DNA of 64,000 bases from Candidatus Sungiibacteriota bacterium. Lineage in GTDB: Bacteria; Patescibacteriota; Minisyncoccia; Sungbacterales; JACQCQ01. Shown piece by piece: positions 1 through 64,000 of this stretch. The notes below the pieces were generated by a model. The model made no database searches. It was not told the origin of the DNA and was given only the letters and a program-made list of their open reading frames with translations. The DNA lies in the NCBI GenBank assembly GCA_016201505.1, contig JACQCQ010000013.1, forward strand, positions 80,830 through 144,829. The letters are read 5' to 3'. The translations under genes were made by a program, and so were the position numbers. Every line of letters begins with the position of its first letter. Positions within the stretch are counted from its first letter, which is position 1.

Positions 1-367
1 TGTTGACGCGGCGCATGATGAGCGGCGTTACGACTTCTTCTTCGCTCTGGCCCAAGGCGTATTCTTTTTCCGTGCGGCTTCTTAATTTAAATAAAATATC
101 AATCGAGTCCCAGCCGCCGGTCGTCTGCCAAATAGATTTAGGATGCAGCAGCGGCATCAAAATCTCTTCTCCGCCGATGGTGTTCATTTCCTGGCGGACA
201 ATCGTCTCAATCTTCCGCAGTACGCGAAGGCCAAGCGGCAAATAGGAATAGACACCAGCCATCAATTTTTCAACATACCCGGCACGCGTAAGCAGCCGGG
301 CATTGATGGCCACTTCATCTTTGGGCGCCTCGCGGGTGGTACGCGCAAACAGTTGAGACAGTCTCAT
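1..367 (-). CDS. proS: Prolyl-tRNA synthetase, N-terminal fragment. The start codon is rc of 365-367 and the gene runs off the left edge. It is not in the ORF track because there is no stop inside the window.
   Basis: Manual minus-strand translation gives MRLSQLFARTTREAPKDEVAINARLLTRAGYVEKLMAGVYSYLPLGLRVLRKIETIVRQEMN, which matches the conserved ProRS N-terminus (class II aaRS motif region). Confidence 0.8.
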   Translation of the reverse strand, partial: MRLSQLFARTTREAPKDEVAINARLLTRAGYVEKLMAGVYSYLPLGLRVLRKIETIVRQEMNTIGGEEILMPLLHPKSIWQTTGGWDSIDILFKLRSRTEKEYALGQSEEEVVTPLIMRRVN

Positions 368-409
368 CAAAATCAGTTTAATACGAAAAAGAGAACCCCT
401 CCAGCGTGT

Positions 410-451
410 ATAAAAAACAACGCCCCGATTCGCGCATGCGCGAATCGGGGG
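410..451 (-). terminator. Rho-independent terminator downstream of the 514..1152 minus-strand gene.
   Basis: Perfect hairpin CCCCGATTCGCGCATGCGCGAATCGGGG (423-450) preceded on the plus strand by an A-run, which is a U-run on the minus strand. Confidence 0.6.
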
Positions 452-513
452 CCAAGGGTTAAAGGATCAACGTGATAGAGTGACCCGCGGAGGGTCTGCC
501 TGCCGCAGGCAGG

Positions 514-1152
514 TCAAGCCGCCACAAGGAAAGAGGAATTGCGGGAGAACACCCGGTCGCCCTCATACCACCTGATCGGATCCGCGACAACGCGCGCAAA
601 CAGGTGCCACTCGCAGGCATTCCGGAACACGAACACTGCACGGAGGATGCCTTTGGCATCCTTGACATAGAAGATGTTGGCGCGGCCGTCGGTGAGGAGC
701 GGACCCGGCTCGCCCTGTGACTGATGCGTGATCAGCCAGTTGATCTGGGCGAGGGTCGTCTCCTCGTGCTCCGCACCGAGCTCCTGCCGGATCTCGCGGT
801 CGAGGGCGTTCCTTGTGAGGGACGCGTAGGCGAGAGTCACCTCGGCCTGCGGCTCCTCTTCACCCGCGAGGAACCACTCCCTGAAGTTCCCCCAGAGATG
901 CACTCCGTCATGGACGAGGCACGAAGCGATGAACTTCTCGGGGAGGGCAGGGATGGTGAGGGTGTTGATGGGGGCGAGGAGTTGGGGCTTTGCCGGCTGC
1001 GGCGTCTCGGCCTTCACCCAGCAGGTCTCCTGCCGCAGAAACTTCTTCAGCTCCGCTTCCCATCGTTCGCCATCTGCACCCAAGAGATTCTTCTCCAACT
1101 GATGGCGCAGTCCGAGGTTAGCCCGGAGCGCGCGTCTGAGCATAGGGTTCAT
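514..1152 (-). CDS. Hypothetical protein (212 aa) in a high-GC (~60%) island; no family recognised.
   Basis: Long clean ORF with its own terminator. Composition is strongly atypical versus the AT-rich neighbourhood. Confidence 0.5.
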   Translation of the reverse strand: MNPMLRRALRANLGLRHQLEKNLLGADGERWEAELKKFLRQETCWVKAETPQPAKPQLLAPINTLTIPALPEKFIASCLVHDGVHLWGNFREWFLAGEEEPQAEVTLAYASLTRNALDREIRQELGAEHEETTLAQINWLITHQSQGEPGPLLTDGRANIFYVKDAKGILRAVFVFRNACEWHLFARVVADPIRWYEGDRVFSRNSSFLVAA

Positions 1153-1381
1153 GGTCAGACTCCCTTCCTTTAAGTTTTAGCGCCTCATCTTCGCTGGGCG
1201 CCACTTGAATAGTACTATAATACCTAAAATAAGATGTGTCAATAATCGCGTCGCCTGGGGAGACTACTGGTGTGTTATTTCTATCGCTTTATAGAGATTC
1301 TATCTCCAGGCCTTTAAATGGCGAACTAAACCACGAAACAATCGCCCTTCCATTTACTGATACTTACATTACACATTACAA

Positions 1382-1419
1382 ACTAGTACATTTTATCCGA
1401 TCGGATAAAATGTACTAGT
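1382..1419. promoter_or_regulatory. 38-bp perfect palindrome ACTAGTACATTTTATCCGA|TCGGATAAAATGTACTAGT (operator type 1, copy a). It abuts the stop codon of the regulator gene.
   Basis: Perfect 19+19 inverted repeat. Related copies occur at 1978-2015 and 17034-17071. Confidence 0.6.
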
Positions 1420-1976
1420 TATCTATGAATACCAAACTTATACAATAAATACTTTTCTGAAGTAACTGAATCAGCCACAATATAATGCACGTATTTTCCG
1501 ATTTGGAAGGATTCTGCAATAAAATCTATCTCATCTTTACATTCATATGGCCAAACCCAAAGACTTTTTTGCAGCTGTACGCAGCCAAGATCAATCAGTT
1601 TATGGCGCAACGCATCCCTGCCTCTTCTCAATTGTTCAGGAATATCAAACGCAATCATCCTCCATTTGCCATCCCACATCGGAAAGGTGGGCAATACGAT
1701 CGATTCAAGGTTGTAAATGAGAGCTTTCCTTTTACCTTCTTCGGTCAGGGTAATCCTTGTTTTTCCGCCGATCTCTTTATATTCAATATATTTCTTGCGT
1801 CGTAAATAGTTAATCGTCCAAATAAATTTTTCTCGTTCCTGCTTTTGTTTTATTTCTTTACGGAGCGCAGAGAGCAATTTGCTTGAAAAATTTTTGTTCC
1901 CCAAAGCAAGATAGAAAGCTCCCGCATTCAATAAAAGTTTTAGGAGCTGGCTCGTATACCCATGGTGATTCCTCAT
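1419..1976 (-). CDS. Small transcriptional regulator with an N-terminal winged-helix and a C-terminal Cas2/PaaX_C-like domain (PaaX-family-like). The true start is probably the internal Met of ORF 1419..2267.
   Basis: The C-terminus MIAFDIPEQLRRGRDALRHKLIDLGCVQLQKSLWV resembles the Cas2/PaaX C-domain pattern (I/V)xFD(I/V)...RR..L...L...G.R.Q.S(V/L)(F/W). A wH-like segment KKYIEYKEIGGKTRITLTEEGKRKAL is also present. The longer ORF would overlap gap and read through the palindrome. Confidence 0.55.
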   Translation of the reverse strand: MRNHHGYTSQLLKLLLNAGAFYLALGNKNFSSKLLSALRKEIKQKQEREKFIWTINYLRRKKYIEYKEIGGKTRITLTEEGKRKALIYNLESIVLPTFPMWDGKWRMIAFDIPEQLRRGRDALRHKLIDLGCVQLQKSLWVWPYECKDEIDFIAESFQIGKYVHYIVADSVTSEKYLLYKFGIHR

Positions 1977-1977
1977 A

Positions 1978-2015
1978 ACTAGTATTTTATTCCCGATCGG
2001 ATAAAAAATACTAGT
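1978..2015. promoter_or_regulatory. Operator type 1, copy b (imperfect palindrome ACTAGTATTTTATTCCCGA|TCGGATAAAAAATACTAGT), 2 nt upstream of the regulator start codon.
   Basis: Same half-site core as 1382-1419. It overlaps the expected promoter/RBS region of the regulator, suggesting autoregulation. Confidence 0.55.
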
Positions 2016-2068
2016 TCTGCTTGGATGCTCGTATACTCCGATGCCTATGAGCCGATCATAAGCCTCGA

Positions 2069-3073
2069 CTACATCTTGCCTACCCTCCGCACGTGCTCGA
2101 CGAGGGTCGAGGTGTAACCGTACTCGTTGTCGTACCAGGAAAAAACTTTCACTAGATCGCCGTCGATCACCTGCGTCAGCGTTAGATCCACAATCGCGCC
2201 GTATGGCTCGCCGATGATGTCGGTGGAAACAACTGGATCCTCTGTAACTTTTAAAACTTTTTCCCATCTTGTGTCGCCCGCCGCTTTTTTAAAAATAGAG
2301 TTTACTTCCTCGACAGTGGTAGGTCGTCCAACCAGCGCTGTTATATCCGAGATTGACCCAGAAATAACGGGAACGCGGAAGGCCATGGCGCCGAATTTTC
2401 CGAGAAGGTCGGGGATGGATTGAATCACGGCTTCCGCCGCCCCGGTGGTTGAAGGCACGATGTTCGCCGCCGCGGCCCGACCGCGGCGCATGTCTTTTGT
2501 ATCCGGCCCGTCAACTAATTTCTGGGTTGCCGTATAGCCGTGCACCGTCGACATGCCGGCTTTTTTAATGCCGAGCGTCTCTTTTAGAATTTGCATCACG
2601 GGTGCCGTGGCATTCGTCGTGCAAGAGGCATTCGCCGAAATCTTTTTAATCGATCCAGCAAATAGAGTGTCGTTGACGCCAACCAGTGCCGTCGTGACTT
2701 CACCGGTTGCGGGGGCGGTGATCACCACCCGGCGCGCGCCAGCACTCAAATGCGCCTCGGCTTTAGCCGAGTCCGTATAGAATCCGGTGGACTCAAGCAC
2801 GACATCAATGCCGTATGACTTCCAGGGCAGTTTTAGCGCCTCTTTTTCGGCCAGAACCTTAACCTCCCTCCCATCAACTACCAGAAATCCTTCTTTTGCT
2901 TTTACTACTTTATCGTAACGGCCGTAGACGCTGTCGTATTTCAATAGATAGGCCAGCGTCTTGGTGTCGGTCAAATCATTAATCGCCACCATATCGAACT
3001 CCGGATCGCCAAAGGTGCGCCTGAAAAAATTACGCCCGATTCTTCCGAAACCATTGATGGCAATTTTTATCAT
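2069..3073 (-). CDS. gap: Glyceraldehyde-3-phosphate dehydrogenase.
   Basis: MIKIAINGFGRIGR Rossmann N-terminus; active-site ASCTTNA motif; full-length GAPDH similarity. Confidence 0.9.
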   Translation of the reverse strand: MIKIAINGFGRIGRNFFRRTFGDPEFDMVAINDLTDTKTLAYLLKYDSVYGRYDKVVKAKEGFLVVDGREVKVLAEKEALKLPWKSYGIDVVLESTGFYTDSAKAEAHLSAGARRVVITAPATGEVTTALVGVNDTLFAGSIKKISANASCTTNATAPVMQILKETLGIKKAGMSTVHGYTATQKLVDGPDTKDMRRGRAAAANIVPSTTGAAEAVIQSIPDLLGKFGAMAFRVPVISGSISDITALVGRPTTVEEVNSIFKKAAGDTRWEKVLKVTEDPVVSTDIIGEPYGAIVDLTLTQVIDGDLVKVFSWYDNEYGYTSTLVEHVRRVGKM

Positions 3074-3126
3074 AGCCCAACTTTTAACGCTCACGTCTCT
3101 ATACTAAAGAATTTTCTGAAACAGAG

Positions 3127-3333
3127 TTATGAGGCTTTAAACCCCAAGGTGCCGATCTCCTCGATAATTTTTTCTTTGGTAATTTTAGCGGGATCAAATT
3201 CAAACGTCCCCTGCTTTTTGTCGTAATCAACAAATGCCGACCCGACTCCATCGAGCTGGGAGGTCAGCATCTGGATACCCGTGGCACAGGCCCCGCAGTG
3301 CATGCCTTCAATGTTCATATCGATTTTTTCCAT
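3127..3333 (-). CDS. copZ: Copper chaperone with heavy-metal-associated (HMA) domain.
   Basis: GMHCGACA metal-binding motif; 68-aa HMA fold protein adjacent to copA. Confidence 0.85.
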   Translation of the reverse strand: MEKIDMNIEGMHCGACATGIQMLTSQLDGVGSAFVDYDKKQGTFEFDPAKITKEKIIEEIGTLGFKAS

Positions 3334-3387
3334 AATTTTTTAGCCAGTTTTAATTTTTGATTCTTGGCCGCCTTTGGGCGAGCCTCG

Positions 3388-5925
3388 TTATTTGAGCGGG
3401 CCGCCTTTGGACTTTAGCTCGGCTGCTTCTTTTAACTTCTCGCGCTCCATCGGCGGAAGGTAGCGGCGCAGAAACAGTGAATTCGTCACCACCGAGACCG
3501 AGGAGAATGCCATGGCAAACCCGGCAATCTCGGGGCGAAGCGAAGACTGCGAGAGATTCAGAAACGCCGACCCGGCCTTGCCCATCTTTGAGGCGAGGCG
3601 AACCACCCAGGGCGCGGCAGCGCCTCCGATGCGCGTCTGGGTGACAAACAGATGCAGGCCCCCAGCCACCGGAATGGCCACCACATTATATATGAACGCC
3701 CAGAAGAGATTCTGCCAGACCTTGTGGATGGTTTTACCCGAGAGCTGAATGGAAGTGACGACGTCGCGCAGATCATCTTTTACCAGCACCACCTGCCCGG
3801 TCTGCACCGCCACATCCGTGCCCGATCCGACGGCAATGCCGATATCGGCCTGCGCCAGTGCCGGCGAGTCGTTGATCCCGTCACCCACCATGGCGACCGT
3901 CTTGCCCTCGGCCTGCAATTTTTTGATGACCGCGGCTTTGTCTTGCGGCAGAACCTGGGCCATCGCGCGATCAATGCCAATCTCTTTGGCAATGGCCTCG
4001 GCCGTTCGCGGATTGTCGCCCGTAATCATTACAATTTCTTTGCCCATTTTTTTTAGGGCGAGAATCGCCTCTTTGGCGTGAGGCTTTAGGGTATCGGCCA
4101 TGGCAATAATCGCCTGAGCCTTCCCATCAACCGCCAGAAAGACGACGGTCTTGGCTTCGTTTTCGAGTTTTTCGGCCTCGGCGCGATGGGCTTCAATCGC
4201 CACATTCAACTGCTGCATATACGCCGAGTTGCCCAGCCTGACCTTCTTGCCCAAGACCGTGCCTTCAACGCCGAAGCCCGAAAGGGCTTTAAAATCTTTG
4301 ACCTCGGGCACCGCGCCTTTTTCTTTTTGCTTTTCAATGACCGCGCGCGACAAAGGATGCTCGGAGCCGGTTTCAACTCCGGCGGCCAGCGCCAAGGCCG
4401 CTTCGGCATCAGCACCGTTTATGGCCAGGAAGTTTGTGACGACGGGTTTTCCAATCGTCAGCGTTCCAGTTTTATCAAAGGCAATCAAGCTAATTTTATA
4501 AGCTTTTTCAAGCGCCTCGCCGCCCTTTAAGATAATGCCAAAGCGCGCCGCGCGGCCGATGCCGACAATGAGAGCCGTCGGCGTGGCGAGGCCCATGGCG
4601 CAGGGACAGGAGATGACCAGGACCGCAATGGCTTTAATCAGGGCCGCGCGAAACTGGCCGGGCACGAGAATAAAATACCAGGCAGAAAAGGTGACGACGG
4701 CAAGGACCACGACGGCCGGCACAAAATATTCTGAAATTTTATCGACTAAATCCTGAATCGGGGCGCGCGTGGCCTGGGCTTCTTCCACCATCTGAATAAT
4801 TTGGTAGAGCAGTGTTTCTTTGCCCACTTTGGTGGCTTTAAACTTAAAGAGGCCCTCCTGATTGATGGTGGCTCCGATCACCTCATCACCCGCGCCCTTG
4901 CCCACCGGAAATGATTCGCCGGTCACGACCTTCTCATCGATGTGGGTTTTCCCCTCGACGATGACGCCGTCAACCGGAATCTTCTCGCCGGGGCGCACCA
5001 CCACAACCTCGCCTTTTTGAATTTGATCGATCGGCACGGTTACTTCTTGGCCCGCGCGTATCACATGCGCTTCTTTGGCCTCCAATTTCAAAAGCTCCTT
5101 GATCGCGGCCGAGGCCCGGCCTCGGGCGACCGCTTCAAAGTGCCTGCCTAAGATGATAAAGAAGAGTAAGGCGGCGGATGATTCCCAGAAAGGATGGTCA
5201 ATGCCAAAAAACAGAAACCCGAACATCGAATAAAAATAAGCCGCCGAAGTGCCCAGCACGACCAGAACATCCATATTAGCCGAGCCGACGCGCACTGCCG
5301 TGATGGCATTTCTGTAGAATGGCCAGGCGATGACAAATTGGATGGGTGTTGCCAAGATCCAATAAATATAATTTAAATCAATGCGGAACGGCGGATGAGC
5401 GACATCCATAAAAATCGAGGCGATCAACTTCAGGGGTTGGGCTACAAACCAGAGCAAAAATTCAGCACTGTAGGCGCCGAAGCTCAAAACTTGCGAAATC
5501 ATCGAGGCGGCAGCCCCGGGTGATGCGTAGAGAGGCTGGGCCTGATTCAAAAAGTCGAACAGCTCATGCACATGCGGCAGATTAAACATGTGAATCAGCA
5601 TGTAGTAGACGATAATCGGGCCGGCCAAGAGAGCCGTGGCTTTGACGCGTCTCCTCGACTCCTCGATCTTGCGCGCTTCTACGGCCTCTTCTTCTTCAAC
5701 CGAGGCGCTCACTTCGTCGGGGCGTATGATGTCGTAGCCCAATTTGTGGACCAGCTCGTCGAGCCGCTCTAATTTGACTTTTGATTCATCGTATTCGATG
5801 GCTGTTTTTTCAGCGCCGTAGTTAGTTTTGACCGAAACCACGCCCAGCTCTTTTGCAACCAGCTTGTCAATTAAAATCGCGCATGAGGCGCAGTGCATTC
5901 CTTTGACTTTCAAAACTGTTTTCAT
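3388..5925 (-). CDS. copA: Copper-translocating P1B-type ATPase.
   Basis: N-terminal HMA (GMHCASCA); CPC transmembrane motif (SCPCAMGLATP); DKTGTLT phosphorylation site; GDGINDSPAL hinge. Confidence 0.95.
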   Translation of the reverse strand: MKTVLKVKGMHCASCAILIDKLVAKELGVVSVKTNYGAEKTAIEYDESKVKLERLDELVHKLGYDIIRPDEVSASVEEEEAVEARKIEESRRRVKATALLAGPIIVYYMLIHMFNLPHVHELFDFLNQAQPLYASPGAAASMISQVLSFGAYSAEFLLWFVAQPLKLIASIFMDVAHPPFRIDLNYIYWILATPIQFVIAWPFYRNAITAVRVGSANMDVLVVLGTSAAYFYSMFGFLFFGIDHPFWESSAALLFFIILGRHFEAVARGRASAAIKELLKLEAKEAHVIRAGQEVTVPIDQIQKGEVVVVRPGEKIPVDGVIVEGKTHIDEKVVTGESFPVGKGAGDEVIGATINQEGLFKFKATKVGKETLLYQIIQMVEEAQATRAPIQDLVDKISEYFVPAVVVLAVVTFSAWYFILVPGQFRAALIKAIAVLVISCPCAMGLATPTALIVGIGRAARFGIILKGGEALEKAYKISLIAFDKTGTLTIGKPVVTNFLAINGADAEAALALAAGVETGSEHPLSRAVIEKQKEKGAVPEVKDFKALSGFGVEGTVLGKKVRLGNSAYMQQLNVAIEAHRAEAEKLENEAKTVVFLAVDGKAQAIIAMADTLKPHAKEAILALKKMGKEIVMITGDNPRTAEAIAKEIGIDRAMAQVLPQDKAAVIKKLQAEGKTVAMVGDGINDSPALAQADIGIAVGSGTDVAVQTGQVVLVKDDLRDVVTSIQLSGKTIHKVWQNLFWAFIYNVVAIPVAGGLHLFVTQTRIGGAAAPWVVRLASKMGKAGSAFLNLSQSSLRPEIAGFAMAFSSVSVVTNSLFLRRYLPPMEREKLKEAAELKSKGGPLK

Positions 5926-5934
5926 ATGAGTGCG

Positions 5935-6363
5935 TTAACTTGAAGCTGGGACCACGTGTATGACCCCGACCATGTCAAAATGCGTCCGTTTTTTACCGTC
6001 GACAACTCCTTCGCCGCAGGGTACGGAGCAGTAAAAAGAAAAGTCGCCTTCTTGGGTCACCGTAAATTCAATCGTGATGGTTGAATTGGCCGGCATTCTT
6101 TGAGAGACGCCGTAGGCGTCAATCGCCAGGCCGTGATCATAATCGTCTTCGTTTACGACTGTGGCCACGATTTTGTCGCCGCGAATAACCGTGATTTGGT
6201 CGGGGAGAAAGCGCCACTGATTCTTTTTGGCGACAATCGTGACGGCTTTTACATTTCCGGTAATGACCGGGGCTTGACCTCTGGGCAAGATGAAATACCG
6301 ATAACCCATGCCGGCGACAAGTATCACGAGGCCGACAATGATTAAAATGAGATATTTATTCAT
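5935..6363 (-). CDS. Membrane-anchored cupredoxin-domain protein with CuA-like ligands.
   Basis: N-terminal TM helix; C-terminal FYCSVPCGEGVVDGKKRTHFDM (Cys-x3-Cys-Gly...His-x2-Met) resembling CuA/cupredoxin copper-site spacing. Confidence 0.6.
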   Translation of the reverse strand: MNKYLILIIVGLVILVAGMGYRYFILPRGQAPVITGNVKAVTIVAKKNQWRFLPDQITVIRGDKIVATVVNEDDYDHGLAIDAYGVSQRMPANSTITIEFTVTQEGDFSFYCSVPCGEGVVDGKKRTHFDMVGVIHVVPASS

Positions 6364-8509
6364 GAACTTTATCGGGTTTAATGCGCTTCGGCTCAAGATA
6401 GCGCTTGACCGCCCGCGCGAGCGCCACGATTAAGATAAGCGAGCCAATTAAATTCAGCCACCAGGGCGAAATCGGCAGTGTCGGCTTGTCGACCACCCTG
6501 ACCCAAAAGACAGCGGCGAGGGCCTCATCGGGCGGCAAATGAATGCCGGTCGGCCTAAACTGGGCAAAGACGCGATAAAGGCCCGACTCGGGAAAGGTTG
6601 CGGTAAAGTTGACGGTGTGGCCATAGCTGTCGGGGTGGGTGTGCACAAACTGCGACCAGTCATCTTTGATCATGGTCAAATGCATGGGGACTGTGAGGTA
6701 GTTTTCCAGCTCGACATCGGCCCCGGCAACCGTATGGACCTCGATTTGGAGGGTCGTGCTAATATTTTTGACGAAGGGATCAATACCGAGCATACCAACC
6801 TGATAGGTGCGACCGTCGGAATCGGCAACGAGAACCGTGCGCGAAAGATTTACATTTTTTTCATCAGTTGGTCCCGCCCCCCTGACCTCGATGACCGGCT
6901 CGCCAAAGACATGATCCACGCCGTCCTGTTGAATTTCAGACCAGATTTTATAGCGCCCGGGTTTTAGGAATGTATGTGTGATGGTCATGAGGCCGGTCGT
7001 GGTAGCCGCAGCAGCGGGGTGAATATGAAAGAATTCCGCCATGTCGGAACGCACGCCAATGACATGCATCAGCTTGCCATGGTTGTATTCCAGCTGCGAA
7101 ATAGGGATCGGCGAATTGGCCGGCTTTTGCGAGACGAAGAAACCAAGTTCTGCAGGTTCCCCGACACGTAGAGACGATGTGGCCTCGCAGGCGGCGCAGC
7201 CCGTACCTGCCAGTACTTTCATAATCGAGACCGGGCCGTCGGTTGTGGCCAAGGCATCGTGATAGGCTGTCGGGTTATGCGTGTGGCCGCTTCCGTTTGA
7301 GGTCATGGCGCCTGTATGCGTATCGGTCATCGATTCTTCATGCGTATGCGTCATGGCCTGATTTAAAAAGCGCTGCGGCAGGACGTTGATAAAAAGAACG
7401 GCGAGAAGCAGAGACAGAGTGATGAGAAACCAAAGCCGCAACGGCCGAACCCGGGTCTCAATTTTTTGTTCCTCGGGAGGAAGTTTCTCGGCCTGGGCTT
7501 TTTTCTTTTGGTAGTACCAAAAAAATGGCCAGACCCAAAGGAGTACCAAAGCCCAGTTTCCCAGCCAGAGCGGCTGGCCGAAAAGACCCGTTCCTGTCGG
7601 TATGCCGTGCGTGTGCGGGATGCCGCCTAAGTTGAATTGTTTGATCAAAAAGCCGAGAAAGCCCTCCTCCTGCGTAATACTCTCCAGGAGTGTGTGCTGG
7701 CCGGAGAAGACCCACCAGTCATGTGTAAACAAGCCGAGTATTAAAATAAAAGCGGCCACAAGGACCATCATCCAGCCGGTGGCTTTTTCGATTTTCTCTT
7801 TCCGCGAAACGAGCCAGGAGAGAGCGTTTGTGCCTAAGATGGCCAGCACCGCGAGAATTAAAAGCGGAATGACGCGGCCGATGGCATGGGTCAAAAATAA
7901 GGTCCAGCCGTAAAAGACATTGCCCGAAACCGCAATGCGGCCCAAGATCAGCGGGGTAGCCGGATGCGGGCAACCGACGCCGACGTTCCCCAAAAACAGT
8001 CCGAGAAGAAAGGCTTTGATGAAATCCTGCTGTTTTTGGATAAAGGCCGGCGCCGCACCACGGTAGGTTGGCATGTGAAAGTTAATCAGTCCAATCTCGC
8101 CCAGGGCAAAAAGATAGGCGAAGATGCCGGCGCCAAAGTACAGCCAATTTTTTACCAACTCAAGCGGAGCGCCCAAAGAGCCGATGGCCACCTTGCCGAG
8201 AAAGGCCGCGGCGATGCCGTACACCGAGAGCATCAAGGAAACTCCGAGACCAAAGGCGAGCGCAACCCCCAAACCTTTGAGCGGTCCCTTGCCCATGGAT
8301 AGCGGGACAATCACGAAGGCGAGCGGCAGGGTGCAGGGGAGCACAATCATGGTGAGCCCCATCACAAAACTGAAAATATACCAGCCGAGCCCGACGGAGT
8401 TTTGTCCCGCGCCGGCTACAATCACATACCCAACGCCAAAGAGGGCGAGAGCAATGAGACCAACCAGTACAGCGACGAGAATGAATTTAGCGCTCTCTCT
8501 GATGGCCAT
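6356..8509 (-). CDS. Fusion protein: CcdA/DsbD-type thiol-disulfide transporter TM domain plus a periplasmic His/Met-rich CxxC metal-binding domain plus a C-terminal TM anchor.
   Basis: CcdA-like motifs LPCTLPLAF and GVGCPHPATPLILG in TM helices. Downstream are MTHTHEESMTDTHTGAMTSNGSGHTHN and GTGCAACEATSS (CxxC) plus many His residues. The gene sits in the copper cluster. Confidence 0.7.
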   Translation of the reverse strand: MAIRESAKFILVAVLVGLIALALFGVGYVIVAGAGQNSVGLGWYIFSFVMGLTMIVLPCTLPLAFVIVPLSMGKGPLKGLGVALAFGLGVSLMLSVYGIAAAFLGKVAIGSLGAPLELVKNWLYFGAGIFAYLFALGEIGLINFHMPTYRGAAPAFIQKQQDFIKAFLLGLFLGNVGVGCPHPATPLILGRIAVSGNVFYGWTLFLTHAIGRVIPLLILAVLAILGTNALSWLVSRKEKIEKATGWMMVLVAAFILILGLFTHDWWVFSGQHTLLESITQEEGFLGFLIKQFNLGGIPHTHGIPTGTGLFGQPLWLGNWALVLLWVWPFFWYYQKKKAQAEKLPPEEQKIETRVRPLRLWFLITLSLLLAVLFINVLPQRFLNQAMTHTHEESMTDTHTGAMTSNGSGHTHNPTAYHDALATTDGPVSIMKVLAGTGCAACEATSSLRVGEPAELGFFVSQKPANSPIPISQLEYNHGKLMHVIGVRSDMAEFFHIHPAAAATTTGLMTITHTFLKPGRYKIWSEIQQDGVDHVFGEPVIEVRGAGPTDEKNVNLSRTVLVADSDGRTYQVGMLGIDPFVKNISTTLQIEVHTVAGADVELENYLTVPMHLTMIKDDWSQFVHTHPDSYGHTVNFTATFPESGLYRVFAQFRPTGIHLPPDEALAAVFWVRVVDKPTLPISPWWLNLIGSLILIVALARAVKRYLEPKRIKPDKVHE

Positions 8510-8510
8510 A

Positions 8511-8888
8511 TTATTGTCGTGACGATAACACAACTAAACTCACTGCAGCGCCCAAAAGGCCGATGTCGCGAAAGGTGATAAGATCAACACCGAAGAGCAG
8601 CAAAATCCCCGCCATCTCAAGCGCTGACAAGGTCGCCACCATCGTGACCCAGCGCCGCGGCAGAAAAGGAATAATTAAGACGAGAGCAAAGAGTAACTCC
8701 CCGACTCCCTGAATTTTAACAAATGACGCTGTAGTCAGTAGCGGGGCGACGGCCGACTTCAGCCAAAAGGGAATAAAGTTCGTCCAGCTTTTGGGATGTA
8801 CGAAAAGATCGAATCCGGAATAGACATACATCGCACCGAGACTCAAGCGCAGAACCCATTCCGGATTTATTTTTTTTAAAAGTGCCAT
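8511..8888 (-). CDS. DoxX-family membrane protein.
   Basis: Four hydrophobic helices; DoxX-like pattern (YVYSGFDLF...IPFWL...ELLFALVLIIP). Confidence 0.6.
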   Translation of the reverse strand: MALLKKINPEWVLRLSLGAMYVYSGFDLFVHPKSWTNFIPFWLKSAVAPLLTTASFVKIQGVGELLFALVLIIPFLPRRWVTMVATLSALEMAGILLLFGVDLITFRDIGLLGAAVSLVVLSSRQ

Positions 8889-8901
8889 TGGGTTACAAAA
8901 A

Positions 8902-9168
8902 TTATTCGCCCGAGAGTTCTTTAAGTCTTGCGAGAAACTTCGTCTTATCAAATCCGCCTGTCGCCCAGAGCTCGCCGTTCAACAAAATGCCGGGCGAAGC
9001 AAAAATCATGTGTTTTTGGGCGAGCGCCTGCCCTTCGGGTGTGATCACCGACGTGTTTTTGTAGGTCACAGCCGGCCAGTCCTTTTCAATGGAATGCCAA
9101 AACGCCTCAAAGGCCTGGCAATGTGAACAACCGGGCGAAGAAAGCTCTTCTAGAGCAATGTGCTGCAT
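8902..9168 (-). CDS. Thioredoxin-fold protein with a CxxC active site.
   Basis: SSPGCSHCQAF motif; about 90 aa thioredoxin-like length. Confidence 0.6.
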   Translation of the reverse strand: MQHIALEELSSPGCSHCQAFEAFWHSIEKDWPAVTYKNTSVITPEGQALAQKHMIFASPGILLNGELWATGGFDKTKFLARLKELSGE

Positions 9169-9374
9169 GCGATAGACTTCACTACTCACAAGTATACCAC
9201 CCAAAATTGACCCAAAAGCTCGGTCTGTGGACTAACTTTTGGGCTAACGTCAAAATCGGCCCTTATGGGCTCGCCGGCAGAACTTATTTTTGCCGTCATG
9301 ACTGGGCTGAAACGGCAAACTTCGCAGATAAAAGAAAAACGTCCGCCTAGGAACGTTCTTTCTGCATCAACGCA

Positions 9375-10325
9375 TCACTTCTCCACTTCAGCCGCCGGGC
9401 TCCGGCGCTGCATCCCCAAGATATAGTTATAGGCCGAAAGCGCCGCCTTGACCGCATCGCCCACCGAGATGTTATTTTGTTTGTAAATTTCGTCGGTGAC
9501 GTCACCAGCGGCATAAATCCCGAGCTTCGAAGTTGTACCAGTTTTATGATCAATCAGAACTTCCCCAAACGGATTCATCTCGACTAGGCCTTTTGCAATG
9601 TCTGAATTTGGCACCGCGCCAATTTCGACAAAGACCCCTTCCACTGCGAGCTCTTTTTCCTCACCGGTTTTGGCGTCTTTATACTTCAACCCCCTGACAA
9701 AATCGGCGCCCAAAACCTCTTGCGTTAAAGCATCATAAATAATTTCAACTTTGGAATTTGCCCGCACCTCATCTTGCGTGACCGGGTCTCCTTTCAGACT
9801 GTCGGAGCGCACCAAGAGATAAATTTTTGAGGCATAGGGCGTCAGATCCACGACCGCCTCAAGTCCCGCGTTCCCGCCGCCAACCACCGCCACCTTCTTT
9901 TCTGGAAAAAGCGGCGCATCGCAGGTGGCGCAAAAAACTACGCCCTTGCCTTCAAATTTGGCCTCGCCGGGAACACCGAGTCTTCTCCTGCGGCTGCCGG
10001 AGGCGAGGATAATTGTCTTGGTCTCAAAAGACTTCCCCCCATCGGTTTCCACCAGAAATCCGCCAGCAATTTCTGAAATTTTATTGGCGAGTTCGCCTGA
10101 AACAACTTCGAGTCCCTTTTGCGCCCGAATATGCCGCTCCAGTTTTTGGGTTAAATCAAAGCCGGTGAGCAATTCATCCCCAATCCAATTTTCGATCGAA
10201 GCCGACACCGCCGACTGCCCGCCAAACTCTTTAGCAATCAAAACGGACTTTAATTTTTTTCGCGCGACATAGACTGCAGCCCCTGCCGCTGCTGGTCCGC
10301 CGCCGATGATTACCACGTCATACAT
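9375..10325 (-). CDS. trxB: Thioredoxin reductase.
   Basis: VVIIGGGPAA FAD motif; redox-active CATCDA motif; second NAD(P)-binding motif VAVVGGGNAG. Confidence 0.9.
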   Translation of the reverse strand: MYDVVIIGGGPAAAGAAVYVARKKLKSVLIAKEFGGQSAVSASIENWIGDELLTGFDLTQKLERHIRAQKGLEVVSGELANKISEIAGGFLVETDGGKSFETKTIILASGSRRRRLGVPGEAKFEGKGVVFCATCDAPLFPEKKVAVVGGGNAGLEAVVDLTPYASKIYLLVRSDSLKGDPVTQDEVRANSKVEIIYDALTQEVLGADFVRGLKYKDAKTGEEKELAVEGVFVEIGAVPNSDIAKGLVEMNPFGEVLIDHKTGTTSKLGIYAAGDVTDEIYKQNNISVGDAVKAALSAYNYILGMQRRSPAAEVEK

Positions 10326-10418
10326 GAGCTGGAATTACGAATCATGAATTAAGAATAGAGGAAATACGATTGGGAGCCAAACTTCTTAATTCTCAACTCT
10401 TACTTCTTAATTCTAGTC

Positions 10419-10679
10419 CTATTTGCCCGTCGCCCAGCCTTTCAGGTCCTCGTAGTCGGCCTCGCCGCATAGAAAAGCTTTTGTTTCGGTATTAACAAAA
10501 AACGGCACGCCGCCGCAAAGCCCCTTATCAAGTTCCGCCAGTTTTTGGCCATTTTCCTCGTTCTGCCAAACTTCAAGAGACTCAATTTCTATACCTTCCT
10601 GCTTCAGCCGGTCTATTAAAGGCCTCATTCGCTCGCAGTGCGGGCAACCATTGCCGTAAAACTCTATCAACATAACCAC
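10419..10679 (-). CDS. Small thioredoxin/glutaredoxin-like redox protein (CPHC).
   Basis: YGNGCPHCE active-site motif; 86 aa. Confidence 0.7.
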   Translation of the reverse strand: MVMLIEFYGNGCPHCERMRPLIDRLKQEGIEIESLEVWQNEENGQKLAELDKGLCGGVPFFVNTETKAFLCGEADYEDLKGWATGK

Positions 10680-10755
10680 ACGACATTACAAAATAAGCCA
10701 CGAGTACCTGCAAATATTGGTATATTTTGGTGTGCCGTTTTGTACAGATCCGTGG

Positions 10756-10998
10756 TTACTTGATACCCAAAGCTTCCGCAATGCGCGGCTTATCAAAGCC
10801 GATAATGATCTTGCCGCCAATATCAATCACCGGCACCCCAATCTGCCTAGATTTGGCAATCATTTCCTCACGGGCTTTCGTGTCGGAGGCCACATTGACC
10901 TCTTCATACTTTACATCGTTCTCGGCAAAAAAGGATTTGGCCATCTTGCAATACACGCAGACTGGTGTCGTATAAATTTTTACGGATGGTGTTGGCAT
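10756..10998 (-). CDS. Glutaredoxin-like protein (NrdH/Grx family).
   Basis: KIYTTPVCVYCKMAK CxxC motif and a glutaredoxin-like C-terminal GVP...IGG pattern; 80 aa. Confidence 0.8.
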   Translation of the reverse strand: MPTPSVKIYTTPVCVYCKMAKSFFAENDVKYEEVNVASDTKAREEMIAKSRQIGVPVIDIGGKIIIGFDKPRIAEALGIK

Positions 10999-11047
10999 AC
11001 AATGTTCTTATTGTTATTTTATCACAGACGTCAATACTAGCCCTGCG

Positions 11048-11782
11048 TTACTTTGCCGCTTCAAGAGCCGCCTCAATCGCGGCTTTAAATTGTGCGTAGG
11101 GCTGGGCGCCGGAAATCCCGATGCCGTTTACAAAAGTGAAGGGCGTACCGTTCACGCCCAGCCGCGTACCCGCCCCGACTTCTTTGGCGATCGCCTCGGC
11201 GTACTTGCCCGAATCGAGACAATCATTGAATTTGGCCTGATCAAGCCCGATGTTTTTTGCCCACAGCTTCAGATTGGCAATTGAAAGATCGGGCTGGTTT
11301 TGAAAAATCGCATCGTGCATTTGCCAGAACTTGTTCTCTTCTTTGGCGCATTGGCCGGCTTCTGCGGCTTTTTCGGCCATGGGATGAATACTGGAAAGGG
11401 GAAAATCACGATAGACGAATTTCACTTTACCCGTGCGCACATAATCGCGGACCAAGCCCGGCTCGACCGACTGGAAAAATTGTTCGCAAAACGGACACTG
11501 GAAATCTGAAAACTCAACGACCGCGACTTTGGCGTTCGGATCACCAAGTATGGGATCGTCACTGGCGTAATAGGCCGCGGTGTCGGGAGAAGTATTTTTT
11601 GTGTCGCGCTTCAATGACGGAGCGCCGTTTGAATAAAGCACCGCGAGCGCAATGATAACGCCTGCCGCAATAATCGATCCGGGTATCAAATAATTCGTTT
11701 GGCCATCGGGGGCTTTTATTTCTTCGTCCATAGGCGGAAAAAATGAAGCTCGCGGCGTAGCCGCGAACATCTTGCATTTCAT
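11048..11782 (-). CDS. DsbA-family thiol:disulfide oxidoreductase, membrane-anchored. The start is uncertain.
   Basis: FSDFQCPFCEQF thioredoxin-like CxxC motif; N-terminal TM helix; DsbA-like length. Confidence 0.7.
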   Translation of the reverse strand: MKCKMFAATPRASFFPPMDEEIKAPDGQTNYLIPGSIIAAGVIIALAVLYSNGAPSLKRDTKNTSPDTAAYYASDDPILGDPNAKVAVVEFSDFQCPFCEQFFQSVEPGLVRDYVRTGKVKFVYRDFPLSSIHPMAEKAAEAGQCAKEENKFWQMHDAIFQNQPDLSIANLKLWAKNIGLDQAKFNDCLDSGKYAEAIAKEVGAGTRLGVNGTPFTFVNGIGISGAQPYAQFKAAIEAALEAAK

Positions 11783-12064
11783 CCTGATGAACTCATGCAA
11801 GATACAGCGCCTGCCGGCAGGCAGGGAATCCCCGCCTGCCATCTGCCTGTCACACGAGCTTAGGAAAGTGTGAGGATATAGAGTGTTCTGGCGATATATG
11901 GCGGAGTCTTATGACACAGGCACTGGCGGGCAGGCGCCAAAGCATCCGCATCTCGACTCAGCGGGCGATCATCGCTGTTTTTGAGTAAATATTTAAATGC
12001 GCTAAAAGCCTCCTGGCGGCGGCGGAGCTTCCCCATCATACGGGAAGTTCTAGTCGCTGGCAAA

Positions 12065-13294
12065 TTATATCTGGTCGAGAGGCACCTCGGGATTAGAAAG
12101 CAGCGCGAGACTCTGGCTCATATTTCTATGCTCCAAAATCCAGCGCGAAATGAGAGACTGGCTTTTGGCCGAGTTTATAAAAAAAGCACCTTTTATGATC
12201 CCCTGGCCAAGATACATTTCTTGATAGGCCAGAGGTTTTTTTGTCTCCCGGATAACGCGCTGATAGGACGCGTTCGAACTCCCCACCACGCTGATATGTA
12301 AACCTAAATTCGTGATCGAATACGAGGAAATATTGAGAAAGGCCTTTTTTCCACCCGCCATATTGGCCCCCGCGGCTTTCCCCTGAAGGAAAGCGTTATT
12401 CCAGTTGCCGACGGTATGCACTTCGCCTAAGGCGAGATCCTGAAATTCCGCCGCGTCTCCGGCAGCATAAACATCAAAAGCTCCTGTTTCCAAGAATTCA
12501 TCAGTAATGACGCCGTAGGTTCCGAGTGTAATGCCGGAGCCGGTTAAAAAATGAATGTTTCTTTCTACGCCAATCCCGACGCACAAGGCATCACACAGAA
12601 TTTTTTTCCCGTTCCGCGTCAAAACGCCGGCGATGGCTCCATCTTTTGACGCGATCGAATTAATCGTGTCGCCCAGATGCAGTTCGAACTCATGATCCTC
12701 AAAGTTTTTTTCGAGTATCGCACTGCCCGCCGGGCCAGAAAACTTCGAAAAAAAATGTTCTTCCGGCGCAACTAAAATCGTTTTAATCCCGCGCAGCGAC
12801 AGAGTCTCGAGAAACTCGAGCGCGATAAATCCGCCGCCGAGCACGACTGCCTGCTTGATATTCGGCAAGGCTTGGTAAAAAAGATCAGCATCGTCAACCG
12901 TTTGCAGTCTAAAAATATTTGAAACCCCAGCTCCACCGGGAAAAGGCAGCGGAAAAACTTTGCCGCCGGTCGAAATCAGTAACTTGCGGTATCGGACAAC
13001 GGCCCCGCTTTGTAGCACGACGTCATGCCGCTCGGGACGAACCTGAATCGCCTCCTCGCCCGCAAACACGTGGATATTTTTTTTGTCAAAATCTTTAATC
13101 GTCCGCATGAAAACCTGACCCCGTTTGATCCTCTGTTTTAAATACGAGGGGAGCAGAACGCGCGAATAGAGCATATGCGGCTCGTTCGTAATTACCGCGA
13201 TAGATCCCGAGGCATCTTTTTCGCGGATTGTTTCAGCCGCGGTAATGCCGGCAATGCCCCCACCGATAATCAGATAATCAACTGTTTGATCCAT
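12065..13294 (-). CDS. FAD-dependent pyridine nucleotide-disulfide oxidoreductase family protein.
   Basis: YLIIGGGIAG FAD dinucleotide motif, second Rossmann VVLGGGFIALEF, and C-terminal AAGD motif (YAAGDAAEF). Confidence 0.8.
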   Translation of the reverse strand: MDQTVDYLIIGGGIAGITAAETIREKDASGSIAVITNEPHMLYSRVLLPSYLKQRIKRGQVFMRTIKDFDKKNIHVFAGEEAIQVRPERHDVVLQSGAVVRYRKLLISTGGKVFPLPFPGGAGVSNIFRLQTVDDADLFYQALPNIKQAVVLGGGFIALEFLETLSLRGIKTILVAPEEHFFSKFSGPAGSAILEKNFEDHEFELHLGDTINSIASKDGAIAGVLTRNGKKILCDALCVGIGVERNIHFLTGSGITLGTYGVITDEFLETGAFDVYAAGDAAEFQDLALGEVHTVGNWNNAFLQGKAAGANMAGGKKAFLNISSYSITNLGLHISVVGSSNASYQRVIRETKKPLAYQEMYLGQGIIKGAFFINSAKSQSLISRWILEHRNMSQSLALLSNPEVPLDQI

Positions 13295-13346
13295 TGAGTT
13301 AAGTCTAAAGGACAAATGCCAAATGCCAAATTACGACTCATAAAAG

Positions 13347-13379
13347 AAAAAGCCCGAAGGGCTTTTTCTTTTATGAGTT
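13347..13379 (-). terminator. Rho-independent terminator downstream of the 13378..13692 ORF.
   Basis: AAAAGAAAAAGCCCGAAGGGCTTTTTCTTTTAT hairpin with a U-run on the minus strand. Confidence 0.6.
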
Positions 13380-13692
13380 AGAACTCTCTTCGTCCTCCTC
13401 CGCCGAAGTTTCGGCGGGGCGGTCTGTCGCCTCGAACTTCCTTGAAGCAATCGAAGCAATAGACCGGGCGGCCGGCTGTCGGCTGAAAGGGTACCGTCGT
13501 ATCCTTGCCGCATTTTGAACATGTTGCGGCAAACTTCGGTCGGTCAGCTCCAAAGCCGCCTCCCCCCTGGCGCGGCTGGTAGCCGCCACCATCCTGTTGC
13601 ATATTATCGTCCACGTTGATGCGATCCCAAAATTTGTATTCTTTTGGAGATCTCCACTTAATTTCGAACCCACTCTTTGGGAGCCGTATCAA
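13378..13692 (-). CDS. Small zinc-ribbon protein with Gly/Arg-rich (RGG-like) segments.
   Basis: CSKCGKDTTVPFQPTAGRPVYCFDCF (CxxC-x17-CxxC) plus GGGYQPRQGGGGFG and GGGGRREF. High GC. Dedicated terminator. Confidence 0.4.
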   Translation of the reverse strand: MIRLPKSGFEIKWRSPKEYKFWDRINVDDNMQQDGGGYQPRQGGGGFGADRPKFAATCSKCGKDTTVPFQPTAGRPVYCFDCFKEVRGDRPPRRNFGGGGRREF

Positions 13693-13792
13693 CGTGTTCG
13701 CCTACTAATTTACTAGACTACCCTCGTGATCGATTCTCTTATCTGAGCGTAAAAAGAGCATAGCACCGATACATCAAAAGTCAATAAACAAA

Positions 13793-13825
13793 AACGCGGC
13801 CCCGAGGGGGGCCGCTTAACTCTCT
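13793..13825 (-). terminator. Rho-independent terminator downstream of the P-loop kinase gene.
   Basis: GCGGCCCCGAGGGGGGCCGC hairpin flanked by an A-run on the plus strand. Confidence 0.6.
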
Positions 13826-14501
13826 AACGGCGAAGTTTCAAGAGAACGCGGTCAACCGCTCCCTTCCAGCGCCTGGCATCAGTCGTGTCGATCTCTATAA
13901 CTCGGACCGGGAGTTTTTTCAGGACCCACTGCCCGCCGGTCTGGTTCACCCACCGATAGTGCCGCGGCGTTCGGCGCCACATTTCGCGAAGCTTCACTGC
14001 TGCGCCTTTCGTCTGGCCCGTTCCCCGCCATTTCGATGTCGCGCCGCCAAAGAAGTCGCTTGCATGACTTCGGTAAGTCGCCGCTATCGTGCGGCCAACC
14101 ATGACATCAAAATCGCAATGCGTTCGGACATACACGAGACGAATGCGGTGCGCCTTCGCTAAACGTTTGATTCTCGCCCGCTTTTTCGCGTCGCTGAAGT
14201 CCGAGTCGAGAACGACGCTTCCGCTGCTCTCGATTACACGAAGTGCCGCATCCTCCGCGATACGGCGAGCATTTTCGTAACGCTCGCCCTGCTTGCGGAG
14301 CTCGACGCGAATGTTATCGCCAGCGATGACGACAGCACCGATGCGTGCTGCCGCGTAACGAGCAACGGAACTCTTGCCTGATCCGACCAACCCGATCATC
14401 GCGAGAATCACCGGGCGCTTCGTCCGTCGCTTTGGCACATCAAGACCGCGCATGAATGTTTTTTCGGCGCGTCGCTCTTTTCGGGTAAGGGTTGTTTTCA
14501 T
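13824..14501 (-). CDS. P-loop NTPase / predicted kinase (AAA_33 or zeta-toxin-like fold) in a high-GC island.
   Basis: Walker A MIGLVGSGKSS and a Walker-B-like hhhhD segment (VVLDSD). GC is about 60%, unlike the neighbours. Confidence 0.55.
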   Translation of the reverse strand: MKTTLTRKERRAEKTFMRGLDVPKRRTKRPVILAMIGLVGSGKSSVARYAAARIGAVVIAGDNIRVELRKQGERYENARRIAEDAALRVIESSGSVVLDSDFSDAKKRARIKRLAKAHRIRLVYVRTHCDFDVMVGRTIAATYRSHASDFFGGATSKWRGTGQTKGAAVKLREMWRRTPRHYRWVNQTGGQWVLKKLPVRVIEIDTTDARRWKGAVDRVLLKLRR

Positions 14502-14565
14502 ATGTCCTCCAGTCTGCTAGATTCAGTTCCGTCATATACCGCGGGGACTTTCCTGTCAATATTAT

Positions 14566-15633
14566 TCACAGGAAATAATGACGCACATCATGGAAACTGA
14601 TAAATAAAACCAAAATAAGAATCAAGATGATGCCTGCGGTGTGCGCCAGTTGCTCATGCCGCATATGGACCGGGCGGCCGCGAATCTTTTCCGTAAGCAA
14701 GAATAAAATCCTGCCCCCATCCAGTCCGGGAAACGGGATGACGTTTAGTACCGCAAGACTAACGGAGAGCGCGGCCACAAATTGAATAAAATAAACAAAC
14801 CCGAGCTTGGCAAATTGATTGGTTAAGACGAAAACGCCGATTGGGCCCGAAACACTTTCGGGAATGCGCCCCTCGATGACACCGGACTTAAAAATAGAAC
14901 CAAAGGCTTCAAGCGTTGCGCGAAGCGCATACCAAAGACTTTTCGCCCCATACCAGGGGGCTTTATACCAGGCAACTTTATATATCCCGACGTCAGCCAG
15001 CGCGATACCGAGCGGCCCCTCTCCCGCCGGAGGATTTTTTCGTGCTTCAACATCAACGACCTGCGTGTCCGATCCGTTTTGGATGGTAATATGCAACGTT
15101 TCGCCTTTATGCCGGTTTACAAAAAAAACCAGATCATCGGCACTCTTCGGCACCAAACTTTCATTGGTGGCAACTAGTTTCTCGACGATGCTCCCGAAAC
15201 TAATTTTGGCCTTCGCGGCTGGACCATCTGAAGCGACATCGGTGATCGTTACCTTTTGATTGACCGTATCACTATCTCCGACAGATGGAACACCGATGCC
15301 AAAGCCAATCGAAAATAAAACCCAGGCCAAAACCAGGTTCATGAAAACGCCGGCCAAAATAATAACCACCCGATGCCAAATGGGATGCGAGGCAAAGCTT
15401 TTTTTATTATCCGCCCCTTCGCCTGATTCACCGAATAATCTAACAAACCCGCCGAGTGGAACGAGATTTAAGGAATAGATTGTCTCGCCCACTTTTTTAG
15501 CCAAAATCCGCGGCGGAAATCCAAAGCCAAACTCGTCAACGCGAATGCCGAAACTCCGCGCCGCAAAAAAATGTCCCCACTCGTGAACAAGGACAATGAC
15601 TACAAGAACAGCGATAAAGATAATGACGGACAT
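14566..15633 (-). CDS. rseP: Site-2 protease, M50 zinc metalloprotease.
   Basis: HEWGHF (HExxH) in the first TM helix; PDZ-like middle region; multi-TM architecture. Confidence 0.85.
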   Translation of the reverse strand: MSVIIFIAVLVVIVLVHEWGHFFAARSFGIRVDEFGFGFPPRILAKKVGETIYSLNLVPLGGFVRLFGESGEGADNKKSFASHPIWHRVVIILAGVFMNLVLAWVLFSIGFGIGVPSVGDSDTVNQKVTITDVASDGPAAKAKISFGSIVEKLVATNESLVPKSADDLVFFVNRHKGETLHITIQNGSDTQVVDVEARKNPPAGEGPLGIALADVGIYKVAWYKAPWYGAKSLWYALRATLEAFGSIFKSGVIEGRIPESVSGPIGVFVLTNQFAKLGFVYFIQFVAALSVSLAVLNVIPFPGLDGGRILFLLTEKIRGRPVHMRHEQLAHTAGIILILILVLFISFHDVRHYFL

Positions 15634-15686
15634 ACAATCAAAGTACATTATTCTAACTTATCAAACCATAGCGTTGCATCATCGAT

Positions 15687-15718
15687 AAAAGTTCGATAGA
15701 CTAGTCTATCGAACTTTT
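15687..15718. promoter_or_regulatory. Operator type 2, copy a: AAAAGTTCGATAGACT|AGTCTATCGAACTTTT, 32-bp perfect palindrome between the TrpR-like gene stop and the rseP start.
   Basis: Perfect inverted repeat sharing the core GTTCGATAGACTAGTCTATCGAAC with copies at 16149, 20417, 29422 and 35243. Confidence 0.6.
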
Positions 15719-15804
15719 TCACATTGCGGCTAACGAGCGCTTCCATCTTTTAAAACTTGCGGGCGAGCCTTTTACGGGTAGATCGAGCAACGCGATTACT
15801 TTCT

Positions 15805-16143
15805 CTAATGTTCCCATGAAACCTTTGAATTTTTCTGATTTTTGTGGATCAGAATAATTTTTGCATAGCCTCCCGCCGAACGTACTAGCTCCCTTTCGAC
15901 TGAATACACGGTGCTCTTACTTATTTTAAGAATTCTACAAATCGCAATCACATCAAATCCTTGTTCGATGAAAAACGCAACCATAAAACGTTTTGCGAGC
16001 ATCACTTTCTCGCTCCGCGTGAAGAATTCAGAAAGAAACAACGAGGCGTCGACTTCTCGAAGCTTCCCTAAGGCTCTAAACAGCGAGGAGATTATTTCCT
16101 GTTCGAATTCTTTTGAAATTTTATTCTGTGATACTCTCGGCAT
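15805..16143 (-). CDS. TrpR-related YerC/YecD-family small DNA-binding protein.
   Basis: 112 aa. The segment EKVMLAKRFMVAFFIEQGFDVIAICRILKISKSTVYSVERELVRSAGGY matches the YerC/YecD Trp-repressor-like HTH pattern. Confidence 0.75.
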   Translation of the reverse strand: MPRVSQNKISKEFEQEIISSLFRALGKLREVDASLFLSEFFTRSEKVMLAKRFMVAFFIEQGFDVIAICRILKISKSTVYSVERELVRSAGGYAKIILIHKNQKNSKVSWEH

Positions 16144-16148
16144 AGTAT

Positions 16149-16180
16149 ATTAGTTCGATAGACTAGTCTATCGAACTAAT
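16149..16180. promoter_or_regulatory. Operator type 2, copy b: ATTAGTTCGATAGACT|AGTCTATCGAACTAAT, 32-bp perfect palindrome 5 nt upstream of the TrpR-like start codon and overlapping the tlyA stop.
   Basis: Perfect palindrome with the same 24-bp core as 15687-15718. Confidence 0.6.
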
Positions 16181-16904
16181 TGACAGTGTAGCGAAAATGA
16201 ACGAGGTACTCAACATTACCCTTTGCGCCCCGAATTGGTGATTCGGCGGATCCAGCTACTTCCCAGCCCTGAAGTTTCGCCCAGTTTAAAAATTTATGAA
16301 GCGCAGTTTTTCGAATTTCCGCATCGGTTACAATGCCGTGATGAATCTCGCGTAAGTCTACTTCATATTGCGGTTTAAAAAGAAATACCCCTTCGGCGGT
16401 ACTCGCTAAAAACTTTTTTACCGATAGCAGAATATATCTAAGCGAGGTAAACGAAACATCACAGGTGACAAATTCTATTGGTTCCGGCAATGAGACAAGA
16501 TAAAGCAAATTCGTCTCTTCCATCACGACGATGCGCGGATCCTCGCGCAATTTTAAGGCCAGCTTCCCGCGCGCCGTATCAATAGCATAAACTTTTTTGG
16601 CGCCATGATTTAATAAGACTTCCGTAAATCCGCCAATGGCCGCGCCAATATCGGCGCAAACTTTTCCTTCGACGTTAAGGTCAAACTTTTCAAATGCGCC
16701 TTCTAATTTATAGCCGCCGCGGCCGACGTATTTTCTCGGCTCGCGCACTTTTAAAATCGCCTCTTGCAGATAAAGCTCTGCCGGCGAAACGGCTTTCCGG
16801 CCTCCGACAAAAATATCGCCTTCGGTTACGCGAATAAAAGCTTCGGCTTTACCTTTCACAATCCCCCGCTCGATCAAAATTTCGTCCAGTCGCTTCTTTT
16901 TCAT
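16176..16904 (-). CDS. tlyA: TlyA-family rRNA 2'-O-methyltransferase (hemolysin A-like).
   Basis: S4-like N-terminus, YVGRGGYKLEGAFEKF, SAM-binding CADIGAAIGGFTEVLL and VYAIDTARG motifs. Confidence 0.85.
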   Translation of the reverse strand: MKKKRLDEILIERGIVKGKAEAFIRVTEGDIFVGGRKAVSPAELYLQEAILKVREPRKYVGRGGYKLEGAFEKFDLNVEGKVCADIGAAIGGFTEVLLNHGAKKVYAIDTARGKLALKLREDPRIVVMEETNLLYLVSLPEPIEFVTCDVSFTSLRYILLSVKKFLASTAEGVFLFKPQYEVDLREIHHGIVTDAEIRKTALHKFLNWAKLQGWEVAGSAESPIRGAKGNVEYLVHFRYTVN

Positions 16905-17033
16905 TTTTCTATCCTACTACAGACAAACTAGAAACGCCGCACGGAGTACACCCCGTGCGGCGTCTTCGCTTTCGCTCTTCGAGCTAAGCTACTAAAGCTT
17001 TAGTTAATGGCTGGATTTTCAATTCCTATACCA

Positions 17034-17071
17034 CTAGTACCTTTTATCCGATCGGATAAAAGGTACTAGCT
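17034..17071. promoter_or_regulatory. Operator type 1, copy c: ACTAGTACCTTTTATCCGA|TCGGATAAAAGGTACTAGC, in the frr-tlyA intergenic region.
   Basis: Near-perfect 38-bp palindrome with the same core TTTTATCCGATCGGATAAAA as copies at 1382 and 1978. Confidence 0.55.
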
Positions 17072-17283
17072 ACTGCTTAAAATTAAGTTTATACAAAATA
17101 CTGCAGGCGGTACAAACAAACAGCGCCTGAGGCCAGCCTCGGGATCTAGATCGCCCTTCTCAAGCTTGCATCCGGGGAGTTCCCACTTCCCCTGCAAAGA
17201 GCCCGAGGCGCGACGGCCAACCAGCACTTTTCCATCACGTTCGAGAATCAGCGCTGTTACTGTAGTTTGAGCCGTGATGCCCC

Positions 17284-17841
17284 CTAAACGGTCATGATCT
17301 CTCTTTCTTTGTGGGCGCCTGTATCTTCAATTTTTTTATTCATTTCGTCAATCAGTTTTTGGATTTCGCTTTTGCCGCGGAAATGGTCGTCTTTCGAAAT
17401 CGTTTTATCTTTTTCGGCACGATCCAATTCCTTCATTGACTCTTCGCGAACGCGTCGAACAGAAATTTTGGCCTCTTCAATTTTTTGATTCAGCAATTTA
17501 ATCAATTCGCGCCGCCGCTCTTCAGTTAATGCGGGGAGTGTCAGCCGAATACCATTTGAGTCGGCAATCGGATTCATACCGAGATTCGATTGCTGGATGG
17601 CTTTTTGAATCGGCTCCATGGCGCCCTTATCCCACGGGGCAATCATGATTTGGCGCGGCTCGGGGACACTGATGGCGGCAATCGCCCGCAATGGCTGTTT
17701 TGCGCCGTAATATTCAACTTCTAAATTTTCAACCAAGGCCGGCGTCGCCCGCCCGGTGCGCAGCGATAAAATCTCACCGCGAAAATGAATTAATGATTCT
17801 TCTAACTTCGGTTTTAATCCGTCGAGAGTTTGGGCAATCAT
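17284..17841 (-). CDS. frr: Ribosome recycling factor.
   Basis: Full-length RRF similarity (VENLEVEYYGAKQPL, IRLTLPALTEERRREL, ISKDD). Confidence 0.9.
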   Translation of the reverse strand: MIAQTLDGLKPKLEESLIHFRGEILSLRTGRATPALVENLEVEYYGAKQPLRAIAAISVPEPRQIMIAPWDKGAMEPIQKAIQQSNLGMNPIADSNGIRLTLPALTEERRRELIKLLNQKIEEAKISVRRVREESMKELDRAEKDKTISKDDHFRGKSEIQKLIDEMNKKIEDTGAHKEREIMTV

Positions 17842-17868
17842 ACTTGGGCAATCATACAGTGATTATAG

Positions 17869-18942
17869 CTATTTACCGACGACCGCAAAAATTATATTTG
17901 GATTATCGGGCTTGATGCGGAGTGCGGCAATCGATGCGGTTACATTCATCGGCATAGCGCGCCAATTCTCACCGAAGTCTTCCGAGACATAGATTGAATT
18001 GCCGGCGGCGGCATAAATCTCGCGTGAATTTTTGGTATTCACGGCTACTGACTGAATCGAAAGTCCTTTGGGTGGAATGATGAGCGGGACTTCTTTCCAT
18101 GTAGTTCCCGAATCGACTGAGCGCAAAAGTCCGAACTCGGAGGAGATATAGATAGTCGAAGGATTATTCTGATCAAGCCGGATATCGGTGATACTCGCGG
18201 CATTGGAGAAACTGGCATATCCCGGCGTCAATCGGGTCCAAGAAGCGCCCTCATCCTCCGTCCGATAGAGCTCACCGTGAGGCGTTAAAACAAATAATTC
18301 TGACCCGCGAGCTGGGTTTTGGATTAGGCTAATCAGGCCATCAGGAAACCATTTATCAACTTTCCAGGTTTTTCCGGCATCAGACGATGTCAAAAACCCG
18401 CCCTCACCGGTCGCGATATGCACCCGGCTTTCATTCTCGGGATTGATCGCGGCGCCAAAAACGCCGTACTTTAGAATCGGCACGAAATAAACCAGATCAA
18501 AGGTAATGCCGCCATCGACACTTTTTAAGACCTCGCCTTTGTTGTTTTGATAGACCGAAAGATAGATCAGCTTTTCATCTTTAGCACTTGTCGCGATTGA
18601 ATAGACCTCGGCGCTTTTGCTTACATTCTCTTTGGCATCAATTACGCGCGCCCAGGTTGCGCCGGCATTTTTTGAAACCCATAGGCTGCCGCCTTTCGTA
18701 CCCAAATATATAATGTTTGGATTCTTCCGATTAAACTCGAAACTCAAAATATGCGCAGGCAGTGCGATGCCGATTTCAGAACTTCGCACAGACAACGCCC
18801 ACGAGGATCCGCCGTCAGTGGATTTAAAAATGCCGGTCGTTGCCGACGTGGGATTTTTATTCGTCCCAATAAAAAACGGCAGAATGATTCCGAAAATCAA
18901 AACGAGCATCGCCAAAATTACCAGTAGATAACTAAACTTCAT
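17869..18942 (-). CDS. BNR/Asp-box repeat beta-propeller protein, membrane-anchored (Ycf48/sialidase-like fold).
   Basis: Seven S-x-D-x-G-x-(T/S)-W/F repeats (STDGGSSW, SKNAGATW, SVDGGITF, SSDAGKTW, TEDEGASW, SVDSGTTW, SEDFGENW). N-terminal TM helix. Confidence 0.75.
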   Translation of the reverse strand: MKFSYLLVILAMLVLIFGIILPFFIGTNKNPTSATTGIFKSTDGGSSWALSVRSSEIGIALPAHILSFEFNRKNPNIIYLGTKGGSLWVSKNAGATWARVIDAKENVSKSAEVYSIATSAKDEKLIYLSVYQNNKGEVLKSVDGGITFDLVYFVPILKYGVFGAAINPENESRVHIATGEGGFLTSSDAGKTWKVDKWFPDGLISLIQNPARGSELFVLTPHGELYRTEDEGASWTRLTPGYASFSNAASITDIRLDQNNPSTIYISSEFGLLRSVDSGTTWKEVPLIIPPKGLSIQSVAVNTKNSREIYAAAGNSIYVSEDFGENWRAMPMNVTASIAALRIKPDNPNIIFAVVGK

Positions 18943-19856
18943 GCGTGTAGGTTCATGACTATGATATCAGTTGCGAGGCGCGCATTCACGTTGGTGGTTT
19001 CCAGTGTCTCCAGCGCCCGCAAAGCTTTTGAAATATTTTTAGACTTGGATGCGTTCCCCGTTATCATGAACGATTCCCCAAGACGAAACAGATGCTCCAA
19101 AAGAATTTCGCGATCTGCGGCAGCTTGATAGTTGCCGGCGGTGGCCAGTGCCTCTGAAACCGTTGATTGGGAGATGCGCCACGCATCGCGATAGATTCCC
19201 TGCTCGTGTTTTTTTTGCGCGTCATCTAGGGTCATGGAAATCAAAACGCCCGGCAGGCCGCGAGATACTTGAATGAGCTCGGCAGTCGCGCCAGGTATTC
19301 TTTTTAATTCACCCGCGGCGGGGCAAGAAAATCGCATTGGGACAAGCCGCGAAAGAATAGTCGGCATGACATACTCCGGCTTTGACGAAATGAAAATAAA
19401 AAGCGTTTTTTCATTTGGCTCTTCTAATGTTTTTAAAAATGAATTTGCCGCATCGGGTGATAAGAGCTCCGCTGCCTCGACAATGACGATCTGCCAATCT
19501 TTTGAGGCAAGAGCGATGCGACGCCTTATGGCTTCAACTTCTTCGATGCTGATTTTGCTGCGGCGCTTCATCTCATCTTCGGCAATTGGCAGAAAGGGTG
19601 AGGCGAGCGAAAGCACTATCAAATTCGGATGCGTTTCCGACTTCATTCTTTGGCAGGCCTGACAAACACCGCAGCCGCCGATTTTCTTTGACTGGTTTTC
19701 GCAAAGCAGCATCGCCGCACAGCCTTTGGCAACGGTTAATTTACCGACGTCTTTTGGCCCATAAAAAAAGTAGCCGTGAGCCAGTCTCGAGTTTCGGCAG
19801 GCTTTCGTCAAATACTGAATCTCTTTTGCGTGCCCCAAAATCATCTCCTTATTCAT
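18939..19856 (-). CDS. holB: DNA polymerase III delta-prime subunit. The ORF is open up to 20192, but the conserved HolB N-terminus starts at the internal Met.
   Basis: MNKEMILGHAKEIQYL..HGYFFYGPKDVGK (degenerate Walker A typical of delta-prime), Cys cluster CGVCQACQ, and SRLV motif (ILSRLVP). Confidence 0.75.
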   Translation of the reverse strand: MNKEMILGHAKEIQYLTKACRNSRLAHGYFFYGPKDVGKLTVAKGCAAMLLCENQSKKIGGCGVCQACQRMKSETHPNLIVLSLASPFLPIAEDEMKRRSKISIEEVEAIRRRIALASKDWQIVIVEAAELLSPDAANSFLKTLEEPNEKTLFIFISSKPEYVMPTILSRLVPMRFSCPAAGELKRIPGATAELIQVSRGLPGVLISMTLDDAQKKHEQGIYRDAWRISQSTVSEALATAGNYQAAADREILLEHLFRLGESFMITGNASKSKNISKALRALETLETTNVNARLATDIIVMNLHA

Positions 19857-20215
19857 GCCACATAATTCGGAATTAATACATAACCAGGCGATTTTTTCGC
19901 TTTTGTGGATAAGATCGCCGAGGTCAGCACGAAAAATAGAATATACTATATATAGGATTACGTTCGAGATGAATTCATGTTCTTTCGGGCTGGAGTGTCC
20001 GGTCCATCCGTTGAAGAAAGAAGTCTTTCTTTGCACCAATTCATTTCTGTAGACGGCTAGCTCTTTTGTCAATTCATTCGTCCCTTTCCCTGTTGGAGAT
20101 TTTATTCTCCCTCTCGGGCGGGATCCTCGAAGGAGGATCCGACTATTCAGCGCTTCTCGCGGTGACCTCTCTTTTTTACGCGATTGAGGCAAAACATCTG
20201 AATGTGTTGGGCCTC

Positions 20216-20320
20216 CTTTTTCTTTGGCGCGAAAAGCTCCACGGCCGCATCAGGCGCGGCCGTGGCATCTCGCTTTTTCGCTTTGGGCGAAACTCTTGTG
20301 AGATCGGCGGAATCGCACCT
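20216..20320. ncRNA. Candidate structured RNA / conserved element, copy 1 of 2 (the other at 47398-47490), upstream of holB.
   Basis: Stems: CCACGGCCGC/GCGGCCGTGG, TTCGC/GCGAA, ATCTCGC/GTGAGAT. The same three stems with altered loops recur at 47398-47490. Confidence 0.35.
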
Positions 20321-20416
20321 GGCATATAATCTTTGACATGGCAGAGAATATACCAGCTGTTTCCGCATTCATCCACAGGCTTACGCCCACGGCTTTCTGT
20401 GATGGTAGGTAAACAC

Positions 20417-20448
20417 TATAAGTACGATAGACTAGTCTATCGTACTTA
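20417..20448. promoter_or_regulatory. Operator type 2, copy c: ATAAGTACGATAGACT|AGTCTATCGTACTTAT, with a symmetric T-to-A variant in both half-sites. It lies upstream of holB.
   Basis: 32-bp perfect palindrome; the half-site change is mirrored, preserving dyad symmetry. Confidence 0.55.
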
Positions 20449-20545
20449 TGCGTATGCAATCTAAGGTTCACAAAACACCCGACATCTGCCAACTGGCGGA
20501 TGTCGGGTCGATCTTTGCATTACTACACCTACGTACTCTCACCGT

Positions 20546-21100
20546 TTATGACGCGTCTTGCCGCAATGTTGCGAGTTGGATTTTTAACGCTTCGAGATTA
20601 GATTCGAGAATGGCAGTCCTCGGACTTTCATCGGCATTTATAATCATCTCGGAGAGAACGCCCTGCGTGATTGGTCCAAATGCTCCCCAACCGGTGGAAA
20701 GCGTATCGCCTTCGCAGACAATTTGCTCATCGCATTGAAATTGTTGTAAGGCCGCTTCTGTCCGCGGACCAAAAAATCCCGTGTCATTGCCGGACGAAAG
20801 ATAGCCGTACTGAATGAGATCTTTTTGTAATCTGGCAACATCTGTATGCGGCTCATCGATGGATGAGCTTCGAGGAAATTCGAGTGGCATGGTTGGCGCT
20901 TGGACGGTTAATTGTGGTTGGGCAGAGGTATAAGACGCAACACTAACAGATGCAAGGGAAGTCTTAAGCGAGAACTCACCGATCCCAATCATGGAGAGCG
21001 AGAAGACAAATAACATAAGCAGCAACACTTCCGACAGTGGGCTTAAACTTGGTTCAATTTTCTTTTTCTTTCGATGTTTCTTTAAGGTTTTCTTTTTCAT
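20546..21100 (-). CDS. Membrane-anchored protein with a putative peptidoglycan-binding domain (PG_binding_1-like).
   Basis: Lys-rich N-terminus plus TM helix. The segment LQKDLIQYGYLSSGNDTGFFGPRTEAALQQFQ matches the PG-binding repeat pattern. Confidence 0.6.
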   Translation of the reverse strand: MKKKTLKKHRKKKKIEPSLSPLSEVLLLMLFVFSLSMIGIGEFSLKTSLASVSVASYTSAQPQLTVQAPTMPLEFPRSSSIDEPHTDVARLQKDLIQYGYLSSGNDTGFFGPRTEAALQQFQCDEQIVCEGDTLSTGWGAFGPITQGVLSEMIINADESPRTAILESNLEALKIQLATLRQDAS

Positions 21101-21295
21101 AAAAAACAAAACACCCGCAAAAGGGGCGTCCCGCTTCCCATGTATCGAAGAGATGATCTCCTCACAATTTATAATACCCGATCACTTTTTATGATACAAG
21201 CGAGCTATCCACAATAGGCTACGAGATGAAGAATGGAGGCCAGCGACCAAAAAGATAGATAAAAATTGTATCAAGCCTGGGGCTGTACATCCAGT

Positions 21296-21335
21296 ATACA
21301 AAAAAGCGCGGCCCCCGCGGGGGCCGCTTTCTGCC
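21296..21335 (-). terminator. Rho-independent terminator downstream of the IMP cyclohydrolase-domain gene.
   Basis: GCGGCCCCCGCGGGGGCCGC hairpin flanked by A/T runs. Confidence 0.6.
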
Positions 21336-21337
21336 CA

Positions 21338-21946
21338 TCACTGACCGAACATCTCAAAATTGAAGTTTATCAAAATCAGATCATAGGCGGCAGTGCGCCG
21401 CAGAGCTTCAGTTGCAAGCTCCCGGATCTCATCTGTTCTCTCGCCTCGCCGGTAGGTCTTGGCGAGTTCGATGGCGCGGTCATACTGGTTTGGATGAGAA
21501 ACGGCGATACGCCGTCTTTTCGCCGCAGACCGCAGCATCGTCGGCCCGCCGATATCGGTCATGTCTATGACCTCGTCCTCGGTCACCCCATTACGATTCA
21601 TAACATCGTCGAGCGGCTTCAAACCGACCGAGACGAGATCGAAAAACGGCAGATCTAGACGCGCGAGGTCTGCCATGTGTTCAGGATTGTTCGCCTCCGC
21701 CAAGATGCCCGCGTGGATTTCTTTCGTCAGTGTGACTACTTGGCCGCCGAAGGTTGGAAACTCACCGAGGAAGAGCGCGCCGACATCAACTGATGGGACA
21801 TGGTAACTCTTGAAAAACTGATGCGTCCCCGGGGTGGCGTAAATGTTCCAGCCCATCTCCTCAAGCCTTTTGGCAAAACGGCCAAGCTCGGATGTTTTAT
21901 CAAAGCTGGAAATGAGCGCGTTATATAACCGCGAGCCCATGTACAT
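21338..21946 (-). CDS. Stand-alone IMP cyclohydrolase-like domain (PurH N-terminal MGS-like domain) without the AICAR transformylase domain.
   Basis: ALISSFDK, DIGGPTMLRSAAK, and TAAYD motifs align with the PurH N-terminal IMPCH domain. The protein ends after about 200 aa. Confidence 0.7.
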   Translation of the reverse strand: MYMGSRLYNALISSFDKTSELGRFAKRLEEMGWNIYATPGTHQFFKSYHVPSVDVGALFLGEFPTFGGQVVTLTKEIHAGILAEANNPEHMADLARLDLPFFDLVSVGLKPLDDVMNRNGVTEDEVIDMTDIGGPTMLRSAAKRRRIAVSHPNQYDRAIELAKTYRRGERTDEIRELATEALRRTAAYDLILINFNFEMFGQ

Positions 21947-22033
21947 GCGCGGCCTCCTTTTGCTTAGATGAGAACTGATTCTATTTTATCGCGCTTGAAG
22001 AAAAAAGCTACCTAAATATCCTATACTTACTGC

Positions 22034-22942
22034 ATGCGAAAAGAGACTGGCATGACTATTTTTCTCGTTCTTATTTTTCTCGTGGCTCTCTTCACCTATC
22101 AGAAACGAAATCTGACTTTTTTGCGCCTCACGCCCTCGCCCAATAAAGTGATGGTCATTAAAAATATTCGATATATTGACGACGGGCTGGAAAAGCATCG
22201 GCTGGATTTGTATCTGCCGAAAAATAAAAAGGATTTCTCGATTGTGCAATTTGTGCACGGCGGCTATTGGACTTCAGGCGACAAAGATTATTACGCCGCC
22301 ATCACCGGCTTATACGGAAGCACCGGCCGGGCTCTGGCGGCTAAAGGCATTGGTGTCGTCATCCAGAATTATCGACTGGCACCCGACGTACAAATTGACG
22401 GAGAAATTGACGATGTTGTTTCGGCCATCAAGTGGACACAAAACCACATTGCTGAATACGGCGGTGATCCAACGCATCACTTTTTAATGGGCCACTCTGC
22501 CGGCGGTCATTTAATTACGATTCTTGGGCTTGATCCGGAATATTTTGCCCGAGCCGGGATTAGAAGCGGCACCATCCGCGGCTACATTTCGCTTTCGGGC
22601 ATTGTTGACCTAAATGACATGGCGGCGAAAAATGATGAGCAATTTAAGGAGTCCATAATCTATAGAGTTTTTGGGCGCGATCCAGAAACGCTTATGCACT
22701 ACTCCCCGACTTCATACATTCAAAAATCGATGCCGCCGTTTTTAATCATGATCGGCGAACATGATTTTGATTATTTAATCCCCGAAACAAACGCTGCGAT
22801 TCAAAAAATGAAAGACGTTGGCGCCTCGCCCAAATTTAAAGTCATTGCCGGCAACACGCATATGGACATGGTGCTAAAGTTTGGGAGCCGTGAGGATAAT
22901 ATGACGCAACCGGTCGTTGATTTTATACATCAGTCTCAATGA
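22034..22942 (+). CDS. Alpha/beta-hydrolase fold esterase/lipase. The alternative start is at 22052.
   Basis: FVHGGYWTSGDKD oxyanion region, nucleophile elbow GHSAGGHL, and an N-terminal TM/signal helix. Confidence 0.8.
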   Translation: MRKETGMTIFLVLIFLVALFTYQKRNLTFLRLTPSPNKVMVIKNIRYIDDGLEKHRLDLYLPKNKKDFSIVQFVHGGYWTSGDKDYYAAITGLYGSTGRALAAKGIGVVIQNYRLAPDVQIDGEIDDVVSAIKWTQNHIAEYGGDPTHHFLMGHSAGGHLITILGLDPEYFARAGIRSGTIRGYISLSGIVDLNDMAAKNDEQFKESIIYRVFGRDPETLMHYSPTSYIQKSMPPFLIMIGEHDFDYLIPETNAAIQKMKDVGASPKFKVIAGNTHMDMVLKFGSREDNMTQPVVDFIHQSQ

Positions 22943-22944
22943 AG

Positions 22945-22985
22945 AAAACAAAAATCCCCGCCAGCGGCGGGGATTTTTGCAATTC
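22945..22985. terminator. Bidirectional rho-independent terminator between convergent genes.
   Basis: AAAATCCCCGCCAGCGGCGGGGATTTTT hairpin with flanking A and T runs. Confidence 0.65.
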
Positions 22986-22992
22986 CGGAAAT

Positions 22993-23211
22993 CTACATCC
23001 CGCCTCCCGGGTTGCACAATCGGCAGTCTTTCTTGTGAATGGCAAACTCGTAAATCGCCGAGAGTCCCACAAGAATATAAATGAGACGCGGCAAGAGCGC
23101 ATCCATCCCGCCGAGCCAACGACTGATCTCCCATCCAAACACGCCTTCAAGCAGCCAATTGAGGCCGCCGACGATGAGCAGGATGAAGGTGATCATGTGT
23201 AGTCCTTTCAT
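22993..23211 (-). CDS. DUF378-family small membrane protein.
   Basis: MKGLHMITFILLIVGGLNWLLEGVFGWEI...LIYILVGLSAIY, a typical two-helix DUF378 pattern. Confidence 0.55.
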   Translation of the reverse strand: MKGLHMITFILLIVGGLNWLLEGVFGWEISRWLGGMDALLPRLIYILVGLSAIYEFAIHKKDCRLCNPGGGM

Positions 23212-23337
23212 AGTGGTCTTTCTAATAGGTTCTGACCTTTGATTTATTGTAGCACACAAAAAAACCGCCGACTCGACTTCGCGAGGGGCGCAGATCGTCC
23301 TGCCGCCGGGCGGTTTTCGTTTTGACGCTTAAAAAAA

Positions 23338-24558
23338 TTAGAATGCGGAAGTTCCAAGCGGCGTGCCAAGGCCGGTTGGCCCGTCGTAGCCGGTAAGAGC
23401 GGTGCAAAGATAAGTGCCTGCGCAGCTGCCATTGGAGCCGGAGGTAATGTCGTGCATATTCGCTGAATTGCCGAGTGCATACGGCAGCGAGGCGGGAGAA
23501 GAGGAACCAACCGTTCCCTGAAGCCCATAGACGGCGGCAATCAGCGGACTCGACAAACTTGTCCCGCCGACCTTAAACCAGCCTGACTTGCCCTGATACC
23601 GAACACTGTCATACACCGCTGCTCCCGTGTTGGGGTCTGCCACTGCCGAGACATCGGCAATGGCCCGATGAGTACACGACGCATCGCTTTGCCAGGTTGG
23701 TTTTGATTCATACTGACTGCACCCCGACCCACTGCCTGACCAGGCAGTCTCGCTGTTATAGGAGTTATCTGAATTTAAGAATAACGTCGTCCCGCCAACG
23801 GCGACAACGTATTGAGAGGCGGCCGGATACTCCACGCCGTAGCCTGCGTCTCCCGAACTGAAGGTGAATACAATTCCAGAATGATTGAAGTGCGCGTCGT
23901 AGCCAGTCTCACCAGAAAATTCCGCCGAGCCGTATGAATTCGAGACTTCGTTGGCGCCGAGCGTTACCGCGCGATCCACCGCGGCCATTAAATTGGCATA
24001 TGAATTTGAGCTGGCTTCGACAAGCAGGATGCCGCAGTTTTGGCACATAGCGTGAGCTACTTCAACGTCGAGCGAAATCTCAAGCGCCCAACCGGAATTG
24101 ACCGAAGGATAATTAAATGTCTGACCAAATTGATTTACTTTTTGAAAGCAGGGGGAAGCCGAGGCGGCAATTGGTCCGGCACACTGAGGCAACACCGGAA
24201 TGGCGTAGGTTTTACTGTAGGTGGCGAGATCCGAATAAATATTCGGGTCATCATACGCGTCCACGATGGCAATAATATTTTTTGTAGCAGAAGTTGTGGG
24301 AACACTATAGGCCACGTGAAATTGGGTCGGTCCAAATCCGTTTGGCAACGATGTCGTTTTCGGCGTCGATCGATCAGATTCGGTGATCACGCGCACATGA
24401 CAGCGGACATCGCCATCCCTCGGATGACAGACTGCGATGTGCGGCTCATGAAGAAGCTTACTGTCATCTCTTTCATTATCAGTTTTGGCGACCGCCACCG
24501 CCGCCACAAGCAACGTAGCCGCAATGACACTAAAAAAGACTTTATCGGGATAGTTCAT
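23338..24558 (-). CDS. Secreted S53 (sedolisin-type) serine-carboxyl peptidase (S8/S53 superfamily).
   Basis: Signal/TM N-terminus. Sedolisin triad context: E-x-S-L-D-V-E (EISLDVE), SSGDAG, and GGTSLSSP. Confidence 0.75.
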   Translation of the reverse strand: MNYPDKVFFSVIAATLLVAAVAVAKTDNERDDSKLLHEPHIAVCHPRDGDVRCHVRVITESDRSTPKTTSLPNGFGPTQFHVAYSVPTTSATKNIIAIVDAYDDPNIYSDLATYSKTYAIPVLPQCAGPIAASASPCFQKVNQFGQTFNYPSVNSGWALEISLDVEVAHAMCQNCGILLVEASSNSYANLMAAVDRAVTLGANEVSNSYGSAEFSGETGYDAHFNHSGIVFTFSSGDAGYGVEYPAASQYVVAVGGTTLFLNSDNSYNSETAWSGSGSGCSQYESKPTWQSDASCTHRAIADVSAVADPNTGAAVYDSVRYQGKSGWFKVGGTSLSSPLIAAVYGLQGTVGSSSPASLPYALGNSANMHDITSGSNGSCAGTYLCTALTGYDGPTGLGTPLGTSAF

Positions 24559-24699
24559 AACCTCGTAGGCATCATACCAGACCTTGTGTCATATTTCAAA
24601 CACCGACCTCTGCAAAACTAAGACCATTCTGCCGTCGGGCGGTTTTCGTTTTATGAAAACCATGGGGGAGAAATTATGATACTCCGAGCTGTACTCATT

Positions 24700-24752
24700 T
24701 CCTGCGATCGCAGGAAATGAGTACAGCGAATCAAAAGCCGCGCGATGCGCGG
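24700..24752. terminator. Tandem hairpins: a 20+20-bp perfect palindrome followed by a GC hairpin with a T-run.
   Basis: GCTGTACTCATTTCCTGCGA|TCGCAGGAAATGAGTACAGC followed by AAAAGCCGCGCGATGCGCGGCTTTT. Confidence 0.5.
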
Positions 24753-25075
24753 CTTTTGTGTTGCTCAAAAAATTTCCCGCCTTCTCCGCCAGCTGGCAGA
24801 TACGGAAGGGCGCAGCAACTGTTTTATCCCTGAATGAATTCCAACTGTTCCGACTTTGGTCTTCCGAAGCTCCGTGAGGAGCGCAGGAGACCGCGCTGTA
24901 ATGTCCCCATTACAACGACTAGTCTCGGTGTATCGTGTTTCAGCCGTCCGAAGCTCTTGCGAGCGTAGGAGACTTCCGAGACCAAACACGTCTTTGGCTC
25001 GCCGTAGCTCCGTGAGGAGCGTAGACGGCTTTCATTCTCCAGGATGAGATAAGGAGGCGAGGCGCTTGCAGTACT

Positions 25076-26412
25076 TCTAAACGCACCTCGCATAAGGATC
25101 AGGCTTTCGCCTGCTAGATTTCGATCTCGGGCAATCTCCACGCCGCAGGCAAGGTGCACCTCGCCAAAAGCACGTCTCCGCTGCAGCGGAGCAAGACGAC
25201 CCGAGCTCTGTTATCCCGAACATCGGTACGATTTTTTTTTGCGATGCAGATACCGAGGTAGCGGAGGAAGCAGACGCCCAGTAGAGGATCGGGCGAAGGC
25301 ACTACCTACTAGCTAACCCGATCATACGTGATGTCCACCCCCGCGCTTCTCATCACCTTGTCCAGTGATACTCCGCAAGCGCCACGGGATTTCCTGCATC
25401 GCAAACTGAATTTCTATTTTTCCTTATCTCATCCTGGAGTTTTCGCCGCGCCAAAATTTTTATAAATAAAAACTTAGGCGGGCGTCCGACCTTCTAGGAT
25501 CACTGTTCAATCAGTTTGCTAGTTTTCTAGTTGACTAGTTAACTAGTAGGTCGCTAAGCGACCGGAACTGATGAACTGACAGATTCCTAAAAAGAATATG
25601 TTCCATCGACAGCTTCCGCTACCGATGCCTTGTTCATGTTCTCCCTATGTCGCCATAAGGCATGGACTATATCATCACCCTTTGTTGCAATGTCTTGATT
25701 TTTCTCGGATGCCAACTTCCGATAATCTTCAAGAAGTTTTCTTGAGATTTTTTCGAAATAAACATTCGGAAATAATCTGGATCTATGTGGAAACTTGGAT
25801 TATGGATTTTCCCCGATTGGATTCCAAAACTTATCAGCATTTGTTTAAGTTTCTCCAGTTTGATGCGATCATTCTGCACCAGTTGAATGTAAAACCTTGC
25901 GGATGGACTTCTTGGAATTCCTCCCTCGGCATCAAAGAATCCTCTTAAATACGCTATTTTTTCCTCAGCTGAATTTAACCGCTTAGGATCGAATTTTGTA
26001 TCTAAGAATTTTGCTCTTGTTTCCAATACATACACTTTACGATTTCTGCCTTCGCGATATATCCAGGAGGTATTATCCGTTAGCGCTAGGCAAGATTTTA
26101 GTACTGATAACCAATCAGTACCTAGCTGCGCAAACCGGTGTCTTTGGTTATACCGATTGAAGGTGCCATCGTGAAGCGCACCGAGTAAGTATGCTCGGCA
26201 TTCTGCAACAGAAGGGGCTTGGCGTGTAGTCTCTGAGGCGCCTCCGACGTTACGTCGGAGTTGCCTGCTGATTGTCTGCGCTTTTCGCATTATCACTTCT
26301 AGAACTATTTTAGCTCTATAAGTAGCAAAAAGATACTCAGGTTTTCCAGCATATAGCCAAGTTTTTATGTGAGAATTACTCCTCACAAGTCGCAACGGAC
26401 GCAGTCTGCGCC
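25076..26412 (-). mobile_element. About 1.3-kb intron-like insertion near the 16S 3' end (E. coli position about 1506-1520) encoding a LAGLIDADG homing endonuclease.
   Basis: 16S exon sequence (positions about 1400-1505) occupies 26396-26497 and the terminal about 22 nt occupy 25051-25072. The intervening 1.3 kb has no 16S similarity and carries the LAGLIDADG ORF. Confidence 0.6.
25667..26395 (-). CDS. Double-motif LAGLIDADG homing endonuclease (intron-encoded). The track ORF begins with a TTG; the start is uncertain.
   Basis: Two LAGLIDADG-like motifs: LLGALHDGTF and YLRGFFDAEGGI. Length 242 aa. Confidence 0.8.
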   Translation of the reverse strand: MRLVRSNSHIKTWLYAGKPEYLFATYRAKIVLEVIMRKAQTISRQLRRNVGGASETTRQAPSVAECRAYLLGALHDGTFNRYNQRHRFAQLGTDWLSVLKSCLALTDNTSWIYREGRNRKVYVLETRAKFLDTKFDPKRLNSAEEKIAYLRGFFDAEGGIPRSPSARFYIQLVQNDRIKLEKLKQMLISFGIQSGKIHNPSFHIDPDYFRMFISKKSQENFLKIIGSWHPRKIKTLQQRVMI

Positions 26413-26497
26413 TACGACTTCGTCTTTGTCACCGATCCTACCGTGGGCCACCATAAGTGGACTTCGGGTATTACCAGCTCCCCTGACGTGACGGGCG

Positions 26498-27232
26498 GTA
26501 TTAAGATCACTTCTGTGTCTTACACCACTGGGCGAACGGTTTTCCCGTACCCTAGCGGTTTCTTATATCGCTTTCGCGATATAGATTCGTCCCTTCCCGA
26601 GCACATATTTTTGGAGTCTATTGACGAAATTTATCAATAGGTATATAAATTGTATACGAGGAGGTGAAGGATTATGTTGGGTATCGCGGTTCCACCGATC
26701 CCTGCAAACGCGGGTGTCAGTAGCGATCCGGAAGGACTGCTCGCGCTCCTTCTTCTGATGTTCGTCGTTGTTCCGTCAATCATCGTCATTTTCGGCGGCG
26801 CGATCATGGCGAACGTCGAAGACTGAGATCAGCGGACGGCTTTCACCCCCCACAGCGGCCTCCAGGAGGTCGCTTTCAATTTCTCCAAAAATATGTGCTC
26901 GGTACTATGGATTCTGCTGACTTCTCAATAAGCATCAAGATAAAATTGCTTTTATCCTTTACCTTTCGGACTTAATAAGATCTCCTTCGGTCACCGAATA
27001 TACCATTCTCTCACATCTCGATACTCCGTATATAGCGTAAAATTTGTGCAGATGACTTCTCCATGTACTCGAAGGATCGTCGATCTACGCTACCTATTAG
27101 CGAGTATTCAAGCTATAAGACATATACTTTCGCCCTTCATCCTGAGGATCACTCCTCGAAGGACTGCGATTTCATTTCGCGACTTCTGCAAATCGTGGTG
27201 GGATTTAAACCCACTGGCATACTCGGCTGCAA
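26498..27232 (-). other. About 735-nt insertion in 16S at the conserved 1400 region, between GACGGGCGGT and TGTACAAG.
   Basis: Universal 1392 primer-site sequence is split: ...GACGGGCGGT at 26485-26494 and ...GTACAAAGCTCGAGAACGTATTCACC at 27235-27262. Confidence 0.6.
26674..26826 (+). CDS. Candidate 50-aa hydrophobic peptide with a strong Shine-Dalgarno, encoded inside the 16S insertion (antisense to the rRNA).
   Basis: AGGAGGTG is 5 nt upstream of the ATG. Translation MLGIAVPPIPANAGVSSDPEGLLALLLLMFVVVPSIIVIFGGAIMANVED has one predicted TM helix. Confidence 0.3.
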   Translation: MLGIAVPPIPANAGVSSDPEGLLALLLLMFVVVPSIIVIFGGAIMANVED

Positions 27233-27708
27233 AGCACCCGAGTACAAAGCTCGAGAACGTATTCACCGCGGCATAGCTGATCCGCGATTACTAGCGATTC
27301 CATCTTCAAGGAGTCGAGTTGCAGACTCCTATCTGAACTGGGGCGCACTTTGATGGGATTAGCTCCGCCTTGCGGCTTGGCAACCCATTGTATGCGCCAT
27401 TGTAGCACGTGTGTAGCCCAGGGTATCAGAGGGCCATGCTGACCTCGCGTCATCCCCTCCTTCCTCTCCCGAAAAGGAAGCAGTCTCTCCTGACACATAT
27501 AACAGAAGACAAGGGTTGCGTTCGTTAACCCACTTAAGGGAACAGTTCAAACCACGAACTGACGAGGGCCATGCAGCACCTGTGATTGCCGTCTTGTGAA
27601 CACACCGCGGTTTCTCGCGGTTTTTGCAATCATTTCAAACCCTGGTGAGGTTCCTCGGTTGTCATCGAATTGAACCACATGCTCCACCGCTTGTGCGAGC
27701 TCCCGTCT

Positions 27709-27740
<32 letters not shown>

Positions 27741-27838
27741 TCCCAGGCGGCAGATTTAACGCGTTAGCTGCGCCACTCCGAGGGTCGATACTCGAAATAG
27801 CTAATCTGCATCGTTTAGGGCGTGGACTACTGGGGTAT

Positions 27839-28920
27839 CTACAATTTTGTTGCGACAAAATTGGAATTTCTAAATCCGAATTTCTAATTTCTAAACAAAT
27901 CCGAAATCTCAAATTTCCAAATTGCGGACGAGACATTTCTGCTCGTCTCTCCGTATCGCTACGGAGATCGGACTGTATCATGACGGAAAGTATTACTGGC
28001 GCGGGTTTCGCTTTCGCTCACCCGCGCCGGGACTTCCGCCCTCGGCGTGCAGTCTCTGAGGGTTACGAAAGAGAGATCGGCGCTGTTTCTACATGCCGAT
28101 GGCCGAAACCGGGCCCGTCGAGGCTATCTCCGTAGCTTTCCTTGACGATGCGCTCGACGCGTACCACATTACCCATATCTTGAGCGATGGCGCGAGCTAC
28201 ATTGTCACCTTGAGCTTCGAACTCTACGACTGCCCAATATTTCATAGCTTCTCCTTTTCGTCCTTCCCTGCTGGTTGTCCGTTGACCGATCCGCGTTTAG
28301 CGGATACAGGTCGCACCGGATGCTTTTTTACCACTACTTTACATCGAACTTGCTGACTTCCTTCCGCATTCCTTCAAGGACCCTGCGAATCTCCGGCGAA
28401 TTGCCGTACTTCGCGAGGTACTTGTCGATCAGCTCGAGAAACCCGTTCTGCATGGCCTCGCGGGCCATTTGAGTGAACAAGCTCATTGTTTTTTTCCTTT
28501 CTGTGGTAGCACCGGATACACCGGATGTTCCAGCATATAGCTCCGCCGTCGCCTCACGGCTATGGCGGATCCCAACTTCACCATCATATTTTTCAATGGT
28601 GCGTCGGGACAAGTTTTCCAGGCAGTAGAAATTCGACTCGCTTCACAGCTGGCCGCAGAGAGGCCGGTCGAATTTCTACTGCCTGGTTTTTCCTTTTGAC
28701 GCGTTACTTCGCGTCCTAAGGGGACCATGCTCACGGTACCCCTACCGCCTCACTCTCGTTCGCTGTATCAACAGCGCCCTCAAGCGAGTCACATGTATGC
28801 ACAGAGAAATTTTTTCGAAACTCAAGGGAGGGATCCCGTCGTCGGAACGACAAATCCCTATGGGGAGAGTTGTAACATGCTCCTCCCTTGGTGATGAAAA
28901 AATTTCTCTGTGCAAAACAT
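27839..28920 (-). other. About 1.1-kb insertion in 16S after the 785-805 site. It contains small ORFs (28063..28245 and 28334..28612, minus strand) and a hairpin repeat element.
   Basis: 16S blocks on either side are contiguous in normal 16S (GGACTACTGGGGTATCTA at 27820-27838 and CCCATTCGCTCCCCACGCTTTCG at about 28925). The intervening sequence has no rRNA similarity. Confidence 0.55.
28613..28686. repeat. Hairpin element with 21-bp perfect terminal inverted repeats CCAGGCAGTAGAAATTCGAC...GTCGAATTTCTACTGCCTGG (family member 1).
   Basis: Perfect inverted repeat with a 28-nt interior. The terminal repeats match the element at 29205-29332. Confidence 0.6.
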
Positions 28921-29204
28921 GCGCGAGCGCTTTCGATCCCATTCGCTCCCCACGCTTTCGTCTGTGAACGTCAGGACAAGGCCAGCAACATGCCTTCGCC
29001 TTTGGTATTCCCTATGATATCAACGGATTTCACCCCTACACCATAAGTTCTAGTTGCCTCTCCTTGCCTCTAGTCGTGCCGTTTCGAATGCGGCCTACGA
29101 GTTAAGCCCGTAGATTTAACACCCGACTAACACGACCGTCTGGAGACCCTTTACGCCCAATAAATCCGGATAACGCTTGAAGCCTTCGTATTACCGCGGC
29201 TGCT

Positions 29205-29332
29205 GGCCAGGTAGTAGAAGTTCGACTGCGCGCGAGCGCAAATTATTTTCGAACATTTAATTTTCAGAGCCATGACAGATAGTGCTCCCAACTACAGAAA
29301 TCTTCATTTCATAGTCGAACTTTCACTACCTG
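29205..29332. repeat. 128-bp hairpin intervening element inserted in the 16S 530-loop region. Terminal repeats CCAGGTAGTAGAAGTTCGACTG / CAGTCGAACTTTCACTACCTGG. Family member 2 (IVS/MITE-like).
   Basis: The insertion splits the universally conserved GCTGCTGGCAC (519 site) into GCTGCTGGC | element | CTGGCAC, with a CTGGC direct repeat. The 22-bp terminal inverted repeats are near-identical to those of the 28613 element. Confidence 0.65.
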
Positions 29333-29344
29333 GCTGGCACGAAA

Positions 29345-29995
29345 TTCTACCGCCAATTTGGACTATATCATCACCCCGATGTTCATCGGGGGTCCCGCGT
29401 GTAGTCTCTGAGGGCTCTCTGCTATAAGTTCGATAGACTAGTCTATCGAACTTATAGAAACAGGTTGCCTGCTGATTGTTTCGTTGCGCGTCTTTGCAGT
29501 TTGCAAAACATTTCCGCGGACACAACGAAGTGTTCCAGTCCCGCAAGCCTCCCCACCGCAATACACTGATGTATTGTAGTGGCATGACTCACAGGATTCC
29601 CGAATCCATCTTTTCTTACGGCCAATAGGGCCGCGGGATTGCGATTTGTAACTACTCCGCCTTCGCTAAAAGCTTCGGCGGACAAGTCGTTACACTCGCA
29701 GACAAATCGGGAACATATAGCGAGATTTTCTTATGACGTATTACTACGCCAACTTCGCACCAAGTTTTTCTAACTTCACGAAGTTTGCAGCTTCTTATTC
29801 ATCTGGTACGGTCAGTCGTGCCTCGCTCTAGCGAACCACTCTCAATTTTAAATTTCCAATTTCTAATTTTCAATGAATGTCCTAATGTCTCAATTTCCAA
29901 AGGTTTGGGGTATTGAATCATTAAGAATTGACTGAAAATTGCAAAATTGATCATTGCAAATTGTGTGCCTCACAAAAGTGAGACACGACTTCTTC
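29345..29995 (-). other. About 540 extra nt in the 16S region between E. coli positions about 400 and 515. It contains the operator type 2 palindrome and sequence blocks shared with the LAGLIDADG intron.
   Basis: Blocks GCGTGTAGTCTCTGAGGG (29396-29413) and GTTGCCTGCTGATTGT (29464-29479) also occur at 26222-26238 and 26261-26276 within the LAGLIDADG ORF region. Conserved 16S resumes near 29995 (CTTTACAGACCGAAGTCCTTCTTCCTGCACGCGGCG). Confidence 0.5.
29422..29457. promoter_or_regulatory. Operator type 2, copy d: CTATAAGTTCGATAGACT|AGTCTATCGAACTTATAG, 36-bp perfect palindrome, located inside the 16S insertion.
   Basis: Identical 36/36 to the copy at 35243-35278. Confidence 0.55.
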
Positions 29996-30237
29996 CCAGA
30001 TAAAAGCAGTTTACAGACCGAAGTCCTTCTTCCTGCACGCGGCGTCGCTCGATCAGGCTTTCGCCCATTGTCGAATATTCTCGACTGCAGCCACCCGTAG
30101 GTGTATGAACCGTATCTCAGTTTCATCGTTGGGGATCACGCTCTCACGCCCCCTACCCGTCATAGCCAAGGTGCGCCATTACCACACCTTCTAGCTGATA
30201 GGACCAAGGCTCCTCCCCGAGCGCTCTTGCGAGCTTT

Positions 30238-30296
30238 ACCCCGCCTAAATTTTTGAGCTTTTTCATACTTTCAAAAAGCTCAAAAATTTAGGCGGG
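30238..30296. repeat. 25-bp perfect-stem hairpin expansion in the 16S V1-V2 region.
   Basis: CCCCGCCTAAATTTTTGAGCTTTTT-catactttc-AAAAAGCTCAAAAATTTAGGCGGGG. Confidence 0.5.
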
Positions 30297-30624
30297 GACC
30301 ATTGAGTATTAGCCAATCTTTCGGCTGGTTATTCTCATCTCGGGGGTAGATTCCAAGGTATTACTGAACTCGTTCGCCGCTAACTGGCAAATTGCGCGTA
30401 GCTAATGGAAAATAGTATTGCTACTATAAGCCATCCGCCAATTGCTATAAGCCAATTCGCACGACTTGCATGCCCTATCCACGCCGCCAGCGTTCATCCT
30501 GGACCAGGATCAAATCCTCTAATAGATCAGTTAGTTTTTCAGTTTACTAGTTGCCTAGTTCACATATTGCTAACTGCCGAGAACAAGAGGAAGAAAGAAA
30601 CGAATTTTTAGAAAACTCGCGAAA

Positions 30625-30675
30625 AAATAAAAAAAATTTAGGACCAGTCCCGCAGCTTCACAGCTGCGGGACTGG
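30625..30675 (-). terminator. Rho-independent terminator on the minus strand.
   Basis: 16-bp perfect stem GACCAGTCCCGCAGCT-tcac-AGCTGCGGGACTGGTC preceded on the plus strand by an A-run (a U-run on the minus strand). Confidence 0.55.
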
Positions 30676-30978
30676 TCTGCGGCGGATGAGATGCCGGGAG
30701 CAGCACCCTTGGCCACACACGCCTCCAGCCACGAAGCACTCCGGAATGCTCCGCACTAGATTTGGAGAGTTTCTCATTTTGGCATCGGCGACGAATCTCA
30801 CAGGATCTTCGCCGAACGCCGTACCAACGCCAGCAAAATCGGGCCTTCCAACACTGGCGTCTTTCGCCCTAGGTCCACCCCCATCGGGCGTTGGACGGCT
30901 CGCGCGTAGGCGAGGAGCCCTATTCGATTTTAATGTCTCGCGACACTCCCTTTTGGCCGCCGCACCATCAAAGATCTT

Positions 30979-31386
30979 CTACGGACGGCCTGTCCAGCCG
31001 TCATCGAATGAACCGATTCGATGCGTCGCAGGATCTGCCGGCGTTCCGGCGAGTAGCGAGAACTGCGTACCGAGATCGTCAGCCTTGAAACCGTGATCAA
31101 GCAGGAACTGACGCGTCCGCGCGATACGCTCGATGATAGGGTCTATGGCGCTTGAGCCTCTCTTCCGCCAGAGCTTATCCAGCGCCCAGAGAAGATCACG
31201 GGCCTTTCCCTTCTGATGCAGAATTTTCAAAGCTCCCGGTTCCCCCGCAATTTCGTAGAGAATCTCATCCTCGATAGATTCAAGCGCCCGAAGCTGATGG
31301 CGCCAGATGCGAAGCAACGAGCTTGCGGGAGGCACAATGTACCCCTCGCTTGTAAGCGTACCAAGGATTTTACTCGGCATTGTCAC
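30979..31386 (-). CDS. Hypothetical protein (135 aa) in a high-GC island. The frame stays open for about 100 more codons after an in-frame TAG.
   Basis: ORF with protein-like composition. After the TAG at 30979-30981 the same frame stays open to the terminator at about 30665. Confidence 0.35.
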   Translation of the reverse strand: MTMPSKILGTLTSEGYIVPPASSLLRIWRHQLRALESIEDEILYEIAGEPGALKILHQKGKARDLLWALDKLWRKRGSSAIDPIIERIARTRQFLLDHGFKADDLGTQFSLLAGTPADPATHRIGSFDDGWTGRP

Positions 31387-31776
31387 GACTCCTTTCCTTT
31401 TCCTTCTTCCTCTTGTTCTCTAATTCACTCATTAAGTTTTACTTAGCGAGTATAGTTCTAAAATCGAGCTCCGCAGTAATTATGAGAATCGGAATCCCGC
31501 ATCAATCTCGGCGCGACTTTCATTCGTTCGTGAGTCGAATGCTCGGAGATCGCCTCCGGCTGACTTTATAGAATAAGAAAGTTTGTCGTAAAGATTGGTG
31601 CGGGATTCTCGATTTTGTCCTCAAAAATTATCGCTTCACTCAATTTTTGAACAAAATCGGAACAGTTGGAATTTTTCCAGGCCTTTCAGTTTCTAGTTAC
31701 GCTCGCATTGCGAGCTACAGTTTTCTAGTTATAACTAGCCAACTAATAAACTAGCGAACTAAAAGGTTACTAATTT

Positions 31777-31806
31777 ATCCCGTTAGAAACTTTTTCTAAT
31801 CGGGAT
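31777..31806. repeat. Short hairpin ATCCCGTTAGAAACTTTTTCTAATCGGGAT, a minimal member of the CCCGTTAGA inverted-repeat family.
   Basis: Inverted repeat CCCGTTAGAA / TTCTAA(T)CGGG. Confidence 0.5.
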
Positions 31807-31830
31807 TGTGCTACACCCATTATTTTTATT

Positions 31831-31858
31831 CACTCCAATACTTTAAAGTATTGGAGTG
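31831..31858. promoter_or_regulatory. Operator type 3, solo copy: CACTCCAATACTTT|AAAGTATTGGAGTG, 28-bp perfect palindrome.
   Basis: Identical to the palindrome at 36548-36575 flanking the second TrpR-like gene. Confidence 0.55.
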
Positions 31859-31876
31859 CTTCAATAATGGTGTATT

Positions 31877-31905
31877 TGTCCCGTTAGAAACTTTTCCTAA
31901 CGGGA
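31877..31905. repeat. Short hairpin GTCCCGTTAGAAACTTTTCCTAACGGGAT (CCCGTTAGA family).
   Basis: Inverted repeat CCCGTTAG / CTAACGGG with a 10-nt loop. Confidence 0.5.
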
Positions 31906-32175
31906 TCTATTCAATTATTAAAATACTGTCCAAGCAGACACCACGAATTTATACAAACTGTTTTCGGCAAACACGCACAAACATTTCGTATCCTTTCGTT
32001 AACAATCTTGTAACGATTCGTGGTTTATTCTTACAAAACAGAACCACGCAAATTCCCATAAAGAAACTTGCGCGGTTCTGCCTGCATTGTGTCCCCCAAT
32101 TGACTCGAGGGTTTTGACTTGTTCCCGGCCCCAACGATTCCGATAGACCGAGTATTTTGATAGGCGAAACAGCTA

Positions 32176-32242
32176 CATCCCGTTTAGAAGTAAGAAACTG
32201 ATGTTTCTGCTACTTTCAGAGAAAGAGGACTTCTAACGGGAT
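32176..32242. mobile_element. MITE-like element (67 bp) with ATCCCGTTTAGAAG / CTTCTAACGGGAT terminal inverted repeats.
   Basis: Terminal inverted repeats share the CCCGTTAGA core with the elements at 32309, 35068, 58294 and 59674. Confidence 0.5.
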
Positions 32243-32308
32243 ACATTTAACCTATCTGACAACCAAGTTAAGGTAAGTAAAAGTATAAGCCTCTATAAGA
32301 AATTGTCA

Positions 32309-32473
32309 ATCCCGTTAGAAGCCGCGACTACGAAAGATAGAACTAAAATGATTATTTTTATTGAATCTAGACTAATCTGACACAAACACGTTTGATCGCG
32401 ATCCTACCTGCGCTCCGTCGGCCATAGCCTTTGGCGACGTGCGACCGGCAGGCAGGTCTGCTTCTAACGGGAT
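32309..32473. mobile_element. MITE-like element (165 bp). Its left terminal repeat ATCCCGTTAGAAGCCGCGA and right terminal repeat TCTGCTTCTAACGGGAT match the two ends of the 59674-59780 element in reverse orientation.
   Basis: 14-17-bp terminal inverted repeats. The internal GTTTGATCGCGATC block is shared with the 59674 element. It lies just downstream of the ROK kinase stop codon. Confidence 0.6.
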
Positions 32474-32498
32474 CAAGTATTTCCTCCAGCCGCATCGC

Positions 32499-33236
32499 TC
32501 AGCGAAACAGCAACGCCGCCCCGATGGCTTGAGCCGCATCCCCTAAAGCGCCAAATGCAATTTGAGGCACGATATCGCCTAATCGATCGGCTACTTTTTT
32601 CTGCAGGACTTCTAAATCATATTTTCCCGCCGCAATCGGCCCGCCGCCGATGACGACAGCTTGGGGATGAAATTTATGAATGGCTTCAGAAATTACCCCC
32701 GCATATGCGTTGGACGCATCACCGGCAATCGCAAATTCTTGACGGGCTAATTCTTCCCACTCAATGGCGCCTTTCTTCCAATGTCCGATTTCACCCGCTC
32801 GTCCATCATCGCCGACATAAAACGTTCCGTTCTTCCAAACAGCGCCCCCAATGCCAGTCCCGACGACAACACCGACCGCGTCTTTAAATCCGCGGGCCGC
32901 ACCCCAGGCCATCTCGGCGGAGAGAAAACAGCGCGCGTCATTATCGGCCCGGATCTCGCCTGAAAAATCAGGCAGCAGATCGGCCGCGGATTGGTGATTT
33001 AAAAATGAAATATTCGGTGCCTCTTCGATGATCAATCCGCCCTCTGGTACAAACCCGGCGAGGCTTAATCCGATCTTAGTTCCTTCAAAGTCTTTCGCGA
33101 TATCGGATAAGGATTTTTTTAATTCAGCTAAGCTTTTTGGAGTCTGGATTTTTTTAGCTTGAAAGTTTTGGCTAAGAAACCCTCGAAGCACGACACTTCG
33201 AATCCAGGTTGCGCCGATATCAATCCCCAAATACAT
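32499..33236 (-). CDS. ROK-family sugar kinase (glucokinase-like).
   Basis: MYLGIDIGATWIRSVVL N-terminal actin-fold phosphate-1 motif; GVVVGTGIGGAV; ROK signature region DGRAGEIGHW. Confidence 0.85.
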   Translation of the reverse strand: MYLGIDIGATWIRSVVLRGFLSQNFQAKKIQTPKSLAELKKSLSDIAKDFEGTKIGLSLAGFVPEGGLIIEEAPNISFLNHQSAADLLPDFSGEIRADNDARCFLSAEMAWGAARGFKDAVGVVVGTGIGGAVWKNGTFYVGDDGRAGEIGHWKKGAIEWEELARQEFAIAGDASNAYAGVISEAIHKFHPQAVVIGGGPIAAGKYDLEVLQKKVADRLGDIVPQIAFGALGDAAQAIGAALLFR

Positions 33237-33239
33237 GAA

Positions 33240-35069
33240 CTATAGCGCGCTCTGGTTAAATAATTCACCCGCCATATTCCAATATTCTGGTCTGGCATGT
33301 TTTGTTTTCATGTAATACCACCATTCTGCCCCCCAAAGATAATATTCATCAAATCCGGCGGCTTGGGCATAGCTGATAACTTCTTGGAAGTATGCGGGGG
33401 TGAAATTGTTAATTTGCGTTTTGATCGGAGTCTCCGGAATGGATAAATGCTGCCAGGGTTCGGCTTGTAATTCAATCACGAGATAGCGCTCATCGGGTTT
33501 GCCGGTAAAATATTTCACGAATTTTTCTTTCAGCAAAAAAGCGCCGGGACCAATGGGATATTCCGTCACACCAAAAAACGGACCCAAAATGCGCGAATAG
33601 ACTTTGCGGTACATCGTCGTGCCAAAAACATCGCCGCGCGAAGCCGCGCGAATCCAATCCCCCGTCTCGCCCGCGTCCGATATTAAAATTTGGTGCGCTG
33701 GATCAATTGATCGCACTAAGGCTATTTCGTTATCAAGAAATCCGCCGGGCCGCGAAGGGCAGGTGCCAAAGGGCAGAAATGGTTCATTTTCCACTTGCCA
33801 GAGATAGAGACTCGGACTGGCTACGTAATGTCGGACAACCTCGGCGATAAAGGGTTGCAGCTTGGCTTCTTTCTCCCCTGTCGAAAGATTCTCTACCCAG
33901 CCAGGAAGATGGCACTCCGGCCAACGCGGCAGCTTCATGCCGACCGCCAAAATTACCGGCAGGTTTCTTTTTTCGGCCTCATGCATAAGGATATCCAGCC
34001 GCGAGAAATCGAATTTATTTTCCTTTGGCTCGATCTCGTCCCAATAGGCCACAAGCCGCAGGCGTTTCGGTTGGAGTTCATCGAGTATGGCAATGTACGA
34101 CGAACGCCAATCCAGCCCGAGTTGGTCGGTAAAGGCGGTCGAGAACGTAAGTCCCCAGACAATCGGCCGGTCGGGATTCTTTTTTAATGTACCAGAATAA
34201 GCGGAAAGTCCGAACACTAAAAGCCCCGAGAAAATGAAAGCTATTGCCAGAATTTTCCCCCATAACACCCTGCCGCGAAATTTCTCATGCAGCAGCAATG
34301 CGCCAAAAATAAAAATAATGACATACTGAAAGCCCTGGACAGACTCAACCAGCGCCGGATGCGCCAGAAAAACGGCAAACGAAAATAAGAACGAGCCAAT
34401 TCCCGCGACGAGACGATTGGCCAGATAATATGCGCTTTCAGTTTTGATTTCCGCCCCTTTTTCGCTTTGCAGCTTCTGGCGAAACTGCGGAATCAGAAAA
34501 GCCAAAAGCGCAAGCAACACGCCGCCGATTTTTACCCAGACAAATCCGGCGATAAACGTGCTGTGAAGGTAGACGTATTTGGTGAGCACTTGTGAAAAAC
34601 CGAGCAGAAGTGCGCTGAATGTGGTCAGGAGGATCATGCGAACCCTCATTCCGCGCTCTTCGATAAAAAAGAGGACTAGGCCCCCGAAGACTAAAAACCA
34701 AAAGCCAAATGATTCGCCCTGCCCGACCGGAATATGCAGCAGATACGAAGAAAACAGAAGTGCCGAGAGGGCTGAAAATCCGGCAATGATGGGCAGGCTA
34801 ATGGAGGCCTCGCTGTGATGCAAGGCGAAATAAAGCAAGAGGAGACCCAGACAGAATAATGCCCCCGCGGCAAGCGCTGTACCTATCAAACTAATCGGAA
34901 TAACGACATTCCCAAAAGGAATTAAAACAAGCGCAAAAAGTCCCAAGAGGCCCAACCAGAAGGCATACGACCAAGGATTAAAAACCCCGCGTTTTAAAAT
35001 CACGCGATCAAAAACTGCTGCCAGACCAAGTAGGAATTGAGATAAAAGTGCGACAAAGAGCCAGTTCAT
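33240..35069 (-). CDS. Membrane-anchored glycoside hydrolase: N-terminal about 9-10 TM helix domain fused to a C-terminal clan GH-A TIM-barrel hydrolase domain.
   Basis: Multiple hydrophobic helices across the first 300 aa. The C-terminal domain has the WQVENEP motif (the NEP acid/base of clan GH-A) and GH5/GH42-like context. Confidence 0.75.
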   Translation of the reverse strand: MNWLFVALLSQFLLGLAAVFDRVILKRGVFNPWSYAFWLGLLGLFALVLIPFGNVVIPISLIGTALAAGALFCLGLLLLYFALHHSEASISLPIIAGFSALSALLFSSYLLHIPVGQGESFGFWFLVFGGLVLFFIEERGMRVRMILLTTFSALLLGFSQVLTKYVYLHSTFIAGFVWVKIGGVLLALLAFLIPQFRQKLQSEKGAEIKTESAYYLANRLVAGIGSFLFSFAVFLAHPALVESVQGFQYVIIFIFGALLLHEKFRGRVLWGKILAIAFIFSGLLVFGLSAYSGTLKKNPDRPIVWGLTFSTAFTDQLGLDWRSSYIAILDELQPKRLRLVAYWDEIEPKENKFDFSRLDILMHEAEKRNLPVILAVGMKLPRWPECHLPGWVENLSTGEKEAKLQPFIAEVVRHYVASPSLYLWQVENEPFLPFGTCPSRPGGFLDNEIALVRSIDPAHQILISDAGETGDWIRAASRGDVFGTTMYRKVYSRILGPFFGVTEYPIGPGAFLLKEKFVKYFTGKPDERYLVIELQAEPWQHLSIPETPIKTQINNFTPAYFQEVISYAQAAGFDEYYLWGAEWWYYMKTKHARPEYWNMAGELFNQSAL

Positions 35070-35172
35070 CCCGTTAGAGAATTAATCAGTAACTCTAGCG
35101 CAAGTTTAATGTCTATATGTGCTACAAGTCTCATTTTCGGAATACAGTTTCTCGCTAATTCTCTAACGGGAT
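35068..35172. mobile_element. MITE-like element (105 bp) with 17-bp terminal inverted repeats ATCCCGTTAGAGAATTA. Its left end overlaps the start codon of the upstream membrane GH gene.
   Basis: Perfect 17-bp terminal inverted repeats. The element begins with the AT of the gene's ATG (rc of 35067-35069). Confidence 0.6.
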
Positions 35173-35242
35173 AGACTATTTACCTCAATTGTATCCCGCG
35201 AACGGGTTAAGCTGAAATTGGGCAAAGGGGAATGGCCAAAAG

Positions 35243-35278
35243 CTATAAGTTCGATAGACTAGTCTATCGAACTTATAG
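35243..35278. promoter_or_regulatory. Operator type 2, copy e (36-bp perfect palindrome) upstream of the membrane GH gene.
   Basis: CTATAAGTTCGATAGACTAGTCTATCGAACTTATAG, identical to 29422-29457. Confidence 0.55.
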
Positions 35279-35325
35279 AAAGCTGAAAGATTATAATGAG
35301 AATATTCCGCTCTCGAAGTTTTATT

Positions 35326-36537
35326 CTAATCCCCCAACGGGATTGTATTCGTTGCGATGATTTTTTTGTACTCAAGGGCCGATGGTCGAATTTTGCGCTC
35401 TTGGGTTTTGTAGTTTACCTCCACCAGGCCAAACCGCGGACTAAATCCGGAGTCCCATTCAAAATTATCGATGAGAGACCAGTGTAAATAGCCAAAGCAG
35501 TTCACTCCCTTTGTTAAAGCTCTTGCGACGCTTTTCACATTATCTTGAATGTAGGCCGGCCGGTAATTATCTTTGGCGTCAGCCAGTCCGTTTTCAGTGA
35601 CGATAATCGACGCATTAAATCTTCGATGTAAGCCCATCAGTGCATGATACAGACTCCCGTCAAAAATTTCCCAACCCATATCTGAAACTTTTTTGTTTTT
35701 ATTTCTGCCAAAGCCGTAATGAATGCGATTATGAAAATAATGATTTAAGCCAATAAAATCAAAATGCCCTCGCGTGTGATTTAAAACATGATAGTTCCAG
35801 ATGCGGTCAGCCGCCCATTTCAAAATATAGTTCACCGGCCCGCCCGCGGATTCAAAGTAGACAATATTAACTGCCAGCCCGACTTTGGCATCGGGGCGCA
35901 CACCCTTTACCGCCTGATAGGCTTTCCGATGAGCAGTAATCAAGCGCGCGATAGCTTTATAAAATAAAAAAATATTCTTCTTTTGCGGCCCCCACTTGCC
36001 CCTTAAATAGGAGTTTAAGGCATAGATCTCCGGTTCATTGATAGTGATCCAATGGCGGACATCGCCACCGAAAGCCTCGGCCATTTTTTTTACGTAGCGT
36101 TCAAAGTACATCGGGAATTGGCTTGATTGAATCCCGCCCTGATTGCGAAGCCAAATTGGTAACGTAAAGTGCCACAGGGTGAGAAACGGCTCAATGCCGC
36201 GCTCGCGAAGCGCTTTAATTACCTCGCGATAATGTTCAATGGCAGCCTGATCGAATTTTCCTTTTTTCGGCTCAATGTATGACCACTCAAGCGAAAACCG
36301 GTGCGCATTGTGGCCTAAATCTTTGGCGATATCAAAATCCTCGCGGAATCGATTATAGTGATCAGAGGCGCGGCCTGAAATATAATCTTCGGGATTTAAA
36401 CCTTCGGTCTTTAACTCTAGAACGCGCTTGGGAGACTCTTCCCACTCCGTCCAATCATTATGATTTGCGCCTTCTACCTGATGCGCCGAGGTTGCAGCCC
36501 CCCAGAAAAATCCGCTCGGAAATTTAAATGTCTCCAT
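35326..36537 (-). CDS. bgl: GH1 family beta-glucosidase.
   Basis: N-terminal FPSGFFWGAATSAHQVEG GH1 signature; catalytic acid TINEP (WITINEPEI); nucleophile motif TENG (IIVTENGLAD). Confidence 0.95.
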   Translation of the reverse strand: METFKFPSGFFWGAATSAHQVEGANHNDWTEWEESPKRVLELKTEGLNPEDYISGRASDHYNRFREDFDIAKDLGHNAHRFSLEWSYIEPKKGKFDQAAIEHYREVIKALRERGIEPFLTLWHFTLPIWLRNQGGIQSSQFPMYFERYVKKMAEAFGGDVRHWITINEPEIYALNSYLRGKWGPQKKNIFLFYKAIARLITAHRKAYQAVKGVRPDAKVGLAVNIVYFESAGGPVNYILKWAADRIWNYHVLNHTRGHFDFIGLNHYFHNRIHYGFGRNKNKKVSDMGWEIFDGSLYHALMGLHRRFNASIIVTENGLADAKDNYRPAYIQDNVKSVARALTKGVNCFGYLHWSLIDNFEWDSGFSPRFGLVEVNYKTQERKIRPSALEYKKIIATNTIPLGD

Positions 36538-36547
36538 GTTATCAACT

Positions 36548-36575
36548 CACTCCAATACTTTAAAGTATTGGAGTG
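36548..36575. promoter_or_regulatory. Operator type 3, copy a: CACTCCAATACTTTAAAGTATTGGAGTG. It abuts the stop of the TrpR-like gene and lies 10 nt upstream of the GH1 start.
   Basis: 28-bp perfect palindrome. Confidence 0.6.
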
Positions 36576-36986
36576 CTATACTTTCACCATGTTCCATCGA
36601 CCCCTTGGATCTGATTTTCTCGGTAAGCTCATAAAGAGTTTTTCAATAGTTTCAAACGTATTCTTGAAATTTTTGCTCCTCTCAAGATTTTTTATAAACA
36701 TCCTGAATCCCCTTCCATCGCGCTGAAGTTTTTCACTAATCGTGCCTATGGTAGTTTGGCTAACTTTTAAAATTCGTTCTATCTGCTGATAGGAGTAATC
36801 CTCTTCGAGCAAAAGCGCTATTAAGATTCTTTTTCCGAGCATTGCTTTTTCAGTAGTAGTCAATAAATCATCAAAGAACAATTTCAACGAGCCTCTATCC
36901 CGCAAAATTAAGGTGGCTTCGACGATTCTGCTTGACAGATCATCTATATGGCCTGGCGTTAATTTATAACGTGATAGATGCGGCAT
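36576..36986 (-). CDS. TrpR-related YerC/YecD-family small DNA-binding protein (second paralogue).
   Basis: 136 aa. FFDDLLTTTEKAMLGKRILIALLLEEDYSYQQIERILKVSQTTIGTISEKL closely follows the YerC/YecD consensus (FFDDL.T..E...L..R...A..L.EG.SY..I.......S..TIS). Confidence 0.75.
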   Translation of the reverse strand: MPHLSRYKLTPGHIDDLSSRIVEATLILRDRGSLKLFFDDLLTTTEKAMLGKRILIALLLEEDYSYQQIERILKVSQTTIGTISEKLQRDGRGFRMFIKNLERSKNFKNTFETIEKLFMSLPRKSDPRGRWNMVKV

Positions 36987-36992
36987 GGCTGT

Positions 36993-37020
36993 ACTCTAAT
37001 ACTTTAAAGTATTGGAGTAA
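36993..37020. promoter_or_regulatory. Operator type 3, copy b: TACTCTAATACTTTAAAGTATTGGAGTA (1 mismatch), 6 nt upstream of the TrpR-like start codon.
   Basis: Near-perfect palindrome with the same core as 36548-36575. Confidence 0.55.
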
Positions 37021-37032
37021 AGTTTTTGGTGG

Positions 37033-37731
37033 TTATGGTGAATGCTTTTCGCGCCAGTCGGCGATTTTTTTATGATTTCCGGAAAGCAGAATCTTGGGAA
37101 CGGCGTATTTCTTACCTTTATATTCTAATACCTCCGGGCGCGTATAGTGCGGATATTCGAGCCCCTGCTTAAGAGATGCGGCCTTTTCTTTTTTAAGCAA
37201 AAGATTCCAATGCGATTCCTCTTTTAACGAATCAAGCCGAATGACTCCAGGGACCAAGCGCGCAATAGCCGAAATGATAACCATTGCTGCCGCATCACCA
37301 TCCGTTAACACATACGGCCCGATCGAAATTTCTTCGGCATGCAAAATTTTCAATACCCGTTCGTCGATACCTTCATATCGGCCGCTGATGAGCACGAGCC
37401 GCTGATATTTTTTTGCCCAGCCATGAGCCATTTTTTGGTTAAATGGCTTGCCTTTGGCCGAGAGCACAATGATCTTTGTACGCACTTCGGCGGGTTTGTC
37501 TTTTGACCTTACGTGCTCGATGACACGTATAATCGGCTCGGCCATCAGCACCATCCCCGCTCCTCCGCCGTATGGCCTGTCGTCAACTTGCCGATACGTT
37601 CCTTTGGCCCAATTTCTTACATTATGAATCTGGACGGAAATGAGGCCGCGTTCCTTGGCACGGCCCAAAACCGACGTATCAAAATACGACTCAAGTGCTT
37701 GCGGCGTTACCGATAGGATATCAAATCGCAT
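37033..37731 (-). CDS. trmD: tRNA (guanine37-N1)-methyltransferase.
   Basis: SPOUT knot region with GRYEGIDER and PYGGGAGMV. Full-length TrmD similarity. Confidence 0.9.
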   Translation of the reverse strand: MRFDILSVTPQALESYFDTSVLGRAKERGLISVQIHNVRNWAKGTYRQVDDRPYGGGAGMVLMAEPIIRVIEHVRSKDKPAEVRTKIIVLSAKGKPFNQKMAHGWAKKYQRLVLISGRYEGIDERVLKILHAEEISIGPYVLTDGDAAAMVIISAIARLVPGVIRLDSLKEESHWNLLLKKEKAASLKQGLEYPHYTRPEVLEYKGKKYAVPKILLSGNHKKIADWREKHSP

Positions 37732-37824
37732 TAAGCTGTATTCCAGCATATTTATTTTTATTTCTCAAATGTGAGCCAAAATCAAAATCCGTGCTGTGGC
37801 GCGGATTTTGATTTTGGTGTTTTG

Positions 37825-38181
37825 TTATATATTCCCGAGTTCATCGACGAGCTGGTCGAGATCCCGATTCTTTTCGTTTCGCACTTCGGGGCGTTCGGAT
37901 ACTCTATCGTCGCGCCTGACATAGGTTGACCCTTCCGGCTCGGCAATCTTCAAGTTAACCCTGGCATTATTTTTAATGCCGACGACTCGAAGCAGCGTTC
38001 GGATGGCCTTCGCAGTTGATCCATTGCGGCCGATCAGTTTTCCCATATCCGATTGCGAAACATGCAGTGTTAAGAGCACCCCCATTTCATCAACCTTGCG
38101 TTCAACTTTAACGGTAGACGGATCATCCACCAAGGCCTTCACCACATGTTCGAGAAACGCCTGATCTGAATTTTGATCCAT
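37825..38181 (-). CDS. KH-domain RNA-binding protein (KhpA/YlqC-like).
   Basis: GKLIGRNGSTAKAIRTLL KH GXXG loop region; position between rpsP and trmD as in the rpsP-ylqC-rimM-trmD cluster. Confidence 0.75.
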   Translation of the reverse strand: MDQNSDQAFLEHVVKALVDDPSTVKVERKVDEMGVLLTLHVSQSDMGKLIGRNGSTAKAIRTLLRVVGIKNNARVNLKIAEPEGSTYVRRDDRVSERPEVRNEKNRDLDQLVDELGNI

Positions 38182-38271
38182 AGCAGTACTATCAATCTTT
38201 CCGTAGCTTTCGACCTCGCGGCTACTCTAATTTGTAAGCAAACTATAAAACGAAATTATAAAAAATTCAAA

Positions 38272-38562
38272 TTATGCGGCTGCAGTAGCTGTAGCTTTTA
38301 TCTTCATTTTAATCGGGCGCGGCTGGGCCTCAATGATCTTATGTTTGATCAACAAATTGTGCGCCGTATCAGAAACTTGAGCGCCTTTTAAAAGCCAATA
38401 GTGGATACGTTCGCTTTTTAAAACAGTCTGCTTCGTCTTGGGATGATAGGAACCCAAAAGCTCCAGGTATTTTCCCCGGGCGGCATTTTGATGTTCGGTG
38501 ACCACGAGCCGAAAGGCTGGGTCATTTTTTCGGCCGACGCGCTGGAAACGGATAACTAACAT
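38272..38562 (-). CDS. rpsP: 30S ribosomal protein S16.
   Basis: MLVIRFQRVGRKNDPAFRLVV...GSYHP, a typical S16 N-terminus. Confidence 0.9.
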   Translation of the reverse strand: MLVIRFQRVGRKNDPAFRLVVTEHQNAARGKYLELLGSYHPKTKQTVLKSERIHYWLLKGAQVSDTAHNLLIKHKIIEAQPRPIKMKIKATATAAA

Positions 38563-38835
38563 GGACCCAAATTTCTAATATCTAATTCCTAATTTCTAAT
38601 ACCTAAAACTAACTCTACGAGAGTAACGAAAACGAGCCCACAAGTCAAACTACGCCTCCCGCATGGAATTGAAAGTCATACATTACCTATAACATCCTAT
38701 AGTACGTTATAGGTATGGAGAGCTGAAGCCATTGCATTTTTGGCACTTTGGAAATCTGGAAGAATCGATAAAATGAAAGCCGCGGGTTCCGCCGCGGCGC
38801 GTAGAGACATTGGATCAATCTTCTCTTCGCGTGAG

Positions 38836-39141
38836 TTAATCCCTCCGGTGGGATCGTTTGGCAACTATGAACGCGAGATCGCGCATGTGCTTATTAATCA
38901 CCGCCTGATTCAAATGAAAATCAGTGAACTCGGTGCGAAGCGCTTTCTGGAATGCAACCTTTCGATCTTCGAGGAGCTTTTGCGTTTTCCTCCAGCCACG
39001 TGATCGCGCTTTGGCGAATTGCTTGAGCTCTTCATCACAAAGTCGAATTTCTTCATAATAGACGACCCGCTGGTTCAAAACCTGAAGCTGGCAGACGACG
39101 AGATTCAGCAGTTGCATCGAACTCGAGACAGCTTTATTCAT
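38836..39141 (-). CDS. Hypothetical small protein (101 aa). It could be non-coding, and an overlapping plus-strand ORF also exists.
   Basis: ORF only. It sits where ftsY/ffh would normally lie between smc and rpsP. Confidence 0.25.
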   Translation of the reverse strand: MNKAVSSSMQLLNLVVCQLQVLNQRVVYYEEIRLCDEELKQFAKARSRGWRKTQKLLEDRKVAFQKALRTEFTDFHLNQAVINKHMRDLAFIVAKRSHRRD

Positions 39142-39194
39142 CAGTGCCCTCCCTATGTGTAGGAGCGTAAAACGCTGATGGCTGGATTGTCAAA

Positions 39195-41387
39195 TTACCG
39201 ACTTACGTACTGCTCGCCTTCCTCAAATTTAATCGAGACCAGTTTTGAGATGCCATCATCCCCCATGGTGACGCCGTACAAAATTCCGGCGCGCAGCATC
39301 GTCTCGCGGTTATGGGTGATAATAATTAATTGCGTCTTTTTAGAAAGTTCAACCAGCGTATCGGCATATTTTTGCGAGTTGGCTTCATCCAGCGCCGCAT
39401 CCGTTTCATCAAGCACCAAAAAGGGCGGCGGGTTCACCAGGACCATCGCAAATAAGAGCGCAATCGAGGCTAGCGCCCGCTCCCCGCCCGATAACATGGA
39501 AAGCGATCTAATGCGTTTTCGCGGGATATCGACGTCAATATCAATGCCGTATTCAATTTCTTCGGGTTCTTCTAAGCCGTCTTTTTCATCTTCATCACTC
39601 TTCCGACGGCCTAATTTTTCATAGGTTAATTTGGCGTGTCCCCCGCCAAAGATTATTTTAAAATACTGATCAAAGCCCTCATTGATTTTTTTAAATCCGC
39701 GATCAAAGTCATCGGCAATTTGTTTTTCTAAAGTCTCGATTAATTCTTGCAGTGAAGCGCTGGCGGCTTTTAAATCTTCCAGCTCCTTGGTTAAAAACTG
39801 GTAGCGCGATTCCGTGTCGGTGTACTCTTTAACCACCGAGGCGTCGATCCCGCCAATTTCTTCCAGCTTTCCCCGCAGCCGCTCAATTTTTTTAAATAAA
39901 TCTTGCGCGTCAGGATAGTGCGCCAGGTCATTGGCATCTACTTCACGCACCTTGGCTTCAGGCAGATTGACCAGAGCTAACTCTTTTTTAAGGGTCTCGC
40001 GGCGAGAATGTATATTCTCGCGAAGATAATTAGTCCGCTCGAGCTTCGATCGGATCTTGCCTCTTAATTCTTCGGCTTCGCGCAATTCACGCTCCAGTTT
40101 TCGCAAATCGGCCTCTGTGGCTCGCGAGACTGATTCGCGGACGCGCACTGCCTCGCGTTTCTTTGAAAGGTCAGCCGCGGCTTTTTGCAGTTCGGCTTCA
40201 AGCCTTTTTGCCTCCTCTTCCAGGATCTTGAGATCCTTTTGCCATGCCGCGTCCGGCGTAAGTTCCACACTGCCCCGGTCAATATCGCTGATTAAGGACT
40301 CAAGTTCGAAAACGGCGCTCTCAATTTTATGAGCCAACTCTGCGGGATTCCCCAGGCTCTCTTTTAATAACGAAAGGAGTTTGGTAATTTTTTCTTTGAT
40401 GTAGGCAGGGTCGGCAATGCGCACAGAGGGTTTTGCAAGCCTGTCTTTTTCGGCGAGGGCTCGTCCTTCGGCCCTGCCAAATTCGCGTTCCAAATTTTGG
40501 CGCGTCGTCTCCAAAGCCGCGAGTGAATTCTCGAGGCTGGTTACATCATCGGGATTCAGGGCCTCTGCCTCACGCGCTTCAATGGTTGACTTCAGGTGAC
40601 GGACCTTGGCTTCGGCTGATGCCAGTTCTTTTTCAAAAGGAGCGGCGTCTTTGGCAATTTCTTTTTCTTCACGCTCGATCTCAACTAAAATTCGGCAAAA
40701 ATAAATCCGTTCCAATTTTTCCAGATCGGCCTCGAGAGTTTCGCGAGCTTCGGCTTTTTCCGCCTGATGTTTTAAAAATTTAAGATGCGGCGCAATTTCG
40801 CGAACCAGAGCTTCAACTTGGTTCATATTCTCCTGCGTTAAGGCAAATTTCCGTTCGGATTCAATTTTTTTTATCTGATAAACCTTAAGTCCCAAAGCCT
40901 CCTCTAAAATCTCTTTCCGATCACGCGAAGAAGAGAGGAGCCAGCGGTCAACCTCGCCCTGTCCGATGATATTGTGCTTTTGATCTCCAAGCCCCATGCG
41001 CGCTATCAAGCCCACGATGTCTTTCAGGCGCACGATGGAATTATTCAGCGAGTACTCATTTGAGCCGTCGCGGAAAATCTTCCGCTCGACGATGACTTCC
41101 GGAAAATCAAGCGGAATTTTCCCGTCATGATTCTCAAAATACAAAGCCACCGAGGCCTTACCCATTCTCGGGACTTTCGGCGAGCCATTAAAAATCAAGT
41201 CCTCCCCGCGCCTGCCGCGGAGACTCTTCATGGATTGCTCGCCCAAGACCCAGCGGATGGCCTCGGCGATGTTTGATTTGCCCGAGCCGTTCGGCCCGAC
41301 AATGGCGCTGATCTCGACTGGGAATTCCAAAACCGTGTTTTTAGCAAACGATTTGAATCCAGAGATTGAAAGCTTAGAAAGGCGCAT
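39195..41387 (-). CDS. smc: SMC-family ABC-type ATPase, short form (about 730 aa) with coiled coil but no recognisable hinge domain.
   Basis: N-terminal Walker A GPNGSGKSN. The C-terminus has the ABC signature LSGGERALASIALLFA and Walker B LVLDETDAALD. A long Glu/Lys/Ala/Leu-rich coiled-coil middle. Confidence 0.75.
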   Translation of the reverse strand: MRLSKLSISGFKSFAKNTVLEFPVEISAIVGPNGSGKSNIAEAIRWVLGEQSMKSLRGRRGEDLIFNGSPKVPRMGKASVALYFENHDGKIPLDFPEVIVERKIFRDGSNEYSLNNSIVRLKDIVGLIARMGLGDQKHNIIGQGEVDRWLLSSSRDRKEILEEALGLKVYQIKKIESERKFALTQENMNQVEALVREIAPHLKFLKHQAEKAEARETLEADLEKLERIYFCRILVEIEREEKEIAKDAAPFEKELASAEAKVRHLKSTIEAREAEALNPDDVTSLENSLAALETTRQNLEREFGRAEGRALAEKDRLAKPSVRIADPAYIKEKITKLLSLLKESLGNPAELAHKIESAVFELESLISDIDRGSVELTPDAAWQKDLKILEEEAKRLEAELQKAAADLSKKREAVRVRESVSRATEADLRKLERELREAEELRGKIRSKLERTNYLRENIHSRRETLKKELALVNLPEAKVREVDANDLAHYPDAQDLFKKIERLRGKLEEIGGIDASVVKEYTDTESRYQFLTKELEDLKAASASLQELIETLEKQIADDFDRGFKKINEGFDQYFKIIFGGGHAKLTYEKLGRRKSDEDEKDGLEEPEEIEYGIDIDVDIPRKRIRSLSMLSGGERALASIALLFAMVLVNPPPFLVLDETDAALDEANSQKYADTLVELSKKTQLIIITHNRETMLRAGILYGVTMGDDGISKLVSIKFEEGEQYVSR

Positions 41388-41527
41388 ACTATTTAGAATA
41401 TCACGGTTCATTTGGGCGGACGAGATTTTTAGGTTATACGAAAAGGTTGATATACTGACATAATCTATGGTAAAACTCCGTCATCTTTAGCAAAGAAGCT
41501 CATCACTTGAGTACACGCAAAGGCCAT

Positions 41528-42286
41528 ATGCCATCAAACAAACCGCGAATTCTGCGCGGGCGAAAAGAAAACGGAGCGGCTCGAGCAATGGACTCTATCC
41601 CTTTACCCGTGCCTGCGTCTTTCGGAATTCTCAAGACTCGCGTCCCCGCAGTCGGAGGGGGGAAGTTTTTGGCTATCTCGGCAACAAATTTTATGCTGGC
41701 CTTCATGCTCCTCTATCTTGCGGGACTTATGCCCGATGGGGCAAAAGAGATTGCCGGAGCCATTACCCACCCGTTCATATTACAATCCCGGGCGGAAACG
41801 ACTCCCCTATCTGAAACAGAATCTCCCGCAGTCGGCGAGGATTCCAACTGGCGCATCGAAATACAAAAAATTAATGTTGACGCGCCGATTCTTCTGCCTG
41901 ATACGAGGGCGCCCGTCATCTTAAATGAAGATCTGACCCAAGGCGTCGTGCATTATCCGGGGTCGGCCATGCCGGGCGAAATTGGGAACGTATTTTTATT
42001 TGGTCACTCAACGGGACTCGCCTTCGTTCACAACAAGAACTACGAAATCTTTAACGACGTAAAAAAACTGGGGGCAGATGATGTCATAAAACTGGAGAAC
42101 AGCGGGCGCGTATACTTGTACCTTGTCAAGTCAGTCGAAAATAAAAAGGCGGGCGCCGCCGAAATTCAATTGACGTCAGATAAAAAACTGCTTACGCTTT
42201 CTACCTGTAACATTTTCGGCGGCGAGGAGGCGCGTTACATCGTAGAGGCGGAATTTTTAAGGAGCTATCCGGTGGTAGTCGATTAG
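41528..42286 (+). CDS. Sortase (transpeptidase) family protein.
   Basis: N-terminal TM helix. His in FLFGHSTG. Catalytic TLSTC motif (the TLxTC sortase signature). Confidence 0.8.
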   Translation: MPSNKPRILRGRKENGAARAMDSIPLPVPASFGILKTRVPAVGGGKFLAISATNFMLAFMLLYLAGLMPDGAKEIAGAITHPFILQSRAETTPLSETESPAVGEDSNWRIEIQKINVDAPILLPDTRAPVILNEDLTQGVVHYPGSAMPGEIGNVFLFGHSTGLAFVHNKNYEIFNDVKKLGADDVIKLENSGRVYLYLVKSVENKKAGAAEIQLTSDKKLLTLSTCNIFGGEEARYIVEAEFLRSYPVVVD

Positions 42287-42347
42287 TTTTCTAGTTTATC
42301 AGTTTGCTAGTTCAAACTAGCCGACTAGACAACTAGCGAACTGAACG
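42287..42347. repeat. ctagtt/aactag-rich repeat block (family also at 25508, 30527, 31683).
   Basis: AGTTTTCTAGTTTATCAGTTTGCTAGTTCAAACTAGCCGACTAGACAACTAGCGAACTGAAC shares AGTTTTCTAGTT...AACTAGCC.ACTA..AACTAGCGAACT with 31720-31765. Confidence 0.5.
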
Positions 42348-42446
42348 TGCCGCCGGATACTTCCTCGAAAAGTTCGGGGAAAAGATCGTTCACACACCAA
42401 CGAGAAGAAAACCCAAAAACGCCCTAACCGGGAAAGGCGGAGAATC

Positions 42447-43727
42447 GTGAGAAAAATCCTGATCGCGCTTAGTGTGGTCCTCGCCATGGTCTTTTTTGTC
42501 CCCGGCCAGTCGTTCGCCAGGTTCATCTGGGCCAACCCCGGTGAGAGTCCGTTCACGCCGGCAAACACGCAAGGCATCGAAACGCACATCCGCCAGATGT
42601 CCTCCCTTCCGAAAGAGGTACAGGATGATCTGATCCGACAGGTGCAAGACGCACTCGTCGCCAAGGCGGCGCTAAAGCAGCTGATCGACGCGGAGCCAAG
42701 CCTGACCACAGAAGAGAAGTCGACTGCGTGGGAACAATACGCAAACGCGCCGGCCCCGTTCTTCAATGTCGAGGAGCTGGAAAAGCGGAGTCTTCCCCAG
42801 CCCGTACTCAAAAAAGCTCGGGCCTTGGTCAAGATTCCTACCGTCGCCTTCCTAAAGCCCGGCCAAGAGTTCGACTACATGGCTTCGGGCAAGGACCGAA
42901 TCGTCCGCGACGTGGTCTACACGCCGGCTCCCGGCATGCAGGCCAGCGTGCCCGCAATCCATCGACAAGGCAGCGAGCTGAAGGCCTATATCTTCGAGGC
43001 GAGCAAAGACGGCATGGGTTATGTCATCGTCATGCCGACCATCTGCAACAACTTGGCGATGTATCGCCATCAGCTGAATCTCGCCCAACCCGCTCCTACG
43101 CCGCGAGCCACGCCTGATGGGACGCCTACTGCGACGCTCCAGCCGCTTGGCCCCGAGTGGAAAATCTTCCACATCCGGGAGTGGAGGCCAGGACCCACGG
43201 CCAATAAGCTCGTGGGACACGATGGCTACCAGAGCCGCGATCTCGGCTTCGAGCTGACCGAGCATCACAGTCGCGGCGCGAAAACCGAGGCTTTGGCTGA
43301 ACACCTGGCCTGCGGCTATTTCACCTTCAAGATATTCGGCGTCCGCGCGACCGCCATCGGCCAGCCGTTTGTCCAAAACGGCAAGATCCAGGATACGATC
43401 GGCCAAAAGTACGTCGTCCGCCACTACGACGATAATCTCGTCGATCTCGCAATCGAAACGCCGGTCTGCCAAGGCGAGGGCGACATCGCCTTCAAGCGCA
43501 TCGAAGATCCATCCGCGGCGTGGGTCCTGCCGCACAGCGTCGTCTATGTCGAAGGCGCAAAAGAGCGCCACTACCAATATCCTCGCACGCAGGCTCTCAA
43601 AACCTGCTCGGGGCTGGGCAACGACTGGAAGATCTGCGGCAGGAACGTAGTCGCCGAGATTGGCGAATTCGCTCAAGAGTTCGCTGATCTGACGGTGACG
43701 CGATTCAACTTCCGTATCGGTCAGTGA
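42447..43727 (+). CDS. Secreted hypothetical protein (signal peptide) in a high-GC (~60%) island.
   Basis: N-terminal MRKILIALSVVLAMVFFVPGQSFA signal peptide. Long ORF with strongly atypical GC. Terminator immediately downstream. Confidence 0.6.
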   Translation: MRKILIALSVVLAMVFFVPGQSFARFIWANPGESPFTPANTQGIETHIRQMSSLPKEVQDDLIRQVQDALVAKAALKQLIDAEPSLTTEEKSTAWEQYANAPAPFFNVEELEKRSLPQPVLKKARALVKIPTVAFLKPGQEFDYMASGKDRIVRDVVYTPAPGMQASVPAIHRQGSELKAYIFEASKDGMGYVIVMPTICNNLAMYRHQLNLAQPAPTPRATPDGTPTATLQPLGPEWKIFHIREWRPGPTANKLVGHDGYQSRDLGFELTEHHSRGAKTEALAEHLACGYFTFKIFGVRATAIGQPFVQNGKIQDTIGQKYVVRHYDDNLVDLAIETPVCQGEGDIAFKRIEDPSAAWVLPHSVVYVEGAKERHYQYPRTQALKTCSGLGNDWKICGRNVVAEIGEFAQEFADLTVTRFNFRIGQ

Positions 43728-43765
43728 CGAGATGAGGCGGCGCGGAACTCCGCGCCGCCTCATCA
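43728..43765 (+). terminator. Rho-independent terminator.
   Basis: GATGAGGCGGCGCG-gaactc-CGCGCCGCCTCATC, a perfect 14-bp stem. Confidence 0.6.
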
Positions 43766-43775
43766 GAAAATTTTT

Positions 43776-44477
43776 ATGTCAACTGCCAACAAAAAATTTA
43801 TTTTGGAAAATTCTTTTACGGGGAGATTTCTCTTTCTCTTGACTTTGTTATGCATATTTAGTTTTTCACTTATTTTAATAAACCGAGAATTCAACGCCCA
43901 TATTTCCTTCATCCATTCAGCCTTAGCGGACGCTGGCGGAGAGGGTTCCGGTGACGCGGGCGGAGAGGGATCGGGAGATGCCGGGGGAGAAGGCGCGGGT
44001 GATGCGGGAGGAGAGAGCATCGGAGGAGTTAGTGTTGCCCCGGGTCAGCCTAGCGGCAATCCGCCGGGCGATCAGCCGGGCACGCCGCCCTCAAGTCCGC
44101 CGACCGCACCAATCAGTCCGCCGCCGCCTGCACCACCGTCCCCTCCATCACCTCCATCACCTCCATCACCTCCAACTCCACCTTCACCGCCAGGCTCTCC
44201 GGGCTCACCGCCTTCAAGTCCCCCGGGCGGCGGGGGAAGTTTTTCTCCGGGAATTTGTCTTGATCCGGGCGGCTTAAATTACGGCGGCTCGCTGCCCTGC
44301 ACGTATCCCAGCGGCAATATCTCGTTAAGAAAAGAAATTTCGCCGACTGCATTTATTTATTTATCGCAAGTGCCTTATACCGGCATTGGCGACAATACCG
44401 AAACTATTGGTTTCTTTCTCTCACTTCTTGGTCTTAGTCTCGCCGGAACATATTTAATGACGAATCGAAAAACCTAA
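43776..44477 (+). CDS. Pro-rich repetitive surface protein with a C-terminal cell-wall-sorting-signal-like tail (candidate sortase substrate).
   Basis: N-terminal TM/signal. DAGGEGSG x4 repeats. PSPPSPPSPP tract. C-terminal VPYTG, then the hydrophobic IGFFLSLLGLSLAGTYLM, then the basic tail NRKT. Confidence 0.55.
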   Translation: MSTANKKFILENSFTGRFLFLLTLLCIFSFSLILINREFNAHISFIHSALADAGGEGSGDAGGEGSGDAGGEGAGDAGGESIGGVSVAPGQPSGNPPGDQPGTPPSSPPTAPISPPPPAPPSPPSPPSPPSPPTPPSPPGSPGSPPSSPPGGGGSFSPGICLDPGGLNYGGSLPCTYPSGNISLRKEISPTAFIYLSQVPYTGIGDNTETIGFFLSLLGLSLAGTYLMTNRKT

Positions 44478-44483
44478 CACGGT

Positions 44484-45470
44484 ATGGCCCAACTTCAGGC
44501 ACTATTACGTCCCTTGCTCGCAATTGCGGTCCTCTTCATCATCCTGATTTTAATCGTCGGGCTGATTGGCAAGATGTTTTCCGGCATTCATTTTGGTTCG
44601 CTGCTTTCTGCCATATCAATTTCGCGCGAGAAAATTAGCGTGGCCGCCGCTCCGGCTGTCGTTGCCTCCGGCGAGAAAACCGCCATCTCTTGGAACCATG
44701 AGCATAAAAGCGCTAACGGATTATATGAGCTTGTCTATCCCTGCCGAGAGAATCTAATAATAAAAACTGAATCAGGCGAGACAATCTCCTGCAACTCAAG
44801 TTATCCCCTGGGCTCATCAAACTCGATTATCATTATTCCCACTCTCGAAGGCAGCGATACGGCCAACATTCCCGTCTCTATCAGCTTTACGCCAAACGGC
44901 GCGGATCGCGTCGCTCTTTCCGGTTCAGTCCAATTGACCATTAACCCAGCATCGGGTGCATCGACCAGCAAAGCCAGCACGTCAACTAAAGGGTCAAGTG
45001 AGAGCACAAAACCCGGTAATAAAAAAATGAATACCTACCCCATACCTGGAGGCCAATCAACGCCGCCTTTGGCGAATCAGAACGGCTATCCTGATTTGGC
45101 TATCGAGCTTATCGCTGCGGGCTCACTTGCGACAACCAGCGGGACCGAGACGCTGATACCAAAATCTACGCTTCTCCCAGGCGAGCAGGCGGGAGTTCGG
45201 TTTATTATAAAAAATATCGGCAGCGGACCATCCGGCCCCTGGATTTTTAACGCCAATCTCCCAATCAATTCGAGCGGCAGTTTCTTTATCTCGGATTCAC
45301 AAGCTTCGCTAAACCCCGGCGAGAGTGTCGTGTTTACCATGGGCTTTAATAACCTGAAAAATTCCGGCGCTAACGTCGCAACCTTCACCGTTGATCCAAA
45401 CGCCTATATCTCGCGTGACCTCAATCGAGCCAATAACTCGTTCTCGGTCACCATCAATCGAGGATACTAA
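44484..45470 (+). CDS. Membrane-anchored surface protein with a C-terminal CARDB-like domain.
   Basis: N-terminal TM helix. Ser/Thr-rich linker. C-terminal PDLAIELIAAG...VRFIIKNIGSG...ESVVFTMGFN...ATFTVDPN pattern typical of CARDB beta-sandwich domains. Confidence 0.55.
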   Translation: MAQLQALLRPLLAIAVLFIILILIVGLIGKMFSGIHFGSLLSAISISREKISVAAAPAVVASGEKTAISWNHEHKSANGLYELVYPCRENLIIKTESGETISCNSSYPLGSSNSIIIIPTLEGSDTANIPVSISFTPNGADRVALSGSVQLTINPASGASTSKASTSTKGSSESTKPGNKKMNTYPIPGGQSTPPLANQNGYPDLAIELIAAGSLATTSGTETLIPKSTLLPGEQAGVRFIIKNIGSGPSGPWIFNANLPINSSGSFFISDSQASLNPGESVVFTMGFNNLKNSGANVATFTVDPNAYISRDLNRANNSFSVTINRGY

Positions 45471-45505
45471 AACTTGAATTAAGAATTAGGAATAAAGAAT
45501 TAGAC

Positions 45506-45541
45506 GAAAACCAAAAATCGGCCGCGGCCGATTTTTGGTTT
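45506..45541. terminator. Bidirectional terminator between the convergent CARDB gene and rnc.
   Basis: CCAAAAATCGGCCGCGGCCGATTTTTGG hairpin with flanking A/T runs. Confidence 0.65.
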
Positions 45542-46253
45542 AGCCCCAACTCTTAACTTGCAGACCCAAACGCGCGGCTTCTTCTTGGGCAATTTGTTTA
45601 GATGGCCCCTCGCCTTCGGCTACCAATTCCCTCCCCAAATAAATGCCGACCACAAAATGCTTGTCGTGATCCGGCCCCCATTCTCGAATGACTTCATAGG
45701 TTGGCGTGATCCCGACGCGCTCTTGTGCTTCTTCTTGAAACAATGATTTGGGATCTTGATACAGCCGTTTTTCCAAAACCATCTCGAGTTTCGGCATCAC
45801 GCTACCCATAATAAATTTTTTGGCCATGGCGTATCCCTGGTCTAAGTAAATGGCACCGGTTAAGGCCTCGAAGGTATTGGCCAAAATGTACTGCCTGGCG
45901 CGGCCGACGTCTTTGGCTTCGCCTCGCGAAAGCAAAAGAAATTCATTAAAACTTATACCCAGCGCCACATCTGAAAGCATTTTTGAATTAACCAGTGCCG
46001 CACGGAGGGTGGTTAACTCCCCCTCGGGCCTGGCCGGGAACATGGCATATAACTCCTCGGTTACGACAAGCTCCAGCACCGCATCTCCCAAAAACTCGAG
46101 CCGCTCATTGTGGCCCATGCCGAGATTGGGATTTTCGTTTAAATAGGAACGATGCAAAAATGCCTGACGCAACAGGTCCTTGTTTTGGAACGTTACATTG
46201 ATTTTTTCCTCCAACTTTCTAAAATCGGACATGTCCTCGGAAGCACGAATCAA
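45540..46253 (-). CDS. rnc: Ribonuclease III.
   Basis: RNase III signature ERLEFLGDAVL plus a dsRBD C-terminus. Confidence 0.9.
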   Translation of the reverse strand: MIRASEDMSDFRKLEEKINVTFQNKDLLRQAFLHRSYLNENPNLGMGHNERLEFLGDAVLELVVTEELYAMFPARPEGELTTLRAALVNSKMLSDVALGISFNEFLLLSRGEAKDVGRARQYILANTFEALTGAIYLDQGYAMAKKFIMGSVMPKLEMVLEKRLYQDPKSLFQEEAQERVGITPTYEVIREWGPDHDKHFVVGIYLGRELVAEGEGPSKQIAQEEAARLGLQVKSWG

Positions 46254-46344
46254 GAATCACGCTCGCCTGATTCCTAATTCCTGCCTGCTCCGTACCGAAC
46301 TGGTTCTGGTGCGGGGATTTTTAATTCTGCTGTTAATGGTTGGC

Positions 46345-46836
46345 TTATTTCTTGTCACTGGTCTCCTGTTTTTCTGCCTCTTTTTTCTCATGCCGCGATG
46401 GATGTTCCTTGCCCGGTTCACCGATTTCGCGATAGACCGTTCCTAAAACGCCGTTCACGAACCGAAATGATGAGTCGCTGCCGAATGATTTTGCCAGTTC
46501 AATCGCCTCATTGATCGCGACCTTCGGCGGTACTTCTTCTCGATTACCGAACAACAATTCATAGAGCCCCAACCGCAATAAATTTCGGTCAATCGTCGCG
46601 ATCATCTCAATCGGCCACTCGGGAGCGGCGCGTTCGATGATGGTATCAATCTGCGGCAGGTGGTCTTTTACGCCGTTGACCAGCCGCCAGATGAAATCCG
46701 TTTCTTCGAGTCCCGGCCCGAACTCCTCGATGTTCCGCTTCGTAATCACATCCAAATCCTCGGGGTTCTTCCCACGAAAGTCCCATTCGAATATGGATTG
46801 CATGGCAATACTTCTTGAAAGGTGCCGATTAGCCAT
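46345..46836 (-). CDS. nusB: Transcription antitermination factor NusB.
   Basis: AMQSIFEWDFR, IDRNLLRLGLYELLF, AINEAIELAKSFG, FVNGVLG: the conserved NusB helices. Confidence 0.85.
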   Translation of the reverse strand: MANRHLSRSIAMQSIFEWDFRGKNPEDLDVITKRNIEEFGPGLEETDFIWRLVNGVKDHLPQIDTIIERAAPEWPIEMIATIDRNLLRLGLYELLFGNREEVPPKVAINEAIELAKSFGSDSSFRFVNGVLGTVYREIGEPGKEHPSRHEKKEAEKQETSDKK

Positions 46837-46847
46837 AAAGGTACAAA

Positions 46848-46975
46848 TCCGAAATCCTAAATTCGAAATCCTAAACAAATTCTAATCCTCAAAAAACAAA
46901 ATTTCAAACGTTTCGAATTTTGAACTTTATAATTTGTCCCGAATTTAGGGTTTCGTATTTAGAGTTTGCTTAGCG
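46848..46975. repeat. AT-rich intergenic hairpin element (family shared with 56452, 58906, 59433) between nusB and rpmF.
   Basis: AAATCCGAAATCCTAAATTCGAAATCCTAAACAAATTC...GAATTTAGGGTTTCGTATTTAGAGTTTG, with inverted-repeat arms built from the CGAAAT / ATTTCG and CTAAA / TTTAG units. Confidence 0.5.
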
Positions 46976-47254
46976 ATGCGAGAGCTCCTCGGCGTTCAAT
47001 GTTTTGCTCTGTGCGGAGCTTTCCTTCTCGTGTTGCTGTAACTCTTTTTCTTTCTTTCTGCGTTCTTTCTTGTCGAGTCTCGCCAAGACATCAATCACCT
47101 GCTTGCCTTTGTAATAGCCGCAATTGGCGCAAATCGTGTGCGGATAGACTTCCGTCTGGCAGTGCGAGCATTTTGCGAGCGCGCGAAGCTTCAAGGCGTG
47201 ATGCGATCTCACGCGGTTCCTCTTGCCTCTCGTATGCCGCATTCGGATGACCAT
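46970..47254 (-). CDS. rpmF: 50S ribosomal protein L32 with a C-terminal Lys/Glu-rich extension.
   Basis: MRHTRGKRNRVRSHHAL and zinc-ribbon CSHCQ...CANCGYYKGK. Confidence 0.85.
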   Translation of the reverse strand: MVIRMRHTRGKRNRVRSHHALKLRALAKCSHCQTEVYPHTICANCGYYKGKQVIDVLARLDKKERRKKEKELQQHEKESSAQSKTLNAEELSHR

Positions 47255-47397
47255 TACAGTAGACTACTGTCTACTGTCCACCGACTACAGCCGGAGCGGT
47301 AGTCAGTAGTCTGTAGTCAGTATGCTTTTAATACCGAGATAGGATAACAAAATACGACTATTTTGACAACACTCACGACATGTTTTAAGGAAGAAGC

Positions 47398-47490
47398 GAC
47401 AACTATGAAGCTCCACGGCCGTGAGGCCGTGACATCTCGCAATTCGCCTTCAGGCGAACTCTTGCGAGATCGGCGGAATCCGCCAAAGCA
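47398..47490. ncRNA. Candidate structured RNA / conserved element, copy 2 of 2 (the other at 20216-20320), upstream of rpmF.
   Basis: Shares AAGCTCCACGGCCG..GCCGTG.CATCTCGC..TTCGCC....GGCGAACTCTTG.GAGATCGGCGGAATC with 20216-20320. Three stems are preserved with different loops and one G-U-compatible change on the plus strand. Confidence 0.35.
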
Positions 47491-47629
47491 TCCATTCCTT
47501 AACTCGGCTTAGGGTTATCCGTTGTAATCGCATTCAACCTCAGGCTAACGCCCGATGTCTTCTGCGACGGCGGATAAAAATACGGGGGAACGTCGCCGTT
47601 CCCCCACTCACCACGGATGCGGACTTCCG

Positions 47630-47872
47630 CTAATTGCGCCGATACCGGCGATCCCATTCTGCCTTCAACTTCCTCTCGGCCGAAAGATCCAGGATCACCG
47701 ACCGAAGCTCGGGAATCAGGACGACCTTCTGCTCGGCCTTTGGGGCCTTCGGCCCATCAGCCGACTTCGCAACATCATCGGGCTTCGATTTTTGCGGCGA
47801 GAAGTCGAAGTGCCGGAACTTCAGATCGCGTCCTAACTCCTCCAGACCGAAGGACCCCCGGAGTTCGTCCAT
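47630..47872 (-). CDS. Hypothetical small protein (80 aa) in a high-GC stretch with several overlapping ORFs in other frames. It may be spurious.
   Basis: ORF only. Charged, protein-like composition. Confidence 0.2.
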   Translation of the reverse strand: MDELRGSFGLEELGRDLKFRHFDFSPQKSKPDDVAKSADGPKAPKAEQKVVLIPELRSVILDLSAERKLKAEWDRRYRRN

Positions 47873-48059
47873 GGCATCCTCCTATGGCTTCGGATACCTT
47901 TATCATAACGGGTCTTTTATAAAAACCAAATAAAAAAACCTAAACGCGGTACAATCAGAAAGGCTCAAGCGACGGCGGCTTTGACTGAACATCCTACCTG
48001 TTTCGATAAAATAAAAAGCTCTGTAAGAGCTACCCGAGAAAGCCCCACTCTCCAGACAT

Positions 48060-48145
48060 CGAAAGTGATTTCTTATCGTCGGGCTGGCGGTGGGATCATT
48101 GCCGTTTGAAGGGTATTCAAAATAAAGGTGCGCTAAGAAATCACT
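48060..48145 (-). ncRNA. Conserved about 85-nt element immediately downstream of the mreB stop (copy 1 of 2; the other at 55048-55125 downstream of rpsI).
   Basis: Core TCGGGCTGGCGGTGGGATCATT..CG...GAAGGG.AT..AAA.TAAAGG.GCG conserved. It is enclosed by a different but self-complementary outer stem in each copy (GTGATTTCTTA/TAAGAAATCAC here, GGAAATTTTTCTTC/GAAGAAAAATTTCC in copy 2). Confidence 0.35.
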
Positions 48146-48156
48146 TCCAATGTGCG

Positions 48157-49167
48157 CTACCTCTTCGACATAATCGAGCGCTTGTAGATATCAAGATGCT
48201 CAAGCGCAATCCCCGTACCTTTGGCAACACAGAGCAACGCATCTTCGGCCAAGTGCGCCGGAATGCCGATTTCGCGCTCGATTAACACGTCTAAATTGCG
48301 AAGCAGCGAACCCCCGCCGGTCATCACAATACCGCGATCCATAATATCGGCTGATAATTCGGGAGGCGTCTCATGAAGGACCGTCTTGATGGCCCGCAAA
48401 ATCTCTGCCAGAGCCTCTTCTAAGGCTTGGGTGATGGCCGAAGATGAAATTTTAATCGTCCGCGGGAGGCCCGAGAGCAAATCGCGGCCTTTTACTTCCA
48501 TTGCCTCATCTTCAGTGATCTCAACCGCGCTGCCAATGGCAATTTTAACTTCCTCGGCGGTGCGATCCCCAATCGCTAAATTGAAATTTCGTTTAATATA
48601 TTCGGCGATGGCCTGATCTAATTTATTGCCCGCAACTTTAACTGATGTCGAAGCCACAATCCCGCCCAGCGAAATCACCGCGACATCAGTCGTCCCGCCG
48701 CCAATATCGATGACCATGTGGCCAGCGGCTTCATTAATGGGGATACCGGCTCCAATAGCGGCCAGCACCGGTTCTTTTACGACATAGGCGGCTTTGGCAC
48801 CCGCATGCACGGTAGCTTCAATCACGGCGCGCCGTTCAGTTGACGTGACACCGGCAGGAACTGAGACCATGACTTCGGGCCGTATAAAGCGAAACCAATT
48901 GCCGGCATTTGAAATAAAATATTTGAGCATGGCTTCGGTGACGCGATAGTCAGCAATGACGCCGTCCCGCAAAGGACGATAGGCCATGATGCTCTCTGGG
49001 GTTCGGCCGATCATGTCCCGTGCTGCATTGCCAACTGCGAGTATCCGGTTATCATCCACAGAAACTGCAACCACCGATGGCTCATTAATAATGACACCAC
49101 GCCCAGGCACAAAAACGAGCGTATTGGCGGTGCCTAAATCTATGCCGATTTTTTGCGAGAAAAACAT
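48157..49167 (-). CDS. mreB: Rod-shape-determining actin homologue MreB.
   Basis: IGIDLGTANTLV, DIGGGTTDVAVIS, and full-length MreB similarity. Confidence 0.9.
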   Translation of the reverse strand: MFFSQKIGIDLGTANTLVFVPGRGVIINEPSVVAVSVDDNRILAVGNAARDMIGRTPESIMAYRPLRDGVIADYRVTEAMLKYFISNAGNWFRFIRPEVMVSVPAGVTSTERRAVIEATVHAGAKAAYVVKEPVLAAIGAGIPINEAAGHMVIDIGGGTTDVAVISLGGIVASTSVKVAGNKLDQAIAEYIKRNFNLAIGDRTAEEVKIAIGSAVEITEDEAMEVKGRDLLSGLPRTIKISSSAITQALEEALAEILRAIKTVLHETPPELSADIMDRGIVMTGGGSLLRNLDVLIEREIGIPAHLAEDALLCVAKGTGIALEHLDIYKRSIMSKR

Positions 49168-49259
49168 GAGCGTTCCCATTTTACGCGCATTTAAAAGGCC
49201 GAGGCAAGGGGCTATCGAAACGCGCGCGCCTTGCGATATTAGACTGCAGTTTTAGACGC

Positions 49260-50735
49260 TTGGCAATTGTACGGCTTTTAGCTAGAGTTCTCGATATGAG
49301 GAAAACAACCCGTCGAGCCGTTTTTTATTTGTTTAGCGGGCTTTTTTTGATCACAACACCTTTGATCGTATTCTATGCCTTCGGTTATTCATTTGATTTC
49401 CAAAACGGTGTCGTGGTGCCTACCGGTGGCGTATTTGTGAAAGCCAACGTTGGCGCGATTCGCGTTTTGGCGAATGGAAAGCTCATGAAAGAAACAAATT
49501 TTTTAACTAAGGGCGCATTGATATCCGGCCTCTCGTCGGGCCATGTCGAAGTAGAGGTAGCGAAAGACGGATACATTCCTTGGAGAAAACCAGTCGGTAT
49601 CGAAGAGCAAGTTATTCAAGAATACCGCTCGATTCTTCTTGTACCCGAGGCCTTGCCGGCTGATCTCGTATACGGTACTACGAGCCAGGCGTCTTCAAGA
49701 CAGACTGTTTCTCTCGAGCTTTTGCCCGATCCAACGGGGAATTTCATTTTTTGGGCCGCAAAAAAAAGAAACTTAACCCGGCTACGCGTGATCAGTCGCG
49801 ATGGGGTTGAAACGCGGGCTCAAATCTCCCTGGAACCAGGCGAATCGTATCTTTCTGCCTCTTGGAATCCCAGCGGTAACGTAGTACTCGTTTCAACCAA
49901 CCGGCGTGGGCATACGATCTGGCGCGCTTTATCGGCTAATTCAAAATCCGTCCTACCGGTGTTTGATGAAAAAACTATTTTGCGTACGAGCACCTCAACC
50001 AGATCGGAAACCATCTCTGAAGCCTCGCTTAGCTTGATCACCTGGTCGCCGGCTGATATTGATGAATTTCTTGTGCTGGCAAACGGCGCGATTTACCGCT
50101 GGAATTTAAGCTCCGGGCTAGTCAAAAAAATTATTTCGAGTGCCAGATCGTTTGCCCGATTTAATGGAAATATCCTCTATTCAACTCAAAGCGGATTTAT
50201 TGCCACTGCCGATCTATCCGGCGAACATATAGAATCGCTGGATCATCCGGGTCTTTACGTTGCAAAAAGTCCGCTCCGCTATTTTCAAAATAAAGACGGC
50301 GTTTTGGCTTTGATCGACTCTGCCGGGGGACTTTATCTAGAAAACCCGAGCACAAGAAAATTCTCCCCCCTGACAACCGAGATCCATGAAGCTGAATTTT
50401 CCTCCAACACCGCCGAACTTGGCTACACCCAATCCGGCACATTCTCAACCATTGCTCTCGCTGATGAGACAACCCAGCCGTTCCGCAGAATGTACACCAA
50501 GTCGGCCATATTCACGACTGACGAAATTCTCCATTTTATATGGCTCGGCAATCCAGCAGCTCATATTGTCTATACGACCGCGCGGGGCGTATTTCTGGCG
50601 GAAACCGATCCGCGTCCGGGCGCAAATATCGTGCCGCTCCGCCGCGGAGACTACCAGATTGTCGAATCTCCCAACGACCCAAACAGTTTTTATTTCTCGG
50701 ACGGAGAAATTATTGAACGACTGACGATACGATAA
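49260..50735 (+). CDS. Membrane-anchored hypothetical protein with a PEGA-like domain and a beta-propeller-like C-terminal region.
   Basis: N-terminal TM helix. SGHVEVEVAKDGYIPWRKPV PEGA-like motif. Repetitive beta-rich C-terminus. Confidence 0.5.
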   Translation: MAIVRLLARVLDMRKTTRRAVFYLFSGLFLITTPLIVFYAFGYSFDFQNGVVVPTGGVFVKANVGAIRVLANGKLMKETNFLTKGALISGLSSGHVEVEVAKDGYIPWRKPVGIEEQVIQEYRSILLVPEALPADLVYGTTSQASSRQTVSLELLPDPTGNFIFWAAKKRNLTRLRVISRDGVETRAQISLEPGESYLSASWNPSGNVVLVSTNRRGHTIWRALSANSKSVLPVFDEKTILRTSTSTRSETISEASLSLITWSPADIDEFLVLANGAIYRWNLSSGLVKKIISSARSFARFNGNILYSTQSGFIATADLSGEHIESLDHPGLYVAKSPLRYFQNKDGVLALIDSAGGLYLENPSTRKFSPLTTEIHEAEFSSNTAELGYTQSGTFSTIALADETTQPFRRMYTKSAIFTTDEILHFIWLGNPAAHIVYTTARGVFLAETDPRPGANIVPLRRGDYQIVESPNDPNSFYFSDGEIIERLTIR

Positions 50736-50763
50736 GGTCATCCGATAACATGAAAAGTCCTAA

Positions 50764-50808
50764 AAAACATTCTCAAGTTCTTAAGAACTTGAGAATGTTT
50801 TTTAGGTT
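50764..50808. terminator. Bidirectional rho-independent terminator: 30-bp perfect palindrome flanked by A6 and T6.
   Basis: AAAAAACATTCTCAAGTTCTTAAGAACTTGAGAATGTTTTTT between convergent genes. Confidence 0.7.
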
Positions 50809-50822
50809 TCGTCTCCAGATGA

Positions 50823-51776
50823 CTACGGAAAGAATCTGCGATAGGGAGCCGAAATGATAGAACCGAATGTGGCGAGAAAGACCACCGCGACAACGAGCCA
50901 GCCGATAAAAGGAATAATTTTAAGAATTTGATAGAGCAGGACACCGATGACGATGGTTTGCCAGGAGATGTGACTCTCGCCTTTTTTATACCACAAAGAG
51001 ACATACCGGCCGAGTAAAATCGCCGCCACCGCCGATGAGACCACGATAGTTACGATATAAAGCAGAAGCCCGATCACGCCAATTGGTATGCCGATAATGG
51101 TGACAAAGGCAACGACAACCAGAATTGGAATACCAATCAAGCCAAGAAGTCCGCGAAGAATTTCTTTGCCAAAATTCGTCTCGGCCGCATGCACCACCTG
51201 CGATACCCAGGGGCCAAAGAAGTACCAAACAAGAAAGGCTAAAACAATGCCCATCAACGTTTTCATCACCCACCAAAAGCCAATAACGCCGAGGAGTCCC
51301 CCCGCGTGATTCTCGCCCGGTTTACGCGTATATTGTTTTACTGTTCCATGAACGACGCCCTGATTTTGAATATCACCGCCCGCCAGCAATAAATCCCCGC
51401 CGATGACAGCCCCCGGCAAAATTTTTACTCTCCCACCGGCCGCCAAAACATCGCCTTTCACTTGGCCCGCAATCGTCACCTCACCGCCCGCCACCCGCAG
51501 GCTATCGCCGACATTGCCCGAAATATTAATCGTCCCGCCGGCCAGCATGGCGCTTTTAGCGACATTCCCATTTACATTTACATTCCCGCCGGCCGCCGTC
51601 AGATCGCCGTTTATGTTGCCTTCAATGTTCAATGTCCCGCCGGCAATATAGAGATTGCTGTTGACTGATGCGCCTTTAGGCAGTAAATACTGATCGCCCG
51701 AATAAAATTCAGCGGCGAGCGAGACAAGCGGCACCAAAAGACCGAGGGCCGAAATGAGAATTAAGAGTTTTTTCAT
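50823..51776 (-). CDS. Bactofilin-like beta-helix repeat domain fused to a C-terminal multi-TM domain, adjacent to mreB.
   Basis: Signal/TM N-terminus. Repeats AGGTLNIEGNINGDLTAAGGNVNVNGNVAKSAMLAGGTINISGNVGDSLRVAGGEVTIAGQVKGDVLAAGGRVKI match the bactofilin (DUF583) pattern. Then about 5 TM helices. Confidence 0.55.
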   Translation of the reverse strand: MKKLLILISALGLLVPLVSLAAEFYSGDQYLLPKGASVNSNLYIAGGTLNIEGNINGDLTAAGGNVNVNGNVAKSAMLAGGTINISGNVGDSLRVAGGEVTIAGQVKGDVLAAGGRVKILPGAVIGGDLLLAGGDIQNQGVVHGTVKQYTRKPGENHAGGLLGVIGFWWVMKTLMGIVLAFLVWYFFGPWVSQVVHAAETNFGKEILRGLLGLIGIPILVVVAFVTIIGIPIGVIGLLLYIVTIVVSSAVAAILLGRYVSLWYKKGESHISWQTIVIGVLLYQILKIIPFIGWLVVAVVFLATFGSIISAPYRRFFP

Positions 51777-51850
51777 ATCAATTTCAACATACCATTTCTT
51801 TACCTTTCGTCCCACTTTGGGTGATAAATAATCCTGGTTTGATTTGCCGA

Positions 51851-52699
51851 TCAAAAACTACGCGCGGGCTGCTGGATTTGGGATTCTGCCCTAAACGCCC
51901 GATGAGCGCTTACCGAAGAATTTATTTGTTCGGGTCTCGCCTGCTTGATAATGACAGCCTGTCCTGTCGGGAGCCGAATGACTGGTTCATGATACCTGCG
52001 GCTGAACTCTTCAACGGCTTTATAGGCCCCGGGCCAGGACATAAATCCATAATCATCACAGACCATTACTCCGCCCGCTACGAGGCGAGGGTAGAAGTAT
52101 GCGAAAGCCGCCAGGGTGGGTTGGTAGAGATCCAAATCGACATGCACAAACAGATACTGCCTCTCGGGGACGTGCGCAAAGCTATCCGGTATCCAACCTT
52201 TATGGTACTCAATAAAATCGAAATCCTTCAGACTTTCTCGGACATCCTCTAGCGAATAGGCCATGCGGCCGCCGTCACTGCCGATTTTACTTGCGGGTAA
52301 TGATTTTTCGATGTCAAACTCGCTCGTAACATCTTCTTTCGTTCTAGCAGAGAGTCCTTGGAAGGAGTCGAACGCGTATATCTTATGCCTCCCGCCTTTT
52401 AGCACCGAACATAATTGAAATAGGGTAGTACCTCTGGCAATTCCCGCCTCCACAAAGTTCTGTTCCGGGTAGTTATGAAACCTCTGGCTGACATACGATG
52501 CGAGTTGAATCAAAGTATAGTTACGCACTTTGCTGGGGAAAAAATCTCCCTTATGAGTGGCTTTCAACGAATCTTGATATATCTCGTGGAACTTCTGGTC
52601 GTTTAACCAAAGATACCGCGGCTGATTGTTGAGACTCTGGGCGAGACGCATGACTTCATAGCCAAAATAGTTCGCAATTCGCCTGATTATTTTTCTCAT
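51851..52699 (-). CDS. TylF/MycF-family class I SAM-dependent O-methyltransferase.
   Basis: VEAGIARGTTL, IYAFDSFQGL, HVDLDLYQPT, GGVMVCDDYG: the macrocin-O-methyltransferase family pattern. Confidence 0.7.
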   Translation of the reverse strand: MRKIIRRIANYFGYEVMRLAQSLNNQPRYLWLNDQKFHEIYQDSLKATHKGDFFPSKVRNYTLIQLASYVSQRFHNYPEQNFVEAGIARGTTLFQLCSVLKGGRHKIYAFDSFQGLSARTKEDVTSEFDIEKSLPASKIGSDGGRMAYSLEDVRESLKDFDFIEYHKGWIPDSFAHVPERQYLFVHVDLDLYQPTLAAFAYFYPRLVAGGVMVCDDYGFMSWPGAYKAVEEFSRRYHEPVIRLPTGQAVIIKQARPEQINSSVSAHRAFRAESQIQQPARSF

Positions 52700-52726
52700 A
52701 ATGTTTTAAGACCATTATGAGCTGGC

Positions 52727-54067
52727 TCAGTTATTATCAAAATTTGACGCGGGGAAGTTCTCTCCATGATCCATCTCATCTTGAGACTGGGCCGAAGATC
52801 CCCCGCTCGATGTATTAAGCTGCTCGGCGGGAGACGTCAGTGGAACGAGACCCGTTGCCTGAACGCAGGCTATGATTTTCCCCTTCATGTCGGCTGTTGG
52901 TTGGAACGCGCCCTTGGCGTATTGATTGACAGCATCCGCGCCAAAAAGCTTAGAGATGCAGGCGAGTGGATTAAAATCAATTTTTTGCGGCATCATGCCA
53001 TGAGAACTCTCAGACCCTCCATACATATTTTTATTCTTTTCGGCCGATACTTTTTGAAAACAATCGCCGACTTTATGCCCCAGCTCGGAGTCTTTCATAA
53101 CCTGACCTGTTTCTACTTCACCCAGTTCATCCGGGGAGAGCGAATCCTTAAGGCAAGCCATTACATCGGACGGCAATTGAAACTTGGAAGAACCGCCTCG
53201 GCCCATGGGGCTCTCATGCATCATGTTGTGTTGTTCTTTTGAAAAATTCGCGCAGGTCGCCTTGTTTTCCGGCTGACTGCAAAATTGATGACATGACTCT
53301 GGCGAGTCGCATCCCCCCGGCCCCTTCATGTCTTCACTCCTAAAGTTCTTCTCCTCTTCATCCGTGATGAGTCCGGCTTTTTTGGCAAACTGGATGCATT
53401 CATCTTGATGCGCGGGGTCCTGGCAGTATGGCATGCACTCCTCTTTTGACTTGCAGCCGCCTGGAGTTTCGCCCGTCTTTATCAATTCAATAAACTTCTT
53501 GGCGCGCTGAATCTCGCTTGCATCCATTAAGCCATTCTGTTCGGCAAATGAGAGACACGCGTCCGCATGTGCCGGATCGTTGCAATACGCGCGGCAGGCG
53601 GTCTCCCCCCGGCAGCCGCCCGGCCCAATTCTTTGCGCGTCGAGTTTTGATTTGAACTTTTCAATTTTCTGAATTTCGTCCTGGCCGATTAGATTGTGCG
53701 CTTTCGCAAACGCCAAACACTCATCGCGATGTCCGGCATCAGAACAATATGCCCCGCAGGCTGATTTTGAAGTGCACCCGCCAGGTCCGCCATTTTTTAT
53801 CGCTTCCTCGATCTTCGACTGATTATCGGTTCTTCTGGGTGCGAGTCCATGAGACTCGGCATAACTTTGGCAGGCTTCGGCATTAGCCGCGACGTCGCAA
53901 AACGCTTTGCATTCGGCCATCGAGCCGCAATTGCCCAATTCGGCAATCGGAAACTTTATATCAAACGGATTAGCCGATAAGGCAAAATGCGAAAACAAAA
54001 CAGCTCCGATAATGATGAGGCATGTAAGCAGCGCCGGATGGCGGAAAGAAGTCATATTACTTTCCAA
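52727..54067 (-). CDS. Secreted Cys-rich tandem-repeat protein: five about 45-aa repeats, each GPGGC-x5-C-x3-C-x6-C with His/Asp-rich spacing.
   Basis: Signal peptide. The five repeats are:
- [34 protein letters not shown]
- [33 protein letters not shown]
- [32 protein letters not shown]
- [27 protein letters not shown]
- plus an N-terminal copy. Confidence 0.6.
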
Positions 54068-54317
54068 AGGGATTCTTATATGAATCTTGGAATGGATTCA
54101 CTGTTTTTTCATAGGGATTGGTCGCCGGAACTTTGTTGCCGATTGAGGAGGAGGCGCGAATGTTTATTCTGATGTTCTCGTTGGGAGTTGCTCTCGCAGC
54201 CGGCCCTTGATTAAAGATGCTCTCCTTCCAGTCCGGCCCCAAAGTTTTATATATGAAAAAAGCGGCAGCCAAAATGACGATAACGGTGATTAGGGCAATC
54301 ATGTATTTCATAGACAC
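54057..54317 (-). CDS. Small membrane-anchored protein (86 aa), probably co-transcribed with the Cys-rich protein.
   Basis: N-terminal TM helix [18 protein letters not shown]. 11-nt overlap with the downstream gene start. Confidence 0.4.
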
Positions 54318-54438
54318 TCTCTATTATAGATCCTGCAAAAAAGCCGTAAATACGCCTTTATAAACAATCACTTTTTAGACGTCTCAAATTTTTATTCTAA
54401 CTTTCTTAAGAACTTGAGAATGTTATTTTTACGCTGGT

Positions 54439-54897
54439 CTAAATTTTCTGCCAGCCGATGACGGGATGAAGTTCCCACCAGTTATGAAAGGTATCAAACC
54501 GGACAATGCCCCAGATTTTGATGCGATCGCCGGCTGTGGGTAGCGGCAAGTTTTTAATTTCAGGAATAAATTCAGTAACAAGCAACGACTCGTCCGGTGC
54601 CTTGATTACGACATGAAAGTCTCCGTCGGGTTGCGGGGCGATGATATTGACGACGCCCTCGACTGTAACTTTTGTCTTCTTGCTGCCGTGCGTAATGAAG
54701 GTGGCAAGATCAGTATCGTAATAGAGCAGGTCATCATCCTCCGTTTCACCTTGCTGGACAGAATAAGAAAGGGTTCGTTCTACAATTTTGGGAATTAAAG
54801 CCCGTGGATTTAATGTTTGGGATCGAATATAAAAACCAAACCCGATGCCCGCGCCCAAGACAACCAGAAACTTTACCGCCCAAAGCCATCGCGTCAT
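54439..54897 (-). CDS. Membrane-anchored hypothetical protein (152 aa).
   Basis: N-terminal TM helix, then a soluble beta-rich domain. Flanked by degenerate copies of the 50771 terminator palindrome. Confidence 0.5.
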   Translation of the reverse strand: MTRWLWAVKFLVVLGAGIGFGFYIRSQTLNPRALIPKIVERTLSYSVQQGETEDDDLLYYDTDLATFITHGSKKTKVTVEGVVNIIAPQPDGDFHVVIKAPDESLLVTEFIPEIKNLPLPTAGDRIKIWGIVRFDTFHNWWELHPVIGWQKI

Positions 54898-54989
54898 AAA
54901 CTTAGTTTAACCGTTCTCTGTTGACTATAGAAGGCTGACTGGGGAAACAGAATCAGTTCCGACAACATTCTCAAGTTCTTACTCTACCC

Positions 54990-55020
54990 CAGAAAAAACC
55001 GCCCGCGGGCGGTTTTTTTC
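54990..55020. terminator. Bidirectional terminator downstream of rpsI.
   Basis: AAAAAACCGCCCGCGGGCGGTTTTTTT. Confidence 0.65.
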
Positions 55021-55047
55021 TGCCTCATGCAAAGCGGGGAAATTTTT

Positions 55048-55125
55048 CTTCATCGGGCTGGCGGTGGGATCATTTACGCCCGAAGGGCTATCGAAATAAA
55101 GGCGCGAAGAAAAATTTCCTGCGAG
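55048..55125 (-). ncRNA. Conserved 3'-flank element, copy 2 of 2 (see 48060-48145), immediately downstream of the rpsI stop.
   Basis: Same conserved core as 48060-48145 with a covarying outer stem. Confidence 0.35.
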
Positions 55126-55692
55126 CTATCGTTTTTGCCACTGCGGGGCGCGACGGGCTTTTTTAAGTCCAAACTTTTTGCGCTCTACTTCTCGTGCATC
55201 GCGGGTTAGGAAGCCTGCCCGTTTTAGTCTTTTTCTAAATTCTGGATTGAATACTGTGAGTGCTCTCGAAATGCCAAGCCGAATGGCTTCGGCTTGGGAG
55301 TGAATGCCGCCACCATTAACTTTGGCCGAAACGCGAAAGCGGCCTTCAGAGCGCATCTTTTTCATCGGGTCATCAACCAGCCGCTGGAGTTCCATGGTGG
55401 GAAAATATTCCTTATAGGGCCGCTGGTTTACGACCGTCACTAAATCGCCCTTGGTATATAAACGCACGCGGGCGACCGCCGTTTTTCTGCGGCCGACAGC
55501 TTCAAAATAGCGATCGGTTTTGGGAATAACAAATTGAAAATCGGCCTCCGATTCTTTTTCGGGCTCCCCTACCATAGCCATTTTTGGACTATGGATGGCG
55601 ACTTCCTGCTTCTTGACTTTGGCGCGAGTCGTCGGCGCTTTCTCCTTTTTTGGTTTTTCCTCTCCGCCTTTGGCGGATTTCTTCGTCGGCAT
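55126..55692 (-). CDS. rpsI: 30S ribosomal protein S9 with an N-terminal Lys-rich extension.
   Basis: GRRKTAVARV, GGG, RLGISRAL, AGFLTRDAREVERKKFGLKKARRAPQWQKR: the S9 C-terminal signature. Confidence 0.9.
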   Translation of the reverse strand: MPTKKSAKGGEEKPKKEKAPTTRAKVKKQEVAIHSPKMAMVGEPEKESEADFQFVIPKTDRYFEAVGRRKTAVARVRLYTKGDLVTVVNQRPYKEYFPTMELQRLVDDPMKKMRSEGRFRVSAKVNGGGIHSQAEAIRLGISRALTVFNPEFRKRLKRAGFLTRDAREVERKKFGLKKARRAPQWQKR

Positions 55693-55716
55693 AGCCTAAT
55701 TCTTAATTCATTATTC

Positions 55717-56073
55717 CTAATTCTCGCTTCCTCGATGCATCACTAAATGCCTGATCCGAATCGCGCGGAGTTTGTTTTTCGGCAGCATGCCCATCACGGC
55801 ATGCTCCAAAACTTTCCGCGAGTCTTTAGCAAATAAATCTTTATAAACAGTTTCTTTCAGTCCTCCATGAAAGCCGGAATGATGACGATAGAGTTTTTGA
55901 TCCGCCTTCTTTCCGGTGACGCGAAGCTTATCGGTATTGGTGACTACAACTTTGGTCTCACCGGGTTTCGCATAATCAAATGCGGCGCCGCTTTTGCCCA
56001 TTAAGTGTTTGGCAACTAGAACGGCCAGCCGTCCGACAACCTTATTTGCTGCATCTAATTTCACCTCCTTCAT
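55717..56073 (-). CDS. rplM: 50S ribosomal protein L13.
   Basis: VVGRLAV.VAK.L; YYRHSGF.GG L13 core (LYRHHSGFHGGL). Confidence 0.9.
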   Translation of the reverse strand: MKEVKLDAANKVVGRLAVLVAKHLMGKSGAAFDYAKPGETKVVVTNTDKLRVTGKKADQKLYRHHSGFHGGLKETVYKDLFAKDSRKVLEHAVMGMLPKNKLRAIRIRHLVMHRGSEN

Positions 56074-56103
56074 AATTCCTCATTCATTATTCCTAATTCA
56101 CGG

Positions 56104-56451
56104 CTACACAAACTCAATAATGGCGAGTCTGGCCGCATCTGACTTGCGAACACCTAATTTCATAATCCGGGTGTATCCTCCATTTCGATCCTTATAATTC
56201 GGCGCGATTTTTTCAATCAAGATTCCCGCAATTTTCGGCGAAGTCGCGGAAATAATTTGCCGGCGTTTGGCGAGTGTCCCGGCTTTGGCTTTTGTCACCA
56301 ATTTTTCTACCGCTGGACGCAGTTCTTTGGCACGGGCTTCGGTCGTCTGGATGCGGCGGCGCAACACCAAAGCCGAGACGAGTGATTTCATAAACGCCTT
56401 TCTTTGATCCGTCTTGCGGCCGAATATTCTGCCCCTGCGTCTGTGCTGCAT
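56104..56451 (-). CDS. rplQ: 50S ribosomal protein L17.
   Basis: MQHRRRGRIFGRKTDQRKAFMKSL and TTEARAKELRP, a typical L17. Confidence 0.9.
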   Translation of the reverse strand: MQHRRRGRIFGRKTDQRKAFMKSLVSALVLRRRIQTTEARAKELRPAVEKLVTKAKAGTLAKRRQIISATSPKIAGILIEKIAPNYKDRNGGYTRIMKLGVRKSDAARLAIIEFV

Positions 56452-56581
56452 ACAAGCTAAATTCTAAATTCGAAACTCGAAATACGAAACAAATTCTAAA
56501 TTCAAAAGATTGAAATTCAAGACGTGCTTCATAATTTTGAATTTGGTCATTTGAATTTGTTTAGGATTTAGGATTTCGTGC
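56452..56581. repeat. AT-rich about 130-bp intergenic hairpin element between rpoA and rplQ. It is near-identical over about 117 nt to 58906-59042.
   Basis: ACAAGCTAAATTCTAAATTCGAAACTCGAAATACGAAACAAATTCTAAATTCAAAAGATTGAAATTCAAGACGTGCTTCATAATTTTGAATTTGGTCATTTGAATTTGTTTAGGATTTAGGATTTCGTGCTTAGGATTT, with long imperfect inverted-repeat arms. Confidence 0.6.
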
Positions 56582-57535
56582 TTAGGATTTTAGGCTTAAG
56601 CCTAATTTCGCAAGCATCGCTCTAATTTCTTCAATACCCTTGTCGCCAATGCCCTCGAATTCCCGAAGTTTTTCTTCAGTCTTTTTGGCCAGCGCGCCGG
56701 CAGTCTTAATACCAGCCTCCGCCAGCGCATTTAACGTTCGGCTCGAGAAATCCATATCGACTATTTTCAGCTTGGCCAGATCTTGAGTCCCGTCTTCGGC
56801 GGTTTCAGCTATAGATTCTGCCGTATGGGCGCGTGAGCCCATTTCCGGGCGCGTCTCGTAGTTTGCCAGAAGCGACTTAAATTGGTCAACTAGGATGCTG
56901 GTCGCGCCCGCCAAAGCTTCCTGGGGGGTAAGGCTGCCATCGGTTTCGATATGTAAGCGGAGGCGGTTATAGTCGGTTTGGTCTCCCACGCGCATGTTCT
57001 CCACTTCATAATTTACATGCCGCACGGGAGAAAATGCCGCATCCAGAGCAATCGTTCCAATTTCGACTTTATCTTTAGAACGCTGTTCAACCGGCTGATA
57101 GCCGAGACCGCGCGAGACTTCAAGCTCCATTTCGAGCGTGGCTTTTTTGTCGGTAATCGTGGCGATATGCAGATCGGGCGAGACGATTTCCAATTGCGAA
57201 GGGCATTTTAAGTCTTTGGCTTTTACCTCCTTCTCGCCTTTAACCGAAAGTGAGGCGGCATACGGCCCGTCGCCGTGAATCTTAAAGCGCAGCCGCTTTA
57301 AATTGAGAATAATTTCGACGATGTCTTCTAAAACGCCGTCAATCGAAGTAAATTCATGTCCGACACCTTTAATTTTGACGGAGGTGACTGCCGCTCCTTC
57401 CAGTGAAGAAAGCATAACGCGGCGCAGGCTGTTCCCGATGGTGAGACCGTATCCCGGATAAAGATTCTCGATCTCATAGGTGCCGCGGTTTCCTTCTTCT
57501 TGAATGACGCGCGCCTCGCTGGGTGATGGAATCAT
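56582..57535 (-). CDS. rpoA: DNA-directed RNA polymerase alpha subunit.
   Basis: Full-length RpoA similarity: N-terminal dimerisation domain and C-terminal alpha-CTD (RTLNALAEAGIKT). Confidence 0.95.
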   Translation of the reverse strand: MIPSPSEARVIQEEGNRGTYEIENLYPGYGLTIGNSLRRVMLSSLEGAAVTSVKIKGVGHEFTSIDGVLEDIVEIILNLKRLRFKIHGDGPYAASLSVKGEKEVKAKDLKCPSQLEIVSPDLHIATITDKKATLEMELEVSRGLGYQPVEQRSKDKVEIGTIALDAAFSPVRHVNYEVENMRVGDQTDYNRLRLHIETDGSLTPQEALAGATSILVDQFKSLLANYETRPEMGSRAHTAESIAETAEDGTQDLAKLKIVDMDFSSRTLNALAEAGIKTAGALAKKTEEKLREFEGIGDKGIEEIRAMLAKLGLSLKS

Positions 57536-57607
57536 ACTCTGGCTGGTACACTTCGCGGATAAACGTTCTGTGGCAGTTCACCCAACTCTTGCACCAGCTT
57601 GGACTCA

Positions 57608-58228
57608 TTATTTTGAATAAAACTCAACGACAAGTCTTAAATTCCTGCCGACACCTTCTTCTTTCGGCAGATCGTTTACAGTCGCCGCACACGCTTCGGG
57701 GTCGAGACTGATCCAAGCCGGCGGATTATATTTTTTGAGGGCATTGGCCAGTCCTTCAAAGCCTTGGCCTGCAAGTGACTGCGGGCGAATGGAAATAACA
57801 TCTCCCTTGCGTACGCGGTATGAAGGAATATTGACGCGGCGGCCATTGACCAGCACATGCCCATGCGAGACAATGTGCCGCGCGATACCGCGCGAGACGG
57901 TAAACCCCGCACGATAAACCACGTTATCAAGACGTCGCTCTAAAATCTGCATCAAGACCTCGCCGGTTTTTCCTGCCTTCTGCTGGGCCTCGGTAAAAAC
58001 TTTTTCGAGAGCCGTGTCCGTCAGCCCATAGGTGTATCTCATTTTTTGTTTTTCCATCAATTGTGTGCCGAATTCGGAGACGTTTCGTTTCGGCCGCTTG
58101 CCGTGCATGCCGGGCCGTGTGCCGCGGCGAAGAGAGGCGCATTTGGGCCCCATACAGCGTTCCCCTTTCATAAACATCTTCTCGCCATAGCGGCGACAGA
58201 CTTTACATTTTGCTTGGATGCGTGACAT
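57608..58228 (-). CDS. rpsD: 30S ribosomal protein S4.
   Basis: MSRIQAKCKVCRRYGEKMFMKGERC zinc-ribbon N-terminus. S4 domain with YRAGF and R-x-x-A-R-Q (IARHIVSHGHVLVNG). Confidence 0.95.
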   Translation of the reverse strand: MSRIQAKCKVCRRYGEKMFMKGERCMGPKCASLRRGTRPGMHGKRPKRNVSEFGTQLMEKQKMRYTYGLTDTALEKVFTEAQQKAGKTGEVLMQILERRLDNVVYRAGFTVSRGIARHIVSHGHVLVNGRRVNIPSYRVRKGDVISIRPQSLAGQGFEGLANALKKYNPPAWISLDPEACAATVNDLPKEEGVGRNLRLVVEFYSK

Positions 58229-58293
58229 GCCTATTTTGTCGAAATTATTGAGTGAGTGAAGCGAACGAAAAGAATTTCGTTACAAAACTGAGC

Positions 58294-58392
58294 ACCCCGT
58301 TAGATACTATGCGAACAGACATAGCGCTTACTTTAGAATTTGGGTTGCAATCGGGGTTTTTGGTCTTTTTCATACTCATTATCTAACGGGGT
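58294..58392. mobile_element. MITE-like element (99 bp) with ACCCCGTTAGATA / TATCTAACGGGGT terminal inverted repeats, between rpsK and rpsD.
   Basis: 13-bp terminal inverted repeats with the CCCGTTAGA core. Confidence 0.5.
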
Positions 58393-58449
58393 AAAGGTTT
58401 TGTTATAAAAATTGATTTCGCTTGGCTCATGAATTTTTAACAAAGCCCT

Positions 58450-58905
58450 TTAAACTCTCCTCACTTTTTTCGGCCGAACGCCATTATGCGGTACCGGTGT
58501 AATATCTTTAATCATCATGATATTGAGCCCGTGATTGGCGAGAGCCCTCACCGCCGAATCTCTACCCGAGCCAATACCTTTCACCAGTACAGCGACATCT
58601 TCCAGTCCGGTTTTTTTTACTTTCTCTACCACGGTTTCGGCGACCCGAGCCGCGGCAAAGGGGGTGGCTTTTTTGGCCCCCTTAAACCCCAGCGCGCCAG
58701 CCGAAGACCAGGCCATAACGTTTCCCTTGTCGTCACTGATCGAAATCATAGTGTTATTGTAGGTGGCTTGGACATGCGCCACACCCCGGACAACGTGTCG
58801 CCCCGAAGCCCCCGCCTCTTTCATCTTGGAAACTTTAGACTCGAGCTCCTCACGCTCTTTTAAAGCCTCCTCGGCGCCTTGTTTTGCTACGCGTTTTTTT
58901 CCCAT
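58450..58905 (-). CDS. rpsK: 30S ribosomal protein S11.
   Basis: GVAHVQATYNNTMISISDDKGNVMAWSSAG..GFKG.KK.TPFAA: the S11 core. Confidence 0.9.
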   Translation of the reverse strand: MGKKRVAKQGAEEALKEREELESKVSKMKEAGASGRHVVRGVAHVQATYNNTMISISDDKGNVMAWSSAGALGFKGAKKATPFAAARVAETVVEKVKKTGLEDVAVLVKGIGSGRDSAVRALANHGLNIMMIKDITPVPHNGVRPKKVRRV

Positions 58906-59042
58906 ACAAGCTAAATTCTAAATTCGAAACTCGAAATACGAAACAAATTCTAAATTCAAAAGATTGAAATTCAAGACGTGCTTCATAATTTTGAATTTGG
59001 TCATTTGAATTTGTTTAGAGTTTAGGATTTCGTGCTTAGGAT
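58906..59042. repeat. AT-rich intergenic hairpin element between rpsM and rpsK (near-identical copy of 56452-56581).
   Basis: About 117/118 identical to the rpoA-rplQ spacer element. Confidence 0.6.
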
Positions 59043-59432
59043 TTATGTCGGTGAGGCCGCTGATTTTCTGCCGGAGCCCATCGTCTTTCGCACATTGCCG
59101 CGGCGCGTTCGTGAATTCGTTTTTGTCCGCTGGCCGTTGACTGGCAGGCCGCGCATATGGCGCAGGCCGCGATAGGTTGAGATGTCTTTAAGTCTTTTAA
59201 TGTTCATCATAATCTCGCGGCGCAAATCTCCTTCAATTTTGTAACTCTTTTCAATTGCGTCTCGCAGCCGCCCGATTTCATCTTGCGTGAGGCTATCACT
59301 CTTTTTACTCGGGCTCACATTGGCAACTTTTAAAACCTGCTTGGCGTTTGTGGCACCAATGCCATAAATATATCTCAAAGCGACATCAACTCTTTTTTTA
59401 TCTGGAATGGCAATACCCGCAATGCGAACCAT
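59043..59432 (-). CDS. rpsM: 30S ribosomal protein S13.
   Basis: MVRIAGIAIPDKKRVDVALRYIYGIG...YRGLRHMRGLPVNGQRT: the S13 signature. Confidence 0.9.
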   Translation of the reverse strand: MVRIAGIAIPDKKRVDVALRYIYGIGATNAKQVLKVANVSPSKKSDSLTQDEIGRLRDAIEKSYKIEGDLRREIMMNIKRLKDISTYRGLRHMRGLPVNGQRTKTNSRTRRGNVRKTMGSGRKSAASPT

Positions 59433-59561
59433 AGTAAATCAAATTCTAAATCCGAATTTCTAAATCCGAAACAAATACCAATACACCAAATCCAAAATTT
59501 GGAACTTTAGAATTTAGAATTTGTTTAGAGTTTAGGATTTCGTGCTTAGGATTTTTCATGT
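59433..59561. repeat. AT-rich intergenic hairpin element between rpmJ and rpsM. Its 3' half matches the 56452/58906 elements.
   Basis: ...GAATTTAGAATTTGTTTAGAGTTTAGGATTTCGTGCTTAGGATTT is shared with the other copies. The 5' arm is built from AAATCCGAAA / CTAAATCCGAA units. Confidence 0.5.
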
Positions 59562-59675
59562 TTAGCCTTGCCGCTGCTTATGCTTTGGATTCTTGCATAC
59601 AACAAATACTCGACCGTTCCGTCGAGTTGTCTTGCAATGACTGCAGATCTTTTTAACCGATGCGCGAACTTTCAT
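59562..59675 (-). CDS. rpmJ: 50S ribosomal protein L36. It is not in the ORF track because it is under 60 aa.
   Basis: Manual translation [37 protein letters not shown] matches the L36 consensus ([11 protein letters not shown]...RR.GR..V.C.NP.HKQRQG). Confidence 0.85.
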
Positions 59676-59780
59676 CCCGTTAGAAGCAGATCGCGATCAA
59701 ACGCGTTGTCTGCAAAAATAAATGTAATTAAATTGCTCTTTGTAACCCCGCTATTTCGCGATCGCGGCTTCTAACGGGAT
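59674..59780. mobile_element. MITE-like element (107 bp). Its terminal repeats ATCCCGTTAGAAGCAGA...CGCGGCTTCTAACGGGAT match those of the 32309 element in reverse orientation. Its left end overlaps the rpmJ start codon.
   Basis: Both ends carry the CCCGTTAGAAG core and match the 32309-32473 ends in reverse orientation. An internal GATCGCGATCAAACGCG block is shared with 32309-32473. The element begins with the AT of the rpmJ ATG. Confidence 0.6.
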
Positions 59781-59786
59781 TAATCC

Positions 59787-60002
59787 CTACTTCATGCGCA
59801 GTACGATCCTGCCTTTCGTTAAATCATAGGGCGACATTTCAATCCGCACGCGATCCCCGGGCAGAACCCGAATGTGATGCACGCGCATTTTCCCGCCCAA
59901 ATGGGCCAGGATCTCTTGCCCATTGTCGAGGAGAACCCTAAACAGGGTAGAGGGCAACGCTTCAGTTACTTCGCCTTCATGGATGATTTTGTCACCTGCC
60001 AT
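59787..60002 (-). CDS. infA: Translation initiation factor IF-1.
   Basis: S1-like OB fold: [31 protein letters not shown]...[22 protein letters not shown]. Confidence 0.9.
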
Positions 60003-60078
60003 TGTATTTTTTCGCCTACGGCGAAAGGAGTAGTGATATGGTATCAGAGGGGGCCTTTCGCGTCAACCCTATTTTAAG

Positions 60079-61599
60079 CTAAGATCCGGCTGCAAACGGC
60101 TCAATCGTTAGATTGATTTTGGCTGGGTCATCGGGGGCATTTTTAAGCCAAAAAGGGAAGAATTTAAGCTTATAGGCCTTAAGCCCGGGTACCGTCTGGA
60201 GCGCACTTTCAATCGCCCCAGGCGAACTGCCTTCAATTTTTTGCAAAATAGCATCTCGGTCGAGTCGACCGCCAAGTACGACGGCATTGGAAAGCGTATA
60301 GGTCAGTTGGTGTCTCGCAATATCGAGATTAACCCCGGTTCTCGCGAGCGCGCTGCCAGGCTCCACAAAAACTTTAGGACTTGAGGTCGAAAATAAGGCC
60401 GCGACCAGTTCCTCTTCATCCTGATTTCGAAATGCCATGGCGTTCACCTTACCCGTGGCTGTCACCGCAAACTGATCACCGGCCGTTCCGGCCTTAGGCG
60501 AAGAAACATTGGTGATGGCAATTTCGCGGGCCCCGTCAATAATGGTAAACCCGTCAGGGATCTTTAGTTTCAATTGATCCCGAAGATAATTAAACAAATC
60601 CGCCGTTACGCCTTGGCTGGCATTTTTGATATCTATCTCGGTGATCACATTCGATTCACCGGATACGCCACCGGAAAATCCATTCGCGGCAGTTGCCGTA
60701 ATGGTTTGATATTTCGGCGTCCCTTTAAACCCGACAATCTTGAGTAGGACGGGGCCAGAGTTATAGAGGGGTCCAACATCCGCGGCGGAAACTGTTGCCT
60801 GAATGGTACTAGGCGACAGTTTGCCCGCCTGCGATTTTGCTCCGGGGACCGTCACACCTTTATCGAGGCGATAGATTTTTCCTTCTGGAGTTTGAAATCG
60901 GGTCTCTATAATTAAAACTTGCGGGTCAGTACCAAAGGCGTTGGTAATGAGAATCGTGCCTTTGGCTTTTTGATTGGTTCTGGCGTGTCCAGATGATTTA
61001 GCCGTAACTTGACGGCTTTCGGTGAAGGTAATCATCTCGCCGGGAATAATGCCCCGCGCCGGATCGATGGCGTTGGCATCCGAACTGACTTTCAGCGGCG
61101 TGGGGGGCAGATTAAAGGTGTCGGTCGTGGGGGTGAGCGAGATACTCACGCGAGCAAATGTCGTTGAGAGTAAAATGATAAGAGCCAGCACCGCTCCTAA
61201 AAAACCGCCGACCATAAGCCAGCTCCGCCGGTGGCGTCTTCGACCCGGCTCCCAGGTTCTAACTTCAAATTTGTCTTTGGGGGCTAGCATCTTTCTCGAA
61301 TCTGCTTGGGGTACTTCTTCTTTCAGCGTCACTTCTTCCGCCCGCGGGCGGAAAAAATCGGCAATAGCCTGATCCGTGTCAGCCGGCAGTTTGGGAGCTG
61401 GGATGGGCTCGGCCCTTTTTTTCGGTTTTGGCGGCGAGTCAGGCGTTTTTGGCTCGTCTCTAAATGTAATCTCTGTTACCGGTTCATTAGTTGGCTCAAT
61501 TTTTTTTAAAACAATGGGCTCGGCCCTTTTTTTCCCGACTCGAATGTCATTCAGGCCACGTCGCGACAGGGCTTTATTTTTATCAGGTAATCCAGTCAT
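60079..61599 (-). CDS. Membrane-anchored hypothetical protein: a Pro/Lys-rich cytoplasmic N-terminus, a single TM helix and a large extracytoplasmic domain.
   Basis: TM helix SWLMVGGFLGAVLALIILL. No recognised family. Confidence 0.45.
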   Translation of the reverse strand: MTGLPDKNKALSRRGLNDIRVGKKRAEPIVLKKIEPTNEPVTEITFRDEPKTPDSPPKPKKRAEPIPAPKLPADTDQAIADFFRPRAEEVTLKEEVPQADSRKMLAPKDKFEVRTWEPGRRRHRRSWLMVGGFLGAVLALIILLSTTFARVSISLTPTTDTFNLPPTPLKVSSDANAIDPARGIIPGEMITFTESRQVTAKSSGHARTNQKAKGTILITNAFGTDPQVLIIETRFQTPEGKIYRLDKGVTVPGAKSQAGKLSPSTIQATVSAADVGPLYNSGPVLLKIVGFKGTPKYQTITATAANGFSGGVSGESNVITEIDIKNASQGVTADLFNYLRDQLKLKIPDGFTIIDGAREIAITNVSSPKAGTAGDQFAVTATGKVNAMAFRNQDEEELVAALFSTSSPKVFVEPGSALARTGVNLDIARHQLTYTLSNAVVLGGRLDRDAILQKIEGSSPGAIESALQTVPGLKAYKLKFFPFWLKNAPDDPAKINLTIEPFAAGS

Positions 61600-61604
61600 A
61601 ACAA

Positions 61605-62759
61605 TTAGTGCATTTCTTTTTGTATGATACGAGAAACAAGTGAAAAAAGCACTGTGTCTTCAGGCGAATGAAATGGCCAACCGCTAAAATGCGCCGACAC
61701 CGTGTCTGTTGGATGAAGGATAGAAACTTCGGCCTCGCTGCCGGCGGCAAAGGCTGCGTGCCAGTCGGGGTCTTGGAGGGCCGCCGACCAAACCGGGAGC
61801 GAGGCATACCTGCCTAAAACATAAAAGCGCGGAGTGACGACGACTGTTTTTGAAGCCTCAAGCAGCGCTTGTTGCCATTCGCGTTTCCAAAAATCCAACG
61901 TTCTTGCCATCGCCTCCTGAAGTTTTTTGATTGTTTCCGGCAGGAGTCTCCCCTCTTGCCATTGAGACAGAAGTACTGCGACGCTTTTTTCCGGCAGGCG
62001 AAAATACTTTCCAACAATACGCCTCAAATCCGCGCCGCCGAATTGAAACACGCGCTCGAACGCAAGCACGCCGCCCTGATAGAAGAGCAGGCCGGAGGCA
62101 TATTCACCGATATCAAAAACTACTCCCGAGGCATCAATACCCAGCTCAAAATGAACAGACTCATGAATGGATGAAATTCGCGGATAGAGGAAAATCGGCA
62201 GATGCGGGTACCTGATTTTAAAATGATCGAGTTCCTCCTCGAGCATACGCGGCCAGGCGGAGAGAGTAATTGAGAATGCGAGTTCTTTCCCGCGGGCAGC
62301 GACATTGTGCAGAAGTCGGTATCCATCAAGGCTGATGTGATCAAGCTCCGGAGGAAAATGAGCGAAGGGCTCAGATTCATCTTGGTATGAACGGGCGGCA
62401 GCGCGTTTGGCGCTTTTCCAGTAGAGTGCCAACTCCTCGGGTGTGATAGAAGCTGCGGGATTCGCCCGCGTCATCTTAAACTCATACATGTCCGCCTGCG
62501 CGGCGCTGTAGGGCAGTGAAATATGAATTTCCCGTACCTCTTTTAAGATCAAAGAAATTCTTCTCAAAAAAGCCTCGAGCGCCCGCAATGATTCTTGGAA
62601 AAGGCGCACATCGTCAACTTCTGGTCTTAGATCAAACTGCTCATGCAAAATGAGTTCAGCCGTTTTTTCATGCTTAGATAAGCAAAAAGCGACAAGTAAA
62701 ACCCGCGGCGGATCAATGTCGCAGCCAATAAAAACAAGCTGTTTGGCTTTTCGAAACAT
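61605..62759 (-). CDS. Divergent actin-fold ATPase (FtsA/PilM-like). The start is uncertain.
   Basis: FIGCDIDPPRV (phosphate-1-like), VVFDIGEYASGLLF (phosphate-2-like, degenerate), QFGGADLRR (FtsA GGDHFT-like). Confidence 0.35.
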   Translation of the reverse strand: MFRKAKQLVFIGCDIDPPRVLLVAFCLSKHEKTAELILHEQFDLRPEVDDVRLFQESLRALEAFLRRISLILKEVREIHISLPYSAAQADMYEFKMTRANPAASITPEELALYWKSAKRAAARSYQDESEPFAHFPPELDHISLDGYRLLHNVAARGKELAFSITLSAWPRMLEEELDHFKIRYPHLPIFLYPRISSIHESVHFELGIDASGVVFDIGEYASGLLFYQGGVLAFERVFQFGGADLRRIVGKYFRLPEKSVAVLLSQWQEGRLLPETIKKLQEAMARTLDFWKREWQQALLEASKTVVVTPRFYVLGRYASLPVWSAALQDPDWHAAFAAGSEAEVSILHPTDTVSAHFSGWPFHSPEDTVLFSLVSRIIQKEMH

Positions 62760-62879
62760 GTACGTTCCCGGGGCTCTTGTTGGCTTAACGATACACCGCC
62801 ACACCTGAAATTTATATCTTGGAAAAGCCGAAAATTTATATTCTCCTATTCGCGCGAATTAGAGAAGATACCGGCGGGA

Positions 62880-63554
62880 TCAGGTGTTTCGGTAAACCAT
62901 CCAGATATCGATATCGCCTCCCGACGGGACCTTGTATTCGCGCTTGGCGGCGCGAACGATGGCGCGGGCCACATCCTCCGGCGGCCGGCCGTGAAATTCC
63001 GTCATGGGGGTTTTTGTTGTATCCGGATTTACTGAAACGATATAAAGGCTTGGATATTCTTCGGCGATCGATTGGGTAAATCCTCTGACGCCGAATTTTG
63101 TCGCCGAGTAGACTGACTCCATTTGCATACCTTGCTTGCCTAACCCGCTCGAGATATTAATGATGCTTTCGCGAATTAGAGGCAAGAGCTCTTTGGTCAG
63201 TTTAATCAGCTCCAGAAGATTCGTTTTCATTTGCAGTTCAATTTCGTCAAACGATTGGTCCTCAAGTTTTTTCCTAACGTTTACGCCGGCGTTATTAACC
63301 AAAACATCCGCGCCGCCAGCTTTTTTTATTGCCTCCGCAAAATTTTTGAGGCTTTCATCGCTTGTGATATCCAGGTGGAAAAATCGCACGTCCGATGCGC
63401 CAAGTTCTTTGACTTCATCAGCAACTTTTTCAGCTTCGTTCTTATGTTTGTTGTAGGTGAGTAAAAGCCTGTTACCCTCTTTTGCAAACTCAAGTGCCGT
63501 CGCCCGCCCAATGCCCGAAGAAGCGCCTGTAATAACTACTATTTTATTCTTCAT
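62880..63554 (-). CDS. Short-chain dehydrogenase/reductase (SDR) family oxidoreductase.
   Basis: TGASSGIG cofactor motif, NNAG, and catalytic YSATK. Confidence 0.85.
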   Translation of the reverse strand: MKNKIVVITGASSGIGRATALEFAKEGNRLLLTYNKHKNEAEKVADEVKELGASDVRFFHLDITSDESLKNFAEAIKKAGGADVLVNNAGVNVRKKLEDQSFDEIELQMKTNLLELIKLTKELLPLIRESIINISSGLGKQGMQMESVYSATKFGVRGFTQSIAEEYPSLYIVSVNPDTTKTPMTEFHGRPPEDVARAIVRAAKREYKVPSGGDIDIWMVYRNT

Positions 63555-63557
63555 AAT

Positions 63558-64000
63558 TTATCTTTCATTTCTGATATGCTCCAACACGTCAGTCCAAGAA
63601 TATACGCGGGTGATGTGAGAAGGAATTGGGTCTTGATTCCAGGGAGTATTAAAGAGCCATACTTTCCTCCCAGTATCCGCAACTTCCAGCGCATGAGCCA
63701 CTGAGTCATCGATAAATATTTCTACCCCCAACTCATTACAAACTCCAGCTTTGGTTCTTTTGATACCATCGCCGTGAAATTGATTTGTAAAATATACTCC
63801 ACTAAATAAACCCGAATAATATTTCTCAAGCCATGAAGTTGTACGTTCCGCAAGATAGCTTGGCTTAGAGGTTATGACCACAAGCAAGTAATTTTTACTT
63901 AGTTCTCTAACGGCCTCCGTGGCCCCTTCCACCGGCTGAGCATTGTAGTGTACATCGGAGTTATAAAATTCTAAGATGCGCCTTATGGCATCATCTCTTG
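63558..64000 (-). CDS. HAD-superfamily hydrolase (5'(3')-deoxyribonucleotidase-like). Partial: the frame stays open past the window end, and the GTG called in the track is probably internal.
   Basis: HAD motif II (LLVVITSKPS) and motif III/IV (IFIDDSVAHALEVADTGRKVWLFNTPWN). Upstream in-frame translation continues to 64000 without a stop. Confidence 0.55.
   Translation of the reverse strand, partial: RDDAIRRILEFYNSDVHYNAQPVEGATEAVRELSKNYLLVVITSKPSYLAERTTSWLEKYYSGLFSGVYFTNQFHGDGIKRTKAGVCNELGVEIFIDDSVAHALEVADTGRKVWLFNTPWNQDPIPSHITRVYSWTDVLEHIRNER

Follow-up and report, generated by a model that had tools for sequence, protein, structure and literature searches.

A probable superfamily of miniature inverted-repeat transposable elements at start codons and -35 boxes in diverse bacteria

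What kind of sequence is a short inverted repeat whose last base is also the first base of a start codon? The question is raised by the 64-kb window from Candidatus Sungbacteria studied here (the whole stretch of DNA that was analysed), for which an earlier note had described at least six MITE-like elements with terminal inverted repeats, two of them overlapping start codons. According to our analysis, these elements are probably non-autonomous DNA transposons (MITEs) which belong to a large, apparently undescribed superfamily.

The repeat family in the window

The motif CCCGTTAGA matches 11 times over both strands of the window, all within 31779 to 59778, as compared with 0.20 matches expected by shuffling and a shuffle maximum of 2. 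The repeat family is therefore real, and the count of at least six elements can be raised to seven, which measure 27 to 163 bp and share the end consensus YCCCGTTAGA...TCTAACGGGR. Five of them (E2, E4, E5, E6, and E7) have a perfect 9-mer at either side, and E1 and E3 each have a single arm with a 1-nt insertion (TCTAATCGGG and CCCGTTTAGA, respectively). The terminal inverted repeats are about 12 to 16 bp long and start with Y-CCCGTTAGA, with mostly 2 to 6 more complementary bases beyond YCCCGTTAGA / TCTAACGGGR. The interior is non-coding, spans 6 to about 140 nt, and has sequence in common only between related copies.

With coordinates measured from terminal repeat to terminal repeat, E1 (31778 to 31805, 28 bp) and E2 (31879 to 31905, 27 bp) are minimal hairpin elements. 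E1 reads TCCCGTTAGAAAC-TTTT-TCTAATCGGGA, with its insertion in the right arm; its flanks, TTTA and TTGT, match at two of four positions, and its RNA fold reaches -14.0 kcal/mol (z -5.3). E2 reads TCCCGTTAGAAACTTTTCCTAACGGGA and has no recognisable duplication, its flanks being TTTG and TCTA. In E3 (32178 to 32241, 64 bp), the insertion lies in the left arm, and a perfect 4-bp duplication, TACA, occupies 32174 to 32177 and 32242 to 32245, the target on the minus strand reading A|TGTA|G.

E4 (plus strand, 32310 to 32472, 163 bp) and E7 (minus strand, 59675 to 59779, 105 bp) have matching ends, over 19 nt (ATCCCGTTAGAAGCCGCGA) on one side and over 16 nt (CTGCTTCTAACGGGAT) on the other, and both contain the internal block ACGYGTTTGATCGCGATC. 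A local alignment of their interiors scores 33, while all other pairs and orientations score 20 or less; together with the common ends, this makes the two elements homologous and opposite in orientation, as the earlier note had it, with E4 inverted relative to transcription. Relative to E7, E4 has about 57 additional nt that separate the GATCGCGATC block from the right arm. E4 is flanked by a perfect duplication, TCAA, at 32306 to 32309 and 32473 to 32476, and beside it lies a near-consensus sigma-70-type promoter (32282 to 32309, minus strand; TTGACA, 16 nt, TATACT; 11 of 12 positions) directed toward the 16S rRNA gene. Its -35 hexamer consists of the duplicated TTGA plus CA, directly after the last base of E4.

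The two copies that had been said to overlap start codons are E5 and E7, both at minus-strand genes, and the overlap is exact. E5 (35069 to 35171, 103 bp) is of the AGAGAA arm subtype, and its terminal base, T35069 on the plus strand, is the A of the ATG (35069 to 35067) of a 609-aa gene at 33240 to 35069. The encoded protein has weak matches to clan GH-A and a hydrophobic N-terminal half, which from this hydrophobicity we read as membrane-spanning. The flanks of E5 (TTCA and TAGA) match at two of four positions, and its RNA fold is -36.5 kcal/mol (z -5.5). E7 lies between infA and rpmJ, belongs to a widespread subfamily of about 115 nt, and has CCCGTTAGAAGCCGCGATCGC as its left and GATCGCGATCTGCTTCTAACGGG as its right end on the minus strand; its terminal base is the A of the rpmJ ATG (59675 to 59673, minus strand). 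Its duplication has decayed at one position (TTCA at 59671 to 59674 versus TTAA at 59780 to 59783), and its RNA fold, at -47.9 kcal/mol (z -7.2), draws the A and U of the start codon into base pairs of the stem. The remaining element, E6, lies between rpsK and rpsD, with its core at 58295 to 58391 and its outer flanks extending to 58280 to 58406. Its ends are variant, ACCCCGTTAGATA / TATCTAACGGGGT (as listed with the core, CCCCGTTAGAT / ATCTAACGGGG), both changes being compensated, and the outer flanks conserved in its subfamily (TTACAAAACTGAGCAC and GTAAAGGTTTTGT) are common to loci from Portnoybacteria (L112) and Patescibacteria (L015).

Target-site duplications, distribution, and mobility

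Over 151 elements, the flanks follow the pattern R|TNNA|[element]|TNNA|Y, and 71 of these elements show a perfect 4/4 target-site duplication, whereas 2000 permutations gave 9.3 on average and never more than 23. Duplications normally measure 4 bp, occasionally 3 or 5. In the 134 elements used for base-by-base analysis, the Y and R beside the arms can pair with each other in 93%, T and A occupy flank positions 2 and 5, and the central dinucleotide behaves as a direct repeat (66 to 67% identity), being complementary in only 10 to 24%. The palindromic duplications TTAA, TATA, TCGA, and TGCA occur in none of the 71 perfect repeats, versus 22% of background RTNNAY sites, an absence which a simple staggered-cut model does not predict. 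In the window, two of the seven copies (E3 and E4) have perfect duplications and E7 matches at three of four positions. Reading frames that start in the flanks are short and not conserved, and the elements have no coding capacity.

A scan of species-representative genomes returned at least 120 loci with the family. Counted from record titles, the matches listed comprise 60 from Patescibacteria, 22 from Planctomycetota, 12 from Desulfobacterota or "Deltaproteobacteria," 7 from Omnitrophota, 3 from Gammaproteobacteria, 2 from Bacteroidales, 2 from Cloacimonadota, 2 from other candidate phyla, and 10 unclassified. The family occurs in many phyla and is not the property of one lineage.

Further signs of movement come from the copies themselves. 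Identical multi-copy families were found in L025/L033 (three copies of 92 nt), L038 (three of 78 nt), and L015, nested copies in L020, L028, L060, L092, L105, L166, and L180, and the window holds seven copies in 64 kb. At dnaA, L021 and L054 carry different elements, each with a duplication matching the second codon of that species (ATGGAT and ATGAAT), and L069 has an empty site with a Shine-Dalgarno (SD) sequence present. The rpsK-rpsD spacer is filled in the window and is 4 nt long in the nearest relative, L001; such comparisons of filled and empty orthologous sites are made between species, the closest database relative having 74% identity in ribosomal protein S4. Inverted repeats, 4-bp duplications, identical and nested copies, and filled and empty sites together bear out the MITE-like reading. 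A cognate transposase, which the earlier note had proposed to look for, did not emerge: neither an autonomous copy nor a transposase was found in the window or in 265 fetched loci, with pattern searches spanning gaps of up to 600 bp. Elements of 27 to 30 bp are hardly synapsable as duplex DNA and may therefore be deletion derivatives.

Start codons, -35 boxes, and the E7-type subfamily

Open reading frames of at least 50 aa are abutted by 41 of 138 elements; at these junctions, the element contributes its terminal A or G to the ATG or GTG and the duplication contributes the TG. The preference for start codons as insertion sites, one of the two explanations offered in the earlier note, is real and general, holding for about 30% of copies in the superfamily as a whole and, within the E7-type subfamily, for about 97%. 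When 10 proteins starting at junctions were compared with Pfam, the profiles of DnaA, HU, L31, SSB, S8, RpiB, and glutaredoxin aligned from residues 1 to 5, so that for these seven the junction ATG is the true N terminus; for S18, L2, and a UvrB-like helicase, the match lies further in. Elements with C/G-type ends (L034, L042, and L071) read ATGAAC at the left and GTGAAG at the right, and this switch from ATG to GTG is exactly what the duplication model predicts. At junctions, -35 boxes are about 10 times commoner than at random positions, and the arrangement seen at E4 recurs in L037, L116, L026, L048, L076, L077, and L113. The element had also been thought to replace any SD sequence. The junction at the ATG stands, but the weight given to the loss of an SD does not, since a recognisable SD is absent from most of the 49 listed minus-strand genes of the window; the genomes carrying elements are SD-poor and rich in leaderless-type starts. 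The earlier note had foreseen neither that missing SDs are normal in this genome, nor the spread of the family over many phyla, nor the rebuilding of start codons from terminal base and duplication. As a separate observation, start-adjacent copies of the general family contain, close to the upstream arm, a partial internal repeat of the right arm that agrees with it in subtype; the bias is 17 to 1.

The junctions suggest how such insertions may arise. A transposase acting in trans would make a staggered cut at the quasi-palindromic site R|TNNA|Y, and repair would then double the central 4 bp (now and then 3 or 5). The terminal base of the element is A, or G in the CCCCG subtype; in a target A|TGAA|N, where the codon after the start codon begins with A or G, the right junction would become ...CGGG-A + TGAA, and the terminal base plus the duplication would recreate an intact ATG (or GTG) before an undamaged gene, with the original ATG remaining at the left junction beside the promoter or ribosome-binding context that it had before. 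A -35 hexamer would likewise be recreated when the target is R|TTGA|CA, as at E4. At the level of the junction sequences, survival of the start codon by such rebuilding is shown. Insertions at start codons would be tolerated because the hosts mostly initiate without an SD, and those inside genes would be purged from compact genomes. In the transcript, the whole element would form a strong hairpin whose base holds the new AUG, and ribosomes initiating at the left duplicated AUG, or terminating just upstream (at infA in the case of E7), would melt the 5' arm and thereby expose the downstream AUG, so that translation would be coupled and not blocked. Coupled translation through melting of the hairpin is possible on this model, and translational control by the terminal hairpin, the other explanation in the earlier note, is likewise possible.

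The E7-type copies, with a modal length of 111 to 119 nt, go beyond this general pattern. Among 109 metagenome copies, 106 are directly followed by an ATG, 100 of these with a long open reading frame, 78 have a perfect duplication, and 108 have the same orientation; copies at start codons in one orientation make up 92 to 97%. Their target logo contains only ATG[AG]A, and gene starts make up just 7% of the ATG[AG]A sites in the same loci, or about 40% when only sites outside long open reading frames are counted; the observed share exceeds this 40% null of sequence plus tolerance. Sequence preference combined with purifying selection does not fully account for this pattern, and the near-exclusive, one-orientation association suggests that the elements either truly target start codons or were recruited there secondarily by the host. 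We entertain, with some doubt, the idea that the E7-type is a start-codon- and orientation-specific mobile 5' leader that spreads across the Candidate Phyla Radiation and exerts hairpin-based, translation-coupled control, and is more than a parasite that the host tolerates. Such a leader would recognise gene starts or be kept only there, and would rebuild the start codon from its terminal base and the duplication; the old start codon would open a short upstream reading frame, and ribosomes translating it would unfold the hairpin and free the new AUG, and dnaA, ssb, the HU gene, and ribosomal protein genes would be placed under common control.

The same observations can be read without mobility. 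The elements might primarily be functional RNA hairpins, i.e., stems for RNase III-type processing or translational control that the host needs and that are not mobile today, which we consider improbable. The great stability of the stems, with the start-codon AU paired in the stem as in E7, the strict orientation and start-codon adjacency of E7-type copies, and the 17-to-1 internal arm copy, which could compete with the long stem, all agree with this proposal, as do the substitutions in the E7-type right arm (10 wobble-creating versus 4 mismatch-creating) and the right end, which is 92 to 100% identical across orthologous sites where third codon positions are near saturation. However, biased mutation could account for the excess of C-to-T changes, the inner stems of 39 gene-oriented elements show no asymmetry (5 G-U versus 4 A-C), and neither a positionally conserved internal motif nor a conserved length or frame of the upstream reading frame was found. 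Rfam 15 gave no relevant match, either for the whole window at the gathering threshold or for the element regions at E up to 1. Moreover, hairpin function leaves 4-bp direct repeats of arbitrary sequence without explanation, and it sits poorly with identical copies at unrelated loci, nested copies, and a general family that occurs in either orientation and also in -35 boxes.

The elements could instead be mobile by another route, namely conservative site-specific recombination of the kind used by integron cassettes, Xer-dependent modules, or serine integrases, in which a tyrosine or serine recombinase would act through a circular form with the palindrome TTCTAACGGG-RTNNAY-CCCGTTAGAA; the flanking repeat would then be a common crossover region and not a repair duplication. 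Tandem copies that have exactly one hexamer in common and so form a perfect palindrome (L055, 7781 to 7804; L038, 3012 to 3035) are in line with this, and the central dinucleotide, non-palindromic in 71 of 71 perfect repeats, is typical of polarity-setting crossover cores; E7-type copies keep to one orientation and one kind of site, and GTTAGAA / TTCTAAC resembles the integron core/inverse-core consensus GTTRRRY / RYYYAAC. We nevertheless deem this route unlikely, since a single subfamily uses varied crossover sequences (TGAA, TGGA, TGTA, and TGAG), each matched at either side, which a homology-dependent crossover would not give without mismatches. In addition, the repeats range between 3 and 5 bp, an attC site has its boxes in the opposite order to the GTTRRRY...RYYYAAC seen here, cassette arrays are absent, no integrase or recombinase recurs near the elements, and the junction palindrome is absent from IMG/VR. 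That the repeats are DNA invertase sites and the segments invertible promoter switches (invertons) is hardly credible: inverted repeats do enclose intergenic segments beside gene starts, and E4 and E7 are oppositely oriented homologues, but 108 of 109 E7-type copies share one orientation, the interiors have no conserved promoter, those of 6 to 10 nt (E1 and E2) cannot invert, the flanking direct repeats are not accounted for, and there is no invertase nearby.

Comparison with known systems

MITEs as such are well known; a superfamily that combines 10-nt ends common to several phyla, the rebuilding of start codons and -35 boxes, and a subfamily placed almost exclusively, and in one orientation, at the first codon of essential genes appears to be undescribed, and neither the literature searched nor Rfam yielded a description of it. 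If the interpretation as transposons is true, many puzzling "leader" hairpins and spurious short open reading frames (MNPVR...) in CPR annotations are explained by it, and it shows how streamlined, SD-independent genomes tolerate transposons in gene starts. It then also provides a sequence tag for tracing how DNA passes horizontally between uncultivated bacteria of groundwater and sediment, and a natural system in which to test how initiation works when the AUG sits at the base of a hairpin as strong as about -48 kcal/mol (E7).

Among transposon families, the IS1380 family and the eukaryotic piggyBac superfamily, whose relationship is mentioned in published papers, have 4- to 5-bp duplications (TTAA for piggyBac) and CC or CCC termini, and piggyBac excision is seamless. 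Our elements fit in their 4-bp (rarely 3- or 5-bp) duplication and CCC ends, and differ in the absence of TTAA among the duplications and the extra Y before CCC, and no transposase of this or any other family was found; the loose likeness of the piggyBac end CCCTAGAAAG to CCCGTTAGAAA is a lead and not a result. REP, BIME, and REPIN sequences, mobilised by RAYT transposases, are likewise short extragenic palindromic units, many of them intergenic and sometimes in inverted pairs with a variable spacer, and may be served by a single-copy domesticated enzyme. They are lineage-specific imperfect palindromes of 20 to 40 nt with a conserved 5' GTAG and no target duplication, and we rejected this identity since our elements have arms without self-complementarity, lack GTAG, and are flanked by a 4-bp duplication. 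Integron attC sites resemble the elements in their imperfect inverted repeats of 57 to 141 bp, variable middle, GTTRRRY / RYYYAAC-like boxes, and one-orientation insertion by gene starts. This identity was also rejected: the box order is reversed on either strand (GTT...AAC here, AAC...GTT in attC), the crossover is not at G|TT, and the elements stand singly beside housekeeping genes, with no arrays and no recurring integrase.

In eukaryotic introner elements, the terminal bases of the transposon and the target duplication recreate splice sites. The parallel is an analogy only, in that a functional signal is rebuilt and the insertion is tolerated, the signal here being a start codon or a -35 box; introners are removed at the RNA level by the spliceosome, whereas nothing points to such removal of these elements. 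Neisseria Correia elements are MITEs of about 100 to 150 bp with 26-bp repeats, a TA duplication, and a conserved interior, are restricted to one genus, and form hairpins reported to be RNase III substrates. Both they and the elements described here are small, non-coding, multi-copy, and intergenic, with inverted repeats, a short duplication, promoter parts at the junctions, and long transcript hairpins. Unlike Correia elements, however, ours have only their ends (about 10 to 14 bp) in common across phyla, carry a 4-bp TNNA duplication, and lie in large part exactly on start codons, which they rebuild.

Inverted-repeat elements of the window and their surroundings

According to our analysis, the 9-mer CCCGTTAGA, the left arm of an element family whose right arm is TCTAACGGG, has 11 copies on the two strands of the window, confined to 31779-59778, against 0.2 expected from dinucleotide-preserving shuffles. 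Sequence inspection and an indel-tolerant search resolved seven elements, E1 to E7. The hairpins E1 (31778-31805) and E2 (31879-31905) are minimal, at 27-28 bp, while E3 (32178-32241) and E4 (32310-32472, plus strand) are flanked by perfect direct repeats, TACA and TCAA, respectively. E5 (35069-35171) lies upstream of a 609-aa gene whose product is hydrophobic in its N-terminal half and has weak matches to clan GH-A, E6 (58295-58391), with the variant but compensated ends CCCCGTTAGAT and ATCTAACGGGG, lies between rpsK and rpsD, and E7 (59675-59779, minus strand) lies between infA and rpmJ. The genes near all seven are on the minus strand, and E1 to E4 lie in the long upstream region of a 16S rRNA gene riddled with insertions. 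E4 and E7, in opposite orientation, are alike at both extended ends and in an internal ACGYGTTTGATCGCGATC block; the remaining copies share the termini alone. The last base of E7 is the first base of the rpmJ ATG, and the last base of E5 is likewise the first base of the ATG of the 609-aa gene. An earlier note, made from the sequence alone, had described at least six such elements, the kinship of E4 and E7, and the start of an element at the A of ATG in two genes; since all of these were found, its observation was right in every particular.

A cyanobacterial HIP1 reading of GCGATCGC was dropped, as it has only 4 copies and the ribosomal proteins and interrupted 16S gene are those of CPR (Sungbacteria). 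Beyond one 100%-identical Candidatus Sungbacteria MAG protein, the closest S4 relative has 74% identity, so that strain-level comparison is impossible and presence or absence is read between species. The two nearest lineages (loci L001 and L003) have the same gene order, and their infA-rpmJ and rpmJ-rpsM spacers contain inverted-repeat elements unrelated to those of the window; in L001, rpsK and rpsD are separated by only 4 nt. Given these contents, we regard the spacers as recurrent landing sites and E6 as an insertion relative to L001. The unrelated families of these ribosomal-operon spacers (L001, 340-700; L003, 8420-8860 and 9800-10020) have GACAAGGGACA-type and AATTGCTTTTTGGGAA-type arms, and a CCTGCCTGCCGG motif is common to the interior of E4 and the L003 infA-rpmJ spacer. 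Six ORFs of 233-506 aa in the window have no Pfam match (23338-24558, 42852-43763, 43776-44477, 49260-50735, 60079-61599, and 61605-62804); its 506-aa and 399-aa ORFs lie upstream of infA, where L003 to L005 have 502-aa and 391-aa (FtsA-domain) ORFs.

The window holds further repeats. Inverted repeats of a second family, AAATTCTAAATTCGAAACTCGAAATACGAAAC ... GTTTAGGATTTAGGATTTCGTGCTTAGGATTT, about 142 nt long, are found at 56449-56590, 58903-59044, 59441-59554, 46845-46967, and 27865-27931, with 99% identity between two copies. Three copies overlap, or end a few nucleotides from, the rplQ, rpsK, and rpsM start codons, and start-proximal hairpins are therefore not peculiar to the CCCGTTAGA family. 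The 40-nt palindrome GCTATAAGTTCGATAGACTAGTCTATCGAACTTATAGAAA has five copies (15684, 16146, 20415, 29421, and 35242), one within the 16S region and another, between the GH1 gene and E5, resembling a terminator stem without a T-run. The palindrome family ACTAGTACATTTTATCCGA/TCGGATAAAATGTACTAGT lies at 1381-1420, 1974-2019, and 17034-17069. A further one, CACTCCAATACTTTAAAGTATTGGAGTG, has a copy between E1 and E2 (31829-31858) and two (36546-36575 and 36990-37019) whose ends lie some 4-10 nt before start codons. The octamer CTAGTTnn forms short arrays at 25512-25547, 30532-30567, 31718-31763, and 42284-42345, two of them flanking the rRNA region. In this region (25643-30525, minus strand), large insertions break up the 16S rRNA gene, whose Rfam pieces are 27198-27923 and 28823-30525; an ORF (27547-27981) lies where the lower piece meets the insertion. 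Downstream of the gene, a group I intron (25643-26423) contains a LAGLIDADG ORF (25667-26395), a D1-D4 fragment of group II is present at 26884-26960, and no 23S is among the Rfam matches listed for the window. At 35326-35350 (minus strand), the left-arm-like ATCCCGTT[GGGGGAT]TAGAA, with a 7-nt insertion, supplies the final codons and the stop codon for the GH1 gene (35326-36537) and may be a decayed element end taken into its coding sequence.

Target duplication and rebuilt start codons

A scan of one genome per species (GTDB) for CCCGTTAGA, 34-94 nt, and TCTAACGGG returned at least 120 loci. Counted from record titles among the matches listed, Patescibacteria of many classes account for 60 loci, Planctomycetota for 22, Desulfobacterota/'Deltaproteobacteria' for 12, Omnitrophota for 7, Gammaproteobacteria for 3, Bacteroidales, Cloacimonadota, and other candidate phyla for 2 each, and unclassified records for 10, which rules out a lineage-specific MITE. 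Interiors are unrelated between genomes; identical copies occur at separate loci within one genome (L025/L033, L038, and L015), and nested copies, one element within another, were seen. The IMG/VR viral contigs have 20 stretches with the general motif pair and contain neither the circle-junction palindrome nor the E7-type end; the family was not matched in PLSDB plasmids or INPHARED phages.

Across 134-151 non-redundant elements, the flank consensus is R-TNNA-[Y CCCGTTAGA ... TCTAACGGG R]-TNNA-Y, with the element in brackets. In 93% of copies the bases adjacent to the two arms are complementary and hence belong to the inverted repeat. The four bases beyond form a direct repeat, whose central two are identical in 66-67% and complementary in only 10-24%. 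The MITE-like character proposed in the earlier note is borne out by these repeats: they are perfect over 4 bp in 71 of 151 elements, where permutation of partners gives 9.3 on average and 23 at most (2000 trials), and in the window E3 and E4 have perfect copies and E7 matches at three of four bases. The repeat is 3 or 5 bp long in a few copies. Palindromic duplications (TTAA, TATA, TCGA, and TGCA) are absent from the 71 perfect cases, against 22% of background RTNNAY sites (151 elements, L006 to L145). An internal polarity that tracks the orientation of the duplication was rejected, as the correlation holds in start-codon classes only and not in AA/TT classes. In L102 (4972-5126), a CCCGTTAGA arm and a TCTAACGGG arm exactly enclose a tRNA-Thr(CGU) gene, after which come a duplicated tRNA 3' half and a second right arm.

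Of 138 elements, 41 have an end that runs straight into the ATG or GTG of an ORF no shorter than 50 aa, the A or G coming from the element and the TG from the duplication. For DnaA, HU, L31, SSB, S8, RpiB, and glutaredoxin, the Pfam alignment begins at residue 1-5 of the junction-start protein, which makes the junction ATG the true N-terminus in these seven families. The original context stays at the upstream hexamer copy, often as TATAAT 6-7 nt upstream (leaderless-type) and sometimes as an SD-like AGGA. The clearest example is dnaA of three Saccharibacteria species: a 75-nt element lies between ATGGAT copies in L021, a different, E7-like element lies between ATGAAT copies in L054, each duplication matching the species' own second codon, and L069 has an ordinary SD and no element. 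Duplications in orthologous genes of diverged lineages likewise follow each lineage's second codon, which implies recurrent insertion at the same sites. A full promoter in the flank, with duplicated TTGA plus CA as the -35 box, is about 10 times commoner than at random positions (L037, L116, and others); that flanking E4 (TTGACA, 16 nt, TATACT) is directed at the 16S gene. These junctions show, on sequence comparison, a non-coding element with 12-16-bp inverted ends that inserts at R-TNNA-Y with a 4-bp duplication and whose terminal purine, together with the duplication, remakes ATG/GTG or TTGACA.

E7-type copies and the possible role of the hairpin

The 21-nt left end of E7, CCCGTTAGAAGCCGCGRTCGC, was used as a query against JGI/ENA metagenome contigs and retrieved at least 120 loci of a subfamily which, among the matches listed, clusters at 111-119 nt; the metagenomes that yielded these loci include the Hainich and Rifle groundwater series. 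Its right end, GAYCGCGAYCTGCTTCTAA(A)CGGG, although outside the query, is nearly constant among these matches and shows covariation with the left end. Of the 109 complete copies listed, 106 are directly followed by ATG, which opens a long ORF in 100; 78 have a perfect 4-bp duplication, and orientation is uniform in all but one or two. The genes include dnaA, ssb, the HU gene, uvrB-like, rpiB, rpsH, rplB, rpsR, rpmE, and the glutaredoxin gene. E7 fits this rule, and E4 is an exception, inverted and not at a start. The reconstructed target logo is ATG[AG]A alone, and gene starts make up 7% of ATG[AGT]A sites in these loci, or about 40% when only sites outside long ORFs are counted. Leaderless transcription starts were rejected as the target, since a strong -10 box 4-9 nt upstream accompanies 29% of insertion sites versus 21% of ordinary starts in CPR metagenome loci (SD-like sequences, 13% versus 10%), with no clear difference. 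From these site and start comparisons, sequence preference combined with purging of intragenic insertions accounts only in part for the 92-97% at starts and for the orientation. No positionally conserved internal promoter or motif was found in E7-type copies (at most 0.3 bit per position).

Signs of selection at the RNA level are weak. All elements fold strongly, E7 at -47.9 kcal/mol (z, -7.2) with the first two bases of the rpmJ AUG paired. In E7-type right arms, wobble-creating changes outnumber mismatch-creating ones 10 to 4, and in the general family a partial copy of the right arm lies near the upstream arm of start-adjacent elements in a ratio of 17 to 1; these two hints speak for such selection. 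No G-U versus A-C asymmetry is seen in the inner stems of gene-oriented elements (5 versus 4), and no Rfam family matches the elements. In the frame from the left ATG (MNPVRSR...), neither stop nor frame is conserved, and a conserved upstream ORF or termination-reinitiation frame was rejected since both vary, with distance modulo 3 = 1 weakly enriched. Pairing of the flanking hexamers as RNA, tandem G-A mismatches included, fails because the two central bases recur in direct orientation irrespective of sequence and C/G ends turn ATG into GTG. Elements with C...G termini turn a left ATGAAC into a right GTGAAG (L034, L042, and L071), which a 4-bp duplication plus the element's own terminal base predicts and RNA-pairing selection does not. 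We regard the hairpin as a by-product of the inverted repeats, possibly with a secondary use, and not as the elements' reason to exist.

Putative mode of insertion and class

As non-autonomous transposons, the elements would be inserted by a trans-acting transposase. Neither a transposase nor an autonomous copy was found in the window or the 265 fetched loci, and when 1021 ORFs from the loci were compared all against all, only housekeeping families emerged, with no recurrent neighboring recombinase or transposase. Long end pairs enclosing an ORF were rejected as autonomous copies, each case being two separate short elements around a gene. Start-codon insertions would survive because the hosts rarely use SD sequences: very few SDs precede the 49 minus-strand genes listed in the window, and several of these genes have a -10-like box 6-7 nt before ATG/GTG, which suggests leaderless starts. 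CPR metagenome loci give the same picture. Ribosomes initiating at the retained upstream ATG could melt the 5' arm and expose the downstream AUG; at E7, ribosomes terminating at infA, 8 nt before the element, might do the same and free the AUG.

Our search of the literature by sequence and topic yielded nothing relevant on the family. By size, inverted repeats, target duplication, and multiple copies, and by presence or absence between species, it is a MITE with its cognate autonomous element missing. TTAA is never used here, and the 4-5 bp duplication and CCC termini are reminiscent of the IS1380/piggyBac group. Ends common across phyla and the rebuilding of start codons are unusual for a MITE.

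Follow-up and report, generated by a model that had tools for sequence, protein, structure and literature searches.

What is a bacterium likely to do with a protein that joins a permease to a glycosidase, and how might the genes around it be controlled? The question arises from a 64,000-nucleotide stretch of DNA from Candidatus Sungiibacteriota bacterium (the window, analysed at its whole length), on the minus strand of which a YerC/TrpR-like gene, a GH1 beta-glycosidase gene, a gene for a 609-residue membrane protein and a ROK kinase gene lie collinear. A sequence-only reading of the window had described the last three as a glycoside-utilisation operon, and all three open reading frames are present on that strand (Table 1).

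Table 1. Features of the cassette and related elements, in coordinates of the window.
Feature	Position	Strand	Remarks
Type 3 palindrome copy, 1 mismatch	36993..37018		7 nt before ATG of YerC/TrpR-like gene
YerC/YecD-type TrpR-like HTH protein, 136 aa, candidate local regulator	36576..36986	-	Pfam Trp_repressor
Type 3 palindrome, 12-bp stem, 4-nt centre	36548..36575		Between stop codon of candidate regulator and GH1 ATG
Short GH1 beta-glycosidase, 403 aa, without signal peptide	35326..36537	-	Pfam GH1; NEP and TENG
Type 2 palindrome, perfect across 36 nt	35243..35278		Inside spacer between GH1 and 609-aa genes
MITE/REP-like inverted-repeat element	35063..35177		Termini ATCCCGTTAGA(G/A)
Membrane protein, 609 aa	33240..35069	-	
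DMT/EamA-fold permease module, residues 1-294	34188..35069	-	Ten TM helices, predicted N-out/C-out
(beta/alpha)8 clan GH-A glycosidase module, residues 300-609	33243..34172	-	Predicted extracytoplasmic
Predicted catalytic codon, E429	33783..33785	-	
Predicted catalytic codon, E533	33471..33473	-	
Short ROK-family sugar kinase, 245 aa	32499..33236	-	Pfam ROK; DIG, NDA, GEIGH
Non-coding stretch downstream of ROK	31772..32483		Six TCCCGTTAGAA-type repeat arms; third type 3 palindrome (31832-31857); strong promoter-like site (32309-32282, minus strand)
Second TrpR-like gene (15805-16143) with flanking type 2 palindromes (16148-16181, 15686-15719)	15686..16181	-	Context for the regulator claim
Identical 40-nt copy of type 2 palindrome	29421..29460		In 577-nt insertion, 16S rRNA 530 loop

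The two modules of the 609-residue protein

Pfam gives the 609-residue protein weak matches to EamA, GH42 and GH10, the latter two spanning residues 343-432 only. Its AlphaFold2 model (mean pLDDT of 86.9, over 90 across most of the barrel) has ten TM helices followed by a C-terminal module with the (beta/alpha)8 barrel fold of clan GH-A, bearing out the earlier description of about ten helices fused to a GH-A domain and placing that domain within the glycoside hydrolase fold. A direct motif check finds WQVENEP at residues 424-430. In the model, E429 falls just past strand 4 (421-426) and E533 within strand 7 (528-535), and both are invariant in an alignment of 66 homologues. On the combined evidence of alignment and model, E429 in WQVENEP is the predicted acid/base and E533 in VIELQAEPW the predicted nucleophile, and the C-terminal half is a clan GH-A barrel with intact catalytic residues, predicted to be a retaining glycosidase.

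The barrel is shared with GH42/GH35 beta-galactosidases, GH164, GH5_18 beta-mannosidases, GH10 xylanases and the GH39-like PslG, as are the acid/base in NEP after strand 4 and the nucleophilic Glu on strand 7. Unlike these enzymes, the module carries invariant motifs of its own (PRWPECH and GAEWW), has an obligate DMT partner and is about equidistant from many families, with 11-18% identity to all structures and near-equal scores across GH-A families. Pfam, PDB profile and structure searches found no full-length significant similarity to any one of GH5, GH10, GH35, GH39 and GH42, and the PDB profile search aligns the strand 3-4 region only (best E value 1.4e-7).

Judged by the model, the N-terminal half is a genuine DMT transporter fold, in keeping with the permease-like domain that had been proposed. 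The EamA score of the window protein is 20.2-21.7 bits, against a Pfam cut-off of 28.2 that a split permease homologue (in locus L046) passes with 31.5 bits. Four polar residues of the module, D21, R219, E262 and K272, are invariant in the 66-homologue alignment. In profile searches the permease has no match to any functionally defined DMT subfamily, an observation that stands against a reading of the cassette as an uptake system.

For fused proteins the positive-inside count of Lys and Arg in the loops is 12.3 versus 0.58, and for split permeases it is 12.8 versus 1.4; stand-alone glycosidases begin with a positively charged head and one TM helix, i.e. a signal anchor. Because of these loop charges and signal-anchored homologues, the glycosidase is placed outside the cell; the module is predicted to face outward, not to the cytoplasmic side, with both permease termini outside. 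Further split glycosidases carry a fused PG_binding_1, SNase or Peptidase_C39_2 domain, and such domains, as we read these families, presumably act outside the cell. The linker between TM10 and strand 1 of the glycosidase module is short (about 8 residues) and may hold the catalytic face away from the membrane, a point against cleavage followed by passage through the permease. The ten TM helices are shared with solved DMT transporters (the choline importer LicB, the triose-phosphate translocator, YddG and nucleotide-sugar transporters), none of which carries or adjoins a glycosidase as this family does. The family also differs from LicB in that both termini of the latter are cytoplasmic (PMC8890701).

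A gene pair of Patescibacteria and its partners

The fusion of a permease-like domain to a glycosidase had been taken for an unusual architecture, which is not what its distribution indicates. The two modules form a lineage-wide unit of Patescibacteria, usually split and fused in several clades: they are encoded in at least 596 Patescibacteria species genomes (a lower bound), mainly as two adjacent genes. About 52 loci have permease and glycosidase genes side by side and about 24 have them fused. The fused forms occur in no fewer than four distinct clades of the tree, and the pair is kept adjacent in about 80 species that otherwise differ in their neighbouring genes. The 609-residue protein is the fused version of a conserved gene pair in which the gene of an EamA-like permease precedes that of a signal-anchored glycosidase.

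GH1 is found in 49 of 83 loci, in 41 of them as the immediate same-strand neighbour, often overlapping the next gene, and ROK adjoins the module in 10 of the 83. Since GH1 and ROK are conserved partners, the cassette counts as a functional unit. The ROK protein matches its Pfam family at an E value of 3.3e-29 (102.8 bits, cut-off 22.9), with DIG at residue 6, GEIGH at residue 148 and NDA present, while its NCBIfam matches are all far under the equivalog cut-offs. Classical ROK glucokinases carry the Cys-rich zinc motif CxCGxxGCxE; no CxCG was found in the 245-residue protein by direct motif check.

The GH1 protein is a whole-protein match to family 1 (PF00232, E value 2.2e-79, 267.5 bits against a cut-off of 22.6) and scores 285 bits with TIGR03356 (BGL), under the equivalog cut-off of 478.5. 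Both catalytic motifs named in the earlier reading were located directly, NEP at residue 167 (acid/base) and TENG at residue 314 (nucleophile). The protein aligns end to end with BGPh of P. horikoshii (1vff, E value 3.5e-68, both motifs matching) and with SGR_2426 (PDB 8kap), and like them it is short (about 400-420 residues) and has both catalytic Glu residues. Specificity is not transferable from either: BGPh associates with membranes and favours long-alkyl glucosides (PMC4687101), while SGR_2426 is a beta-1,2-glucosidase (PMC12369401). By analogy, a closest full-length solved relative that is a membrane-bound, long-alkyl glucoside enzyme (PMC4687101) points towards lipid-linked substrates. 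A glycosidase-GH1 fusion protein (P0137) adds to the case for functional linkage. In it the GH1 domain comes behind a glycosidase whose signal anchor is the sole TM helix, so that GH1 would be outside the cell there, counter to an order of import followed by GH1 cleavage.

TrpR-like genes, palindromes and inverted repeats

The YerC/TrpR-like gene directly upstream of GH1 is a candidate local regulator by its sequence, with a Trp_repressor match of 8.7e-13 (48.6 bits, Pfam cut-off 27) and a TIGR02531 score of 36.1, under the cut-off of 42.2. The second TrpR-like gene scores 19.7 against the same Pfam cut-off, and the two paralogues are 30% identical (E value 1e-16). It had been suggested that the cassette is wired to both through two palindromes, and these are indeed in place: type 3 lies 10-11 nt upstream of the GH1 ATG, directly after the stop codon of the YerC/TrpR-like gene, and type 2 lies between GH1 and the 609-residue gene, alongside the MITE-like element. 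Within the window, the type 3 palindrome (ACTCCAATACTTTAAAGTATTGGAGT) has three copies and type 2 has five, with 0 expected in each case; in these counts the copy before GH1 spans 36549-36574 and the one in the spacer 35244-35277. Each paralogue has its own palindrome type on both sides, with 4-7 nt between one copy and the ATG and the other copy just past the coding region, the trailing copy of the first paralogue being 0-1 nt past the stop codon. Such paralogue-specific bracketing is hard to explain by chance and typical of autoregulated repressors, and it fits autoregulation.

It is evenly balanced, in our judgement, whether palindromes of both types, like the TCCCGTTAGAA element, are instead repeated, possibly mobile, palindromes or RNA hairpins that did not evolve as operators. 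The identical type 2 copy in the 16S rRNA insertion suggests as much, as does the absence from relatives of the 256-nt spacer with its type 2 palindrome and inverted-repeat element. In relatives the genes abut or overlap: in 38 of 46 loci GH1 and permease share a strand with no more than 161 nt between them, and many overlap. The spacer is missing there in its entirety, and no exact empty site for the 35063-35177 element was found in a close relative. Arms of the inverted-repeat element number 10 against 1.2 expected, several copies share termini, and the elements fold into long hairpins. The A and U of the 609-residue start codon are the last letters of the element's 3' arm, and a copy between infA and rpmJ likewise ends in a start codon. 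All of these elements form very stable hairpins when folded as RNA (z of -5.6 to -7.7), with energies of -17.7 kcal/mol for type 3 (z -5.6), -21 for type 2 (z -6.2) and -38.1 for the 35063-35177 element (z -5.9). The palindromes next to GH1 and the 609-residue gene are free of overlapping promoter-like sites, and the single weak match (9/12) at the 31832 copy does not exceed what chance gives.

Against the repeats being nothing but repeats stands the bracketing of each paralogue, and the two views are compatible, as TrpR-like proteins may bind repeats that also spread. Of the proposed wiring, the positional association of each TrpR-like gene with its own palindrome fits autoregulation; the wiring of the cassette to these genes is circumstantial, given the 16S rRNA copy, the spacer missing in relatives and the finding of no TrpR-like gene in any other module locus by tblastn (E<1e-5). 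In locus L005 a PaaX-like regulator, between trmD and GH1, holds the slot taken here by the YerC-like gene.

Possible roles of the cassette

Our leading interpretation, held at a little under even confidence, is that of a two-module membrane enzyme. The surface glycosidase would act at the cell surface on a beta-linked glycan or glycoside and cleave it, the product would pass through the attached DMT module, the BGPh-like GH1 would split the imported product to glucose, and the ROK kinase would phosphorylate the glucose. As proposed here, the logic of uptake, intracellular GH1 and kinase is that of classical beta-glucoside systems (bgl/asc/cel; ABC importer with GH1/GH3). Unlike in those systems, there is no PTS, ABC importer or BglG antiterminator in the cassette, and uptake would run through a DMT module to which a surface hydrolase is attached. 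The coupled cleavage and uptake put forward in the sequence-only reading is not supported as stated and stays an inference.

One clade speaks against such a pathway: in that clade GH1 gives way to a UgtP-like glycolipid synthase and a GT2 as partners of the module. There, in 15 loci, a DUF6938 gene resembling UgtP/diglucosyl-diacylglycerol synthases (PDB 9wde at 1e-6, NF010135 at 8.5e-7) directly precedes the permease, often overlapping it, and the GT2 gene comes after. This order is like that of ypfP(ugtP)-ltaA in Gram-positives, where the UgtP gene likewise directly precedes a multi-pass membrane protein. LtaA is an MFS protein, unlike the membrane partner here, which is of DMT fold and tied to a glycosidase; nor is the arrangement found in the window itself. 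These loci suggest handling of glycolipids or envelope glycoconjugates, which we consider unlikely for the cassette though deserving of weight. The DMT module would flip or present a beta-glucosyl lipid, e.g. glucosyl-diacylglycerol (host-scavenged or self-made), the surface glycosidase and a membrane-associating GH1 would trim its head group, and ROK would capture the freed glucose. The end-to-end alignment of GH1 with BGPh is consistent with this, and a lipid able to sit in either leaflet would reconcile the cytoplasmic GH1 of most species with the external one of P0137. However, the UgtP-like/GT2 loci are essentially one clade, the window protein belongs to the GH1 and ROK part of the tree, and its operon has no lipid-related gene. 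An endoglycoceramidase match is no better than those to dozens of other GH-A families, and we know of no DMT protein that flips glycolipids.

An accessory role in polysaccharide synthesis and export appears improbable. In that reading the glycosidase, like PslG and BcsZ, would clip or free a surface glycan that the cell makes itself, and the DMT module would carry a precursor out. PslG, a membrane-anchored clan GH-A protein from an exopolysaccharide pathway, ranks with the best hits by Foldseek and profile search, but it is only 16-18% identical and scores no better than other GH-A families. GT2 genes lie beside or within the cassette in about 12 loci, L005 included, and the PG_binding_1 fusion suggests cell-wall action; the dominant partners, GH1 and ROK, nevertheless look catabolic, and nothing in the window cassette is a synthase, polymerase or flippase of an established exopolysaccharide system. 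Very improbable is a DMT module that serves solely to hold the protein in the membrane, or that is a transporter unconnected with the glycosidase, the link between the two having no mechanistic meaning: the sub-threshold EamA score and the want of a subfamily match would allow it, but an anchor is not needed since split glycosidases have their own, and the lasting adjacency, the fused forms in separate clades and the four invariant polar residues argue against it.

The pairing of transporter and glycosidase is one that recurs in hundreds of Patescibacteria species, and the centrepiece of this tiny symbiotic bacterium's four-gene sugar cassette is a ten-helix transporter joined to a sugar-cleaving enzyme that is predicted to face outward.

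The gene cassette and its two-module membrane protein

ORF calls placed four collinear genes on the minus strand at 32499-36986, with trmD, a KH-domain gene and rpsP on the 5' side, and on the 3' side a non-coding stretch of 1.1 kb followed by an interrupted 16S rRNA gene. The ROK kinase gene starts 3 nt past the stop of the gene for the 609-aa membrane protein. The motifs quoted in the sequence-only reading are present (NEP at 167 and TENG at 314 of GH1, WQVENEP at 424-430 of the 609-aa protein). The Pfam matches of the 609-aa protein are all weak (EamA at residues 145-280, GH42 and GH10 at residues 343-432), and an NCBIfam scan of the cassette proteins added nothing decisive. An NCBI entry 100% identical to the 609-aa protein carries the name "DMT family transporter".

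Features of the cassette, its palindromes and inverted-repeat elements, and other features of the window
Feature	Position	Strand	Evidence or location
YerC/TrpR-like protein, 136 aa	36576-36986	minus	Pfam Trp_repressor 8.7e-13
GH1 enzyme, 403 aa	35326-36537	minus	Pfam GH1 2.2e-79
Membrane protein, 609 aa	33240-35069	minus	weak Pfam EamA, GH42, GH10 matches
Codon of C386	33912-33914
Codon of C437	33759-33761
ROK kinase, 245 aa	32499-33236	minus	Pfam ROK 3.3e-29
Second TrpR-like gene	15805-16143
-1 frame of second TrpR-like gene	15717-15807		28 codons, EKVIALLDLPVKGSPASFKRWKRSLAAM
Type 3 palindrome			7 nt upstream of YerC-like ATG
Type 3 palindrome			fills 38-nt gap from YerC-like stop to GH1 ATG
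Type 3 palindrome	31832		non-coding stretch after ROK
Type 2 palindromes			4 nt upstream of second TrpR-like gene and just past its coding region
Type 2 palindromes, further copies	20417, 29423, 35244
MITE-like element	35063-35177		termini ATCCCGTTAGA(G/A)
Six more element arms	within 31772-32483
Complete TCCCGTTAGAA element copy	59675-59779		between infA and rpmJ
16S rRNA gene	27198-30525	minus	Rfam matches 27198-27923 and 28823-30525
Group I intron	25643-26423	minus	Rfam 59.5 bits
LAGLIDADG ORF, 242 aa	25667-26395		inside group I intron; Pfam 4.6e-13
Group II intron D1-D4 fragment	26884-26960	minus	marginal match, 36 bits
Repeat-filled stretch, 1.1 kb	31387-32498
Promoter-like site	32309-32282	minus	TTGACA-16-TATACT, 11/12; within repeat element
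ORF, 135 aa	30979-31386		next after 1.1-kb stretch
BNR/Asp-box beta-propeller protein and PG_binding_1 protein	17869-18942 and 20546-21109		near type 2 palindrome at 20417

When 66 full-length homologues of the 609-aa protein (43-53% identical) were aligned, the C-terminal half proved richer in invariant positions than the membrane half; these positions include W424, Q425, E427, N428, E429, E533, E537 and a PRWPECH motif. The AlphaFold2 model built from this alignment (mean pLDDT 86.9, pTM 0.72) has ten long helices over residues 3-294 and, about eight residues on, eight strand/helix units; Foldseek agrees with this two-module picture (E ~1e-6). E429 comes after strand 421-426 (strand 4) and E533 lies within strand 528-535 (strand 7) of the model, the positions held by the acid/base and the nucleophile in clan GH-A retaining glycosidases. 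In a profile search of PDB sequences the strand 3-4 segment alone aligns, a GH10 xylanase being the best match (E 1.4e-7). The C-terminal module is thus modelled as a clan GH-A barrel, predicted to be catalytically intact and assignable to no single family with the tools used. As judged from the model, the N-terminal module has a true DMT fold, with an EamA sequence score under the Pfam cut-off; NCBIfam and Pfam at permissive E-values gave it no functional subfamily.

In the 66 fused proteins, Lys+Arg averages 12.3 in loops 1-2, 3-4, 5-6, 7-8 and 9-10, and 0.58 in loops 2-3, 4-5, 6-7 and 8-9. By the positive-inside rule this puts both ends of the ten-helix bundle outside, so that the glycosidase module is predicted to face outward. 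Three independent lines of observation agree with this placement. Stand-alone permease homologues (n=52) have the same bias (12.8 vs 1.4). Stand-alone glycosidases (~335 aa) start with a positively charged head and one hydrophobic helix, i.e. a signal anchor, which is precisely the helix that the fused form is without. Finally, C-terminal PG_binding_1, staphylococcal-nuclease or Peptidase_C39_2 domains, which we take to be extracytoplasmic, occur in other glycosidases of the family. The loop charges, the signal-anchored split forms and these partner domains speak against a cytoplasmic glycosidase, which the canonical N-in/C-in arrangement of DMT proteins would require. Reversed insertion is feasible for a fold made of two inverted repeats. 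In LicB, the closest solved DMT structure, both termini are cytoplasmic (PMC8890701), and since the termini are predicted to be outside here, the family of the 609-aa protein is predicted to be inserted upside-down relative to LicB. Within the predicted outward-facing module, C386 and C437 are nearly invariant, one of them inside PRWPECH, and could form a disulfide.

Distribution and conserved partners

A permease covalently fused to a glycosidase had been regarded as an unusual architecture; it is not peculiar to one genome, as relatives, either fused or split into two adjacent genes, turned up in at least 596 genomes when one genome per species was scanned. A word-indexed search with the 609-aa protein returned 510 proteins at E<=0.001, and the best 120 of these are all 591-620 aa long, cover the full query and are named only "EamA/DMT family transporter". 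That the fusion is an artefact of MAG assembly is ruled out by these homologues, over 500 of them full-length at ~600 aa and from independent assemblies. The glycosidase module alone matches at least 7072 protein clusters and, in a separate search, 1118 representatives at 50% identity, mostly of ~335 aa. Nearly all clusters with a named source are assigned to Patescibacteria, the lone exception being a MAG labelled Spirochaetae, and their names are "beta-galactosidase", "cellulase family glycosylhydrolase" or "hypothetical". Between distant lineages, cassette sequences are 30-54% identical.

Partners were analysed in 83 non-redundant loci, using our own ORF calls and clustering. The core arrangement, a permease (~300 aa, ten TM helices) immediately followed by a signal-anchored glycosidase, is found in ~52 loci, and the two are fused in ~24. 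A GH1 gene is present in 49 loci, in 41 of them as a direct neighbour on the same strand; 38 of the 46 called GH1 ORFs have their end at most 161 nt upstream, and overlaps of 3-12 nt with the next gene are frequent. ROK adjoins directly in 10 loci. In a neighbour-joining tree of glycosidase domains, fused forms are spread over four or more separate clades, a pattern that suggests fusion (or fission) on repeated occasions, and GH1-linked loci are scattered across most of the tree. One 747-aa homologue, P0137, joins signal anchor, glycosidase and GH1 domain in one chain, and the same glycosidase-GH1 join occurs in another locus (L064, 6803-8410). The fused forms in several clades, together with lasting adjacency amid shifting neighbours, argue that permease, glycosidase and GH1 probably function jointly. 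The breadth of distribution, the sequence identity and the fusion in several clades would likewise mark the cassette as a core function of Patescibacteria.

Domains fused to the glycosidase (in P0137, P0129, P0133, P0135 and P0150) are GH1, staphylococcal nuclease, Peptidase_C39_2, DUF192 and PG_binding_1. Extra ORFs of ~425 aa in the permease/glycosidase cluster were considered as glycosidase paralogues; the one scanned, from L076, turned out to be an HtrA protease that single-linkage had drawn into the cluster, and the idea was rejected.

Regulators, palindromes and inverted-repeat elements

The sequence-only reading had the cassette apparently wired to both TrpR-like regulators through adjoining palindromes. 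The palindromes stand as real and non-random, zero copies of type 2 or type 3 being expected by chance. The two TrpR-like proteins are paralogues (30% identity, E 1e-16), and each is bracketed by its own palindrome type, which is a good argument that they bind these palindromes as candidate sites. Specific wiring of the cassette is weakened by four points. The 530 loop of the 16S rRNA gene is split by a 577-nt insertion, and this insertion holds an identical 40-nt type 2 copy. Relatives lack the 256-nt spacer that here separates GH1 from the 609-aa gene and contains the type 2 palindrome and the inverted-repeat element; their two genes abut or overlap, so both elements look like insertions. 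No TrpR-like gene was found in any other locus (tblastn, E<1e-5). A consensus promoter scan gave sites rarer than chance, and the palindromes next to GH1 and the 609-aa gene have no such site; one weak match (9/12), over the 31832 copy, is no more than chance expectation. A metagenome scan with the type 3 core gave five matches, all of them unrelated AT-rich hairpins that lie near none of the TrpR-like, GH1 or permease genes. In an Rfam search at gathering thresholds, neither the palindromes nor the inverted-repeat elements matched a known RNA family. The regulator gene between trmD and GH1, YerC/TrpR-like in the window, is PaaX-like in the homologous locus L005; such a regulator slot fits an inducible catabolic unit.

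The second TrpR-like ORF has its stop at 15805, and its -1 frame runs on, with a sequence like the C-terminal tail of the first paralogue, to end right at the type 2 palindrome; a frameshift, a pseudogene or an error of assembly may lie behind this.

The MITE-like element in the spacer forms a long hairpin (-38 kcal/mol, z -5.9), whose 3' arm has as its last two bases the A and U of the start codon of the 609-aa gene. The complete copy between infA and rpmJ forms a near-perfect hairpin (-47.9 kcal/mol, z -7.7), and here too the 3' arm finishes with the A and U of a start codon, that of rpmJ (...AACGGGAUG). Interiors of the TCCCGTTAGAA copies differ in sequence, and every copy is a near-perfect hairpin. 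Either the element preferentially inserts at start codons, or the hairpin influences translation initiation.

The 16S rRNA gene is heavily interrupted, by insertions of 62, 38, 162 and 577 nt, the last of which splits the 530 loop and holds a type 2 palindrome. No LSU rRNA match was reported around the intron matches at 25643-26960. The 1.1-kb stretch is full of inverted-repeat arms, none of its ORFs has a family match, and the region's best promoter-like site lies within it; the 135-aa ORF has no Pfam or NCBIfam match.

Proposed function and significance

The best-supported reading, which we hold with slightly more doubt than belief, is that of a scavenging cassette. The surface glycosidase would cut a beta-linked glycan or glycoside, the product would enter via the attached DMT module, GH1 would free glucose from the imported product and ROK would phosphorylate the glucose released. 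The analysis shows the folds, the conserved catalytic residues and the gene linkage, together with the predicted outward location of the glycosidase; we infer the substrate, the direction of transport and the order of steps. The window GH1, a short form, aligns over the full length of both proteins with BGPh of P. horikoshii (1vff, 3.5e-68), an enzyme that is membrane-associated and favours glucosides with long alkyl chains (PMC4687101). SGR_2426, another short GH1 relative, is a beta-1,2-glucosidase (PMC12369401), and as the two specificities differ, that of the window enzyme cannot be read from its relatives.

The main rival, which we consider unlikely, is that the cassette handles a beta-glucosyl lipid or other envelope glycoconjugate. 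It would account for the BGPh-like GH1, for a GH1 that is cytoplasmic in most species yet external in P0137, and for partners seen in 15 loci, essentially one clade, where a DUF6938 protein of 420-450 aa replaces GH1 directly upstream of the permease. A profile of 13 DUF6938 proteins matches UgtP, the processive diacylglycerol beta-glucosyltransferase (PDB 9wde, E 1e-6), and weakly a plant MGDG synthase, and NCBIfam gives "diglucosyl diacylglycerol synthase" (NF010135, 8.5e-7); these proteins are, as judged by profile similarity, distant relatives of UgtP/diglucosyl-diacylglycerol synthase. Nothing relevant on DUF6938 was found in the searchable literature. A small GT2 gene, the other partner in question, follows the glycosidase in most DUF6938 loci, and in L005 a GT2 lies between GH1 and the fused gene. 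In one Patescibacteria clade the DUF6938 genes (L024:5721-7004 and those of 14 further loci) belong to a conserved array of ComEC, DUF6938, permease, glycosidase, GT2 and HtrA.

On a more specific version, the permease-glycosidase pair and the BGPh-like GH1 would form a machine for salvaging glycolipids. Beta-glucosyl lipids would be carried from one leaflet to the other by the inverted DMT module and both glycosidases would remove head groups, so that Patescibacteria unable to make lipids could obtain diacylglycerol as well as glucose from glycolipids of a host or the environment; in the UgtP-like/GT2 clade the same machine would rebuild the cell's own glycolipids. Taken as a whole, with its two clade roles, this version is decidedly improbable; if true, clan GH-A would gain a new family whose membrane partner is obligate, and the permease would be the first DMT protein to act on lipid-linked sugars. 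A PslG/BcsZ-like part in surface polysaccharide synthesis is very unlikely, because the dominant partners are catabolic.

Whichever role applies, the parts belong to known superfamilies (clan GH-A, DMT, GH1, ROK and TrpR-like). In the searchable literature we found no description of a clan GH-A family, here unassignable to any existing one, whose DMT partner is obligate and repeatedly fused, of the DMT module's predicted inverted topology, or of the near-exclusive and very wide spread of the cassette in Patescibacteria. In public annotation the fused protein is only a "DMT/EamA transporter", and "beta-galactosidase" or "cellulase family" is the label of the split enzyme, names that make the pairing invisible in metabolic reconstructions. 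The cassette is no one-off but a core module, so far unstudied, of a major lineage that is uncultivated. Genomes of Patescibacteria are very small, and these bacteria are thought to depend on other cells; to our knowledge their carbon uptake is poorly known. Cassette function is directly testable with recombinant protein. Defining the substrate would probably establish a new clan GH-A glycoside hydrolase family together with a DMT protein of predicted upside-down insertion, and would show either a main route of sugar acquisition in these bacteria or a new kind of membrane-glycolipid handling.

Follow-up and report, generated by a model that had tools for sequence, protein, structure and literature searches.

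Why would a small bacterial regulator gene carry the same long palindrome just before its start codon and again at its stop codon? The question is raised by a 64-kb stretch of DNA (the window, to which all coordinates refer) from an uncultivated groundwater bacterium (Candidatus Sungbacteria MAG). A first-pass annotation had described three regulator cassettes of one layout, palindrome, gene, palindrome, with mutually distinct palindromes, and this description holds for cassette 1, cassette 2 and the cassette of palindrome C, which is considered here. The features referred to below are, from the trmD side onwards:

37033–37749, minus strand: trmD (Pfam tRNA_m1G_MT), the upstream flank; its stop is the left edge of a variable slot (break point between loci L054 and L041)
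37016–37021, minus strand: −35-like hexamer TTTACT, 17 nt upstream of TAGAGT, read from the sequence; putative and weak, absent from the consensus scan output
36992–37019, no strand: upstream copy of palindrome C, imperfect (25/28), read from the sequence; proposed autoregulatory operator over the regulator promoter
36993–36998, minus strand: −10-like hexamer TAGAGT, at −12 to −7 from the A of the regulator ATG, read from the sequence; putative leaderless promoter
36576–36986, minus strand: TrpR-superfamily regulator HY220_04220, 136 aa (Pfam PF01371, PDB sequence matches, fold)
36548–36575, no strand: stop-side perfect copy of palindrome C; proposed strong operator (target operator, looping partner or roadblock)
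35326–36537, minus strand: GH1 beta-glucosidase-type gene (Pfam Glyco_hydro_1, 2.2e-79); probable regulated target
33240–35069, minus strand: membrane-anchored glycoside hydrolase, mGH (Pfam; conserved gene order)
32499–33236, minus strand: ROK-family gene (Pfam; conserved gene order)
31831–31858, no strand: perfect solo copy of palindrome C; probably another site of the regulon
15687–16180, minus strand: cassette 2, TrpR-like gene 15805–16143 between identical copies of palindrome B (16149–16180 and 15687–15718)
1381–2016, minus strand: cassette 1, PaaX-like gene ~1419–1976 between 40-bp palindromes with a CGATCG centre (~1977–2016 and 1381–1420)

One palindrome at both ends of a regulator gene

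Palindrome C (CACTCCAATACTTTAAAGTATTGGAGTG, the 28-mer formed by CACTCCAATACTTT and AAAGTATTGGAGTG) is perfect at its stop-side and solo positions. The third copy, first taken to be identical as well, is a variant (TACTCTAATACTTTAAAGTATTGGAGTA) that matches at 25 of 28 positions and has one broken pair within the 26-nt core; its position had been given nearly correctly (36993–37020, 6 nt from the regulator start), with a shift of one base. This upstream copy begins 13 nt after the trmD stop and ends 5 nt before the regulator ATG (36986), within a spacer of 46 nt; between regulator and GH1 the spacer is 38 nt. No copy with three mismatches or fewer arose in 100 dinucleotide-preserving shuffles, against the three observed. 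On the other side of the gene, the regulator stop codon (36576–36578) directly adjoins the perfect copy, and the GH1 ATG (36537) follows 10 nt further. The palindrome was earlier said to abut the GH1 promoter; neither the consensus scan nor a check for a −10 element identified a promoter between palindrome and ATG, and what the palindrome adjoins is the GH1 start codon itself. The mGH and ROK genes (32499–35069), co-oriented downstream of GH1, probably belong to the same sugar-use cluster, and the solo copy lies 640 nt past the ROK stop, in 2 kb of non-coding DNA that precede the 16S rRNA gene. Searches of the window with Rfam at gathering threshold and with tRNA scans detected no RNA gene that overlaps or adjoins a C palindrome.

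The two other cassettes are built alike. Palindrome B (AGTTCGATAGACT followed by AGTCTATCGAACT) has solo copies at 20418–20449, 29422–29457 and 35243–35278, one of which sits inside a 16S rRNA insertion (intervening sequence), and the cassette 1 palindrome has one at 17034–17069. Several more palindrome and hairpin families are present in the window.

The regulator is a TrpR-fold protein

The product of the bracketed gene matches Pfam Trp_repressor (PF01371) over residues 21–101 with 48.6 bits, against a cut-off of 27 (E 8.7e-13). Of the initial assignment as a TrpR/YerC paralogue, the TrpR-type helix-turn-helix part is borne out by this match, but the YerC part is not: the NCBIfam yecD_yerC model (TIGR02531) scores 36.1 bits, under its cut-off of 42.2 (19.5 bits for the paralogue in cassette 2). 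The match to the TrpR model TIGR01321 reaches only 21.8 bits. In profile searches, the regulator matches the YerC/HisR-type PDB entries 3kor, 3frw and 3g1c at 5e-14 to 2e-11. Its AF2 model (pLDDT 81) is an all-helical TrpR fold with a helix-turn-helix, and Foldseek gives target-normalised TM scores of 0.74–0.83 to these three structures and of 0.64–0.78 to E. coli TrpR; beyond the TrpR-fold core, the model predicts an additional C-terminal helix and a disordered tail. By size (136 aa) and context (trmD, GH1, hydrolase and ROK as neighbours, no his genes), the protein falls outside YerC/YecD as HisR is defined.

The layout is conserved among related loci

Homologous loci were assessed in diverse CPR genomes. 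A lineage-specific palindrome of 24–40 bp lies on both sides of the gene at 19 of the 21 assessable ones, and the five PaaX-like loci all share the palindrome–gene–palindrome layout; the self-contained unit proposed from the window alone is real. The gap between palindrome and ATG has a median of 10 nt (19 loci), and that between stop and palindrome a median of 6 nt, being at most 25 nt in 17 of 19 loci, with the stop codon overlapped in four. We found no further palindrome copies within about 4 kb on either side of the homologous loci. A putative operator–gene–operator arrangement, as we read the palindromes, is a conserved architecture of the TrpR-like family in CPR and also of PaaX-like regulators. 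Because the layout recurs across related bacteria, the sequence alone suffices to assign a presumed binding site to its regulator.

The genes that adjoin the cassette are housekeeping genes. Elsewhere, neighbours of the regulator are gyrA/folD, dnaB/tRNA-Leu, ychF or gatB, and tRNA-Leu(CAA) follows the cassette in L008, L010 and L013. The order regulator–GH1–mGH–ROK is kept in the window, L001, L002, L005 and L054, and regulator–GH1 adjacency is also seen in L028 (L002/L028); preceded by trmD, this order persists where the proteins are only 45–65% identical. In other genomes, a PaaX-like regulator flanked by palindromes of its own stands in or beside the same GH1 cluster.

Of the two copies, the less perfect one is upstream in nine loci and downstream in one, which fits a weak, promoter-constrained site combined with a strong auxiliary site. 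In several lineages the stop-side palindrome lies between convergent genes, the regulator facing gyrA (L011, L012), ychF (L004) or gatB (L017). There it is no promoter operator for the next gene, and we therefore assume another function (in a loop, as a roadblock or as an RNA hairpin). That the two copies are terminal inverted repeats was considered and dropped: where the centre is asymmetric they are reverse complements in three of four loci (L002, L004, L054) and direct in L009, with L017 and L019 mixed, small and inconsistent numbers. Nor did the centre-to-centre distances of 436–562 bp prefer whole helical turns in a hand calculation, and phasing of the two sites was rejected.

Sub-site periodicity and recognition-helix co-variation

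The anatomy of the palindromes is operator-like. When an arm is compared with itself at a shift of 8 nt, 65% of positions match, against 14–45% at other shifts, and none of 2000 shuffles reaches 65%. Each arm of palindrome C includes two 8-bp sub-sites (xACTxxxA, then TACTTT), and the whole site can be read as four, two forward and two reverse. TrpR is described as a reader of GNACT half-sites at 8-bp spacing (PMC9413887); as a sequence pattern, the palindromes have the operator sub-sites 8 bp apart that are expected for this fold. Lineage-specific palindromic operators with frequent autoregulation are also described for HisR/YerC (PMC9413887).

The palindrome also changes together with the recognition helix:

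Helix SQTT: arm ACTCC (window, L004, L005)
Helix S[D/E]AT: arm ACTTC (L007, L054)
Helix SSATIGK: arm ACTTT.AT.ATTT (L009, L014)
Helix SVSTVN: arm GTTCTGATGTTTT (L012, L015)
Helix SPTTT: arm ACTATTCCAGTAT (L017, L019)

Over its whole length the window protein is nearer to those of L001–L003 (53–56% identity) than to that of L004 (49%), yet it shares arms with L004 alone, whose helix begins in the same way.

A proposed operator model

From these observations we consider that the 28-bp palindrome is probably the cognate operator of the adjacent TrpR-superfamily repressor. Two dimers in tandem would probably bind the 28-bp site, as in TrpR operators; such binding, the repressive sign of the regulation and an effector that would modulate it are predictions from sequence.

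The upstream copy would be placed to act on the regulator's own promoter. One among the mismatches of this copy creates the hexamer TAGAGT, which ends 6 nt before the ATG and so implies a leaderless mRNA. A TAnnnT motif at exactly −12 to −7 occurs in 6 of 10 TrpR-like loci of the related, Sungbacteria-like clade and in 3 of 5 PaaX-like loci, with a fourth at −13; among the ORFs of the window the background is 5 of 54. In L007, ~40 nt separate the end of a canonical terminator from the ATG, and the promoter must therefore fall within the palindrome region. A leaderless promoter in the palindrome is no general rule, as the −10 element at −12 is absent from distant clades and from GH1 in the window. 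Between 31 and 38 kb, the promoter consensus scan returned fewer promoter-like sites than shuffled sequence.

We propose negative autoregulation, in which repressor bound to the imperfect upstream copy, which overlaps this promoter, would silence the gene that encodes it. The perfect stop-side copy is probably the stronger site. As the GH1 start codon follows after 10 nt, occupancy of this site should also block GH1, and probably the downstream hydrolase and ROK genes, either through occlusion or as a barrier to polymerase running on from the regulator gene. A DNA loop may let the two sites, which are 444 bp apart, act cooperatively, and the solo copy at 31831 would be a further site of the regulon.

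An RNA-level role of the palindrome

Alternatively, the palindrome could act as an RNA hairpin: a 3′-end stabiliser, a processing site (e.g. for RNase III), a terminator or a device of translational coupling, the regulator being incidental to the stop-side copy. The position of that copy invites this reading, as it adjoins or overlaps the stop codon, is the more perfect one and is found between convergent genes, and in the window its 3′ arm holds a GGAG 13 nt before the GH1 ATG, which a hairpin could hide until the ribosome terminates at the adjoining stop codon. The copy of palindrome B in the rRNA intervening sequence is a further point in its favour, excision by a double-strand RNase being plausible there. 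We nevertheless regard an RNA-level function as unlikely. As an intrinsic terminator palindrome C was rejected, for on the sense (minus) strand its stem is A+T-rich and its tails (AGTTGATAAC and CAGCCATGCC) contain no U-tract; the terminator scan of the 31–38 kb region flagged the palindromes as terminator-like on the antisense strand only, and in L019 and L007 separate canonical terminators stand directly beside the palindromes. Moreover, the gene is also preceded by a copy, which would be untranscribed if the mRNA is leaderless, and the broken pair of the upstream copy in the window is C-A on the sense strand, with no wobble. A hairpin also leaves unexplained the 8-bp periodicity, the co-variation with the recognition helix and the presence of one lineage-specific sequence in both copies. 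Canonical intrinsic terminators are present elsewhere in the window.

Turnover of the slot between trmD and GH1

The first-pass annotation had suggested mobile or homing modules, to be recognized by presence or absence of the whole cassette at related loci and by cassette edges that coincide with the palindromes. Turnover of whole blocks is indeed observed: between trmD and GH1, some relatives have a TrpR-like block or a different one of that kind, others have a PaaX-like block or unrelated genes, and in L044, L045, L053, L055 and L078 the slot is empty. Close pairs were chosen from a GH1 neighbour-joining tree, star-like and without support values, which served only for this choice. L054 and L041 carry a TrpR-like and a PaaX-like block, respectively, between flanks that are 82–91% identical in DNA, and between L002 and L054 the GH1 proteins are 80% identical but the regulators only 47%. 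If such exchanges were driven by the palindromes, these would be recombination sites (cf. pdif/Xer, attC, REP-RAYT), and the solo copies empty targets or footprints.

The break points do not bear this out. In L054 versus L041, the one pair mapped at base resolution, homology is lost at the trmD stop on one side and ~17 nt within GH1 on the other. These break points are at gene ends and not at the palindromes, outside which they lie by 40–100 nt in L054 and by ~40 and 25 nt in L041. The slot varies, in addition, by genes that have no palindromes. Reverse-complementary copies at three of the four asymmetric-centre loci, and the solo copy of palindrome B within the 16S rRNA insertion, would suit a mobile element, yet no recombinase or transposase is encoded in or beside the cassette, where only weak, sub-cut-off similarity of the HTH to transposase DNA-binding domains was detected. 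Three different palindromes in one genome also mean that no single site-specific recombinase could serve all of them, and a Xer/dif-like reading of the 11-6-11 structure was discarded since the arms are unrelated among the three cassettes. Near-identical cassette copies are not found within the 64-kb window: its two TrpR-like genes are 30% identical only, and there has thus been no recent copying. Synteny, as described above, is kept down to 45–65% protein identity. Finally, a search of 2.9 million viral contigs found no relative, and a phage origin was rejected on this ground.

Overall, a mobile or homing cassette appears improbable, and cognate operators are a better reading of the palindromes than recombination or homing sites. 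The unit is inherited vertically and occasionally replaced as a whole block, probably through recombination in the flanking genes. That generic dispersed palindromic repeats (REP/MITE-like) stand beside the regulators by coincidence, as the other palindrome and hairpin families of the window might suggest, is scarcely credible given a locus-specific palindrome at both gene ends in 19 of 21 loci across distant lineages, with no other copies within ~4 kb on either side and with a sequence that tracks the recognition helix.

Relation to known regulatory systems

Read as an operator, palindrome C resembles that of E. coli TrpR in being built of ACT-containing sub-sites every 8 bp, and the proteins have the same fold. 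TrpR operators (trpEDCBA, aroH, trpR) include one at its own promoter, through which it is autoregulated (PMC9413887), and they are bound by dimers in tandem (PDB 1trr title; PMC9413887). Unlike TrpR, however, the window regulator, remote in sequence (21.8 bits with TIGR01321), has 136 aa with the added C-terminal helix, and the putative operator has 26–28 bp and a second full counterpart at the stop codon, with no trp or aro genes nearby. The nearest relatives in sequence and structure (3kor, 3frw, 3g1c) are HisR (YerC/YecD) of Firmicutes, proteins of less than 100 aa for which autoregulation is predicted in about half of the genomes and whose 20-bp sites lie upstream of his or transporter genes (PMC9413887). 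From these the regulator differs by its score under the TIGR02531 cut-off, by the lack of his context and by sites on both sides of the gene.

If the repressor gene indeed stands between operators of its own, the lambdoid immunity region is an analogue. There, cI is flanked by OL and OR, which cooperate by looping, specificities are orthogonal and the region is exchanged as one block; in lambda, each side has three sub-operators, the two sides being 2.4 kb apart. Here, the protein family is another one, single 28-bp sites lie 436–562 bp apart, the unit is chromosomal, and the looping is a proposed one. Additional operators placed a few hundred bp off, within a gene or past its end, are also familiar from lac O1/O2, LacI, GalR, DeoR and the CcpA/CodY roadblocks, where the auxiliary operator, a weaker site within the target operon, strengthens repression or blocks elongating polymerase. 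By contrast, the stop-side site described here is the more perfect of the two palindromes, and what it helps to bracket is the regulator's own gene. Small gene units between palindromic sites of ~28 bp, with solo sites elsewhere, are known as Acinetobacter pdif modules, integron cassettes and REP-RAYT units. The likeness extends to two-copy flanking, solo sites and sometimes inverted copies; the differences are the missing recombinase, sites that differ between cassettes, break points off the sites, and an encoded HTH regulator whose recognition helix tracks the site.

To our knowledge, gene regulation has hardly been studied in CPR/Patescibacteria, since these bacteria are uncultivated. We found no literature on this layout, or on YerC/TrpR-like regulators in this group, beyond the HisR paper (PMC9413887). 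As a tentative generalization, CPR genomes might use portable, self-insulating operator–gene–operator units of at least two unrelated repressor families (TrpR-like and PaaX-like), in which the stop-side operator, as a protein-dependent roadblock or as the anchor of a loop, would shield the unit from read-through where intergenic DNA is almost absent, whole orthogonal units would be swapped between genomes in conserved slots like lambdoid immunity regions, and solo copies would mark small regulons. If each small regulator does carry its own operator at both ends, regulator–operator pairs could be read straight from metagenomes, and these would amount to a natural table of recognition-helix residues versus operator bases for the TrpR-type fold. 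The regulons of uncultivated bacteria could then be reconstructed by searching for solo copies, and synthetic biology would gain a large set of mutually orthogonal repressor–operator pairs. A second operator tied to the stop codon, even between convergent genes, raises the question of how transcription is insulated in very compact genomes, by looping, roadblocks or RNA hairpins.

Identity of the regulator and its palindromes in the window

The regulator has exactly the sequence of NCBI protein HY220_04220, from a metagenome-assembled genome of Candidatus Sungbacteria (CPR) whose 16S rRNA gene, present in the window, carries insertions. It passes the Pfam Trp_repressor cut-off (48.6 bits), a profile of the protein and its homologues matches the YerC/HisR-type structures 3kor, 3frw and 3g1c, and its AlphaFold model (pLDDT 81) can be superposed on those structures as well as on E. 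coli TrpR. The NCBIfam YerC/YecD score (36.1 bits) lies under the 42.2 cut-off, and the protein exceeds TrpR or HisR in length by about 40 residues and has an extra predicted C-terminal helix (residues 107-120) and a disordered tail. It is thus a TrpR superfamily member nearest to the HisR branch and not a bona fide YerC.

Palindrome C is the 28-mer CACTCCAATACTTTAAAGTATTGGAGTG, for which no match with three or fewer mismatches occurred in 100 shuffles. Two perfect copies were located as described by the first-pass annotation; the third, taken to be exact at 36993-37020, is a variant lying one position away.

31831-31858, perfect palindrome C, solo copy
36548-36575, perfect palindrome C (stop-side copy), touched by the regulator stop codon and 10 nt from the GH1 ATG (36537)
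36576..36986, minus strand, regulator ORF, 136 aa, between two nearby palindrome C copies
36992-37019, variant palindrome C (upstream copy), 25/28 match, 5 nt from the regulator ATG and beginning 13 nt past the trmD stop

A near-consensus sigma-70 promoter (TTGACA-16-TATACT, 11/12 matches; 32282-32309, minus) aims at the solo copy, at ORF 30979..31386 (133-135 aa, good ribosome-binding site) and at the 16S rRNA gene ~1.7 kb further.

The palindrome-gene-palindrome layout is a family property

We scanned one genome per species with a family profile and obtained 19 loci from Sungbacteria-, Gottesmanbacteria-, Paceibacterota-like and other CPR genomes; L054 is a further TrpR-like locus, from metagenomes (L numbers denote homologous or GH1 loci). 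Of the 21 assessable loci, the window among them, 19 have the gene flanked on both sides by the same locus-specific palindrome of 24-40 bp, the exceptions being L003 (upstream copy only) and L014 (downstream copy degenerate), and no further copy was found within roughly 4 kb on either side in these loci. Median spacing is 10 nt from the end of the upstream copy to the ATG and 6 nt from the stop to the downstream copy (<=25 nt in 17/19 loci); the downstream copy overlaps the stop codon in 4 loci. The two centres are 436-562 bp apart, and L017 carries three copies before the gene and four after. The cassette is real and broader than first described: the layout is conserved across CPR lineages and is common also to PaaX-like regulators. 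The protein family, palindromic operators and autoregulation are already established; in the literature searched we found no description of an obligatory second operator beside the stop codon, its persistence between convergent genes, or block-wise replacement.

The palindromes as probable operators of an autorepressor

The palindrome arms contain an internal direct repeat of 8-nt period (window palindrome C arm, CACTCCAA TACTTT), with 65% self-match at shift 8 versus 14-45% at other shifts, a value reached in 0/2000 shuffles. TrpR is described as recognising GNACT half-sites at 8-bp spacing, and HisR/YerC operators are lineage-specific palindromes, often also found before hisR itself (PMC9413887). 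PDB entry 1trr is a tandem TrpR/half-site complex. Among the TrpR-like loci compared, arm sequence tracks the start of the recognition helix and not overall relatedness.

Recognition-helix start and palindrome arm
SQTT, arm ACTCC: window, L004, L005
S[D/E]AT, arm ACTTC: L007, L054
SSATIGK, arm ACTTT.AT.ATTT: L009, L014
SVSTVN, arm GTTCTGATGTTTT: L012, L015
SPTTT, arm ACTATTCCAGTAT: L017, L019

The window protein is overall closer to L001-L003 and has its operator arms in common only with L004, whose helix residues are the same and whose genomic context differs.

The upstream copy likely overlaps a promoter. TAnnnT occurs at exactly -12..-7 from the ATG in 6/10 loci of the window's TrpR-like clade and in 3/5 PaaX-like loci (a fourth at -13), against a background of 5/54 window ORFs; in the window, TAGAGT (36993-36998) arises from one of the upstream copy's three mismatches. 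The regulator ATG of L007 is preceded at about 40 nt by the end of a canonical terminator, so that a promoter can lie only in the palindrome region. Hexamer offset and terminator together suggest that regulator mRNAs are probably leaderless, with the operator over the core promoter, which would lead to autorepression. An operator covering the core promoter is the classical autorepression arrangement. The less perfect palindrome is the upstream copy in 9 loci and the downstream copy in 1, as expected if the former must also encode the promoter. The 8-nt repeat, the helix-arm correspondence, the promoter overlap and this asymmetry all argue for a TrpR-superfamily autorepressor bracketed by its own operators.

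TAnnnT also lies at this offset in several window genes, including 14566..15648 and 16176..16904, Shine-Dalgarno-like motifs are rare in the window, and leaderless mRNAs appear common in this group. Relatives L044, L053, L055, L062 and L038 have an extended -10 (TGcTATAAT-like) whose end is exactly 6 nt ahead of the GH1 ATG.

Possible roles of the stop-side copy

The GH1 start codon follows the stop-side copy after 4-10 nt in the window, L001, L002 and L005, so that this copy can control GH1 and probably also the downstream membrane hydrolase and ROK genes. Since no -10 element was found between this copy and the GH1 ATG in the window, GH1 may be transcribed by read-through from the regulator promoter, a repressor bound at the stop-side copy then acting as a roadblock. 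A role as target operator cannot account for everything, because the copy also lies between convergent genes in L011 and L012 (gyrA; inside a 46-nt gap in L012), L004 (ychF) and L017 (gatB). The stop-side copy needs a function linked to the regulator gene, candidates for which are formation of a cooperative loop with the promoter copy or protection of the gene from read-through. This copy may instead act as an RNA hairpin, a reading that fits poorly, as the stop-side and upstream copies are the same in sequence, no U-tract follows the former, and separate canonical terminators directly adjoin the palindromes in L019 and L007.

In three genomes, tRNA-Leu(CAA) lies 31-54 nt past the stop-side palindrome (L008 1933-2022; L010 4488-4574; L013 646-732), and a stable-RNA gene may be a target in these lineages.

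Vertical inheritance and block replacement

The order rpsP-KH-trmD-regulator-GH1-mGH-ROK (mGH, membrane-anchored glycoside hydrolase) is common to the window, L001, L002 and L005, with regulator identities (49-59%) similar to those of flanking proteins (44-65%). The gyrA/regulator/folD and dnaB-regulator-tRNA-Leu contexts are each kept in three genomes. These kept orders and similar identities indicate vertical inheritance over a long time.

Scanning metagenomes with GH1 yielded 80 loci. Among those with trmD ahead of GH1, the content of the intervening slot varies; a comparison of relatives for presence or absence of the cassette had been proposed in the first-pass annotation.

Content of the trmD-GH1 slot
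TrpR-like block: L028-32, L054
PaaX-like block with its own flanking palindromes: L038, L041/42
Unrelated genes without palindromes: L024/25, L043, L052, L062
Nothing: L044-47, L045, L053, L055, L078

L054 and L041 are close kin (trmD ends 91%, GH1-mGH DNA over 2.1 kb 82%, GH1 proteins 87% identical), and despite this the former holds a TrpR-like and the latter a PaaX-like block; between L002 and L054, GH1 proteins are 80% identical and regulators only 47%. Whole regulator-plus-operator blocks are thus replaced in this slot. Recombination in the conserved flanks would explain this better than movement through the palindromes. Differing blocks in the same slot of close relatives are compatible with such movement; however, in the one pair whose break points were examined (L054 and L041), the DNA alignment breaks off at the trmD stop on one side and about 17 nt into GH1 on the other, placing the L054 break points 40-100 nt outside the palindromes. 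Moreover, palindrome-free genes also contribute to the variation of the slot, no recombinase accompanies the cassette, the three palindromes of one genome are mutually unrelated, and no relative was found on viral contigs. Of the proposed mobile module, block turnover is supported and movement via the palindromes is not, nor do the palindromes form exact cassette boundaries in this pair.

Other cassettes and palindromes in the window

The two other regulator cassettes proposed earlier are real, each with a gene between palindromes.

About 1419..1976, cassette 1, PaaX-like gene between 40-bp palindromes with CGATCG centre; one solo copy
15805..16143, cassette 2, TrpR-like gene between identical palindromes (B) with halves AGTTCGATAGACT and AGTCTATCGAACT; three solo copies

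PaaX-like regulators (169-189 aa, PaaX_M/Cas2-like domain) have the same 36-40 bp palindrome at start and stop in 5/5 loci (L038 1428-2115; L041 1893-2491; L033 about 7150-7830; L085 about 870-1480; window 1381-2016), overlapping the stop codon in the window and L041, and lie within or next to the same GH1/hydrolase cluster. A perfect 40-bp palindrome of this design (GCGATCGC centre, 24688-24727) lies 130 nt upstream of gene 23338..24558 (minus) and adjoins a canonical terminator (24732-24758); lacking an adjacent regulator gene, it is probably an orphan PaaX-type operator.

One perfect palindrome B copy (35243-35278) separates the GH1 stop from the membrane hydrolase start; the sugar cluster therefore has a C site ahead of GH1 and a B site ahead of the hydrolase, one for each TrpR-like paralogue. 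Another (29422-29457) lies mid-way in a 577-nt insertion (about 29177-29755; no convincing ORF) in the 16S rRNA gene, within its 530-loop region; further insertions in this gene are one of 162 nt and, between 27923 and 28823, one of about 900 nt. The perfect 48-bp palindrome with A- and T-runs at 50759-50806, between two convergent genes, resembles an intrinsic terminator that works in both directions, with no relation to the cassettes.

Hairpin elements of ~100 nt, whose ends ATCCCGTTAGA...TCTAACGGGAT are conserved while their interiors vary, occur at 35069-35171, 58295-58391 and 59675-59779, with short forms at 31778-31805 and 31879-31905, and also at 32232, 32310 and 32463 (12 motif matches versus 3.2 expected; predicted RNA folds -26 to -48 kcal/mol). 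Several of them run exactly up to a start codon, e.g. the membrane hydrolase ATG at 35069, and two short forms bracket the solo C palindrome. In L093 and L095, a palindrome with the same hairpin motif lies 171 nt upstream of GH1.
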